This document shows positions 1-64,000 of a DNA stretch of 64,000 nt, one piece after another. Where the stretch lies: assembly GCA_904063045.1 (NCBI GenBank), contig CAJFCJ010000006.1:1315647-1379646 (forward strand). The letters run 5' to 3'. The notes under the pieces are model-generated. The model had not been told where the DNA came from and ran no database searches. It was given only the letters and a program-made list of their open reading frames with translations. The number at the start of each line of letters is the position of its first letter. Positions within the stretch are counted from its first letter, which is position 1. Position numbers and translations under genes: made by a program. This DNA comes from Dimorphilus gyrociliatus. Its lineage: Eukaryota; Animalia; Annelida.

Positions 1-408
1 AAAAAAAAAATGGTCTATCTATATAATGGATATATTTCACATAACCTATATTGTTTAATTCTACCCCCTACCGTACTTATCCCCGCCCCACTACTTTAAC
101 TTGCCTACGTTTATTTTAAATTCTTTTCTTTGTTTTTTTTTTATTAGAAGTATTCTTAATTCTTTAACGGATTAAACAAATAAAGAAATAAAGTTATGAT
201 ATAAAAAAAATTGTAGATTTAAAGATAAAATACATTTCCTTTTTTGTCTTTTAAAGTTTAATAAGGGGTTTGTTAGATATCGAGTAAGAACACAAAAGAA
301 AGGCTCCAGGAACCTACTAAGAACTTTTTAATATACTATACGCCTCTTTTTTTATTACAGGGGCAACGTGGGATATTCTTATTGAAAATAGAATTAATAT
401 AGGTTTTA

Positions 409-1512
<1,104 letters not shown>

Positions 1513-2236
1513 TTTGAGTGTTGTAGGGCTATTGGCGCATGCGCGACCTAACAACCTTGTCCTATAGCGCGAATGTCTATAACGCTAAATGTTAGTTTTA
1601 CGTTGATAAAATTCCCCACCAACGAAGTATATAATGCAAATACCTCTTTACTCAATCTTAGTGAAGGTTGATTTGAAATTTACCCTTCATTTTTCAACTT
1701 TTTCGTACTTGGATTATATTCTTTCGTATGCAAATGAGATCGATCGGCGGTACTATTTTTCGGTTGCTAGCAACGACCGATAAACAAAGCAAATTTGACT
1801 GTAGGTGGCACCGGTATTTTTCTACGTTGTAATTTTCATTCAAAATTCTCCTACGTGAGCAGCTAAAAATCAATAAATGCTTTATGTAATAAGCAATACA
1901 CCCTAGACAAAGGCAATTTGGAAATATTTATTTTCTCCAAAACATCTAAACTAACAAATGCTGTGTTGCAATATAGTAAAAAAATTATAATATCTCATTA
2001 TTAATTAAATAATAAGATGAGCTATGTGAACCGTATAAAGCTATGAATATGGAGAATAATACGCTAATTTCTTTCCAATATGAAATAATAGTAACCTTTT
2101 AATAATAGTTATAATATTTCATATTTTCTAATTCACATTCAGAGTATACTCTCATTTCTCTTTGCGAAGTGTTAAACTAGTTAAAAATTATTTCGTCATG
2201 CCCTAGATATTATTAGATTTTCTTTATTTGAATTTT

Positions 2237-2238
<2 letters not shown>

Positions 2239-2280
<42 letters not shown>
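2239..2280. repeat. (AT)n microsatellite
   Basis: Uninterrupted AT run of about 21 units. Confidence 0.95.
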
Positions 2281-2282
<2 letters not shown>

Positions 2283-2746
2283 TTATATATATACTGTATT
2301 AGTAAAACGTACACAATACGTTTATGTATTCGATTGAAGCTAAATTTGAATAACTAGCTTTCGAAATTTAATGGATGAATATAGCAATAAAAGGACTCTA
2401 TTCTTAGAGTATTCTCTTAGGACAAATTTTATTTTAGCTATGAAAACTATTTCGAGGTCGCAGAAGTCGGTCATTCTACTGACTAATACACTAGGTGTCG
2501 CATAATATTTTGATATATCTATGGAGTGATCAAACTAGTTCATATTCATATGTAGGAATGCAGACGTAAGACGAAAATTCTTGGAAATTCTTATATGTTA
2601 TGTATACAATTTTATCGAATATTGTCGGTGATTTATGGGATAGTAATGGTTAGTTTGATGATGATTAGCCCAAAGGGCACATTATATAAGCACTTACATT
2701 TCTTAATTTATTCGAATTATTCGTAAAAGGAAAAAATAATTAAGAA

Positions 2747-3944
2747 TTAGACATTACTAGATAAATAATGACTTATTCTATATGGAAAGAGGGCATCATT
2801 AACTTCCATGTACCAACAGTTACTTATGTTATGCCTCACTGAGGTTAATGATAAATTTCCATTTACGCTGATGATTGCTTTACGACCCTTTGCTTCTTGA
2901 ACAGTTTTGTAGAATTTGAACAGGTTGTTTCCTATTCTCCCTAATAGGCCATCTATTCCTTCGTAAGTCGGATAGAATGCGTTTAAATTCATCGAAAAAC
3001 CTATAGAAGGATTATAATATCTATAAATTATTATGTTTTTTGTTATTCTATTTCTTGAAATGCTATCTTTGAGATTAATTTGAAGAGAATTTCCTGTAAT
3101 TTTTAAGATAAAACTCTTTCCCTCTATCTTTCGATCTTCGTTTAAATTATTCCATTCAAGGAAAATACCATCTTCCGATAGAGTTCCGGTACGATCAGAT
3201 GTTATATTACCATGTGGTGAGATAACTTTTATCGCTTTCATAAAATATTCATTCATCAATTCTCCGTATATAGATATATCTAAATCTTGAAGTTTAATTA
3301 TAAGTATTTGATCGCCTTCTCTTCCATTTATATCATAGCATATCATTTTTAACGATTTATCTTTTTCATCTTTAACAACTTGCTTAAAATGCTGACTTCC
3401 ACCGGACAAAGGATATTTATTCTGTAGGATGAAATGAACGCTTTCCGTTTTGTAAGCTCTTACAACCTCGTCAAAACACTCAATATGCACTGTTATTATT
3501 TTATCTCTTTCCAATTTATAACTATCAACAGCTTCTACAATGATATTATTTACAAGTCCATTACGAGAGATAGGAAACTTATCAATACATCCCTTAAGTA
3601 TTACTTCGGACGGATGAGAAACCTTAGCTCTAAAGATCGTAATCTTTATCAATAAAGTCAGATAATTTTGATATAAGATCTTTCTCACCTGCAAATTCCT
3701 TTTCCTTGTAGCGCTTCTACTGTGATCGACAAGCCAAATCCATCTCTCTTTAATATGGGCGGATCTGGTCTGGCAATATGAATATCTAATAATTGACTTG
3801 AGCATCCTCCTATAAACAAATAAACATATAATATTTCTAATATATGCAGTAATTGATTAATTTTATCATTTTGAACGGATATTTATACCAACTTGATACC
3901 AATATGATAAAGAGGCAAACAAGTGGGATATTCCTGTTAAGCAT
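2747..3944 (-). CDS. Secreted Calx-beta-like + ITIH-C-like protein, GSQH variant (family member G1)
   Basis: Three exons. Signal peptide MLNRNIPLVCLFIILVS (exon 1 donor a|gttggt, less certain). Exon 2 ends EALQGKGIC(R) at a phase-2 intron. Exon 3 has SGGSQHFKQ..MICYDINGREGDQILI..GLLGRIGNNLFKF..ISVNG..CWYM, aligning with the other members. Confidence 0.75.
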
Positions 3945-4347
3945 GGTATTATTTACACAAACTGATTGGTCTCAATAGTTGACTAAAGACTAAGTAAAAA
4001 AATACACGAGAATCTAGATCTCAAGGTAGAAAGATACTCAAGTTGTTTTTAATAATCTATAATATAAATATCCTTGTGCTATCTCTTTCTATTGCGTAAT
4101 ATTGTCGGCTTGAAACGACAAAGAGAGAATAGGAAAGTGGAAGAAAACGATGAAAATAAGGGACTCGAGGGGGGAGATGATTAAAAGCAAAGAAAAATAA
4201 TTTAGCTCTGGTAGTTTTTTATTTGAAAGAAAACGTCTAGAGGAAACTAGAACTACTTAAGTCTTTAAGGATCGGCCATACACCAAATTATACTATCGAT
4301 TAATCCAATTGTCTATTGTACTCAAGTTTGGTACGCAATGCTTTCTT

Positions 4348-5566
4348 TCAAGGTTCCCATTTAAGCAAAGATGACGAGAAATCTTCCAAATTTGATGGAT
4401 ATAAGGCATCATCAATATCAAACAGCCAACAACTTAATTCGTCTTTACTTTGTAGGGCACTTAACATTGTCTGACCGTTTACGTTAACCGCTATTTTGGA
4501 ACTATCAGTATCATCCTCTGCCTCCTCAGCTGTTCCGAAGAACACAAATTTATTATTACCAATTCTACCCAATAAACCTCCTAATCCTTCGTAATTAACC
4601 AAATGATTAAAGTTTATATCCAAGAAATATCCGGTTAGCGTGTGATATAATCTTTTTATAGTGAAATTCAAATTTTGTATACTATCATCCATATTTTTTA
4701 GTTCAATTGTTATGCTAGGTCCATTATAGATTATCGAATGAGTGTCTCGTTCAATTTTCTGTGGTTCTATCCTATTTGACCAATCAATAAAGAGGCCATC
4801 GCTAAATTTGGTTCCCTCTGTTGATGAAATGATATTTCCGTCCAAATAGGTTATTTTAATTAAGTGCATATAATTATCATCGATTAATTCTCCTTTAATG
4901 ATAGTTTTCGAAGAGTTTTGTGTTAAAATTTCAATATGATCACCGGCTTCTCCTGTAACGTCATAACATATTAGTTTTCTATCTTTGTTCGCCTCGTCAA
5001 AAACAGTTTGCACAAAATGCGGATCACCGGAGACAAACGTATCAAAACTTTCATAAATTAGGATTTCTTTCTGAGCTGTTCTAATGATATCTGTTCCAAT
5101 TTCCTTACAGATAACGAGAATTTCGAAAGTTTCCTTTTGACTTGCAATACCATTATCAAAAGCTTCGACGAGAATTCTATGAACTTTTTTATTCGGTTCC
5201 GATATATGAAAATTTTCTGTTACCCCATGAAATCTCACCTCATTTACTTCTGACGATTCTATTCTATAAGACACTATTAGCATATCTTACTTTGTTCATT
5301 ATAATACTTTTAAAATAATAATTACCTGCATAGACCTGAGCCTTCGAATGCTTCAATTATAATTATTCTTTTAGCACCACCTTTAATTACTGCGGGATGA
5401 GGGACAATATCCAGTTGAATTTTAAGTGGACGAGTTGCAGATTCTAGAGAACTTATTTCTATTAATGAAAAATACATAAATATGATATTATCTTTGAAAT
5501 AAGATTGAGCAATTATAACATACCAACTACTGCGTAGATAAATATACTCCAAAGAAATTTATTCAT
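4348..5566 (-). CDS. Secreted Calx-beta-like + GDPH + ITIH-C-like protein (G2)
   Basis: Exons 5566-5524 (MNKFLWSIFIYAVV), 5458-5326 (ends EAFEGSGLC) and 5263-4348, all GT-AG. SGDPHFVQ at 5028-5017, then LICYDVTGEAGDHIEI, DDNYMH, GLLGRIGNN and SCWLF. Confidence 0.85.
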
Positions 5567-6681
5567 AACTTTAGCTAGTTATTCTTCTACTGCAAGTCTT
5601 GTGATAAACTCTGATCTAAATTTGAACTCCTTTTAAGATAATATTGAATAATAGAAACTCAAGCTTTGAGTAACTACTCTCAAAGTAGATTCATTTCACT
5701 ATGGCTATGGCTTTAAAATAAAAAATAATATTTAATTTTCTGAAATGTCTAGCTTTTCCTTTTCCAAAAAGCAAAACAAAACTAGGCTTACTAGCCATAG
5801 TTCACTCCTTTTTATAGAGCATAAAGGAATTGATATATAAAAAGTGACAAATCTTTTGTTATGTAGAGAGCATAGGATAAATTATATTAAGAGAATCTAT
5901 AGATTCTCTTACGTCTTTCGTTGAATCTTTATTATCATCTTAATTAGAGTATCATTACTGGAAAATATTAGCTTTTTCATTAATTTTATTGTTGTATTGT
6001 ACACAATTTTAAGTACACTAACCCCATAAAACATTCTATAAAAAAAGATAGCTTTGCTAGTCGTCACATGCCAAGAGCAAGAAAAAATTGCCCCCTTCCC
6101 CGTTTGAACTAGTCTGAACCCGAATTTTTCGTTGAATAGAGCTAGTTTCTACTAGAATATATTGAAAAAACGTGATAAAAAACTAAGGTAGTTTATTTAC
6201 CTAGAAGAGAACTAATGTAATATACATAATATATAAATATATACAGTACATACTGTATATATATGAATAACCAGAAGCAACAGCTTTATACTTCATTTTA
6301 GTAGCGTTCTTTCCTATACAATATTAAATATTACCCTTAAAAGTCTATGACTTATTGATAGTATAAATGTCTTTTCAACTAGATGTCACCGCTAGCTTAT
6401 TAAGACAGCTAGCTTTGGAATAATTTGTTAAAAACTTAATGAAATTTATATATTTAATTGTCGAATAAAATTGTCTCATTAATAAGATATGTAGAGTTGT
6501 TAATACTAAATACGAATCTGATTTTCTCCTTTTTTATATATAAAAGTTACCAGAGAAGCTGCGTGTTAGATTAAACAAAAGAGTACGTGTCAACGTTCGC
6601 CTCGCCAGACAGAAGTTCTTCATTTGTTCTTTAGTTTCCTAGCTAAATTCATAAATATTCATTAGCAAATAAATTTTCAAA

Positions 6682-8557
6682 ATGAAATTATTCACCCTTA
6701 CGTTAATTCTCTTAGCAAAACTTGGTAAATTTATTATAATGTTATTTTCATTACTGTTAATAATATAATTATATATGTGTGATAGTTGCTGTATATTCTG
6801 AAAAGTTTGATGTTCATATGGAACTTCAGAATCAAATTGCTGAGAATGATAAAAGATTAGTCTTAAGAACTTGGCGTAAATCAGGAAGTGGCATTTGCTC
6901 GTAAATATTTTCATTATTTTCATTTATTCTTATATCTATAAACTGTATATGATAAAATTTTTAATGATGTTTGCTCTCTCCTAGTGTCTCTTCCTCGGTC
7001 CCTGATAGAATTTATGATATCCCGGAAGCTTATTTCACATTTAATAAAACCTTCAATCTGCATATAATGCCATTAAGCATTCCAGATAATGATATTAAGG
7101 GAGATGATGTAACTGTTACAATTTCCTTAGTATGCACTTGTGAAGCTTCGAATAAAAAAGTTACTTTTGAGAAAGAAGTATTTTTGAAAGACAATGATGC
7201 AACTGATTATTATTCTCCTTTTCAACTTGTACTCATATTCGTACCGAGAATACACGTACACACCAGTATCTCTATTAGCTTACCAAGTATTCAAGGTTCT
7301 GGTACATGTTCAATGAAGCTATCCGATTCAACCTACTTACTGTTGAAAGCAGAAGAGAATGATAAAATAGTCTTTGACGAATTTCAATGGAGACATCAAA
7401 CAATGCTAACAGCTGTGAATAACGATGGCTTAAAAGGACCAACAATTGTTACATTAAGCATTACTTGTACTGATTTTCGAAATAGACGATCTTCAAAATT
7501 TCACCAATCAATTACAGTTCTTCCCTTTGTAGACGAGACAAGTTTTCAGGAATTTTCACCACATATTGAAGTTCCGTTGGAAATCGAAGAAGATGGTGGC
7601 CGAAGAGGTGTAATGATATCGAGCTTTATTGGAAATGCTAATTGTAGTGCTGACATTAAAGATAAAGCGTACGCACACTTTCATGGTCCAAGCACGTACA
7701 CATACACTCAAAGTAGCATGAGTGAAATTTACGGCAATTTCTTAATAGTTGAGCCTGTCGATGATGATAAGTCTACGGGTGATAGAACTGTTACTGTTGA
7801 TTTAACATGTGTTGATTCAGCCAAGGAAATAATCTCAAATATACCTATAAACATACTAATCAGAGAGGATGATGAATTTGGATTGTCTTTAAGGGATGAT
7901 CCACACTTTGTTCAAATTATATTTGATGAGTTTAAAATGATAGAAAAGAAAGTTTGTTACGATGTTACAGGGAATTCTGGAGATTTAATTCAAATAATTG
8001 AACACGAGAAAAGCGGAACTGTGATGTTTGGAGAATTATTGGATGACTATTACATGCATATCGTTACTATAATTTCGCCATACGGAAATATTACAGCAAC
8101 TACAAAAGATATTAAACTATTTGGAGGATTAGTTTTACAATGGAATCCTTCAATGAGAAAACTAAAATATGAAGATAAAGATTATGAATATACTTTATAC
8201 AGAAATATTATTAAAATTAAAGTTAAAGAAATTGATGAGCAGCTATTGTTTGCTATTGAACGAATAAGTCATCTAAGTAGTGGCTATTATCTTGATACAA
8301 GAATTTTTGGCCTAAAGAATAACTATAAAGGATACGGAGGAATTCTCGGCAGAGTTGGCAATAATCGAATTAAATTTTTCGAAAATGTTCAAGAGAATAG
8401 CAGTAGAACAAGTATTGAAGTTAACGGACAGTTGTTTACATCTTCAATTATACATAGACAAGATAATGAATGTTGGTTAGTAAGCCTAAGCAATGCTTTA
8501 TATCCTTATTCAATTGATAATTTCATTTTTCCAAAAAACTCATTGGTAATCAATTAG
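6682..8557 (+). CDS. Secreted protein with three Calx-beta-like repeats + DDPH + ITIH-C-like domain (G3)
   Basis: Exon 1 MKLFTLTLILLAKL (ATG 6682). Exon 2 ends KSGSGICS. A large exon 3 runs to 8557. The repeats carry DNDIKGDDVTVTISLVC, NNDGLKGPTIVTLSITC and DDDKSTGDRTVTVDLTC. RDDPHFVQ at 7892-7915, then VCYDVTG, DDYYMH, GILGRVGNN and ECWLV. Confidence 0.85.
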
Positions 8558-8947
8558 AATGACCTAATTTTCATTGATAGTGAAATAAAAATTATGTTTT
8601 TTTGAATCATTTCCATTTTGATTTATGATCTAATATAGGTTTATATTTAGTAAAGTAGTTTAAAAGTTAATTAAAACTTTCCTTCTCCTTTAAAAGTAAG
8701 AAGACAGTTAGGAACTCTCATTAATATACTTTCACTTATTATCTAATTGCTCAAGTTAATATTTCCAAGCTAGTTAGACAGAATAATTAACAATCTCAGG
8801 CAAACAATGAACCTTCTAAGATAAAGTCTTTTCTTTAAATTAAAGCATTATATAATACTATTGTAATATTTAATTGATTGTACTTATATTCGCACTCGTT
8901 TAAACTTTGAAGGTAGACAGTCTTTGTTGAAGCTTTGAACAGGAGTC

Positions 8948-9796
8948 ATGTTCAATAAATATTATGCAGTTTTCTTCCCAGAGGAAAATTTAAATTCGAT
9001 TATTCCAGTAACGTGGATAACCTTAGAAGATAAGAAAATTTTGACCATGTGGCCGGAGGATCATATATATTATGAAGGTGGAGACAGAGATATAGATTAC
9101 CTTGCTAGAAATAATGTCAACCCTGCAGAAAATTCACCTGGATTATGGTCCTACTACGAAGCGGTTATACTACAGGGTTTTGGTAAGTGCAAACAAGTAG
9201 TTTGTTCAAGTCACACATTCTGATACTCTATTATTAGAAACTTACGAAGAAGCCGAAATCTACTTAGGCGCTAAACAGAAACAAAATAAAAAAGATAAAA
9301 GGAAAAAAGGTATATACTTGAATTTCCCTTATTTTCAACATTAAAACCCATCTTAATAGCCTCGAAGAAAATAACATTGAAACAAGCTTCGAATAGTTCA
9401 GATTCAGAGGATGTTGAACAAAAAGCTTACAAGAGGAAATCTGCTGAAAACTTAACTAAACGTAAAAGATACCGATCGGCAATTACACAGTGTACCTTAG
9501 AGGATGATGAATATCAACGTTCTCTTACATCGTTGAACAATAAATCTTCAAACTTCAATTCCTGTACTATGAATTGTCCACGTACAAATGCACTAACAAA
9601 CGCTAAGAAAGTCGGTCCTGTCAAGGCACTTCAGAGATTAAGTGGTCGAAAAAGAGCAAATAACGCAGATGATAATTCAACAGATAAAAGTAAAATAATT
9701 CAGAAGCTTTTTCAGGAGCAAATGAATCAAAAGAAAACCCTTGAAAGGATTCTCGAAAAATTGGCTGATATGGAAGATTTTAAGAATAAACCTTAG
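8948..9796 (+). CDS. Uncharacterised protein with a DUF4806-type N-terminal motif and a C-terminal coiled coil
   Basis: Exons 8948-9182, 9238-9309 and 9360-9796 splice in frame. The N-terminus YAVFFPEE..IIPVTWI..MWP..P..W..Y...IL..FETYEEA resembles the motif of DUF4806/BEN-associated, transposon-linked proteins (family assignment from recall). A basic NLS-like stretch follows. Confidence 0.6.
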
Positions 9797-10292
9797 CTAT
9801 TAGTATAATTAATTATTATATAATTATAATATTATATCCACCAGATGGCTTACAGTCAACTTTGACATGTTTCTCTTATTTTACGATAATTTTTATGTTT
9901 ACTAAAAGTCTTAAAAAGTAGTAAGATCGATTAGATTCAATAAATAATAGATACAAACAAGGAAATTACAAAGTTCATCTATAGTCATTCAATTAATAAT
10001 TTTCAACAATTGAAAGATACTTTCGTATAAAGTTCAATACATTAAGAAAATCATTGAGAAAAGAGAGTGACACTTTTCTATGATAACAATTAATAAGTAG
10101 TATCATTTCTTGTACATCAATACTTCCTTTTTTAACAAGAAACTACTACTTTTTGCGGGTTGTTTAGGCAGCAGACGCCCCTGTATCTATGACAGCATAG
10201 TAAACAACCGCTTCAACTCATTCGGCCTTACGGCGCTGAATGGAATAGTTGTTATATGATTCATACCAACGAATGGATAAACCTTGTTAAAA

Positions 10293-13200
10293 ATGCAATA
10301 TGAACGTTTAGTAATTTTGATTATCAGTATTATTCTAAGTTCAGTTGTCTCAATAAATGGTAATATACTTATAAATATATTATATCTACATCATATATTG
10401 TAATATATATAAAAGTAAAGACTTTTCTATAAAACATCTATGTCTGTCTTTTATATGAAATGCGTTCAGTTTCAAAACATTTCCTTTTTTATCCATTTTT
10501 TTCTCTTTCATTTCTTTCTTCTAGCAAAGAAAATTACCCAAATTCAAACCATCTTTACTTCGAACATCGTGGAAGGTCAAACGAGGAATGTTATAGAAGG
10601 AGATCTGAGTAGTTATCTTGTTGTACAACCAGCTTCTGGAACTCTTTCATGGATTACGCTAAAACTCTCCAATTTTGCTGTTATTAATAGAGTAATTGTG
10701 AAGAGGAGATTGTGTTGCGAAGGTATTCTTTATTTGTCTCTCTTACATCATACTGTATATTATAACTAGTCATCAAATCAACAGATCATATGGCGATATT
10801 TTCCGTTTCGATTGGAGATTCATTTTGTCAAAGTGATCCCAAATCTTTTCAACCATCAACTCAAGATTCATTGTGTTATTCATACAATTATGGAAGCACC
10901 AGTAATGTTCCTGAATCAGTGAATGAAACATGCTCAACATCTCTTCATTCAAGACCTCCTCTTGGAAATTATGTTACAATATTCAAAAATTCTCCTAGCA
11001 GAAATATACATTTAGCAGAGATTGAGATTTATGGAGAAATTCTATCAGGTTTGCAAACGTTTTTAAAGTGTATTTTATAATTATTTCGATGTTTGATTAA
11101 ATTTATTGAAGATATTACTCCACTCAAAGAAAATTATGTTTATGAAAAGAATGGAACAAGAGGTTATATTCTGAAGAGAGAGAAGAACAGCTTTTGGAAC
11201 GCAAAGAAAAAATGCGAAGACGATAATTCGTATTTAGCAATAAATTCTGGCAGTTTCTTAGCATCATATCTTCGGAGAGGTGAGTAGAATCTTCGTTTTC
11301 AAGTAGATAATAAGATATGAAAAGTGATATTGTTGTATTGTTTATTAAACAATAGAAATAAGTGAGAATAAGTTTTGGCGAAATGGACATTATTTCGACA
11401 ATAAATGGTATACCGCATCAGATTGTTCGCAAGAGTTAAGCTCTTTACCAAATGCAGTAAATTCACCAACAAATGATATGAAAATGTATTGGGATAGAGA
11501 TTTGAAATTGTATGGAGAGAATCCCAATCAACAATTCTATTACATTTGTGAAAGAGATTTACCGAATTCTGTATCGAATTGTCCTGATTATTGTGAATAT
11601 TGTGAAATATTTAATCGTAATAACATGGACTCGAGGTGCATTTGTGAAAATGGAAAATATGGAGTAAGATGTCAGTGGCGTAAGTATACATTGAATTTGA
11701 AATGTGAAGAGAAAAATGATTTAGAAATGAATGAAAATTTGTTGAATAGCTTGTTCGGGAAATTTTTATGGGGTTGATTGTAATATTGCGTGTGGAAACT
11801 GTAGAGGAGGATCAGCTTGTAATTCTGAAACTGGATTATGCTCTGGTGGTTGTGAAAATGGTTGGACAGGAGATAAATGTAATGAAGCTGTGACAACAGA
11901 AAGTACTATAGAAAGTACAGTTATAACAACAAAATTAACCTCTACAATCCGCCCATCTACATTGGCTCCCACAAAACCATCAAATAATTCTTTCAACTCG
12001 ACTATTGGTATGGTTTAATTATAGAGGCTTTAAGAAGTATTTTATAACGAAATTTCAGGTGATGGACCTACCGACAAAAACAAAATTGGACTGATAATTG
12101 GAGTGGTACTAGCAAGTGTTGTTCTATTTATTGCAATTGTTGTGGGTGTTGTATTCTGTTACAGGTAAATAATAATTATTCTACTACTAAGTAAAGTTAA
12201 GTTTTACGTTTATGTTTTAAGGATGAGAACTAATGGAAAAGCACATCCAGAAGCTGATATAGAAGAAAATATATCTGTAAAGGAAGATCAGTTGGAAACG
12301 GCCTCAGATCATGTTCCATCAGTGAATAATGATTCAATTATTAAAAATAGAAATTCGACAATTAATGATCGTGTATCAGGTAAAATGACTATTGTATTTT
12401 GTATGTGAAAATTGACTACATATGGTTTCTTTTCTAACAAATAATAGCCGCCTACGAAAATACACAGCATAGTATAAAGGTTGAAAATCTTGGTTCCGTA
12501 ATTGAAAGATTGTCGAAAGACGATCAAAAAGGTTTTCAAAATGAATTTTCGGTAATGAAACATTATTGTAATCGTATTATAAATATTAATTGCGTAATAA
12601 AATTAACAAGGAATTACCAAATGGACAAATCCACGAATGGAACGATGCATTGAGGGCAGATGTTAGGTCAACGAAAAAGAATAGATATAAAAATATATTC
12701 GCATGTTAGTATTAAAATTTATTTAAGCAGATAATGTTTTTTATATATTAAACTGATATTTACTTATATAACTATCTAAACTATACAAGATTAGGGTTAT
12801 AAAAATGGACTATGTTAAAATACCCATACAGACGATAAAACAAGAGTTGAAATTGAAACCGATGATGGAACGGATTATATAAATGCTAATTACATATCGG
12901 TTAGTTGTCAAGGCAATATTTATATTAATGTTTTCTATAAATTAATGAAGAATTAGCTAGTTCGTGACTGTTATGAATTAGTAATTTAACTTCCCTTTTT
13001 TTTCTTATAGGGCTACAACAAAAAGCAGACTTTCATAGCAAGCCAAGGTGGGTAGGCCGAACTATTGTAAAACATATTCTCCCATTTCATTCAGAGTGAT
13101 CAACTATTGCGCGGGGGTTGCAATAGAGAAATAGGGAGGCGGCATACTAATACTCTAGAAATACCAATATACTAATATCTAAAGTATTTGAGAAATGTAG

Positions 13201-15717
13201 TAATACCCTTGTTTCTTTCTTAAGGTCCAACTGATAATATGGTTAATGACTTTTGGAAAATGATTTGGGAGCATAAAATTCCCGTCATCATAATGGTGAC
13301 AAATTTATATGAAAATGGAACAGTGAGTTTTCCTTTTAAGCATATGCAAACATTCCATATTTTACTAATTCCAATATAAAAACTATTAAAACATTGATGT
13401 TGACAATGTACAGACGAAATGTGTGCAATATTGGGCAAACAAGGAAGAAGAGAGACCGAAAAATTTCGGTCCAATTTCCGTTCAATGTATAGGAGAAAAA
13501 GAATACCTTGATTATAAAATAAGAAATTTACAGGCCTATAAAGTAAACATGTTGAAAATTTAAGACTTTTTTTATAAATAATATTATTTGCATAAAAAAG
13601 GGAGAAGAGTCGAAAAAGGTTAAATTGTATCATTTTACGGGTTGGCCCGATTTTGGTGTTCCTTCTAGTCCATCATCATTATTGAATTTTATACAAACTA
13701 TTAGAAATGATAAGAGATTACATGACAAAACGGCAGTTATACACTGTAGTGCCGGGGTTGGTAGAACAGGAACTTTTATAGCTTTGCATACTCTTATGCA
13801 ATCAATCGAAGAAACGGGAAGTTTAAACGTCTTTCACACTGTGTTGTCACTAAGACAGGAAAGAGTTGCTATGGTTCAAAAAGAAGTAACCCTATTTTTC
13901 CTTTACATACTATAATAAAGGATATATTCACGACCAATTGTTCACCTTAAAATTTTTGTTATTTATCAACAGGAACAATACGCGTTCATATACAAAGCTT
14001 TGCATGAATATGTTCAATGTGGAAGAACAACATTCTCTGTCAATAAATTTCTTAAAAACCTACCACGTCTAAAAGAAAATCCACCTGGATTTAGCGAATC
14101 GCGAATCGAGAGACAATATGAGGTTATTATTAAACCTTTTCTATATTCGACATATTATATAAAATGCATTTTAAATAGATGGAACTTTTTTACTTTTTAT
14201 CAATCTATAGATGCTCAGCGCCCAAAAGGTTAAATTAACTGTTTCCATATGTCATTTGGGAATTGAAAATAGAGAATTGAATAGAAATCAGGACATTTTA
14301 CCAAGTTGGTTTAATAATTTATTCATAAAATTAAAATATCAAACCAGCCTATATTTTTATTTTTATACTGTTTAATATTCCTATACTGTATATATACTAA
14401 TATATATATATGTTTTTTTTTTCAAGTCGACCAATTTCGTCCTGAATTATCTCCGCTAGATGGCAGAAATACTTATATAAATGCCATATACGTTCCGGTA
14501 TGTTAGCTTTGTTATTTTTTTAATATAAATATGAATAATTTATTAAAACAATAATGATTTTAATATGCAGAATTTTGAAAAGTCAAAGTTTGTTGTTACT
14601 CAAATGCCCATACAAAGTACTAGAATCGATTTATGGCGTTTAGCCGACCAATGTAAATGTAATGTTATAGTTATGCTTAATCCTTTAGACGAAGATAACG
14701 ATGTAATTATTTTACATTATCCTTTCTTTATTAAATGTACTATTATTCCTTAAATTATACATTTCAGCTTGATTTTCCCTATTGGCCTGGAGAGAGCGAA
14801 GCTCTTGTAAGGGAGCTGGCTCCTTATAAGATTGAAAACGATAAACTTAGCCTTTCATTGGACTTGGAAAATGAGCATATAGTAGTTACGCAATTGCTTT
14901 TATCCAAAAGCACTGATGTAAATATTACATATTTTTTCAACTGTTTGTCTAGCATTAATTACAAATATTAATTTAATTTATTACTTAATTTTAGAAGACA
15001 ACCAGAGTGCCTAAAATAATTCGTCACGTAAGACTTACAAACTGGACAGATAAGAATGAAGTTCCTCCTGACATGACAACGTTCATAGATCTATTTGAAA
15101 TTGTTCGAAAATTAAATATGGATAGCACAAAACATAAAAGAATACTTATACATTGTTTGTAAGTGATATAGACAAGATTGAAAACGATAACGTATCATAA
15201 GTTATAAACTAAGATGGCAAAATTCTTGTTCTATATAGAGCATACTGTATATACTGTATATATACATTAGTATATATATTTATAGATAGATAGCTAAATA
15301 GATAGATAGATAGATAGACAGATAGATAGAGAGTAATCTTTCTATAATGATAACGACTTTATTATATTCGTATGCAAGTATGTTATATTAAATGGTTATT
15401 AATATTAATTTACAGAGATGGAGCGAAGAGGAGTGGCTTATTCTGCGCTGGCTTTGCCTTATTGGAAAAGATAATTAATGAAAAAAATGTTGATATTTTT
15501 CAAATCGTTCAACAAATTCAGCGTAACAGACCGCAATTTATTCAAAGTGTTGTAAGGAAAATTAATTACCTCATAGTTAATACATATACTAAACTAATTA
15601 TATAATTAATAGGAACAATACGCATTCCTCTATGAACTCGCCGCAACGTGGATAAAAAAACACAGTAACAAATCGGAAACCCAGTCATCTCATATCTATT
15701 CAAATGTCCAAAATTGA
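10293..15717 (+). CDS. Receptor-type protein tyrosine phosphatase: F-type lectin-like + CTL-like + EGF + TM + PTP D1 + D2 (receptor R1)
   Basis: About 22 exons. Signal peptide MQYERLVILIISIILSSVVSING. F-lectin-like domain (WITLKL..RRLCCE..GNYVTI..IHLAEIEIYG). EGF Cys patterns. TM IGLIIGVVLASVVLFIAIVVGVVFCY. D1 has KNRY, DYINANYI, FIASQGP, GWPDFGVP, IHCSAGVGRTG (13742) and MVQKEEQY. D2 has YINAIYV, VTQMP and IHCLDGAKRSG. TGA at 15715-15717. Confidence 0.92.
10415..11990 (+). repeat. Segmental duplication, copy 1 (copy 2 at about 19210-20785)
   Basis: Near-identical sequence at +8795, visible as duplicated ORFs 10440/19235, 10790/19585, 11093/19888 and 11478/20273. Confidence 0.95.
15282..15330. 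repeat. (GATA)n microsatellite in an RPTP intron
   Basis: Imperfect tagatagatag run. Confidence 0.85.
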
Positions 15718-16497
15718 AATGATTTCCGGTCTATATATTAATTGACAACTTATGAAAATTGTTTCAATGTAAAAGTATGTATTTTTATTTAGCAAAAGTT
15801 TTTATCAATTGCATTTCTCATTTATGTTGTGCTATATGAATATATAATGCATTTCAAGCATATCCACCCTTTCTATCTGTCTGTCTGTTTGTACATATAT
15901 ACTCACTTCCCTGGAACGTATTGATCCAGCTTTAGACAGCTTTCTTAAACTTTTTTTCTTTTTAAAAAAAAAATGCTCTGGTTTAAAACAAAATGATATT
16001 TATACAAATTTTTAGAGATTTAAATGTTATTAATTGTCTTTTAAGAGTATAAGAGTTTTATTATTTATAGAATGATAAACGTTCAGTTTTTTTTGACTTC
16101 AGAATATATATATACAAAAAAATAAAAAAAGAAAGAAACTAGATAATAAACACCTTCTTAGTGTCTTTTTTTTATAATTTGAAAACAAAAGAGAGAAACC
16201 TTTTCTTCCTTTTTTTGATTAAATATTATGTAACGTTTAATAGATTGCATAATACTTTTAAATGAAAATAAATACCATCATACAACTAAGTGTCTCTTTT
16301 TTGTAGTTTATAAGATTAGTTAGAAAAAAAATATTCTAATCACGTGGAATCTAATAGCTCTTACTTAATTACTGATTAGAGAGATTAGTTTGAAGGAATC
16401 TAAAAAAACACGAAATAAGATGATCTACCAGTTATCAAAATAAAGATCAAATTCCTTAACAATGGTACAGATGAAAGAGAATATTTCCCTCTTCAAG

Positions 16498-16534
16498 TCT
16501 CTCCCTCTCTCTCTCTCTCTCTCTATCTCTCTCT
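16498..16534. repeat. (CT)n microsatellite
   Basis: Imperfect ctctctct run. Confidence 0.85.
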
Positions 16535-17093
16535 ATTTCTTTAACAATACCAAATTCTTCCTTTAAAATAATATCTTTATCAGTAACAAAAATATCTTCA
16601 AAACAATGTGTTTTTTCAATTAAACTTCTAGTTTAATTTACAACGTTTCGACCTGATTTTGTTTTATAATGGCCACTAACATCATATTAAACTTACAATT
16701 AATTTATCATATTCTTTTTTTTTAAAAAAAAAACCTAAAAGCTATTAGACTTTTTTTTTGGTTCTTTTTTTTCGCCAACACCAAAAGTTATCGTTTGCAA
16801 AAAAAAACCACTGCTTTCATTAGTTTTGTAAGAGATCTTAAGTCTAAGATCCTGTTTTTTTCAAGAGATAAAACAAAAAAAAAAGAGTACTTCCGTTAGA
16901 AAATAAAACCCATATTGTAGGCTGAAACATGCTATAAAAGCGCCACTTATTAAACTATCGGAGTTTTATGTACGCGTAGTCCTCTTTCTGTGCGTATAAA
17001 AGAGCTGCACATGTTGATGTAGGTCGGTTCGATTTACATTACAAACTAGAGAAAAGAGAAAAAAAAGGAACGGGCAGTTTGGCATATGTAAGA

Positions 17094-18216
17094 ATGTACA
17101 TATATGGCTTCCATTTTCCAGTGTGCCAGCGTAAAATATTTAGTTTCTTACTGTTTCTCTTGATTATTTTAGCATTTTGGGGATTATCTCTAAGTGAGTA
17201 TTACCTTAATCAATTAATTTACCATGCCTACTCTATTTTCAAAGCTGTAAAATCGTGTATTTTGTCTAGAAGGTCACGAACGTACGAGTAACAATTATAC
17301 TCCTAGACTTACAACAGTAAGTACACAAGTTCTTTTTGGCCTGTTTCATTAAGTTTTCTCTCTGCAGAAGGAAACTGTGGCGGCTAGATTACGTCAGCTG
17401 AAAGATGTTTGTTCGAAATCGAATGATCCTCATCCGATTGCCCTGACTAATTTATATGTACAAGAGAATTATAAGATTGTTTTTTGCCTAGTCCCAAAAA
17501 CAGCTAGTACCAATTGGAGAAAGATTCTAGTTAGTCTATCGCCCAGATTCTATCATTTGAGACCGTCTAATATCTCTTCGGAACTTCTCGATACAAAGGA
17601 AGCGAAGCAGGTGCTAAAACCTCTCGGAGAATATAAAAGCGAAGAAATTAGTACGTTTATGAACAATTATACGAAAATAATGTTTGTCCGACATCCTTTT
17701 GAGAGGCTTTTGTCGGCCTACAGGAATAAATTTGTCAAGACGTATACTAACTATTTTAGAAATCGTTTTGGCAAATTGATAGTTGCATATTTCAGACCAA
17801 ATGCTAGTCAGGAAGAAAAGGAAAAAGGAATTCCTACTTTTCTAGAATTTGTCTACTATTTACTGAATATTAGTTATATGCCGTTTAAGACTAACCCACA
17901 TTGGGATAGTATAAATAACATATGCTCACCGTGTACCATACAGTACGACTTTATAGGTCATTATGAAACTCTGATGGAGGATACAAAATATATTTTAGAG
18001 CATTTAAAATTACAAGATAAAATGTTGCCTTACAGTAGACGGAAGACTACTGAAAAAGAATGGCGTAGAGAATTTTGTAACACTCTTCATCCCATGCTTA
18101 TTGAAGAGTTAAAGGTATTTTATAGAAGAGATTTTGAACTTTTTGGTTATAATATATCTCATCTCACACAAGATAAACTATGCAAGGAACACGTCAACTC
18201 TTTACCATCGTCATAA
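17094..18216 (+). CDS. Golgi carbohydrate sulfotransferase, CHST11/12/14-like (Sulfotransfer_2 family)
   Basis: Exons 17094-17193 (type II TM anchor IFSFLLFLLIILAFWGLSL), 17270-17316 and 17368-18216. PAPS motifs VPKTASTNWRK and FVRHPFERLLSAYRNKF, plus HW, YDFIGHYETL and DFELFGY. Confidence 0.9.
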
Positions 18217-19074
18217 CATTTTTTTAATATCTATTACTTTTATTTCTATTTTTTTTTTTACAAAAAAAAAAATTTTAATTCTACTTATAAGAAATTTTCT
18301 TTTTAATCAACAGATTTTTTACATATTCATATCAATAGATATAATCAATACAAAGATCTACTTGATTCGATAGTAATATACAATATGTTAATTATAAATT
18401 TTAACTGTTTTTAAGGATATACACTGTCTATTTTTTTTCTTTTTTTTTTTTTAAAAATAAACTTCTTTTCATAGTCAAAACTTTAGTTTTTTATTTTATT
18501 CTCTTCATAGTTATTTTAAATAATTATCCCGCCAAAAATGAACTATATAAATGATTATAAAAACATTTTTCTTTACTGTCATTGGTTTGGATATACAAAA
18601 AGAAACAAAGATTCTTTAACAATAATTACATAGATTATCATAATATTTGATACTGACGAAGAGTTTAATGACTTTTAACCTACACTAAAATAATATTTAT
18701 TTTAAGAAGAAACCTATTTAAGAAGAGCCTCATTCAGTCAAACAAACTATCATAATAAAGGAATGGTTGCAATACATATAAAATCTTTAGGTAAAAGTCT
18801 ACAATAGTCAATATTAATACAAATATACCTCTATATTCAATTTATATACTTCCTGTTTGGTTTTTAAAATGATTTTTTAGAGAACTATTTGAAAAATTGG
18901 TAATAATTTACTAACAACATAAAACAATCGAATATTCCGTTAATTTTTATAATAATCATCTATGTTACTTTCAATCTACTTTTACTTTTCTATAGCAAAG
19001 GAAAACGTCACTTCACTTCGAGAAATCTTCATTCGACCAAAATTAGACAAACTGATACACCAGCATTATTGAAA

Positions 19075-21417
19075 ATGCAATATGAACGTTTACTAATTTT
19101 GATTATCAGTATTCTAAGTTCCGTTGTCTCAATAAATGGTAATATACTTATAAATATTCTATATATAGTTTGCAACATACTTTCATATACTAATCTAATA
19201 TATATAAAAGTAAAGACTTTTCTATAAAACATCTATGTCTGTCTTTTATATGAAATGCGTTCAGTTTCAAAACATTTCCTTTTTTATCCATTTTTTTCTC
19301 TTTCATTTCTTTCTTCTAGCAAAGAAAATTACCCAAATTCAAACCATCTTTACTTCGAACATCGTGGAAGGTCAAACGAGGAATGTTATAGATGAAGATC
19401 TGAGTAGTTATCTTGTTCTACAACCAGCTTCTGGAACTCTTTCATGGATTACGCTAAAACTCTCTAATTTTGCTGTTATTAATAGAGTAATTGTGAAGAG
19501 GAGATTGTGTTGCGAAGGTATTCTTTATTTGTCTCTCTTACATCATACTGTATATTATAACTAGTCATCAAATCAACAGATCATATGGCGATATTTTCCG
19601 TTTCGATTGGAGATTCATTTTGTCAAAGTGATTCCAAATCTTTTCAACCATCAACTCAAGATTCATTGTGTTATTCATACAATTATGGAAGCACCAGTAA
19701 TGTTCCTGAATCAGTGAATGAAACATGCTCAACATCTCTTCATTCAAGGCCTCCTCTTGGAAATTATGTTACAATATTCAAAAATTCTCCTAGCAGAAAT
19801 ATACATTTAGCAGAGATTGAGATTTATGGAGAAATTCTATCAGGTTTGCAAACGTTTTTAAAGTGTATTTTATAATTATTTCGATGTTTGATTAAATTTA
19901 TTGAAGATATTACTCCACTCAAAGAAAATTATGTTTATGAAAAGCATGGAACAAGAGGTTATATTCTGAAGAGAGAGAAGAACAACTTTTGGAACGCAAA
20001 GAAAAAATGCGAAGACGATAATTCGTATTTAGCAATAAATTCTGACAGTTTCTTAGCATCATATCTTCGGAGAGGTGAGTAGAATCTTCGTTTTCAAGTA
20101 GATAATAAGATATGAAAAGTGATATTGTTGTATTGTTTATTAAACAATAGAAATAAGTGAGAATAAGTTTTGGCGAAATGGACATTATTTCGACAATAAA
20201 TGGTATACCGCATCAGATTGTTCGCAAGAGTTAAGCTCTTTACCAAATGCAGTAAATTCACCAACAAATGATATGAAAATGTATTGGGATAGAGATTTGA
20301 AATTATATGGAGAGAATCCCAATCAACAATTCTATTACATTTGTGAAAGAGATTTACCGAATACTGTATCGAATTGTCCTGATTATTGTGAATATTGTGA
20401 AATATTTAATCGTAATAACATGGACTCGAGGTGCATTTGTGAAAATGGAAAATATGGAGTAAGATGTCAGTGGCGTAAGTATACATTGAATTTGAAATGT
20501 GAAGAGAAAAATGATTTAGAAATGAATGAAAATTTGTTGAATAGCTTGTTTGGGAAATTTTTATGGGGTTGATTGTAATATTGCGTGTGGAAACTGTAGA
20601 GGAGGATCAGCTTGTAATTCTAAAACTGGATTATGCTCTGGTGGTTGCGAAAATGGTTGGACAGGAGATAAATGTAATGAAGTTGAGACAACAGTAAGTA
20701 GTATAGAAAGTACAGTTATAACAAGAAAATTAACCTCTTTAATCCGGTTATCTATATTGGCTCCCACAAAACCATCAAGTGATGCAGGTGTGAAAAGGGA
20801 AAGTACTCCAACCATAGTGTCAACATCTGCTTTGATTTCAATCAATACTACATATAAATATACGGGAAGTGACAATTGTAAGTAATTAGTTAATTTTTAT
20901 GTTCCAGTTTACTTCAATATAATATGATTTAGATTTAAATGCTTATATTTTCTTATCTGAAAAAACTCAGCTAAACAGAGTTTGATAATTGGGATTACTG
21001 TCGGTTTAGTTGGGATTCTTGTCATCATTATGGCATCCATTTGTATATTTAGAAGGTAGCAAATGTTATTAATTGGTATCTGTTGTTTTTTAATAAGGTT
21101 AATGTTTGAAGATGGAGGAGAAAAGATAACAATGAGGCGAATTCTTACTATTCGGAACCAGAGTTCCATATATTAGATTACCTATGTTGTTTTTGTGGTA
21201 TAAGAGGGTAAACTATCTATTTAATACTTACACTTGAAAATTCATTTATTATTTTGTATTTAAATGTTAAAATAGGAAAAACGCAAAAGATAATCAAAGA
21301 GAAAGCAACTACTATTCGGAAGCTGAACCCGTGAAGAGAGAAATTTTCTGCTCTTGTAACTGTTTTAAAAGTAAAGAAAAGGCTAAAAAGGAGTTTTATG
21401 AAAATTATGAGTTATAA
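19075..21417 (+). CDS. Phosphatase-less near-identical paralogue of the R1 ectodomain with a short Cys/Tyr-rich tail (R2)
   Basis: The ectodomain exons are almost identical to R1 at an offset of 8795. The stalk diverges. TM SLIIGITVGLVGILVIIMASICIF. Tail exons 21112-21207 and 21276-21417 end FYENYEL-stop. No PTP exons follow. Confidence 0.8.
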
Positions 21418-21803
21418 ATTGAAATCCGTGAAAAAAATATGTATAATATGTTAGTTTATCGAATATACTAGAGTTTTTATATGCTATAATGAAGGATTAT
21501 CTTTTTTTCCTAGTGAGACGAAAGTACACATCATGATACAAGGAATAGGATAATTATTTGATGTTAATTATTAACCGTTACTTACAATTCAATAAATCAT
21601 TTATAAAATGAGAATAATATTAGAAATCTTAGTAAAATAGATATTAAACAGTATAGCATGTTACAATAAATATATATACAGTAAATAACAATGAAGCCAA
21701 AAAGCCTATCAGCAGATATTTTATACTTTAAAATTAATCTTCCCCTTTCCCCTGTTCGAAAAGCAGTGATATTTATATACAACAGAGGATTTTTGATTAA
21801 AAG

Positions 21804-22967
21804 ATGTATTTTAAACTGCAGGATGCCATAATTTTAGTATTTTTTTGTTTAATTAAAACAACTGATACATCAGGTTACTAATTTACAATCTACATTACAG
21901 TTTTGGTAAATTTAGCTTGTGATTTGTAGCGCAATTTGTTTTTTTTTTTGATACAGCTAGCCAAAAGAATCTTGAGATAGTTAAAATACATACGTCTCAT
22001 ATTATTGACTGCCCATTGAAAAATATGATTAGTAACAATATACAGTTCTGTACTGTTTCATCAACGGCTAAGAGTAAATGGATAACTTTTGAACTTGCTA
22101 ATTATTCTTTAATAGAAAGAGTAGCAGTCATAAGTATAAACGGTTAAAAACTTTGCTATCTATTTTTTATATGTTCATTAATTTGATCTCTATGCAAATA
22201 GGGAAAATGAAAAACTTTTCGGTCTATGTAGGCCAAAAGTTTTATAAAGAGAGGAGTACACCTTACTTCCAGCCTTCTCAACAACGGCTATGTTTCACTC
22301 GTAATGAAACTAGTAAACAATCAAGTCATACGGATACATGCGTTCGGGCTCTATATGGACGGAATGTTACTATTTTCGTCGATAGAATAAATGAAAACAT
22401 CCATATATCGTATATAAAAATTACTGGAGAAATAATACCAGGTAGATGAAATATTTAATACTTACTATATAGAAGTATTTATACAGTTATAACTGTAATG
22501 AAATATAATTATTGAATGATTTTTTTTCACAATTAAAAAGATAACAAGTCATTGGAAGTAACAACGCAGTCGTCAATGATAAATAATACAAGTCCAAAGA
22601 CAATATCGGCTAGTACAAGTAGCAACAGTGGTAATTAGGTTGATTTTTTGTTTTATTTGACATTTTATATATTATATATGAATAGAAAACAATGCCAAAA
22701 CACCGAGTATTATTGCTGGAATAGTTGTTGGAACAGTTATATTTGTTGCTATTGCAGTTGGTGGTCTTTTATTATATTTTAGGTAATGTCTTGGAATAGT
22801 TGATATTTCTTTTGATTATCTATTTTCAATTTTATAGAAAGAAAATGATTAAAAAAAAGGCTTTGTTTTCTGAAAATGATCCTTACTCCTCCGTTAGAGC
22901 ACAAGATAATATATATACTGGATTAGAGAAAGAAAATTCTGCAAATACAACTGAACAGACAGATTAA
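21804..22967 (+). CDS. F-type lectin-like single-pass receptor with an ITAM-like tail; lacks CTL and EGF domains (R3)
   Basis: Six exons. Signal peptide MYFKLQDAIILVFFCLIKTTDTS. F-lectin-like domain (KWITFEL..LC..C...YGRNVTIF). S/T stalk. TM IIAGIVVGTVIFVAIAVGGLLLYF. Tail RKKMIKKKALFSENDPYSSVRAQDNIYTGLEKENSANTTEQTD-stop. Confidence 0.75.
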
Positions 22968-24258
22968 TTCAAATAATTTTGATAAAATATTAATAATTTT
23001 GAGATAAATCTTTTCTCTCTCTATCAATTTACTGATATAACGATTTTCCTCTTCTTCTTCCCATTTCATTTAAAAAATCTGTTGATAAACAAAACTCAAT
23101 AGTGTTCTTATGATAATAAACTATGTAACTTCTGTACTTTTTGTACTTTCCTTTAAATATTCAAGAGCTTGTTGTCGTTATATTTTCCTGTAGAAGCTTT
23201 TTATACATTTGTACAAAATGAGAAATTTAATAGTATTCATTTAATTGTATCGATACATGAAGTATGTTTTTTGACCCGTTTAGCAGTTCTTTAACAATTA
23301 TAAAAAGAAGAAATTTCTATAGCTAAGAATTGAAACAATACCTTTTCTCTGTTAAAAATGTTATGGTATGACTATTCACTATGTTAATACTAAATGAAAA
23401 TGAAACTGCCAAATAGCTACTAATCTATATAGATATAGCTCTCTGATCTTTTTAAAATTATGAACAAAGCGTTACTACTCACTATTCAATTATATTCTTA
23501 ATTCCATCAAATAGTCCATCTCATTTATTGTCCATCAAACGCTTTTTTTATATCTTTTTCTTAAATGGCTACAATTGACAAATAATTGAATGGATTGAAT
23601 GTTATTAAGGCATTATCGTTTTCCCTCTCTATATGAGTATGCTTAATGCATGAATAGCTAATAGAGTAAAGATTTCTCCTCATAGGAGAGATTTATCATT
23701 TGAAAATGATTCCAAATTATTCATTAATGGAAACTTATTATCAGTATCTCAATCAATTAATCAAACATATTTTTACAGCTTTGTACGATAAAAAAACCAA
23801 TGTTATGGAAAATTGAACCAAGTTGATGATATATTCTCTGAGAATTCAAAGAAAAGCTTTCAAGATAAACTCAGAATTAAGTGATGTAAAAATTTACCAG
23901 AATACGAACGTAGAGCATTTAAATTCTGAATTATCTTTTACACTAGAAAGAGATTTCTACAAATTCTTCATAGTTTAAAATAGACCAAAAAAAGATGCAA
24001 AGGAAATGCATCTATAAAAACTGGTAGATGAAAAAGCTAATTTCACAAAGATGAATATTAATAATACGTCTATTTTATTGATATGTTTAATATTGAAAAA
24101 TAAAGCTTTAATTATAAAACTGAAACTTGTTTTGGTGAATAAAGAAAATGATTATAATAGAAATTTCTTGTATACTTCCGTTTCAATACCGTTTGCTACT
24201 TATTAAGAAGTTTTATATCTTTTGAATATCAATATTTAATATTCATTAGATATTATTT

Positions 24259-26093
24259 ATGGCGTCGAATCTGTTCTACCTGTTTTTAATAATAACCTTA
24301 TTCAATCTACTTTGTATGTTAACAGGTAATTAAACGCTTTTTATTGTTTACTTTTTTCTTAATTCAACTTATAGTTAATTGAATTAGCCTTAATAATACG
24401 AACTTTTCGTGCAGGAGGCAGAATTTCTTTTAAAAATATACACAAAATTGATTATAGTAATGCGGTCAATGGACAACATCATAATATTTTGGATGGAAAT
24501 AAATCAACGTATATGAATATTGGTCCAAAATATTTAAACAATGATAAATGGATATTATTTCATTTTTCTCGAACTTTTCTTATTGAGAGAATTGCCATTA
24601 GTATAAATAATAGTAAACCTGGTATCGAGTCCAAGTTTTATTTCTTTGTGGGACATTCTTACTGTCTTACTTCCGATTTTAAATATAAACCTAATAACGA
24701 TTTCCTCTGCTACTCATTCGACAGTAGACACTTATCAGAATCTTTACCAGTTGTCAATAGAACTTGTTCAAAGTCTCTTGTAGGAAGACAAGTTACCTTA
24801 TTTAATAATGACTCTTTAAATATTCATATATGTGATATTGAAATATATGGAAAGCCATTGTCAGGTAGATGGATGAAATTGATCAAATAATGAAAGAAAT
24901 ACTTAATTGTTTCTATATATATAAATATATCTCTATAAAATAATTGTAGAAGTAACAAAGTTAAACCGAAAATATGCTTATAAAGAAGATAAAACAAGAG
25001 GATTTGCGTTGAAAAAAGATAAAGTGACGTATTCCAAGGCGTTAGAAGGTTGTATGGAAGATAATTCCTATTTGGCAATTGATTCACCAAATTTCTTGAA
25101 ATCATACCTAAGAAAAGGTAAATCAAAAGTTTTAAAATCTTTATCTAAAGGGAAATGTAAGAGCAACTTGCAAGTCCTTGTTTTCGTATATAGAAACTGA
25201 GGCAAATAGATTCTGGAGAGAAGGTTATCGAGCAAAAAGTTTTTGGTATAGTACAGGGAATTGTTCCGTCCCAATTAAATCTGTTAACGATTCTTGTACC
25301 TTATCGAACGATCTGCGAATAAAATGGAATAGAAATCTCGAAATGAATGCGGAACACACAAGCAAATTGTTCGACTACGTTTGCGAAAGGGAACTTCCAA
25401 GTTCAGTGTTAGATTGTGCTGAAACGTGTGAATATTGTACAATAGATGAAAGCTTTCAAAGCGTATGCATTTGTCCAAAGGGAAGATTAGGGTCGCAGTG
25501 TCAATGGCGTAAGTATAAATAGAGTACAAGAAGAATTTAAGACACCACAAAAAAATAATAACTGAATATCTTTAATATATTAGCATGCATGGGAAATTTC
25601 TTTGGAGAAGATTGCAATACTCCATGCGGCAATTGTAAATTTAACAAATGCAATAGTAAAAGTGGAAAATGTTTAGATAATTGTCAAGATGGTTGGATGG
25701 GAGAAAATTGTAACAGACAATTAATTACGAATACTACTGATAATGTCCAACCTACAATAAATACAAAACTATTAGCATTCAACAGAAAAGGAAACTCAAC
25801 AAAAACTAACGAAAAAGGTAAGAATAGAAATTAAACAAATGATACAAGCAAACAAGCATCTATTACTCACATTATGGTTACATTACAGACGATCTATCGG
25901 ACGGGACTAAACAAGATATCATAATAGGTATCGTTGCGGGAACAGTATGTATCGCAATAATTATATTAATAGGAATTTACGTATACGTTAAGTAATACCT
26001 ATTATCATTCTTTATATTTATACTTTAACACTATTTATTCTCTCTTTCATACAAAGAAAAACAACAGTTCGCGGACAAGAAGTCTTTTATTAA
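24259..26093 (+). CDS. F-type lectin-like + CTL-like + EGF single-pass receptor with a minimal tail (R4)
   Basis: Signal peptide MASNLFYLFLIITLFNLLCMLTG. ILDGNK..VGRQVTLF..IHICDIEIYG. CTL-like and EGF exons are homologous to R1. TM IIIGIVAGTVCIAIIILIGIYVYV. Tail KKTTVRGQEVFY-stop. Confidence 0.78.
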
Positions 26094-27241
26094 ACTCATT
26101 ACCTTTCGACAATTAGTAAATAACTTACCAATTTATTATTACCTGGATTTAGACTTGTAATTCAAAATTATTCAACTCGATGATAGAATGTGAATTGACA
26201 AGATCTCAAAAGAATACTTTTCTCTCTTTTTTTCTGTATTTAAACTTCTGAAAATTTGATTATTTCAATAAAAAAGTATGATTAAACGTTGTTTTTTTGT
26301 ACTACAGTATACATTAAATTTAAGAATTTTCCTTAAGAATAATAGAGAGAAATTGACAAAGTAAGGAATGATTATGATTTAAGAGTATTCTTAAAGACAA
26401 ACATCTATTTGCATAGTATTTTCAAAGATATTAATTGCAAGTTGATTTTTATAAACATTCCACAGGAATAAAAAGGGGAGACAAGTGCAAAAATAAAAAC
26501 GGAAAACTATTTCTTAACCCCTTTAGATCGGTATTAAATTGGTATTTTAATATAAGAAGAAAGCCTATTCAGAAAATCCCATACCAAAAAGGAAAAAAAC
26601 AAAAAATCAAATTTCAATTTGAATTTTTGGGATATTTATTCTCTAGCGTAATCGAAGATGGTTAAGGGACGGAGAGTAGTAATTTTTACAGAAAAGAAAT
26701 CCTATATTGTGCTTGAATAATAAAGGATATATTGTATATTTAAAAATTGTTTTTATACACTGTTATTTCCTTAAGTTTTAAGAACATTGACAGGCCTATA
26801 CTGTAGTATTTTCTTTTCAAACAAACAACAACTATATATGTAAGAATAAACTAAGAATATGGGCCATTAAAATTAAATAAATAAAAATATGGCGGAATGG
26901 AGTTAATTATTACAAATAACGTAATTTATAAGTAATAGCTATCCTTTTAAAGTTGAATAAAAACAATTTCCAATATAAGAGTCATAGAAAGTTATTGTTT
27001 ATAGTTTGAAATAGTTTCAATACATTTCTAGTTTACATATAGAAATTATTATAAAACTTCAGTAATATACATAAAGAAATAAGGAAAGAGAACGATTAGA
27101 AGGTAATTTGTAAAAAGGATGAAATTGAATCGCCTCGCTAACTCAGAGTAAGTTATTTTGAAAAGTTGGCCAAGAGATTTTAAACCGTAAAAGGGCCTTG
27201 TCTTGACTCACACTAGACAAAGAGAACTTGGATAACGAATC

Positions 27242-28995
27242 ATGAGGTTGAATTTCAAACTTACAGAAGTGTTTTTAACGCTTTTTCACCTTGTTTTATT
27301 TCTTAATGGTATGATTTATTTATATTTTTAATACATTGAATAAATTAATAATTTGCTATCTTAACGAGAATTTTTTTATCTTGCATCTTTTCCCCAGCTT
27401 ACCGACTTCAACAAAGGGACATTGAAAGAATTTATCATACACCTCTAGCAGAAGGTCATGCTAATAATGTTATCGACGGAAATACAGATACCTATACCGT
27501 TATTGGACAATCGGATAGTGTAAAGTGGTTAACAATTAAGTTAAAAAGAAGTTTCCTCATACACAGCGTAATGGTAAAAAGGCGACATCAGTGCTGCGGT
27601 AAATATAAAAGCATACTTATTAAAAAAAAAAGAAACAAAAGGAACATTCACTAGTAGTATAGCCCTATTCTGTTTTTTATTTCTCTAATAGATGACCATA
27701 TGACATCATTTAATATATATATAAGTCAGAATTTTTGTGAAAAGTATCCCAATACGTATAAGAGTACAAAAAGTAAACTATGCTATAACTATTATAAGCC
27801 AAGTACACCTGTTCCGGTTTCCATAAATGATACCTGCTTAGAGCCTATACTTGGAAATTACGTAACTATTTATAAGGATGATAATAAGTATATTCATCTG
27901 GCTGACGTTGAAATATATGGAATAGAACCAAGAGGTATACTATTGAAACTACTTGAATTTCTTGAATTCCTTGAATTTCTAATTCTATTTGTATTCCTTA
28001 GACGCCCGTTTGATGAATAATAGAAACTATTTTTATAAGGATAGAACGGCTGGTTTTGTTCTTTATATGGCTAAAAATACATACGAAAGCTCTATGAGGA
28101 ACTGTATGAATGAAAATTCTAAATTGACAAACAATCCAAGATACTTTCTTAAATCTTTCTTAAATAAAGGTATAAATATCATATGCAAATAGATGAGTTA
28201 ACAGTTTAAATAAAACTTTATGTTACTATATTTAGAAACGAATGAACAGTTGTTCTGGAGGGCTGGTCATTTTACGAATAACGAATGGTTCTCGTCAATA
28301 GATTGTTCGGTATCTACGTCTTCTATTCAAGATATTCAAAATATTCTGGACAAGAGCGTTACTATGAATAAGGATTTCCATCTTATAGCTAGACCTTCAA
28401 GTTCCACATATTTCTACATTTGCGAAAGAGAATTGCCAAATTCAGTTCCACCTTGTGAATCCTATTGCGAATACTGTAGGGTGGATTCTTCATATAAAAG
28501 ATCGTGTTTATGTCAAACGGGGAAATATGGAAATAAATGCCAATGGCGTAAGTATAGTTATATGGTTTAAAATGAATAATTATGTCAAACACTATTTAAT
28601 AAAGCTTGTTCTGGAAACTACTACGGTGAAAATTGCGAGAAAAGCTGCGGCTATTGTAAAATTGGAAAATGTTCTGATAATTCAGGAAGATGCTATTCTG
28701 GATGTCAAAATGGATGGACAGGTGACAAGTGTGATAAGAGAGAATTTCAAGCATCAACTGATTATGATCGAACAACTACTAATTTAACATATTCAACACA
28801 ATCTTCCTTATTCACAACAAAAAAAGTTAACATCAACAACAACAGTTAGTATTTAAACTATTAAAAGTTATTAATCCATATTTTAAATATTAATACATCT
28901 TTAATATTTTTACAGGTAATTCTTCAAATCAATTGATTAACGTTAATCTTCAAGTTCACCTTTTAATAATCATTCTTATTTACTTATTCAAATAA
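27242..28995 (+). CDS. F-type lectin-like + CTL-like + EGF protein with a GPI-anchor-like C-terminus (R5)
   Basis: Signal peptide MRLNFKLTEVFLTLFHLVLFLNA. VIDGNTD..KRRHQCCD..GNYVTI..IHLADVEIYG. EGF domains. The last exon (28916-28995) reads SNSSNQLINVNLQVHLLIIILIYLFK-stop. Confidence 0.75.
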
Positions 28996-29629
28996 ATAAT
29001 AGACTTTATGGTAAAAAAAAATACAAAAATCTCAGTCCTTAAACTATTTCAAAACAAAAAAAGAAGTTGTTTGTTCAAAAACAAGATTAAATCCTTCGAA
29101 GAAGAACTCAAATAATAAACAAACAACTCGTCACTAATGTAGAACGAGTAGTCTAGAGTTAAGTGCTTTTTTGTAGACAAAAAAAGATGTTGTCGTGGCT
29201 ATTTTGCGCATAAAAAATAGATGATACTCTTCACTAAAAAAGAGATTGAGGAACGACGAGCTCAATGTTTTTTTTTTTTGTTTTTTAGCTCTTTCGTTTT
29301 TATGCCATGTAAAAAAGAGTTATTGTTACCAATAACAGACAATAGAACTAGATAATTCTTCTAAAAAGTTCCTTAGAAGAGAACGAGGAGAGGGAGTTAG
29401 GGAGGGAGGGAGAGAGTAACAAACAAAAATCTTTTATAGTAAGTAGAGAAGATTGTGAAGAATTTGATATGTTATTAATTCTATTTTACCTTTATTGATT
29501 TAAAACTTATTTTAAATGGACTATAAACATTCTTTAAGTTGAGTAGTACCTTTTTATGATTTTACAAAGACTATAAATGACGCGCAAATCGTATTTGACA
29601 CATGAAGTCGAAAAATTCGAACAGCAAAG

Positions 29630-30095
29630 ATGAAGTTTCTTGTGGCTTGTATACTCGGTCTTGCTTTACTTTGTAAGTTAATTAAATTGTATTAGAATTA
29701 TTATAGATAATTAGTGAGCAAACTATTTCTTTTTTTCAATTTATAGGTGAAGCTAACTCCCTTCGTATAAAGGCAGACAAAACCACATTATATACTGGAG
29801 CTTTTGTACCAATTGAAGTAATACCCACAGTAACATTTCCTGTTCCTTGCATGTAAATATATATATATAGAAATCATAAAAATTTCAATAATTATCATAT
29901 GCATTTAAAAAAAACAGGTATAATTTTGCGCCTGCCGTGATGAATATGGCAGGAGGAGGAAGTCGTGGTCAGTTCTATATTTCTGGACAAACGCAAAAGT
30001 GGGTTTATAATATAGTACCCCATCATGGTCAAGTTACATTAAGAATGGTATGTGGACTTGTCGAAAGAGCAGAAATCACGTTTACATTTAATTAA
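29630..30095 (+). CDS. Small secreted stand-alone repeat protein of the GDPH family, 108 aa, not in the ORF track (G4)
   Basis: Exons 29630-29672, 29747-29852 and 29918-30095, with phase 1 then phase 2 introns as in the paralogues. MKFLVACILGLALLCEANSLRIK..VTFPVPC|MYNF..GQVTLRMVCGLVERAEITFTFN-stop. Confidence 0.75.
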
Positions 30096-30705
30096 CCATC
30101 ATTATATTTTGAGCGAAAAGTTAGTTGTATGTAACTTATGACATTGTAATAGTTGAATGTGCTGTGGTGGGATAAATATAATTAATAAACTGAATTATTA
30201 TGGTTCTTAAATTTTTGACTCTACAATGATAGAAAGAAAGTAGAATTAGCTAATAAATAATACCTTGATTTTTTCAAGATAATAGTTCTAATTAGGTTTC
30301 GCTATAAAAGCGATTGACTGCAAACACTTGCACAACAGTGCCGCTATATAATTCAATCGAGATATCGGCATTTGGGGGAAGTCTTATATATCATCTCTAT
30401 GATAAAGATAACTATCCCTTGATTCTGCTATTAGTTCTTACGAAGGAGGAAGATTTTGACGAATGCTTAGCTCATTTTTGTAATGTTCCTAAATTAACAA
30501 GATAAGGAATAATGCAGTAAATGGTGTTAACTAATCTAAAATTGATCATTTTACTTCTAAAAATAGATTTTAGATTTTGATGAAATGTCAAAATTTATTC
30601 TTCAGGCATCAGATAATACCAATGCAAAAACTAACAAATTTAACATAAATATTTCAAAATGTGCTTTCCATTGAACATTCAAAAAAAATAATAAATTTGT
30701 TCAAA

Positions 30706-31859
30706 TTACTTTGAAAATATGAAATTGCTTATTGGACGAGGATAAACAACATTTTCTGTATCCATCAACCAACAACTCAATCCTTCTCTTTGAATTTCTC
30801 TAGCCGTCGTGAAATAACCATTAACAACAACTGTTCCTCGAGAAATATTATCATCGCCTTGAACAGATTTGTAGAATTTAAATTTGTTATTTCCTACCAC
30901 TCCCAACAGCCCTTCCGAATTAGCATAGTTGACAAGACCTTCAACATTAACATCCAGAAAATGGCCTGTTACTTCATGGTCTGAACGTTTAACAATATAG
31001 TTAACTCCTCCAAACAATTCCTTGCTAAGACCAACTACTTCGACTGTATTACCAGCTTTTCTTACCATGCAAGCATTATTACGTTCAATGCTCATTCTCT
31101 TTGGATCACTAGTCCAGTCGAAAACAATTCTTTTGTTCAATCTAACTTCTTTTGGTGTAATTTCTACGTTGCATCCTTCAGCAGAAACGCGAATAATATG
31201 CATATAATAGTCATCCATCAATACACCTTCAATAGCCGAATTGGACTTTTTATCTTTGTAAATTTCAATGCGATCTCCAGCAACACCTTTAACATCATAA
31301 CACACTCTGTGAATCTTGCCAGTTGCAATATCTTTTACTGATTGAATAAAGTGAGGATCTCCTTCAATAGCATCTGGTCTAGGATCAGAAATATACTGAT
31401 GAAAGACTTTCTTCGCGCCCTTGCAAGCGAGAGTAATTTCAACAAAATGCGGCCCCTCAACAATACCGTCAGCAACAGCAGTAGCTATTACTATCACTTC
31501 TGAACCTAAAGGTGATACTACTGCCGGGGCGGAAAGTGTCAATTGGGCAGGGTTGTTTACTGACAAACTAAAATAAAGCGAACATTTAATTTTCAATATT
31601 AAAATAAATGATAAAGACTTACGTGCATGCAAAGGCGTTAGCTGCATTGGGAACAATTCCTTTCGAGAATCTGAGTTCTCCAGAACTTCCTTCTGGTATG
31701 GTGAAAAATTCGTGCTGGACATTAGGTAGAGCTCCATAACAGCACGCTAATCCCAAAACTAAATAGGAAAAATGTAAAATTAAACAAATAATCGATATAA
31801 TACAAATTATAGACATTACCAAAGCTAATTGCTACTAGTTCACTGCTGTGGAAACTCAT
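30706..31859 (-). CDS. Secreted Calx-beta-like + GDPH + ITIH-C-like protein (G5)
   Basis: Signal peptide MSFHSSELVAISFVLGLACCYG over exons 1-2. Exon 2 ends NAFACT. Exon 3 has AVADGIVEGPHFVEITLAC, EGDPHFIQ (31362-31351), VCYDVKG, DDYYMH, GLLGVVGNN and SCWLM. Confidence 0.85.
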
Positions 31860-32600
31860 TTTCAACGGCCAAAATGAAAATGAACGCTGTAGAAATGTTC
31901 CAATATTTATAGACGATTTTTAAGATGAGTAGAACTCAAAGAAATTAAATTTGGAAAACAATACGTCAAAGTTTTATATTCTGGACAAACACAAAAAGTA
32001 CTTTTTTTTATAGAGTTGTTATTAAAAGTGATTGAGCCGACCATTTTTTTTATAATATACTGTATTGTTTTAAATTATTTGTGATAGAATATAGGTTAAA
32101 GTTAAAGTTGTTCTAGAGCCTTATATTTTGGACAGAACAACGTGTCAAGTGATAGAACTAGACAAAAACAGTTACAGTTTTTCTTTTCCATAAACAGCAG
32201 ATTTTGAAAAATACTGATATTATAATAAACATACAAACGCATAACAAAGATAGAGAAAGCTCGAAGGGAGAGAGAGAGTTATTGACTAATTAATTAATGT
32301 AAAGACTTTCTACACTTTCTTTTTGTGTACAATTGAATTGTTTCTTTGGATTTATAACGGTTATAATTTGATATACTGTATGCTCTATATTACTTTAACT
32401 AGATCACTATTTCCCCATCTTCTCCAATCAACACTTCTGTCTTTAAGAGTTCAAAGATACACGTGTCACACAGTGTTCTGTATTTAGGTCTAAAAAAAAT
32501 AGACATAGCTCAAGAGATGTTTTTTTCGTAAGTATTAAAAAATTTATGGCGTTTTTTTTGGAGTTTTACACGTGTTATATTTTTTATGTAGATATTTTAT

Positions 32601-32635
32601 TATAAATAGCAGACAGATTTCAGTGATCGTCATTC
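32601..32635 (+). promoter_or_regulatory. TATA box and initiator of G6
   Basis: TATAAATAG at 32601 and TCATTC with its A 31 nt downstream (32632), 26 nt before the ATG at 32658. Confidence 0.4.
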
Positions 32636-32657
32636 CACCTCCAGTAGTTGATCCAAA

Positions 32658-33793
32658 ATGGAAATCTTCAAGACTGTTTTCTTCTTCGTTTTTGTACTTT
32701 GCCGTAAGTTTGATAATTTAAAATGTATTTATATTAATTTTATATTTTAAAATGTTATATTTAATCAATAGAACTCTGCTATGCTGCTGATGTACTTTCT
32801 GTTGATTGTCAACCACCATCAATAGCGGAAGGTACTGAAGGAATGATTATTGTGCAAAAGCTTATTCCTGACTCACCATTAAGATGCTCGTAAGTTATTT
32901 TCATAAGATTTTTGATTAAATTTGATATAAATTCAACAAATTTTTGCAGAGTTACCGTCCTACCACCAAATAAAGTTACAGCGAATGTACAACAATTGAC
33001 TTTGAATAACAATGGTCAAATCGCCTTCAAAATTAATGTTATACCTGATGGCAAACCTGGAGATTATGAAGCAGTACTTATCATTTCTTGCGATGGACAG
33101 CCAGTCTTCACTAAAAAAATACCAGTTATTAGTACTGATTCAATTGTTGAAGGTGATCCTCATTTCTCGCAACTTATTGTTGATAGGCAAACTGAACAAA
33201 TCGAGAGAATATGCTATGATGTTAGTGGTAAATCTGGTGATTATATTGAAATCTATACACATCAACCAACCAAAACTTACGTTTATGGTCAATTGTTGGA
33301 TGATTACTATATGCATATTATCAAAATCTTTTCAACTCTTGGCAATGTTACCGTGTCTACGAAACATGTCAAGTTTAACAACGAGGTATTATATGCATGG
33401 GAAGAATCGAACGATATTAGACTTTACCACAGAGGCGGATATATGATAAAAATCGATGATAATTCTGTTACTGTCGAAGTTGTCAATAAGGAGGACATGA
33501 CATTCAGAGTTACAAGATCGAAACATCCAGTTACTGGACATTATTTGGATTTTGGTGTATTTGGAATGTTAAAATATGATAATGTTGATGGTTTACTTGG
33601 ACGTATTGGAAATAATTTGTTCAAGTTCTATGACTTTGTTCAAACGGAAGACAACACAAAAAGAGGCACAATCTTGATAAATGGCCATTTTGCGGTCGCT
33701 TCAAAGAAATCAAAATCAAATAGTTGTTGGCTAGTTGATGTAAAAGATGTTTTACACCCTTATTCTATTACTGATTATATTCTTAGAAATTAA
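32658..33793 (+). CDS. Secreted Calx-beta-like + GDPH + ITIH-C-like protein, 335 aa (G6)
   Basis: Exons 32658-32703, 32772-32889 and 32950-33793. MEIFKTVFFFVFVLCQLCYA, PDSPLRC|S, EGDPHFSQ (GDPH at 33152-33163), ICYDVSG, DDYYMH, GLLGRIGNN and SCWLV. Confidence 0.88.
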
Positions 33794-34862
33794 TGGTGTA
33801 ATTATTGAATTTAGTGGAAGTTGTTTCTTTGATGACCTAATGTTAGAATTTGTTAGTTTTGCATCAAATTATTGATGTTAAAAGAATGAATTTTGTCATA
33901 AATAAAATATTTATTGTTTAAAAATTAAATTATCTTAGTTGATTTATCTATTGCGCAACAAAAAAACACATAGCGGTTTGCTTAAAACTATCGAAAAATA
34001 TGTAGACGAGATGACGCTTAAGCTAAATTGAATAGAGATATTTACAGCTTGATGTGCGTTTAGTCTATATATATTTAATAAGAACTTATTGCATGTTATA
34101 GATTTTGAACAAAACGAACAATCTTGACAGTAGTTATAGTATATAAATTTAGTTGAAACATAGACAAAAGTGTCTTTAAAAGTTCTATTACACGTTACAA
34201 GCGTTTGACAAGAGTCCTTAGGTATTATCTTTAGTGGTTAGAACTTTAATGTTTTTCATATAAACTATCTTCTCTAAATACGCATACATACATTTTGAAT
34301 TCAATCTATAAGGGAAGAGCAAATGATTGGGCTAGTGATAAGGCTAGTGCTAATATAGACTATAGTACATACAACGCTTAAATATGTATATAACAACCAG
34401 TCGGTGTTTTCATATTACGGGAGCAGAACAATCTTTCCTCTCTAGTAAGCATGTTTAACCTTCAACAGTAAAGGGTGTAATATATAGATAAGAATTAACG
34501 AAGAACTATGATGATAAGTTCAAGTCACACTTTTTGTTATACATTACTGATACATTTCGCATGATAGATCTACAAAGTAGGAAATTTAAAGGTATGACAT
34601 ATAGTCTTAATTTAAATATTGAACTAGAAAAATTAATGTTAGCCTAAATGAAAGAGGTTTTTTCATCGTCTCTTTTCAAGTACACCTTTGAGAAACAAAC
34701 AAGATAGACTTGTTTTTGAGATCTATCATAAAAGATTTTTTCCCGAGTTGCTAGACATAAATAAGTAAACAGACTGAGTAGAATCAGAGGAAAATTTTTG
34801 ATATAAATAGGAGCAACTTTCAGTATGTGACATCCCGTCATTTCATTTGATATCGAGATAGA

Positions 34863-35361
34863 ATGTCTGCAGTTAAAGTTTTTTCACTTTTCGCCGTCAT
34901 ACTTTTCGGTAAATAATACTTTGATGTTTAAATAGAAATATATCATTCTAATCTAATTAAATACATTTTATATTTGTAAAGAACTCGTAGCATTGTCGCA
35001 CCAGACGGACTTTGTTACTTTAGAATTCACTAAACAAAGCATTGGACCTGGAGAAAAGACAGATTTGATAATAACACCTACATATGAAGCTCCATTTACT
35101 TGCCGGTATGTGATTTCTTTATTTTAATAGTTATTCTTATATATACAACCAAATTTCTTATGCAGAATATATGAGACTTCCGATCGAATTTCTTGCTCAA
35201 CGCAATCGGTCAACTTTAACAATAGAGAATCCGTTGCCCTAAGTGTTGTTCAATCGAAAGAAGAGACTCATCAAATTGAAGAAGTCGCAATAACTGTATT
35301 TTGCTCCAACGACGAGGTAGATTTGGGATCAGTCTCTATAGGCCTTACTTGTCATCCTTAA
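34863..35361 (+). CDS. Small secreted stand-alone repeat protein of the GDPH family, 121 aa, not in the ORF track (G7)
   Basis: Exons 34863-34908, 34982-35105 and 35166-35361. MSAVKVFSLFAVILFELVALS..YEAPFTC|R..EEVAITVFCSNDEVDLGSVSIGLTCHP-stop. Confidence 0.75.
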
Positions 35362-35936
35362 ATATTGTTCAGCTTAGAAAATAGCAGTTATTCAATTGTC
35401 TAAATTGTAAAACATTGAATTGTTTTCTTTGAATAAGAATGTGTTAAAATTTGTTAGTTTTCGCATCATTTTTTTGATGTCAAAAGAATAAATTTTGTCC
35501 TAATAAATAAATAATTTAACATCGTTTACTTATAAACTATTTCTCTTCAGTATTAATTATCAATTTAATAGGTCAACTAGTTAATAATTTTTAAAGAGAA
35601 TATTAATGAGCTTGGATTGATTTGTAGCTAACATACTACTCTTTTTTTTTGCCAAAATTCAAAACGCTATAACACTAGTTTGGTTGTTATTAAATTGAAA
35701 TAATTAGGTCAAAAATGATTTTTATATCAAAGCTAATACATCGACCTGTTAATTAAAAAAGCAGACTAAATTTAAGATATGCCAATTTTTTTTTATTTTC
35801 CTATATACTCTTGTTAAAAATGATGCTGAGCAATTGTTGAGCAAACAGAGCAAATCCAACTCAAAATACTTATGTAATATACAGTATATACTGTTTATCA
35901 GTCACCTTACCACATCTATAACTCAACAATTTCAGC

Positions 35937-37458
35937 ATGAATCTGTTGAAAAGACTTTTATTTATGTTTAGCTTTATAAGAAATATAATTTTTAAAATGT
36001 TTACATTCTAATAAATATTTAAGTTCCTCCTTCGAAATTTTTAGAACTTGTTGAATCATTCCAACATGAACAAACTCCAATTAGTTCCGTCATAGAGGGT
36101 GAGACTACTGAGGTCATTTTTACAATTGAAGCTAACGATCTATTGGACTATGGAATGGCAACGTATGTCTTATTACGTAAATTTGTAATAGTTTAAAGTT
36201 TAACGCTTATTCTTTTTTAGTTTTTAATAAGTGCTGATAATGAAGTTCTTGTGATTTTGCCATCTGATCCGATAAATTTCCATTATATCGGCGAAACGGC
36301 TCAAGTTGTAATATCAGTATTGGATGATGACATAGCAGTGCAAGGTGCTTCAAGCACTGTAACTTTTACAGTTTCAAGTATTTCGGGAAATGTTCTCGAA
36401 ACGGAATTTATAATATATGACAATGATCTTCCACTTACCCCTGTGGGATTTCCAACGGAAATGACTGAGGGAGATAAGCCTGTAGTAATTAGTCTAAAGC
36501 CTGACAGCCGGTGGGATGGTGGCTTTCACAAGTACTTGCTTGTAAGTTTGAAATATTTCGAAAAATTACTCTATTTTATTCTTATTTATATATGTTCGAA
36601 TTTAGTCCACCCGATCAAGTTGACATCTATGAACAAAATCCTGTAGTCGTTCCACCTAATAAGATCACTAATATACGAATTCAAGCTATTTATGATGCTG
36701 TAGAAGTAGAACCTCCTATAGACGTTACTGTAACAATTAGATGTCCTTGGAACTATACAAAAGTGTCGCACACTTAGAAAATAACTCTTCTTGATAAAAA
36801 TGGAGGGAGTTTAGGAGACCCTCATTTCACCCAATTTGTTGTTGATAGTCGAACAGGAAAATCTATGAGAATATGCTATGATGTTACTGGTGAGGCAAAC
36901 AATCGTATTTTCATCTATAAACATCTCCAATCAAAAACTTCACTTTACGGTACACTTAAGAACGACTATTATATGCACGAAATTACTGTTGGTTCGTTGG
37001 TCAGTAATATAACGGTTACAACCAATTATATCAAAATAGATCATGATAGAAAGTTTGAATGGAAAACTTCCGGTGGTTTTGAATTAACAAAAAGTAAATA
37101 TTATATTATTAAGTTTACTAAAAATGTTACTAAAATTGAGTCAACTGACGGAAGATTTGGAAATGTAAAATTTGAAATAAGAAGATCAATGTCTAATTTC
37201 AAAAACGTTTATTTAGACGTTAATATATTAAGATTAAATAATTACAAAGGAATAGGCGATTTACTAGGAGAAGTCGGAAATAGCCGTTTTGAATTTTATA
37301 CATCTGTCGCAGAGTATGAGGGAGAAGGAATGGGATCAATAAAAGTGAACAATCATCTATTCTTAGCTACTCAAAAAAAGCGAAACGGTATGGATTGTTG
37401 GTTGATTGATGCAGATGATGTTGTTTATCCTAAACAATTGGAGAATTTTGTTTATTAG
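35937..37458 (+). pseudogene. Probable pseudogene of the GDPH family: two repeats + GDPH + ITIH-C-like domain (G8)
   Basis: The signal exon MNLLKRLLFMFSFI is followed by GAAATA rather than GT at 35980. An in-frame TAG at 36775-36777 lies 12 codons before GDPHF (36814). The downstream domain is intact (ICYDVTG, NDYYMH, DLLGEVGNS, DCWLI). Confidence 0.65.
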
Positions 37459-38093
37459 AATGAATGATGGAACTATTGAAATGTTAGTTCAAGATTATTA
37501 AAACAATGTTATTTGCGTTGAAAAACTGTAATAAAAATACGGTTGAAATTTTCATATAATTCTGTTTGATATAAAATTTAGGTCAATTTAGGTTAGTACT
37601 GAAGATAAGGAAACAATAAGATATACTAGTTGCCAATCGTAACATGATGAAAATAGTAGGTAACGTATATATTAGTATATATACTGTTTATATAGGCGGA
37701 AATTTCTTCAATAATGATCATCTTCCTGATTCTATATTTCCTATGTGCCGGTGGAAAGATAAAAGGGCAATGAAGAATAAAGAAAGAGAAGTGAATAGGC
37801 GTTAAGGTTTATGAAAAAGAAATAATATCAATAAAAAGCTAGTATTGACTTATCTTATGAAAGATTATAGGGAATTTTTGTTTATAATTGGATACTTATA
37901 GACAATTGTTCAAGTTCTAAAACGGTATGGAATCTGAACTTGAATAGAGAAATAAGTTTATCCACTTATAGCCTAAAGAATTGACATAAAAGTACTAAAG
38001 AGGAAACAGTTGAATAACCTGTTATTTTCGATTGTTTGGTTGCCATTTGTAGTTTTTTTAAGTAATTGAAATATAAAGCGCCCCCCAGTGAGT

Positions 38094-38106
38094 GTTACTA
38101 AGGAAA
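38094..38106 (+). promoter_or_regulatory. RFX X-box-like site upstream of MORN1
   Basis: GTTACTAGGAAAA, one mismatch from GTTNCYAGGNAAC. A GTTGCCAT half-site is at 38039. Confidence 0.35.
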
Positions 38107-38141
38107 ATAATATTAGCCTAGCAGACAGCCGCAAATGAAAA

Positions 38142-39632
38142 ATGTCTGTGAAACAACGATACCGCGGTGAAACATTAAATCTTCTGCGAAATGGTTTTGG
38201 TGTTTATCAATATGAAAATGAATTTTATAGATATGAAGGAGAATGGAAAGACGGTATGAAACATGGCCATGGAAAATTAATTATGAAGGATGGCAGCTTC
38301 TACGAAGGAGAATTTTCGAAAGGAGAAATAGAGGGTCACGGATGCCGGTTTTCGGCTTTGACTGGTAACAAATATAGTGGACAATTTCATCAGGGTGAAT
38401 TTCACGGTCACGGTACCATGTACTACGGTGATGGTAGTGTCTACGAAGGAGAATGGTCGTCAAATAAACGTCAAGGATATGGAATTTTTAAATGTAAAAA
38501 CAATGAAGTTTACGAAGGTTATTTGTATGATAATAAAAGACACGGAGAGGGTACGATGATTTATGAAAACGGTGATCGATACGATGGAGATTGGGTTGTT
38601 AATATGCGGCAGGGTCATGGGGAATTTCGCATGGCTGATGGGAGTAGTTATGATGGACAATTTATGAACGACGTGTTTAATGGTCACGGCTCTTTCAACC
38701 ACAGCTCGGGCATGATTTACGAAGGTTTGTGGATAAATGGCCTTCCGGCCGAAATGCCAACCAAACTTCGCTTTACCGAGGAATTAATTGAGGTTCAACA
38801 AGGTCGACTATTTAGCGCATCAGTTGAATGCATAAATGACAAGGGTAACGTCATTGAAGATCAAAATAGAGAAATTCACATAACAGCAGGATTTAGATTA
38901 GTTGAAGTTGAAGTTAAAAAAGGCAAAGGAAAAAAATCATCCACGCAGGAGAAGCCCTTATTCGATATGATTGAAGATTTTGAAGAAAAACCGATTGATA
39001 CTCCATTTGGATTTCGAATGATAAGTTATCCTCTTACAGATCAACTGCAAGAAGAAGATCCTGAATATTCTCGTCAAGGAACCGAACTATCAGAAGTTCG
39101 AGAAACAGAAGCAGTTGACGAGCAGACAACCGAACAGGAACAACCTGTAGAACCTCAGCCTCTTCCAGCTGACGAACAGAAACAGTCTGATAATTGCGAT
39201 CATGAGGGTTTTGTTGTACCTCAGGGTGTAAATAATAAGAGGACAGTAGAAGGAAAAGTATTTTTTTCGGATTTAAGCCTAGTCGCCGCCCCCCCAATGT
39301 ATAGACCTTTCACATACCTCGAAGAGGCCGATAAACAGAGAAATCGTTCAAGAGATCGAACTCCAGATAGTCTTAAAAAAGAGAAGAAAAAAGAGGATGA
39401 AACGGAAAGTATAACCAGTAGTAGGCCAAGTACGCGTAAAATATCTCGAGCATCTTTAAATCCATTGGATGATAAATTCGCAAAACCTGAAGAGTATATA
39501 TTAATGGCGGCTGATGTAACATCTCCATCGTTTTTCGGTACAAGATTAGAGCCCGCCTTTTGTAGAGTACGAGTCACTCCTGCGCCTAAGTTAAAAGCTA
39601 AGAGGAAACCGAAAGAAAGAGGTCCAAGGTAA
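38142..39632 (+). CDS. MORN1: MORN repeat-containing protein 1 (single exon)
   Basis: About seven N-terminal MORN repeats (YEGEWKDGMKHGHG etc.), an acidic linker and a C-terminal YILMAADVT..FFGTRLEPAF segment. Confidence 0.85.
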   Translation: MSVKQRYRGETLNLLRNGFGVYQYENEFYRYEGEWKDGMKHGHGKLIMKDGSFYEGEFSKGEIEGHGCRFSALTGNKYSGQFHQGEFHGHGTMYYGDGSVYEGEWSSNKRQGYGIFKCKNNEVYEGYLYDNKRHGEGTMIYENGDRYDGDWVVNMRQGHGEFRMADGSSYDGQFMNDVFNGHGSFNHSSGMIYEGLWINGLPAEMPTKLRFTEELIEVQQGRLFSASVECINDKGNVIEDQNREIHITAGFRLVEVEVKKGKGKKSSTQEKPLFDMIEDFEEKPIDTPFGFRMISYPLTDQLQEEDPEYSRQGTELSEVRETEAVDEQTTEQEQPVEPQPLPADEQKQSDNCDHEGFVVPQGVNNKRTVEGKVFFSDLSLVAAPPMYRPFTYLEEADKQRNRSRDRTPDSLKKEKKKEDETESITSSRPSTRKISRASLNPLDDKFAKPEEYILMAADVTSPSFFGTRLEPAFCRVRVTPAPKLKAKRKPKERGPR

Positions 39633-40601
39633 TTAATTTTAATTTGCTAATTTTACTTATTTCAATACTGATACTAGTTGTCTAGAATACTAACAGAAAT
39701 AATTAACACCAGAAAGTTTTTTTAGCACAATTGTTTAATCTTATCACGTGATCAGTTTGCTTTTTCCTCTTACACCAAAAAAATAACAGCGCCAACTCGG
39801 ATCGAGATGATTTGGATTCATAAAAAAATATTAATAATAGTATAGCTTTAAAAATAACGTGTGATTTGATAAAAGAATGGTGAGTGGGTAGATCCACCCT
39901 TCGCTTTACTAATAATATTTTTGTTATATTAAATGAAGGTGGGATACAAGTAAACACATTGCGGAAACAATGGCAAGGGGTTACGAAGCAAGTCAGAAAA
40001 ATCCTTCCAGGTAATCTATTTTCAAGTGCTTAATATGACAAACTTATTACACCATCTTCAATCCTCTGAATGTAATAAACATTTTAAAAGACTTATAAAC
40101 ATTTAAGTTGACTTATTTATAATCAAAAACGTATGATAGAGCATACGAGAGTTGTTTATTCTATTTGTAAATGAATCATTTGAAACCGTTCAATTTCTTT
40201 TCTTTTTTTAAAAAGGCCTGCTATTTCCTCTATATCATATACTAATATCCGTCGCTCTCATGACGACAATTATAGACAATTTAGTAGCAAACACCGTTTA
40301 GGAAAGTATGGTTAAGTTTTGAATCTGTTCTTAATCCAGATCATGTCCCAGTTTCGTGATTCAAAAATATAAGACTAAATAAGTTTATATTGAGGGTCCA
40401 GCCGACAATACACATGCACAAATAAGACGATCAGACCAAGCACACTGTGAAAGCGAGTCAAAACTATTAATTATCCAATTGTAATAAAAAGATTTTTAAT
40501 GTAGTTTAGCACAATAGTTAAAAATGGTGATTTGTTATATATAAAGGATCTATGAATAATTAAAAACACTGAAACGTAAGATTGGAGTTAAATAAATAGT
40601 T

Positions 40602-42459
40602 TCAATGTTTCTCATCTTGAACTTTTTCAGATCTTCCAAAAACCCTGAATGCATCTCCAAATGCACTGATAAAAAAAAAATTTATCATTCATTTGTTCAC
40701 ATTATAAATTTATTGTTATTTTTCACTTACGTCAAACAACAATTTCTTTCAGGCAAATTGGTTATTTCACCATCTACATTTATATATCCATCATATCCAA
40801 TTGCATCGTCATCCCATTCCATTTTCAGACTACGACAATTGAATGGCAAATAACAATCTTTGTCAAACTGTTTATGAATAGTTCGCTAGACGAAGTTATT
40901 TTTACATTATTCAGAAATATTCACCCTTGTTGGATTTCTTGTAATTAATTTGTAAACTCCTTTAAATTGTTCCCAAACTTTACAAGGCAAAACAAGGCAA
41001 ACGAATAGAGCATTTTGTAGACCTTGCTTTGTCGTATTCCCCCAACCCTCTCTCATATCATAGATAAAAATCTCAACATTTCGAACGGTTTTCGGAAATT
41101 CTTTCCATTCTGTAGGTCCATCTCTGAAAAATGCAAAAGAAATATAATCTAATAATTCAAACATATGTATGTAGCAGAAATATAAATTACAAACATTCTG
41201 TTATCAGTAGTGTAAACTTCTGCCGAAGTGGTAACCATAAAATCTTTATTTTGAGCCATTGATGAGAACACTGTAACAAAAGACATTAAAAATTATGTAA
41301 ATGAAAAAGATATTATAATTGAAACTACTAACTTCCGTAAACATATCTTAAAGGCCCCATCCATCTATTGGTTTCTGAGCGTTTTATGGCAAGCGAAAAT
41401 ACTCCATATCCACCGCAAAGAAAACCGTAACGCATAAACTTTGAGCCACTGTGAACTGTGAAAGCTTTTGAAGGAATACTAATTCCTTTCACAATATGCA
41501 GTGCAGCAGTTACAGGATCTAGACAGCCGTGGCTTGAATTCGCAAGACCATTTCCAGTTCCTATTAAAAAGTAGCTGACTAATATATAGGCTATCATTTC
41601 GTTTAATTGAATTATTACCACATGGCAATATTCCCAAAGTCACATTTGGCGATGGTGGCCTTATGCCCGGTGTATTTAAATCTAAATTGGCATCTTTCAT
41701 TCCTTTTTCCAGTAAACCATTTATCAGCTCTGCAAAACTTCCATCACCTCCGGCTACTATGATTCTGTATATGCATATATATATAAATTAATCAGTAAAA
41801 TATAGCTCATGCAAATAGTTTACCCATCAAAGTCGTCTACATTCAATGTCTGAACATGTTCCTTTAAATGACCTTTTCTTTCGGTTTCGAGTATAGTAAC
41901 TTTTATATTCAAAAGTTCGAAAACTGGTAAAACATCTTTTTTTACCATAGATTTTGCTTTCTTCCATCCTGACATAGGATTGACATAAAGTTGCAAATGC
42001 TTGAGCTTCTTTCCTGTTCGAATGCATAGTAATATAAAAGGACAAGTAAAAATATGAATTACCAGGCCAATTCGAATCAATAACGTATTGAATTTCAGTT
42101 TTTAACCGATTTTGTTCTTCACTTGATCCCGTAAATATAACAAATTTTCCAATTTTCCAAACTGGATCTTTCTCTTTCTTGATGTAATATAAAATAAGTT
42201 TATCGGAACCACTACATTCAATGGTCAAAAGATCTTCACCATTTCCAGAGCTATCGTTTCGAAAAGTTTTAAAAATAATTAAATTATAAGGTATTATCAT
42301 CAATAAAAAAGACAATTATGGCGTAATTAAAGTAGTTGAAACAATCGTAAAAGTAATTTACAATAGTTTTCCTTTATTATCCTTCAAATTTGATAAGACA
42401 GTAGTTGAATTTGAAGATTTGGTCAATTCCAAATCTTTTTTCGAATCCTGTTGCGCCAT
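40602..42459 (-). CDS. Ceramide kinase/CERKL-like sphingolipid kinase (DAGK catalytic family)
   Basis: Multi-exon. YVNPMSGWKKA, IIVAGGDGSFAELINGL, LGILPCGTGNGLA, AALHIVKG, RWMGPLRY, INVDGEI, and a last exon AFRVFGRS..H-stop at 40604-40602. The first exon junction is less certain. Confidence 0.8.
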
Positions 42460-43096
42460 TTTGTTTTGATTGTCCCAGCTTCAAGCTGGTTTACGAAAAT
42501 GTCTTAGCCAGGGTTTATAATATAAAATTTAGTAACGTTTAAAAATGATATTTAAATTATTTTTTCTGGCTCTATTGCATGCTTTTTTTTTACTTGACTA
42601 CGAAAATATTTTCTCTATCATTTCCGGTTCATCATTTCCTGCCGGTAAGCAACTTTCGTTGATTTATGGTATATTTTCAAATTATTTCTGAATTTATGGT
42701 ATGTCTTCTGTTTATTACAACTGGCATTATATTTTTAAATTAACAAACAAATTTCAGAGTAAATTTGAGTTTTTTTGCTGTTCTTTTTTATGTTTTATCT
42801 TAATAGTCTGTAACCTCATAGTGCCATTTGACAGACATGTGTTAGCAACAGCTTGTAGAAAGTTACCTAATACCCATGAATAAAAAAGAATATTTAATCT
42901 TTTTCATGTGTATTTGTACAGCTGATATGATGAGAAGAAAATTTCACAATAATCCGATTTAATAAATAACTTTCATTATTTTTTATTCCTGCTAAGCATC
43001 CTTATAAATTTCTTGTTTGTTATATTTTTTATATTTGTTTTTTGAATTAAATGCTTTCAACTTTCAATAATTTACTTATTTCAGACATACTAAAAT

Positions 43097-44560
43097 ATGG
43101 ATCCAAAAAAGCATCTAATTTTTTCAATTATCAAATTTTTCGAAAGTGAAAAGAACAGTGGACTATTAAACGAGGAACAGCTAGAAACTTTGGAAGGTAT
43201 TATTTATCTTCAACTCTATGTAAAGTTCCCTAATGCCTTTTTGGAAAATTCATAAATATAGTTACGACTCAATGTATGGAACAAGTATTCGACGTAAGAG
43301 GATCTGATCCTTATCCACCCATGAGAAATCTTTTAGAAGTATTTGAAGAAAATTTTAAAAATGGAAACGTAAGATGAAAACAATACAGTGTTTTTATTTT
43401 ACTGAATTTCCCTTTCTAATAGATTATTAAAGAAGTTAAACCAAATATAGTTAATAAGGAAGAAGCTGAAAAATATAAGACTACTGGTAACTAATCTTTT
43501 ATCATTTACTTTAGCTAAAAATGATAAGTCTTTCAATTTTAGGTAATGACTTCATGAGAACGGAAAAATATCAGGAAGCAATAGATAGTTATACAAAAGC
43601 TATTTCTTTCGATTCGACAAACCCAGTTTACTATTCGAATAGGGCGGCCGCTTATAGCAAGGCCAACTTACATGAACAGGCTATAAGTGATTGTGACAAA
43701 GCCCTAATAATTGATTCAAGTTATAGTAAAGCCTACGGCCGAAAAGGGTTAATTTATTTTTGAAAAGGGAAATGCACAAAGATAATTGTTAATTTATTAT
43801 TTTAGACTGGCATTGTCTTCTTTAAATAAATTCAAAGAAGCAGTTGAAAATTACAAGAAAGCTCTAGAATTAGATCCTCAGAATGAAAGCTACAAACAAA
43901 ATTTGGTAATTGCAGAAACTAAAGCTAAAGAATCAGATCCAGGAGCCTCCGGAATGAATTTTGCAAATATATTAAGTAATCCGGCGATTATGAATATGGC
44001 TTCACAATTCATGCAGAACAGCGAAGTGCAAAATTTGTAAGTTACATTTTCGATATACATTGTATGTATATATTGATGGTTTACTAATAAAATCTTGATA
44101 TTTAATCGTAGAATGCAGGGTGTGATGCATGAGCAAGATACTGATCAGAATTTATCATTTGAAAGACTGCTAAATGTGTAAGTTGATAAGCTTTTAATTT
44201 TTTGATATTTTTATTATAAATTAATATAATATTTTTATAATTCAAGTGGACAGCAAATGGCTCGACAAATTCAAGAGACTAACCCCGAATTGATAAGTGA
44301 ATTAAGAGGCAGAATGCAGAGTAAGTGTTCACTTTTTTCCATCTCGAATATTTTTTAAAACATTCTAATATGATGATTAGATAAAGAAAATGATAGCTCC
44401 AGTGTCTAAGTTTGATTTAGTTTAAAAGCTATTGTTGATAAAAAAAATTAATAAGTCATTAGGATTCAGTATTTTTTAATTTCATTTATTTATTATATTT
44501 TTTTATCTTTTTTCACAATTAGACTCTGACCCAGAAGAAAAAGAACCTAAGACTGAATAA
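43097..44560 (+). CDS. SGTA: Small glutamine-rich TPR co-chaperone
   Basis: N-terminal dimerisation motif KKHLIFSIIKFF..ETLE|VTTQCMEQVFDV, three TPRs (GNDFMR..AIDSY..YYSNRAAAY..YSKAYGRKG|LA..EAVENYKKALELDP) and a C-terminal NPAIMNMASQFMQN..QQIQETNPEL-like region. Confidence 0.92.
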
Positions 44561-44965
44561 GCTATCTAAGTTAAAAGAACTTACTAACTTTTCAAAGAAG
44601 ATAATTAATAATAGTTAAAGTTGCAAAAAACAAAATATTTTTTTCTTTTTTTGAAAAATAATGATACTATTTTATAATAATAAGTTATATGCTCTACTTC
44701 GCTTGTCATTACTGTTGTGCATAGTTGGAACAATAATTGTGCCCAAATTTTATTTTTCAACAATTAAACTGGTTCATTAAATATTTAAACATCTTTGAGG
44801 TTTTCTTATTCAAAATTTATTTTGCTTAAATTATTTTTTAAATCTTGTCCTTTAGACTGGACGGATTAGACGATCACCGATTTTTTTGTAAATAAACTTA
44901 CAGATATTATGATAAATAATGCCAATATACCCCGTACAATTTTTTTTTCTTTAGAAGTGAGAAAT

Positions 44966-47900
44966 CTATCTTCTGGGAGTTCTCTTTTTATTAGGTCGAC
45001 TTTGCGACTCTTTACCTACAAATGATAACGTTTTTTTCCTTTTAATATTTTACAACTTTTATCTATTAATACTTTTTACCTTGCTGAAGTCTTCGAGCAT
45101 TATTTTTGCAACCATTTTCACCCATTAAATGACTCTTCCATCCGTTTTCCCCTCCGACAACAATCTGATGACAAAGGGGACAAACTTCTTCGCCATCTTT
45201 TGCCTATTATAATTCAATTAGTAGATTTTAATAAAAAACTAAATGACTTACTTGAAGACATGCTTTAGCGGCCAGATGTCCCTCTAGTTCTTCTTTATTA
45301 ATACTCTCTCCACATCTAGGACATTTGGCTGTTACTTTTTTACCTTCTCCGCATTCGTTTATTAAGTGATCATTGAACGAGGAAATCTCTACAACTTGCT
45401 TACAAAACGAGCACCTCTTTAGCATTGGACAACTCTTCCAATAGTGAACATTCATTTTAGCATCATCTATGAAGTCCTCGTCCATTTCCCCACAAAAGAT
45501 ACAAGCCTTATCATTTTCCTTTTCTTTCTCCTCTTTATCATCGGACTTCTTATTCTCTTTTCCGGCTACGTGTTTCTTAGGTTGAGGTTGCCTTAAAGCG
45601 GATTCCTAGTAAGATTTTTCAGAATAAAAGCATTAGATAATTGATAAATTAAATCACAACTGAAAGATAAGTAAATAAAATATTTTCGAGAAATAAACAT
45701 TATGAAAGACAAAAAAAAAGGAAGAGAAACACACTCCGAAATCATGCAAAAAAAAGGAGACACTTTCCAATGAGATGCTATAAAATATTCTATCATTAAA
45801 ACAAAAGACGGTTTACGTAAATATCTATTTATATTATCTATTTCTTTAATGGGTAAACAAAGAAAACTATAGGTTTTTACTACTACGACTGCACTTCACA
45901 ACAAAACGATCCTCACTTTACTTTTTTTCTGCTTGACCGGAAGTGAAGTATTTTTCTTGTTTTCATTCTTTTATGTGCAAGGAAAAAGTAAACACAACAA
46001 ACCGTGTGATATTTCTTGTTAATAATAATCCTACGAAAAAGATATATATTCAAGTTATACCTGAGCTGCATTTAATTCCTTAATTTCATCTAATTGTTTC
46101 TGTAAGGCAGCTACTTCTTCCTTTTTAGCTCTTTTCTTATCTGCTTCCAATTTCTTTAGCTCAGCTTTTGATGGTTTACCTTCTATTTTATCAAAAGTTT
46201 CAAAGAGCTGCCTATATAATACATTCCTTCTCGTCTTGTCATCATCAGGTGGAAGGTAAGTCCTTACAGCTTCTTTATGATTTTCATATAATTTAACAAT
46301 CGTCTTTTCAGCTTGCAATCTTACATTTCCAGCCGTATGTTGTAATGCCGAATTTTCAAATCCCATCACTGAACCTAAATCCATACCTGATGATGGAACT
46401 CCTAGATCATCCACTAAACTATCGACAATTTCGGTACGCGACAAAGCCAACCTAGTGGCTACTCCAGTTTTAAGCGGTTTTAGGCATTCATTTGGAACGA
46501 CGTTTAAAGGTTGTATATTCGGCAGTCGAGCACTTTCCAAAGTAAACATTTTAGACATATCTCTCAGTCTCTGAGAAGATTCTCCAGTTCTTAGAAGGAT
46601 AATTGGTATAAGTCTATCGGCCGCATACTGAGTTTCTGATTTTACTCCAACTTTGTCAGATAAAGTTGTGAATATAGCTCTGCACAATTCAATTGCAGCC
46701 TTGTAAACACTATAAACGGTTTCTCGAAGGAGTTTTTTACTCAAAAGAACAGCAGCTCTCATCGAATTTCGAGCATCTGAAGGAGAAGAGAGTTCACGGA
46801 TTATTTCCTCTATTGCCGACTCTCTAAGGCTAAAGTTTTTAGAGTAACATTTAGCAACGAGTGTCTCTCCAAAAACGTCAATAGCTAATGAAGCTTCTCT
46901 AGCGTCTTTTTCAGACAAAGGTTCCACTTCATTACTTAACGGTGCATCCAAGGCCTCATCCTCTCGAGGTGTTTCCTCTTGTTGTTGAGCCTTAGCAATG
47001 GCGGGAAGCGGTCTATCGTCATAAGGTGTTAAACCTGGTAGAGGTGATTTGGCGGTGTCCGGTGGTAATTGAGGAGGTGCAGGAGAGTTTGGTAATTCAG
47101 CCAAACGAGGTGGAGGAGCAGGAGGGGGAGGCTCAGCAGAAGAGATATCTCTTATTGGTTCATCATCAATTCTTAATAATTGATGGAGCTATTAAAAATG
47201 GTACATAATTCAATTACTATTTAATATTCTATTAATTCTATTGATTGTAATTGTTACCTGTAACTCTCCGTAAATATTATTTCTATACTCGTCCATTTGT
47301 GCTTTCTTTTGAGCTGCTTTTTCATAATCTTCGCATTCAACAGCTGCCCTTTTCTCAACTTGATATTTTCCTAACTTTTCCCCAACTTTCTGCAATTCCG
47401 CTATCACATTCTTTAACTTATTCGCCGGTTCGTATCTTTCGTCTAAAGAGATGGAAGCAGGTAAAAGTATTATAAAACAATAATAATATAGATATGTATT
47501 ATATTTTATCGTACTAAGTACAGCAGCTTGTTTTTTCACTTCTAATTTTCTTATTATCTGTGCTATTTCGGGATCTTGATACATATCGAAAGCCAAATCT
47601 TCCAATGGAGATATATAATCTGGTCTGTTATATACACCAGCGGCGGCAGGATCTACAGATGCTCTTGGATCGTTGAAATTCTATATAAACATATATATAA
47701 TATAAAATATTTATCTCTACTCTGATAAGCCTATATGTAGAAAACTTAAGTTTTATTCTTACTAACCGGCTCCAATGGGTCATCGATTTTACTTCCAATG
47801 ATGTTTAACGCTATCAAACCAACCTGGATCACTTAAATATTAGAAAGAGATATACAAAGGAATTCAATTTATCACCTGATTGTATAGATTGAATTTGTTA

Positions 47901-48602
47901 ATATAATTCTTGTGAATAACAAACTTAACAAACACACCGGTTGCATCGACATGAACAGATTTCAATTCTCTAGCCTTATAATTGGTTTTCTCGTTGTCCG
48001 AAAGTGTTACATAACTGTTAATGCGTTGAAAATTTACTATTGCGCAATAGATATTTAAATTTTCAAAAGAATAAATAATACCCTAATCTGGTATATCTGG
48101 CATGTTGTAGGTTGTTAGATAATCCATCTGGAACGTCTCCAACGTAGATTTCAATTTTGGAAGCTAAAGATTGAATGAATAAAGAACAGAGTGATTCATT
48201 GAATAAATAGAAAAGGGTGAACGCAAAAAGGATTAACTGTATCGAACCTATCATATGTTGATGAGATAATATTTGCACTTTTCGAAGGCGACTCTTTTGC
48301 TCTAGTTGAATAACGATGTCTTGGGGATATAAACAAAACCTGTAATTAATAAAAAAAGAAATGATATTACAGCTGAAATTTTTATCAATTAAGTAAATTC
48401 TCAACACTATGCATTATATTAGAGTAATAAATTATAGCTATAAATAATAAAACTTGAATTAATAAGATATAAAGAGGTCGTAGAACCTGGAAGATAACCA
48501 TCCTTGAGTTGTAGGCCTGTGATCATTCAATTCGGTGACTCTGAAGTTTTCGTCCTGTCCGGACGCGTGTGCCACTTGAAAAGTTAATTTTGAAGGAGGC
48601 AT
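44966..48602 (-). CDS. CEP104: Centrosomal protein 104
   Basis: MPPSKLTFQVAHASGQDENF..GWLSSR|FCLYPQDIVIQL jelly-roll domain, UVR-like coiled coils (KKQAAV..E.YE.A), a TOG-like helical domain and C-terminal Zn fingers (CIFC..HYWKSCPMLKRC..C..HL..EC, CPRC, CPLCH). Confidence 0.93.
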
Positions 48603-49094
48603 ATTATTTTAAATATGGATGGAGAATCTTCATTCTTCTTCCCTATTTTCGCCTATTAACGTCCCGTCTGAACAAGTCCAAATTATGTTATGTTTGTAGT
48701 AGAAGTTAGTCTCTACCTTCTCTTGTGAATATTCCAATTGCTTAAGTTCCGTAAAGAATAAAGAAGTTATTTTACTTGAAGTTCAAATTGAAAGAAAATC
48801 TTTTCTCTCACTCTCAATTATCTACTAAAACAACCTGACGACCATTCCACTGGACTTCTGAGCTATTCGATCGAATCGTTTCTGCTCACGTAAATGACTT
48901 TAAGCAGGGATAAAAAGTACTTTAACTGCAAATTTTTGTTATTTCTGCCTTACTAACGATTTTTTTGTTCTAAATCTTTGATTTGGTACACTTTATGTAC
49001 AGTTCAATAAATAAAAACCATCCATATCTTCTTAACGATAATAAATCGATTTACTGAAATCGATAAGCCTTTATTCGCTGCTATCCTGCATATC

Positions 49095-49109
49095 GTCGTC
49101 AATGACAAC
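49095..49109. promoter_or_regulatory. RFX X-box-like palindrome in the CEP104/SPATA48 divergent promoter
   Basis: GTCGTCAATGACAAC, an imperfect palindrome lying between two head-to-head ciliary genes. Confidence 0.5.
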
Positions 49110-49227
49110 GGTAAAGGGAAAACTTTACCGTTTGAAAGTTTGATTTCTGCTCTTTAGAGAGAAATAGCTCGTTTTCCTATAATTTTCGTTTTAAATTGCT
49201 AGTGAAAATTGGAGAATTTAAATAAAT

Positions 49228-50536
49228 ATGGCGGAAGTTGTATCAGTTCGTCAAACTCTTTCGGATTCTATATTCAAAACTCGTCCCGTAACCCATACTT
49301 TCTATAGAAGTGATAATAATACAGGAGGAACATCAATAACGCAACTTGAGGAAAAAAGACGTCAAAATCAAATGAGAATGCCTCTAGTTAGGGGACGATC
49401 GGATGTGGAATCATTTAGTAGGACTGCTACTCCTGAACAATTTAAAAGGCATTATGATGAAGGTGATAATCGGCCTCCAGCACCCTATAGGTCTTTCGAA
49501 AATTTTGTTGATCCCGTGTCTGGTTTCTTATCCGCTGGTGGTGATGCCGATAGAAACACTGGTCATAATAGAATTTCTTTAATGGTCCATTTAAATGATA
49601 AGCCAAATGCTCAAGATATCCGTCAAATTAACTCCATTAGGGTAGGTAAACCAGCAGCTCCTCCGGATACTCTAAGAGAAACTGTAAAAGATCCTGGTGC
49701 TCCATATCTTTGGAATTCACGTGGCATGCTTGACGTTTCGATTAGAAATGGCTTAGGTGGATGGACAAGTAAAAAAGATCCAAAGGAGGACGAAAAGCGT
49801 GCTAAGACAGCCGAAGAATCGATGAGAGATAAATTAGCATTAAGATACCGATATACTTCATCAACTCAAAGATCTTATGAACATGTGCCTTGGGACGAAA
49901 TGCTTTCCCTTAAAAAATGGAAACCAACGCATACGCTTGAATCAGCAGCAGACCCTATACGCCAAAGTGCCCCAAAAAATCGTTACGAATCTACAGCTAA
50001 CGAGTGGCAAAGACAAGATTTACGACCTTGGGACTCTTACCAAACTAGAAAAGGCTATTATAAGCAGAACGGACCGATACCTGGCGTCGTTTTGTAAGTC
50101 AAACCATTAAGACTAATATAAAGTGATTTACGGTGATTTAATAACAATTTTATATTTTAGCTGTAGCCAAAATCCCAGAGCTACACAAATACCCGGATAT
50201 AGTGGTTCTATCGGAGGAGAAAATCTTGAAGAAATTGATAATAAAGAAGAGAGATTCAGACCATTCACTATTAAAAGAGTTCCTATCCCCCGTCCATCTG
50301 AAACTGCTCATAGGCCTAACATTCCCGGCTACGCCGGTTGTACTCTCTACAGACCGCATTCAATGCCTGCTCATGCAACAACAGGAGACGATAAAACTAC
50401 TGCTAGAACTCATCGCCCTCTACCTTTACAACCTCGGAATCCAGAGTTTAAAAGGGATGGTGAAATGTCGAAGGCGATTACTCTAGTTCAACCGAACAAC
50501 CCTTTCAATCTTATTAAAAGACAGGAGCCTGCCTAG
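49228..50536 (+). CDS. SPMIP7: Sperm microtubule inner protein 7 / SPATA48 (C7orf72) homologue
   Basis: Exons 49228-50093 and 50161-50536. GLGGWTS, YTSSTQRSYEHVPWD..TLESAADPI, IPGYSG and PNIPGYAG match SPATA48 motifs as recalled. Confidence 0.75.
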
Positions 50537-50678
50537 AAGAAACAGTTTTATTTTGCAGTATTAGCACTTTTCTCTGATTCATTAATTTTGTTTTTGATAG
50601 TTTACAAATCATCAATGTATTTTTAAAAACACTTTCAAAATGTCCGCTTTAATAATTTTGATCCCTTTATTTTCAAGG

Positions 50679-52026
50679 TTAAACCATCAATTTGTTAAGT
50701 AACTTCAATGCGTGATATTTTGTCATACAGAATGGTTCATTTAATAACATTTCTTCAGTTAAATGCATTAGTAGGGAACCATCTATATTCTCTTCGTGAA
50801 ATTTATTCACATATTTCTGTAAATTTAACTCTCGAAGAACGTTTAGAACTGTCTCGTTTGTCCATTCACTAATAGCTTCTACCTTCTCATCTTTATCGAA
50901 TATTTCACAAACTCTTCCGAATTCGCTATTCAAAGTACTGTTATACGTTAATTCCGATAAATTTCCACATTTCGTATAATTAACTGTAAACTTTTTACAG
51001 TCATAACTATGCTTCCATTCCTCTAGGACTCCGTTTATTGGCTGAGCAAGGTTTCTCCATTTTACTGGCGGAACGTTTTTTCCTATTTCCTTTACCTTGA
51101 AACTTGTATTTATATTTGAATATAAAGGTTTTAAGGACGATAAAAGCATTAATGTTAATTCATCAGTTGGATTAATGATTTCAAATCTATGGTGAACTTC
51201 CTCTACAGGAATAGACAAACAATAAGGATTATTGACCATTGTGGCAATTACATAATCGTTTTCGATTATACAATCGATTATTAGATTCTTCCAATCAGAT
51301 TTCTCTTCGTCAAAATGACGAACCCTTTTCGGAAAGTTTTCATCTTCAAGTAGTTCAGAAATTTGGAGTAAGCGTTCAGAAGGCATTGCGCTAAATTTAG
51401 CAAGGCAGTCATTCTCATTTAGTCTTATTGTCTGGGCATTAGTGTTCAAACAAACTAGAATTTGCTATAGCGAAAAGAGAAGAAAGAGAGAACAAAAAGG
51501 AAATGGTAAACTTGTTTGATTAAAGAACATATCTAAATATCGAACCTCTTCATTATTCAATTCTATGCGGCTTATTTCTAAAACTTCTCCAACATAGACG
51601 CTTGTATCGACCGTTTTGCCAATATGAGGCTGAATACACCTAATCAACTTTGGCATGGGCTCATTCACCATTATTTCGGCTACATTATTAAATTCGACGT
51701 CGTCCAAACGAGCGTCTAAACAATAGAATAATTAAAAATTGACCACAGATACAATGCATTGTTTTTTTTTTTAAATAAATTATAGTGCTTTATTAACCTG
51801 AGGGTAGTAGTTCAACTTCTTCTGAACAGTTGAAAGAAATATAAAACTGTTCGTTGAAATCACCTAATACCTTCGCTCTTCTCTCTCTTTTCAGACAGTG
51901 AAGTACAAACAGGGAACCTTCTTCAATAAACTCTTGTTCACCCTCTCCTAATGATCTGTCATATATTGTACTTATTTTACAGACAACAGGTAATTGTTTC
52001 TTGGCCACTATTCGGCGCAGCTCCAT
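50679..52026 (-). CDS. CABIT + SAM domain protein (GAREM/THEMIS-like), 394 aa
   Basis: Exons 52026-51798, 51715-51546 and 51464-50679. LPVVCKI..FVLH..VGEVL..ILVC..KFS gives a CABIT pattern. The C-terminal SAM domain reads WTNETVLNVLRELNLQKYVNKFHEENIDGSLLMHL. Confidence 0.72.
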
Positions 52027-52888
52027 ATTTTCGTGACCTTAGTTACCAATTAAAGAATGTTTTACACGGAAGGATTTCCCGGAGTCACGTGATTAAGTAA
52101 ACTATCCTTTTATCAAATATGTTTTTATTCTTAACTGGAAAGGAAATTAAATTTTTTCCAGCTGTTTAAAGAGCATTTTAACAACATTAGCTCTTTTTTT
52201 CACTCATAATTACAAATGGTTTACGATAGATCGTTTTAAAATAACGATCGATACGAAAAGCAAACGATAGCTATTCCCCATTCCAATAGCTTAATTCCTT
52301 TATCAATTTTTTTTGTACACGTTCTACTACTTTACATAGCTTTTTATTTTATTTTAAATTCAAAAAATTTTTTTTTTAAAAAAAAAATCGCTGAAATATT
52401 TTTGCATGTATTACTTCTTTTTATTAAAAAACAAAAAGAAGAAGAGAAGAAAGAGTTTTAGAAGAAGAATTGAAGAAAATAAAGATAAGTTTGCAATCGG
52501 TGTTAGTGATATTCAAAACTTGAAATTGTATACTGTAAAAACAAAATCTTTTTTCCTTCCTTTTTAAAACTATTTAACAGCCACCATATTTTTTTGGAGT
52601 GTATATTTGTTCTTTTTAAAGAATGTTCTTTTTTTTTCAGAGTGAAAAAAAAAACATGGCAGTTATCAAATATAAAAGATTACCTAGGGTGAAATTCGAT
52701 AAAGATTTCACTTAATAAAGTACGTAATTTCAAGGCATTTTGTCTTTTTCATCAGATATATTAAGAACATTTATAAAAGTCTCTTAATATCTGATAGATA
52801 AGGAGGAAAAAAATACAGTAGTTTACACACGCCACACAAAGTTCTTTTTTCTTAATTTGTTAAGTGAATAATACTGATATTTGTCATT

Positions 52889-53413
52889 TTATCTTGCTGT
52901 TTCGGCAAAGTTCTTCTTAACATTTACAAGTGATCCAGTTAGCGAATGCCACAGGTAAAGGTCCCTGGATGCAAAAGAATTTCCCTCGTATGATTGTCCA
53001 CCATTAGAGGGTGCCGAAATAGAAGCCCTTGTTGACGTAGGTAATTTACCTCCAACACTCTTCTTACACCAACTGGTAGGTCCGTATGTGTAGCCTTTGT
53101 TAATATCAAACTTATTTCTCCTATTGTTGTAAGCGCAAGGAGGTAAGCGTAATCTACAGGTTCCGTTTTTCTTCTCTTCAACAGCTATACTTCCGTGATA
53201 GACTGGCGGATAAAAGGCTGTGTTGCTAAATGGTCTTGTATAAGCGTTAATTATGTCCAATTTTCTTTGAGTGTCATCTTCCGGTTTGGCCGGTAGTTTT
53301 CTTGCAGGTAGTTTCGCCAATCTTTCGGCTTCGTCTTTTAAGAAAAAACCATAGTTTTCATTTGTCGTAACAGGCTTTTGTTGCGACCAATGGTAATAAC
53401 CTGGTCTTGCCAT
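52889..53413 (-). CDS. Uncharacterised basic 174-aa protein, single exon
   Basis: Stop-free 525-nt ORF starting at an ATG in very AT-rich surroundings, with coding-like composition. An X-box-like GTCGCTATGGTAC lies at 53486-53498. No family recognised. Confidence 0.6.
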   Translation of the reverse strand: MARPGYYHWSQQKPVTTNENYGFFLKDEAERLAKLPARKLPAKPEDDTQRKLDIINAYTRPFSNTAFYPPVYHGSIAVEEKKNGTCRLRLPPCAYNNRRNKFDINKGYTYGPTSWCKKSVGGKLPTSTRASISAPSNGGQSYEGNSFASRDLYLWHSLTGSLVNVKKNFAETAR

Positions 53414-53780
53414 TACTCTGCTGCTATAATGAAACAATCCTTATAGTCAACGAAATCGAAAAAAGATTACTGTTGTCAGGACGCCGTCGCTATGGTACTT
53501 GGACGCATGCGTAAAGTTTTGATTATAAAGTGGCGTCATCTACCTTTCTTAGGTAGGCAATGCCCTCATAATCCCCTTTTATGAGTTTTTCTATCAAAAT
53601 ACTGAATAATTTATACATATAGATTTTTTATTACTTTTGGAATTACATATGTTCAAGTAATTAACGAACAACAAAATTTAACAATTGAACAGTTATAAAA
53701 ACAAATTGTATACACTTGTATACTATTAAGTAGTTTATAATTTACGTACATCTCTCCAAAAAAAATTGAACAAAGTCAAA

Positions 53781-56700
53781 CTAAAAGTATTTAGTTTTGT
53801 TTAGTGCTCTTTCGGCAACAATATCTGTATCAGTTGTCATTTTCTCCCAGTCTGACGCTGTTTGTCCAATAACAAAACCAATATCCCTTTGCCGTCTATG
53901 AGATTTCCTTTCTTCTATATCCGCCCACCTTACCTATTTGTAAAGAAGTAAAGATCAAAGTATTTTCAAAGTTATTAGATATACAGTATTTCTATTATTT
54001 ATAACTCTTAGTACTCTTTATACATACTCTTTTTCGGCCGGACTGCGATGTTCTGGAGTAATAGTCACTATCTAATTGCAAATAGTCATTCAAATCTACT
54101 GGCGAACGTTCTCTTTTGAACCTACTCGATCGAAGACCGTCAAGTTTATCTATTTTTAAAGACAAGCAAAAAAAAACATAATTAATAACAAATGACAAAT
54201 ATAAAACAAAAACATATCACTGCTAATGATAATTTATAAAACGTTCCTAAACCTAAAAATAGATTATTGTTGAAATTGAAACTAGCGAATCGTTAATGAA
54301 AGAAAAAACAACACATTCTTGTAATGAAAAATGCTTGTATTTTCTTTTTAAAAAAAAAATGAAAAAAGAAAAACAATACAAGTTTAAAATCTTTTTTGAG
54401 TAAATCAAAAACTTCAAAATCATATCAACTGAAAAAACTTTTTATTTATTACAATAATATAGGATTTTTTATTTTTATTATATAATTTATATAATATAAT
54501 CTTACCTAGTTTATCTTCACTGGCGTCTATTTCCCATTTACTAGACTTGTAACCCTATAAAAGTGTTAATAGATATATTATACTTGTCTCTACATTGATT
54601 TACATTAAATTATTTTTTATTTAATCCATACAATCCAACTTTCAGCTCCTTCGATATCTCCTTCTTTTTCGTCTCTCATATCTTGGCTAATTTCTGATTG
54701 ATCTATTAGTTCATCTGTATCTTCCATTTCAACCTATGGATTTTTATTGATTTTCTTATAAGACCTTATAAGATCAAAAAATATTGTATTGTATTATAAT
54801 ACCTCCTCAATTGGGTCTTCTGATAATGGATTTAAATCAACAATACTACAATGTTTAGGTGTCGGTTGCCAGCCCGAAATAATCTTTATAATAAAAAAAT
54901 CATACGCTTATTAATACAGTTATTCTTTCTTTAAAAAAATATACCATACCTTTTTAATATCCTCTAAACTTCGATTGTGAATATTTCTATTTGCGCAAAT
55001 TTCAGCATCCTTAATTAATTCACCAACGAAAACCTGCAAATAATTTCAATACATCGTTTATTAAACGCTTAATTTTATATTAGAATTAATAATAATTATA
55101 TAATTTATATATATTAATTCTTTTTAAAAAAAGAATATAATTAAAATATGAATATTTTATTGATTAGTCTTAAATTAATTATATAGAATATTTATAGATA
55201 AGAATAAAAAAATATTCAACCAACAGACCTGATTGTAAATTGAGCTTATTTCCGTAGAACGAAAAACAATTTGCTCGAAATAATAATAAGTAATTTTCGC
55301 AAAAAATAACAAATTTGCGCTCGTTTAATAAATACGATAATATCGGAAATAATTCGCAAAGATAACTTTTCTCAGATTGCGGGGAAAAAAAAAAAGAATA
55401 ATGAAAACAAAACATTAAAAAGCGAAGAGAGTAGTAATTATTAATAAGATTAAATATACACATTATACAGTATATACAAAATTTTATATAAAGATAATAT
55501 GAAAAATATTCTCACTGGATAAAATATTTTTGGCTTTAGTAAACAGTCCAACAAAGTTAAAACTTATGCTAAAAATAAACTATTATAGCACCTTTTTGCT
55601 TACATTATTTGTTCCCTATTTATAATCTTTTTTGAGTAATTTATAACTACTTTTCCTTTGACAGATTTACAACTTATAGATATTTAAGTAAAATAGAATA
55701 TCAATTTAGGCCGAGACAGAAATTACCAACCTGAAATCCTTTTACTTTAGCGTAACTCCAAAATCTATCCAACAGATCAGTTTTGTCAAAAACAGCGTCA
55801 ACGACAATAAAATTAAAATATCCATTATCAATTTGCTTTCGAAAAGCTTTTAATAAAGACTCGGCGTAAGCTTTCTCCATTTTACCATCAAAGTCATACA
55901 TTAACTTTGTTTCAGTAGAACTTTTACCCGCCTCATTAACGACCTTTTCCTCCACCTCATCGATAAAATAATCATCGATTGACATCAGTCTTGGAGCTGT
56001 TCCGCCATGTTTAACTTCTCTCTCTTTGATCATTTTAGCTGCTCGGCTTTTGCCAGAGCCAGGTGCACCTCTTATTAAAATAACTAATCTATCAGCGCGA
56101 CGAGATCTTCCAGGTTCATCCAAGATATCAGTTATAGATAAGTTGATACCTTTCAGTTTTGGTTGAGATTTCATATTAGGTCCAAATCTACCAAACCCAG
56201 AGGGTACTCTGCATTATTTTTATATCATATTTGTTACAAAATAAAAAGCTTCTTATTAATTATTCTTAAATTAATTTTAGGATAACTAATTAAAAAGTAA
56301 ATCAATCCGGAATAAAGAATAAGTAGCCTAATAAGTAGTTTCTAAAAATAGAAAAAAATTAATTTCCTTAAGCCGTATGATGTGTATACTACGAGATTTT
56401 ACTGGAATATTTAGGGCGAGTAAGCTATAAATCTTATTTACGAAGAGAATTTGAAAGAAAATAAAAAAATAATACAAATCAATATCATGTCGTTCTCTTC
56501 TCCATTTTGTAATATCCTTTTCCTTGACTTCATCTTCACTATCAGATCCACAAGTCTTTTTTCTTTCACGATTTCTAGATGAACTATCTCCACTTGATGA
56601 GCTATTACTTCTTCTTGTTCTGTTTTTGTCGGTACTGTCACTTCTACTTCGTCTCCTTCGTCTAGAAATGCTATGATTTGTTTTATAAAGTCTTTCTCTA

Positions 56701-59528
56701 TCTCTGTCTAACTCTTGTAAATAGTTCCGATGACGATTAGAAAATTCTCTGGTTTCCCTTTTTCTCTCAATATCTCTGAGTCGTTCATCATCTTTCCTTC
56801 CTACTGCATCGTCACCTACTTTAGCACCAAATGTATCTCCTTTCTCATTAGAATGTCCATAATCACGAACATCGGAAACGCCGTGTCCGTAGTCGATCAC
56901 TTCTTTAGGATGTTCTACTGTTTTTCTAGTTTCCACGGGAACGGAATGTGAATTTGGCTGTTTCTTAAGAGTGTTTATGAAAGAAGGATCATCCAAATAG
57001 GAATCGAAAAAGTCCGGTCTAGGGGCAATATCATTTTCAAAGGCCGAAAAAATTCTTCGATATTTTTGGGTTGTGTTTTTTTCTTTAATTAATTTTAAAC
57101 CTTCGGCTGCTTTGCTTAAAATATCACCCTGTAAACCAGTCAAATTCACACCACTCAATAATTTATTTACATCTACATTCGGCACTGAAGAGCTTTTATT
57201 CGTTTGTTTTCTTCTTTTTTCATATGGTGGTAGATCTTCGTATAGTTCATCATAATACAATTTACCATCTGTCAGATCAATGTTGTCGTTATTATAGGTA
57301 TCATGTCTTCCGCTATCAAAATTTTCATCGAAATCGTCTCTATCATTAAAAGAGTTCGTTTTCGAATGAAATGAGCTATGACCTCTTCCTCTCCTACCTC
57401 CCCTTGATTCATCAAGAAATGGCTGATTTTCAGGAAATTCTCTGTTGTAATTGCCAGGAGCTGGAGCTCGACCTCTCTGGGGGTTATAGCCATCTTCGAA
57501 TGAAGAGTTAGAGTTACACCTTCCTCGACCATACTTATTAATATTGGTATTTAATTCGGCGTCCGAAGGGTATTGCCGTTCATCATTTTCGTGTTGTAAA
57601 GGTCGGCGAACTTCTTGACTTTGATTTCTTGGGAGGTGTTCGTCATCTTCATATGTAGGAATATGTCCAAAGTTTCTGCATTCCTGACTTTCGCCTTGAA
57701 AGTTTTCATCTACTGCAAGTGGAGGGCCAAATTTAGATCTTCCTCTTATTCCAGCTTTGGGTTTTATTTTTGGTTGGTTCCATTCCCCGCCACCACCTCC
57801 TAATTGAGCAGTATCACTTGCATTATCTGGAGGATTAAAGCCACATCTGGAAAAATTTACATTCTGTTGATAACCACATTTGTTTTCCTCTTTTTGGTTA
57901 AAGTTCTCCGTTTGAGGTAAATGAGTTTCCTTGAAATTATCGCAAGGTCTACGAAATTGTGCAATGTCCAATTGTTCAGCTAAGGCATTATTAGGATCAA
58001 AATTAATTCTATCATCTACTTTTTGTGAGTGCTCGTTAAGTGAATGAATTACTACATCAGAATGTCCAGGGAATCCAAATGGAAGTCTTGATAGTCTTTC
58101 ATTTTCTATAATAGGTGTTGTAGGCCTAAAGTTAAGATTGAGCTGATTCCGTTGGTCAATAAATCCAGCTACCGGTCTTTGTGGAATTCCAATAGGAAGT
58201 ACAGATGGCTGAAAATAATTTTGATTGATTGAGGTAAATGGCTGCTGTTTAGGAATCCTAACATCCATTCCTAATCTGTGTTGTAAATCTTGTTGGAATG
58301 GCTGAGGTTGATCCCATCCAGTATTTCCTACCCATTGATCCGGTACATGTAGTCTAGTCTGATCACTGAATTGAGGTCGCTGATGGACAAATTGGGTAAG
58401 CGGTTGTCCCTGACTAATTTGAGGTACAACGGGGCGATTCCACTGATTTTGGTTAGGAATGGATAGATTCGGCATTGGAATTGGATTTCTTAATGGCAGT
58501 CTGGCATTCGAAACATTTAAAGATAACTGTGCAGCTTGAATCATATTTGGTGGACGGGAGACTTGAGCAGATAATATCCCAAATTTCTCATCAGGTGGAA
58601 TTTGAGACAAGACGGGAGAGCCTAAATTTTGCAAAGTTTGATGTTTTCTATTTGCTATCTCTGATCGACGCGATTCCATTTGTTCTTCATATTGATGCCA
58701 TTGCTGCTCATATTGTTGAAATTGGTCTTTATTTGGGTGGTCTGAAGAGGAAAAAAATGCACTTACTTTACTTTTTATCAAAGAGAAAACATAGATTTCC
58801 AAATCTTGAAAAGGTCAACTGACATTTTCATTTGTCAAAACAAATTATAACAACAACGATTAGCTAAAAGTAAATATAAAAATGTTACCTTTATTTGCTG
58901 CTTTCCAATCTTCGTATTGCTTTTTCCATTCTTTGTATTGCTTGCTAAATTCTCGCTCTTCTTGTTCAATTATTTGCAACTCTATTATTTAAAATAAGTA
59001 TCTTAATTACTTGTTACAATGCATTTTCTTAAGAATTAAACCAATTCCCAAGCTAAACTAATTTACATAGTATAATTAACTTGCGGTGTATTGACTTTAC
59101 GTGCCTCGAAAAATTTACATAATCATTACTTTTATATAAAAAAAAATTGCAAACTTTTGGCAATATTTTAAACAATGTTAAAACATTTATAGTTTGATTA
59201 CTATGTACTTTTGTGCGAAACGTGTAGATAAATAATAGCTGCATTTACCTTTTGAAGTTTGCTGAACATGTGATGATTTTTGATGTTGCTGCCACTGGGC
59301 TGCTTGATTTTGTAGTTCAGTTAATTTTATTTCTTCCTCCATATTTTGAGCTCTTAATTCTTCCTATTAATTTATTATTTGATACAATAATCCATAATAA
59401 TAAGAGAAATATAATTTATTTACCGTAGGAGGATCAGTAGGTGGTGGAGGGGGCCGAATTTGAATCGGCTGTTGCCAATTGACTTGAGCATTTGGCAAGG
59501 TCTGCAATGGCCATCCTCTTCCAATCAT
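53781..59528 (-). CDS. YLPM1: YLP motif-containing protein 1 (ZAP3)
   Basis: EFSKQYKEWKKQYEDWK..HPNKDQFQQYEQQW. P-loop domain LVILIRGAPGSGKS..RLMSIDDYF. C-terminus VRWADIEE..IGFVIGQT..AERALNKTKYF-stop. The start codon is uncertain. Confidence 0.9.
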
Positions 59529-60079
59529 AATTAATAATTGTATCTGTATATATGTGTGAGTTAGGTATTAATCATGGAGATGATGGACAAAATCTAAGAC
59601 GATAGCTCAGAGAACGATGAATAAATGAAAACAAACATGGCCGAATCTTCAGGAGCAGTAGCTGTTAGTTGCCTTTAATTAATTACTTATATTCATATCT
59701 TTTGTTGTGAGAGCAGAAAATGTAGAGTTAGATAGATTTCTATTGTAAGAAACAGTAAGGAAATCCTAAGCACTGATAAAGCTTTGGCAGAATATCAAAA
59801 TAAACTGGATTCCTGTTCCTTTTTCAATTGACTGGTCATCGGTTTTTTTAAACGTAAATACGGCCACGCGAATAAATGGCCAATCCTACAGGTACTCTAA
59901 TTAATATTGGTTAAATTCCAAACGATAAGACGTTTTTGAACAAACTTTACTATTAGGTTGTTCAAAACCAACGAAATCTGATTTATTTATTTTTAAATCA
60001 CTTATTAATGTTTCTTAAAATTTGAGAATCGATTTCAAAGATTCATCAATAGAATTTAACTTAACAGAAACCCTTAATT

Positions 60080-61381
60080 ATGTCTACTAATAACAACGAT
60101 CTACTACGACAACGGAAAAAAATGCCAGAAGGAGAAGAAATCGAAGTCTTATTGAAAGAAAATGATGGTGAAGAAGAAACGACCCCAACGCCCATTGTAT
60201 CAAAACCCAGTGAAGAAGGTTCTCATCAAATGGCTCTTCAGGTGTTTCCTTCATTTATCATCGCCGGAATTGGTCTAGTGGCTGCTGGTCTTGTTCTGGA
60301 CAAGGTTCAACATTGGGAAGTTTACACAAAGTTACATCAAATCACAGTTTTAGTCACTCCTTTATTAGGGCTTAAAGGAAATTTAGAAATGACCCTTGCC
60401 AGTCGATTGTCTACATTTGCAAATAGACCAAATAAAAAACACTCTAATCTAACAGCTGCGTGGGGAAATATATGCTTGGTACAACTTCAAGCAACTGTTG
60501 TTGGAATTTTAGCAGCAATTGTTGCTGCTGTGTTCGGGTGGATACCAAAAGGACAGTTTAATTTTCAAAATTCAGTTGTTGCAGCGTCTGCAAGTGTTGC
60601 AACTGCAATGTCAGCTTCATTAATTCTAAGTGTAGTTATGGTATTGGTAGTTACTGGGGCCAGAAAGTGCAAATTGAATCCAGACAATATTGCAACCCCT
60701 TTGGCAGCGGCTCTGGGAGACGTGACTACTTTGACTTTACTATCTGCCATCGCGAGCCTAATCTACTTATCACACTTCAAATGGTTGCCTTATCTTATAC
60801 TATCAATTGCCTTATGTCTTTCTCCTTTCTGGTATATTATGTCGGCCAAAAATGAGTTAGTTAAAGATGCCCTATCTGATGGATGGACACCAATTATTAG
60901 TGCTATGGTGATATCGTCTGCAGGTGGTCTCGTACTTGATTTCGCATTATCATCCTTCGAAGGTCTTGCTGTCTTCCAACCAGTTGTGAACGGGGCGGGA
61001 GGAAATATAGCAGCTATTCACGCTTCACGTTTGTCAACAGCTTTACATACAGACAAACCAATCAATATAAAGAAATCAGCGTTCGTACTGTTAGGAATCA
61101 TGATTCCAGGTCACTTAGCCTTTTTAGGAATTATAACATATTGTGAAGCAGGACATGTCGCAATAACTCCAGCTCTCATTATTAGTTACTTTTGTGCTGC
61201 TCTTCTACAAGTGATTATTCTGTTATTTATAGCACCTGTTATCGTTAAGGCTGCATGGAATAGAAAGCTTGATCCAGACAGTGTTGCAATTCCATATTTA
61301 ACGGCAATAGGGGATCTTTTGGGATCAATGTTTTTATTGACAGCTTTCTATCTTCTGCATAAGATGAACAGTTTGAATTGA
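60080..61381 (+). CDS. SLC41A1: Solute carrier family 41 Mg2+ transporter (single exon)
   Basis: Two MgtE repeats with PLLGLKGNLEMTLASRLST, NPDNIATPLAAALGDV, QPVVNGAGGN and DPDSVAIPYLTAIGDLLG. The symbol denotes the family; the paralogue number cannot be resolved. Confidence 0.9.
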   Translation: MSTNNNDLLRQRKKMPEGEEIEVLLKENDGEEETTPTPIVSKPSEEGSHQMALQVFPSFIIAGIGLVAAGLVLDKVQHWEVYTKLHQITVLVTPLLGLKGNLEMTLASRLSTFANRPNKKHSNLTAAWGNICLVQLQATVVGILAAIVAAVFGWIPKGQFNFQNSVVAASASVATAMSASLILSVVMVLVVTGARKCKLNPDNIATPLAAALGDVTTLTLLSAIASLIYLSHFKWLPYLILSIALCLSPFWYIMSAKNELVKDALSDGWTPIISAMVISSAGGLVLDFALSSFEGLAVFQPVVNGAGGNIAAIHASRLSTALHTDKPINIKKSAFVLLGIMIPGHLAFLGIITYCEAGHVAITPALIISYFCAALLQVIILLFIAPVIVKAAWNRKLDPDSVAIPYLTAIGDLLGSMFLLTAFYLLHKMNSLN

Positions 61382-61913
61382 AAATTAAATATTGAGAAAA
61401 ATAGTTTAATATTTAAAAACTGTTACAATTTTGGAATTAAAACTTTCGAAAATTAGTCATAATTCAAAACTTTCGATTCAATTGAAATTATTTATTTCAG
61501 TTACAATAAAAATTTCACAAAAAGATAACAAAATACTGAGTAATTTTTAAATAGTATAAAATATAAATATTATCACTATGTCATATTGGCCTATAAAACC
61601 AGTCAATGCGAGTCTACTTATTAATCAATATTTCGAAATGTTATTTCCAACCATTGATTAACAGGTTTCTGTCTTCATATCCGCCATTTTCATTTAAAGT
61701 CTTCAACATTCAGCTGATATTTACATCAAACATCGAAATTAATTTTCCAGATAATAGTTCTAATATCACATTATATAAAATATACCATCTACAACCGACA
61801 ACCTTAATATGGTTAATATTAACAAAACGAAACTAAATAAAGAAAGCAGACCGCTTTATTTCTTAACAATTTAAATTTAATCATATTTCCAGTTACACAA
61901 CGCCGCTAAAGAC

Positions 61914-64000
61914 ATGGAAATCGACGAGAGCTTATATTCAAGGCAGCTGTACGTTCTCGGACATGAAGCAATGAGAAGAATGGCTCAATCAAACGTTCTC
62001 ATAGCCGGGATGCGAGGCCTTGGGGTTGAAATAGCAAAGAACATAGTTCTTGGAGGTGTAAAAGCCGTCACCATTCAAGATACTGGCAAAGCTCAATGGG
62101 GTGATTTATCTTCTCAGGTATATTCAGAATCCTATGTCTTTCAGTTCATTTCACAATAAACTGAAATTTTATGCATTTACAGTTCTTTTTGAGAGAAGAG
62201 GATTTAGGAAAATACAGAGTTGATGTGGTTCAACCCCGTTTAGCAGAATTAAACAGATATGTTCCTATTAGCATTTACAAAAAGGAACTACAAGAGGAAT
62301 TTGTTTCTGATTTCAACGTTGTCGTTCTAACTAACTCTAGCATAGAGGAACAGCGTAAAATAGCTGATTTCTGCCATACTAAAGATATCTGCGTCATAAT
62401 TGCTGACACAAAAGGATTATTTGGGTTAGAAATCATTTCAATTTCCTATATGATTCAGTATTTTGTAAATATGATGTAAAACTATGTTTGACTGAAAGTT
62501 CATTAATGAAAGTTTCGGATATGGGCCTGATTTTATGATTTTTGTTTTGATTATTTACAAACCTTATGTTCGATGTTATTCTATATTATCCTTTTAATTC
62601 CAGGCAAATATTTTGTGATTTTGGCAAATCCTTTACTGTATATGATGATAATGGTGAACAACCTCTCTCATATATGGTGGCAAATATTGAGCAAAGCGAA
62701 TTAGGCGTCGTCACTTGTTTGGATGATCAGAGACAAGAATTTCAAGATGGTGATTACGTAACGTTCACCGAGGTTCATGGAATGACCGAACTAAATGAAT
62801 GCGAACCACGAAAAATTAAATGTTTAGGACCATACACATTCTCCATAGGTGACACATCGAAATTCAGCAGCTATAGTCGTGGAGGAATCGTTAAACAAGT
62901 CAAAACAGCAAGAAAAATAGAATTCAAAAGTTTCAGTGAATCTCTGAAGTCACCGGAATTTGTCATTTCCGATTTCGCTAAATTTGATAGGCCAGCGCAG
63001 TTACATGCAGGCTTTCAAGCTTTGCACAAGTTTGTTCAAAGCAATCAAGCTTTACCAGGACCGAGAAACGAAAAAGATGCCGAAAAAGTACTAAATCTTG
63101 CAAAAGAAATTGATAGCGAAAATGGAGCAGCCGATATAATTAAAGATTTAGCAATGCAAGCCACAGGCGACCTCTGTCCAATGCAATCTGTGATTGGTTC
63201 AATTGCGGCTCAAGAAGTAATGAAAGCTTGTTCTGGAAAGTTTATGCCCATAGTACAATGGTTTTACTTTGACGCTGTTGAATGTATTCCTGCAGACACT
63301 GTTTTAACGGAAAAAGATTGCAAGCCTAAAAAATGCAGATACGATGGACAAATCGCTGTGTTTGGTGAAAAGTTTCAAGAAATTTTAGGAAATCAAAAAT
63401 ACTTTTTAGTCGGGGCAGGAGCTATAGGCTGTGAAATGCTTAAGAATTGGGCAATGATTGGATTAGCTTGTGGTTCCAATGGCCAAGCTTGGGTCACTGA
63501 TATGGATATTATTGAAAGATCTAACTTGAACAGACAGTTCTTATTCAGACCAGAAAATGTAGGAAAAACCAAGTCTGCAACAGCAGCTAATGCTTGTAGT
63601 CAAATGAATCCGAAATTTAACATATATCCTCAAGAAAATCGTGTTGGGCCTGAAACAGAAAATATTTATACAGATGACTTTTTTGAAAATTTGGATGGCG
63701 TTACTAATGCTCTGGATAATGTAGACGCCAGAATCTATATAGATAGAAGATGTGTATACTATCGTAAACCTCTCCTTGAATCGGGTACATTAGGAACGAA
63801 AGGAAACGTTCAAGTCGTTATTCCTTGGGTTACTGAATCCTATTCATCTTCTCACGATCCGCCAGAAAAGTCTATTCCAATATGTACTCTAAAAAATTTT
63901 CCTAACGCTATAGAACACACTCTACAATGGGCTCGTGATCAATTTGAAGGAATTTTCAAACAAGCCCCTGAGAGTGCTGAACAATATTTAAAGGACAGCA
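61914..64000 (+). CDS. UBA1: Ubiquitin-activating enzyme E1, 5' part (runs off the window)
   Basis: Exons 61914-62117, 62183-62424 and 62604 to the window end. [45 protein letters not shown] and the catalytic [13 protein letters not shown] short upstream coding exon is possible. Confidence 0.96.
62465..62536 (+). ncRNA. Intronic box C/D snoRNA, SNORD99-like guide
   Basis: Located in UBA1 intron 62425-62603. C-like box ATGATGT (62471), D' CTGA (62492), guide CGGATATGGG (62516-62525), D box CTGA (62527-62530) and a short terminal stem. The guide is complementary to the 28S rRNA sequence CCCATATCCG. Confidence 0.7.

Follow-up and report, generated by a model that had tools for sequence, protein, structure and literature searches.

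Cleavage of the Asp-Pro bond within GDPH-type motifs has been found in all families tested, namely MUC2, MUC5AC, FCGBP, RGM and ITIH (PMC8267560, PMC10880436). In FCGBP, the two fragments are joined by a cysteine located five residues ahead of the Asp, and the anhydride was just hydrolysed, with no adduct detected (PMC8267560). The motif of FCGBP D10 reads G4079-D4080-P4081-H4082, where P4081 is the first residue past the cut; the D4080A/N and H4082N mutants block cleavage, which may merely stabilise the fold (PMC10880436). The closest published parallel to the genes described here is the sponge aggregation factor MAFp3/p4, in which Calx-beta arrays are followed by an Asp-Pro-containing, VWD-like "wreath" domain that has no tethering cysteine and has been compared with ITIH (PMC11670116). 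The authors of that study propose ITIH-like cleavage and glycan binding, and report the wreath domain to be demosponge-specific and not alignable with ITIH or VWD (PMC11670116).

Within the 64-kb stretch of Dimorphilus gyrociliatus DNA analysed here (the window), we identified two clusters with a total of eight paralogous loci, each starting with a signal-peptide exon. Six-frame translation combined with an HMM of the C-terminal domain (C-domain) located exactly six copies of this domain. Their HMM E-values of 1e-72 to 1e-84 and pairwise identities of 29–41% place this six-copy family far beyond chance. Both counts agree with the first-pass annotation, and the motif string that it had read (ICYDV, DDYYMH, GLLGRIGNN, VNG, CW) matches the alignment consensus. 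The C-domain spans approximately 215 residues and in all six copies lies in a terminal exon closed by a stop codon; loci G and H lack it. The loci and their domains are as follows.

Gene A, 2747..3944, minus strand: exons 3944-3893, 3806-3689 and 3629-2747; about 350 aa, sequence-predicted model; signal peptide, one Ig-like repeat, C-domain
C-domain of gene A, 2750-3400, minus strand: degenerate GSQHF, no Asp-Pro
Gene B, 4348..5566, minus strand: exons 5566-5524, 5458-5326 and 5263-4348; 363 aa; signal peptide, one Ig-like repeat, C-domain
C-domain of gene B, 4351-5028, minus strand: GDPHF
Gene C, 6682..8557, plus strand: exons 6682-6724, 6786-6900 and 6985-8557; 576 aa; signal peptide, three Ig-like repeats, C-domain
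Repeat 2 of gene C, 7205-7540, plus strand
Repeat 3 of gene C, 7541-7894, plus strand
C-domain of gene C, 7895-8554, plus strand: DDPHF
Locus G, 29630..30095, plus strand: exons 29630-29672, 29747-29852 and 29918-30095; 108 aa, sequence-predicted model; signal peptide and one short beta-rich domain
Gene D, 30706..31859, minus strand: exons 31859-31820, 31746 (annotated 31759)-31623 and 31567-30706; about 341-345 aa; one Ig-like repeat, C-domain; corresponds to DgyrCDS4498 (P0013)
C-domain of gene D, 30709-31362, minus strand: GDPHF
Gene E, 32658..33793, plus strand: exons 32658-32703, 32772-32889 and 32950-33793; 335 aa; signal peptide, one Ig-like domain, C-domain; product identical to DgyrCDS4499
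C-domain of gene E, 33152-33790, plus strand: GDPHF
Locus H, 34863..35361, plus strand: exons 34863-34908, 34982-35105 and 35166-35361; 121 aa; signal peptide and one Ig-like repeat, without C-domain
Gene F, 35937..37458, plus strand: exons 35937-35979 (donor GA), 36045-36162, 36221-36541 and 36606-37458; about three repeats, C-domain
C-domain of gene F, 36814-37455, plus strand: GDPHF

The GDPH site ascribed to this family is thus exact in four of the six C-domains (GDPHF), but reads DDPHF in gene C and is degenerate in gene A. As proposed, each gene carries one to three repeats, and VIT and vWA domains are absent. Every repeat contains two conserved cysteines, and approximately 10 residues separate the repeat from the G-D-P-H-F motif.

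The predicted exon plan, comprising a signal-peptide exon, a phase-1 intron, a short Cys-ended exon and a phase-2 intron, proved to be real. Exon 1, the only exon enumerated across all eight loci, consists of 13–17 codons plus 1 nt and leads into the phase-1 intron; its donor in gene A (GTTGGT) is weak. Exon 2 measures 106–133 nt and ends 2 nt past a Cys codon at the phase-2 intron, the exception being gene F, where this cysteine is missing from the end of exon 2. Locus G follows the same exon phases with a Cys-ended exon 2. Confirmation of junctions by spliced public RNA contigs covers E, H and F, which are transcribed. For gene E, an RNA contig contains the junction 32889>32950 (GT..AG), and loose ends at 32772 fit the end of exon 1. 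For locus H, the junctions 34907>34981/2 and 35104>35165 were found, and the transcript has a separate 3' end near 35507 (RNA contig 35344-35507). The public annotation fuses neighbouring genes, a new observation: DgyrCDS4491 matches exons 1 and 2 of gene B and then continues into gene A, and DgyrCDS4500 splices H into exon 3 of F. Loci G and H are cargo-only paralogues.

Gene F differs in that its frame is broken in an RNA contig, also a new observation. Contig X2 record 11 and its junctions put the breaks at exons 2/3 and 3/4, and an in-frame TAG occupies 36775-36777, directly ahead of a C-domain reading frame that is intact over 36778-37455. X1, a close relative, contains a 2-nt insertion behind position 36502 and uses a different junction; with a net gain of 14 nt, exons 3 and 4 would stay in frame there. 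In this strain, decay of gene F seems to be under way.

A syntenic A-B-C cluster, newly recognised here, is present in a second species (L011) and is under purifying selection (pN 0.25–0.40 versus pS 0.63–0.79). The gene B orthologue (P0021) shows 59–61% identity, and that of gene C (P0023, with ADPHF) 39% overall, the C-domain (49%) being better conserved than the repeats (32%). The gene A orthologue, P0031, reads SSQHF, and its comparison with gene A gave pN 0.28 versus pS 0.63 (NG86). Gene A and its orthologue are an old variant without Asp-Pro, the loss of which predates the split of the two species. A paralogue without the cleavage motif also occurs among ITIH proteins, where ITIH4 departs from the consensus and is not known to be joined to bikunin. 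We regard it as very improbable that the cluster consists largely of decaying duplicates with few functional genes, and that the device envisaged for it is an annotation-level impression. The two frame breaks, TAG and GA donor of F, the motif lost from A, the truncated forms G and H and the fused annotations would fit such decay, but in the second species A, B and C form an intact, syntenic cluster under purifying selection, spliced RNA contigs from two independent runs cover E and H, and the three-exon models are complete and open for five of the six C-domain genes.

The repeats, which had been called Calx-beta-like, are predicted to be Ig-like beta-sandwiches. The AF2 model of gene C repeat 3 (pLDDT 86) resembles Calx-beta (Z 9.6) about as closely as PapD-like, ASH and MSP Ig-like folds (Z 9.8–10.4). 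The NCX1 CBD1 match (Z 9.6, 105 aligned residues) has 17% identity, the joint highest among the top 50 rows, and the nearest clusters of the gene E domain are CARDB, FixG_C and Cep192_D3. None of 33 repeats matched Pfam Calx-beta at E<=10. Calx-beta domains (PF03160; NCX1 CBD1/2, integrin beta4) share with these repeats a seven-strand Ig-like sandwich of approximately 100–115 residues and acidic motifs near the last strands, whereas the two conserved cysteines are foreign to Calx-beta. Given the lack of Pfam matches and the structural tie with PapD-like, CEP192 ASH and MSP domains, the Calx-beta label is unspecific.

The C-domain of gene E was modeled by AF2 with pLDDT 88 and pTM 0.84, and the AlphaFold and Foldseek comparison suggested by the first-pass annotation returned a VWD-type sandwich, with MUC5AC, MUC2 and VWF as the best rows (probability 1.0). 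The 19 best VIA rows all represented the VWD fold, including MUC5B (Z 12.4, 144 residues, 2.9 A), VWF (12.1), FCGBP D10 (11.9) and RGMB (8.5); the next, unrelated row scored Z 5.6. In the Atlas shape search, ITIH2 reached TM 0.80 (202/213 residues aligned), a cluster containing only ITI_HC_C 0.74/0.75 and an ITIH3-like entry 0.71, in contrast to 0.50–0.65 for VWD clusters; the Atlas's own model gave TM 0.84 to ITIH2 (204 residues). The two best language-model matches were likewise ITI_HC_C clusters, at 0.93, with 186–190 of 256 features in common. At the sequence level, ITI_HC_C is the sole Pfam family matched by several members, in 5/89 cases and always below threshold (best E 2.9e-4); in P0110, residues 49-151 follow the profile colinearly over positions 26-134 of its 189. 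Among the six window copies, none reached threshold for Pfam ITI_HC_C, VWD or RGM_C or obtained any ITI_HC_C or VWD score, profile searches of PDB sequences gave no match, and the family profile did not recruit ITIH fragments at E<=10. The proposed ITIH identity is thus borne out by fold and language-model neighbours but not by Pfam matches of the window copies, and the models support a divergent homology between the C-domain and the C-terminal propeptide of ITIH heavy chains, a VWD-type sandwich. The alignment also sets the motif in register with known cleavage sites: the aligned range begins at model Pro3 with both FCGBP D10 (8qci_B, chain residue 4081) and RGMB (residue 169, which we take to be the first residue past the cleaved bond).

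Across 1.84 billion proteins searched, the family comprises 191 clusters at 50% identity, at least 20 of which are annotated D. gyrociliatus proteins (17 assigned by name and three more by exact window match; P0095 by assembly). In 65 proteins the domain stands at the extreme C-terminus behind unlike N-termini, for which Pfam gives sub-threshold hints of Lectin_C (E 0.014) and LTD (E 0.061). The proposed amplification of the module is supported, as is its position behind differing N-terminal partners, although Pfam support for those partners is weak. Among 89 domains, D is conserved in 80, P in 84, H in 79, Q7 in 82 and the two cysteines in 88 and 89; exactly two cysteines are present in 63/91 C-domains. 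It is unlikely that these are lineage-specific secreted beta-sandwich proteins without any autoprocessing, in which the motif is conserved only as a structural turn and the resemblance to ITIH and VWD stems from a common fold alone. The sub-threshold Pfam matches and the nine of 89 domains missing Asp-Pro are compatible with this, but D, P and H are kept in approximately 90% of copies despite overall identities of 17–41%, the FCGBP alignment begins at the post-cut residue of a solved cleaved structure (PMC10880436), and Asp-Pro is cut in every family tested.

As the probable explanation overall, we propose that these genes encode small secreted pro-proteins comprising a signal peptide, a variable cargo of one to three Ig-like repeats, GDPHF and an ITIH-like self-cleaving C-domain. 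The Asp side chain would attack its own peptide carbonyl during passage through the secretory pathway and break the Asp-Pro bond, as in VWD, RGM and ITIH; by analogy, we consider such cleavage rather likely, and its chemistry should be the same as in VWD and RGM domains. Since the 12 residues ahead of the motif, the stretch that carries the tether in FCGBP, are free of cysteine in all six window genes, the C-domain would most likely be shed as a propeptide, as in ITIH, and not stay tethered as in mucins and RGM; overall, we rate release of the tail as about evenly balanced. The cargo would retain a new C-terminal Asp, transiently as an anhydride, which could be hydrolysed or captured by a glycan hydroxyl, for example of chondroitin sulfate. 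Such capture, a step that we put forward tentatively, would bind the cargo to matrix, mucus or cuticle through a covalent link.

A clearly less likely alternative is that the tail serves as a VWD-like structural or binding domain, perhaps cut at GDPH with its parts held by a common beta-sheet, in a soluble adhesive or lectin-like matrix component without covalent chemistry. The cut stabilises FCGBP D10 and confers protease resistance (PMC10880436), the FCGBP anhydride yielded no adducts (PMC8267560), and the fold is on par with VWD at Z 12. Purifying selection on the gene A lineage indicates that the domain is valuable even uncleaved, and the higher conservation of the gene C C-domain than of its repeats would be odd for a throw-away propeptide. 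On the other hand, the shed ITIH C-termini are clearly closer in shape than VWD, the window genes have no interfragment cysteine, C8 and TIL partners are absent, and the domain is always chain-final after interchangeable N-termini. The gene A pair and the other conserved domains without Asp-Pro, together with the absence of the domain from G and H, imply a module role independent of cleavage, or a cargo role independent of the module.

Of the known systems, ITIH has the fold nearest to that of the window genes, which also share with it a secreted precursor whose final domain carries DPHF at the N-terminal edge, with no tethering cysteine just upstream; they differ in lacking VIT/vWA, in cargo (small Ig-like repeats, lectin-like or LTD-like domains in paralogues elsewhere), in sequence similarity below every Pfam threshold and in having been amplified within one small genome to 20 genes or more. 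With GDPH-containing VWD domains (MUC2, MUC5AC, MUC5B, VWF, FCGBP) and the RGM C-terminal domain they share the beta-sandwich (Z 12.4 to 8.5) and the register of the FCGBP D10 cleaved bond, but they lack C8, TIL and E partners and an interfragment disulfide, and their domain is terminal, not embedded, with low TM to VWD clusters and Pfam VWD and RGM_C unmatched. Sponge aggregation factors are likewise secreted products of tandem, clustered genes, the likeness to the wreath domain resting on its description, but are huge, with 8–29 Calx-beta domains (PMC11670116). We found no paper describing the present architecture in the literature searched, in line with the first-pass annotation, but because the aggregation factor combines Calx-beta arrays with an Asp-Pro wreath domain (PMC11670116), it is a partial precedent and the architecture is not wholly unprecedented. 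Our analysis suggests that the C-domain may serve as a portable device that cuts proteins and perhaps also anchors them covalently.

Six-frame translation of the window, which has a G+C content of 31% and short introns, revealed four exact and two degenerate GDPH motifs. All six head long terminal ORFs with the common motifs ICYDV, DDYYMH, GLLGRIGNN, VNG and CW, and an HMM of the corresponding C-terminal domain of about 215 residues (C-domain, or tail) located these six copies and no others in the window (E 1e-72 to 1e-84). The mutual identity of these copies is only 29-41%, and the duplications are therefore old. The six genes carrying a C-domain (A-F) and two cargo-only loci (G and H), together with a neighbouring gene, are as follows:

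762-1584, reverse strand: Forkhead-domain gene, two exons (E 1e-17 and 8e-13)
3944-3893, 3806-3689, 3629-2747, reverse strand: gene A, about 350 aa, GSQHF
5566-5524, 5458-5326, 5263-4348, reverse strand: gene B, 363 aa, GDPHF
6682-6724, 6786-6900, 6985-8557, forward strand: gene C, 576 aa, three repeats, DDPHF
29630-30095, forward strand: locus G, 108 aa, no C-domain
31859-31820, 31746-31623, 31567-30706, reverse strand: gene D, about 341-345 aa, GDPHF
32658-32703, 32772-32889, 32950-33793, forward strand: gene E, 335 aa, GDPHF
34863-35361, forward strand: locus H, 121 aa, no C-domain
35937-37458, four exons, forward strand: gene F, frame-broken, GDPHF

The first exon of every locus has 13-17 codons, rich in hydrophobic residues, and one further base (phase 1), and the second (106-133 nt) stops two bases past a Cys codon (phase 2). 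Since these phases are alike across the loci, the first-pass annotation was correct in describing a shared anatomy of signal exon, phase-1 intron, Cys-ended exon and phase-2 intron; only F lacks the Cys at this position. The same annotation counted six GDPHF domains. Six C-domains are present, but the exact motif occupies the N-terminal edge of the domain in B, D, E and F only, whereas C retains Asp-Pro-His-Phe as DDPHF and A has lost it. The junctions in A, B, C, D and G were placed from sequence and annotation. DgyrCDS4499 matches the ORF at 32894-33790 with 100% identity. Two annotated models were rejected as true genes, and separate genes preferred: DgyrCDS4491 (608 aa; window 2747-5566) fuses the tandem neighbours B and A, and DgyrCDS4500 (476 aa; window 34863-37458) fuses locus H with gene F. 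Between the clusters lies an intact carbohydrate sulfotransferase ORF (17353-18213, forward strand; Sulfotransfer_2, E 8.6e-50) of the chondroitin/dermatan/HNK-1 sulfotransferase family, a mere curiosity beside the chondroitin-sulfate acceptor of ITIH. Beyond the second cluster, a single long exon (38139-39629, forward strand; local G+C 0.38) encodes a MORN-repeat protein (E 8.6e-38) whose C-terminal half is acidic and of low complexity.

Spliced contigs were available from two public runs: X2, which is identical to the window, and X1, a 2024 coral-tank metatranscriptome. The X1 transcripts of E, H and F (window 31900-37480) are 95-99% identical to the window and therefore come from a close relative of D. 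gyrociliatus, which must inhabit the coral or the tank that was sampled. For gene E, RNA covers the junction 32889>32950, and exons 1 and 2 are joined via loose ends at 32772. Locus H shows junctions 34907>34981/2 and 35104>35165 and its own 3' end near 35507, and gene F shows 36162>36221 and 36541>36606. Because the RNA material consists of contigs, depth cannot rank the genes.

Frame breaks and a stop codon led us to reject the idea that F is a fourth intact gene with several repeats. At the junctions supported by RNA, exon 2 exits in phase 2 and the open frame of exon 3 requires phase 0; exon 3 exits in phase 0 and the last exon is short of one base. A TAG (36775-36777) lies 12 codons upstream of GDPH, the exon 1 donor is GA, and the 226-codon C-domain ORF is intact. 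DgyrCDS4500 sidesteps these defects: H is spliced into exon 3 of F, another donor is used, and the TAG and a conserved strand are spliced out. X1 differs from the window gene by 2 nt inserted behind 36502 and by its junction; from the transcript sequence, this net +14 nt would preserve the frame across exons 3 and 4 in the close relative, which is why the break in F looks strain-specific.

The cargo N-termini, 100-330 aa of Ig-like repeats, gave no Pfam match to VIT or VWA, in agreement with the first-pass annotation. When 33 repeats are aligned, the acidic motifs that had been reported are seen along with a pair of almost invariant Cys, and an AF2 model of gene C repeat 3 (pLDDT 86) adopts an Ig-like sandwich. 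The repeats had also been described as Calx-beta-like. None of the 33 matches Calx-beta (PF03160) at E<=10, nor is there a match in the long paralogues. Structural comparison of the repeat model gave Z-scores of 10.4 for PapD-like chaperones and the CEP192 ASH domain and 9.8 for MSP, which tie with those of Calx-beta domains (NCX1 CBD1, 9.6 with 17% identity; CALX-CBD1, 9.1; integrin beta4, 8.7). Foldseek likewise placed PapD-like chaperones at the top for this model, and the Ig-like domain of gene E is nearest to the CARDB, FixG_C and Cep192_D3 clusters. Because of the tied Z-scores and the missing Pfam match, "Calx-beta-like" is admissible as a description of the sandwich but not specific, and we rejected Calx-beta identity only as a specific claim.

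A Pfam scan of the six terminal ORFs in the window returned nothing relevant, including no ITI_HC_C (PF06668) at E<=1. Scanned singly, five of 89 aligned family domains matched ITI_HC_C (best E 2.9e-4), none of them a window copy, and this was the only Pfam family matched by more than two of the 89. A scan of ten divergent members located one of the five, in the family protein P0110: residues 49-151 are colinear with ITI_HC_C profile positions 26-134 of 189, and the match scored 16.1 bits against a gathering score of 27 bits. VWD (PF00094) matched none of the 89 domains at E<=10. Profiles of 14 and 89 domains searched against PDB sequences gave only a chance 14-3-3 match on "ICYDV", and the 89-sequence profile search recovered family members only, with ITIH fragments absent at E<=10. 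By these sequence searches, formal Pfam membership of the C-domain is not supported.

An AF2 model of the gene E C-domain from GDPH onward (14-sequence alignment, pLDDT 88, pTM 0.84) is all-beta. Foldseek ranked MUC5AC, MUC2 and VWF first (E 3.5e-3, probability 1.0). In exhaustive structure alignment the top 19 matches all have the VWD fold, followed by a drop to Z 5.6; they include MUC5B (Z 12.4 over 144 aa, 2.9 Å), VWF (12.1), FCGBP D10 (11.9), RGMB (8.5), MUC2, Cypridina luciferase and vitellogenin, with 17 VWD-fold entries at Z 12.4-9.3. Among predicted structures, with predicted models on both sides of each comparison, the nearest were ITIH2 (TM 0.80, 202/213 residues) and an ITIH3-like protein (0.71). 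A cluster containing only ITI_HC_C gave TM 0.74/0.75, again predicted on both sides, and generic VWD clusters gave 0.50-0.65. The separate model of this protein from the Atlas, a set of clustered predicted structures, aligned with ITIH2 at TM 0.84 over 204 residues, predicted on both sides. The best two language-model neighbours are ITI_HC_C clusters (0.93, 186-190/256 features in common). These structure comparisons are strong evidence for a VWD-type fold and support ITIH kinship of the C-domain. What had been annotated as an ITIH C-terminal domain is borne out as a modelled VWD/ITIH-C fold closest to predicted ITIH C-termini, but reaches no Pfam threshold.

FCGBP D10 carries the motif as G4079-D4080-P4081-H4082, and its cleavage is lost in the mutants D4080A/N and H4082N (PMC10880436). 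Against this cleaved structure, the aligned range opens at model residue 3 and chain residue 4081, therefore at the worm Pro and the first residue after the cleaved bond; the range is defined by its first and last residues, and is a positional check rather than a residue-level superposition. The RGMB chain opens at residue 169 against the same model residue. In the model, the worm GDPH motif is thereby placed in register with the known cleavage site. Conservation at the key positions was as follows:

Residue conservation in 89 family C-domains
Position 2: Asp, 80/89
Position 3: Pro, 84/89
Position 4: His, 79/89
Position 7: Gln, 82/89
Position 21: Cys, 88/89
Position 192: Cys, 89/89

GDPH autocleavage gives a C-terminal Asp anhydride that can be hydrolysed or trapped by hydroxyls or amines, and the Asp of ITIH3 is esterified to GalNAc C6 of bikunin chondroitin sulfate (PMC8267560). 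ITIH coupling requires the C-terminal propeptide, and the cut is triggered by low pH (PMC8267560, citing Thuveson and Fries, Kaczmarczyk). We favour, with some reserve, a reading of the window genes as predicted self-cleaving pro-proteins that shed an ITIH-type tail. That no cleavage takes place whatever appears very improbable. Asp-Pro is present in 80 of the 89 family domains; gene A lacks it. In FCGBP, a Cys positioned five residues ahead of the Asp keeps the fragments together (PMC8267560). None of the six window genes, whose chains end after the C-domain, has a Cys within 12 residues upstream of the motif, and most tails of the family contain just two Cys. This Cys pattern favours tail release of the ITIH kind; release has likewise been proposed for the sponge wreath domain (PMC11670116). 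The alternative, that cleavage merely stabilises a retained domain, is in our view unlikely for the window genes. Ten family members (P0075, P0077, P0084, P0085, P0088, P0094, P0123, P0137, P0139 and P0145) carry a Cys at -1 (C-x-D-P-H), and by sequence this sub-branch may be a disulfide-tethered subtype nearer VWD/RGM in behaviour. The N-terminal domains of the sub-branch look different. Beyond tail shedding, the cargo would have to become covalently attached to a glycan in a further step, which we regard as possible and rather doubtful. Several points speak against the strong reading: the gene A lineage is conserved without Asp-Pro, G and H have no tail, the tail is more conserved than the cargo, we know of no acceptor, and the FCGBP anhydride is merely hydrolysed (PMC8267560).

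We identified a syntenic locus on a Logan contig of SRR23372229 (L011:1-13618; 13.6 kb, 29% G+C), which corresponds to window 400-8600 and belongs to a second AT-rich species. Forkhead is followed by P0031 (A), P0021 (B) and P0023 (C) in the order and orientation of the window. The Forkhead gene (762-1584) adjoins the cluster in both. Orthologous exons were located by tblastn with joined exon models and then compared codon by codon. Coding DNA of the two loci is 68-77% identical, and the window proteins share 51-54% (A), 59-61% (B) and 39% (C) of their amino acids with the orthologues; in gene C the repeats are 32% and the tail 49% identical to P0023. Nei-Gojobori proportions for A, B and C (pN 0.25-0.40, pS 0.63-0.79) indicate purifying selection, as pN is below pS. 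The orthologue of gene A reads SSQHF and is also without Asp-Pro, so that the loss in A must be an old one and is tolerated.

Searched with the family profile, 1.84 billion representatives yielded 191 clusters, 147 of them at E<=1e-10. Annotated proteins of D. gyrociliatus, encoded on several contigs, account for at least 20 of these (17 by name, three by exact window match and P0095 by assembly), and the remainder are transcript-like contigs. One contributing run is Crassostrea gigas RNA-seq (SRR24058836; PMC10416452), where the match could come from an epibiont. The C-domain forms the extreme C-terminus in 65 proteins whose N-termini are unlike one another, with Ig-like repeats, C-type-lectin-like (Lectin_C, E 0.014, profile positions 2-105 of 107; sub-threshold) and lamin-tail-like cargo (LTD, E 0.061; sub-threshold). 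In P0063 (DgyrCDS14435), a gene model from another site in the genome, a C-domain fragment (profile positions 2-62) is combined with a MULE transposase and a FLYWCH zinc finger, which probably reflects either an inserted transposon or the merging of two models.

A bolder proposal, which we hold to be improbable, is that the ITIH propeptide is an autonomous, portable "cut-and-couple" cassette, shuffled behind unrelated secreted domains (Ig-like, C-type-lectin-like, lamin-tail-like) in dinophilids and perhaps other spiralians, with the C-terminal Asp newly exposed on each cargo forming an ester with sulfated glycans in mucus, cuticle or matrix. If true, proteins would be ligated to glycans by a general system that survives in specialised form as vertebrate inter-alpha-inhibitor and possibly also as the sponge aggregation factor.

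Compared with known systems, the window genes with a C-domain share with ITIH the domain fold (by predicted models) and, apart from A, the Asp-Pro-His-Phe edge but lack VIT and vWA. They resemble the VWD domains of mucins and FCGBP in the modelled beta-sandwich, whereas the Cys just before GDPH and the C8/TIL neighbours are missing. GDPH lies within an unannotated VWD-like sandwich in ITIH3, ITIH5 and ITIH6 (PMC10880436). The nearest published architecture is that of the sponge aggregation factor, likened here by description only, which combines Calx-beta arrays with a wreath domain that its authors linked to VWD, RGM and ITIH (PMC11670116). The first-pass annotation knew of no description of the worm architecture, and our literature search found none: no paper joined Dimorphilus gyrociliatus with inter-alpha-trypsin inhibitor, and ITI_HC_C/PF06668 gave a single match, on mouse Itih4 in atherosclerosis. 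We regard the family as an autoprocessing module of a known type that has been reduced to a minimal form and amplified in a setting new for it.

ITIH heavy chains sit on bikunin chondroitin sulfate and are afterwards moved to hyaluronan. To our knowledge, covalent protein-glycosaminoglycan esters are known essentially from this one system. The minimal worm form, an Ig-like domain of about 100 aa followed by GDPH and the tail without VIT/vWA, is a far simpler substrate and could address whether the propeptide alone is enough for cleavage and transesterification, with natural controls at hand in gene A, which has no Asp-Pro, and in the paralogues G and H, which consist of cargo alone. The family bridges vertebrate ITIH, the VWD domains of mucins and RGM, and the wreath domain of the sponge aggregation factor, and suggests that an Ig-like array paired with a shed Asp-Pro sandwich predates each of these systems and is more widespread than any one of them. 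Even if cleavage is hydrolytic only, these genes would still add to a miniature model annelid a family of secreted pro-proteins that is new and has expanded within its lineage.
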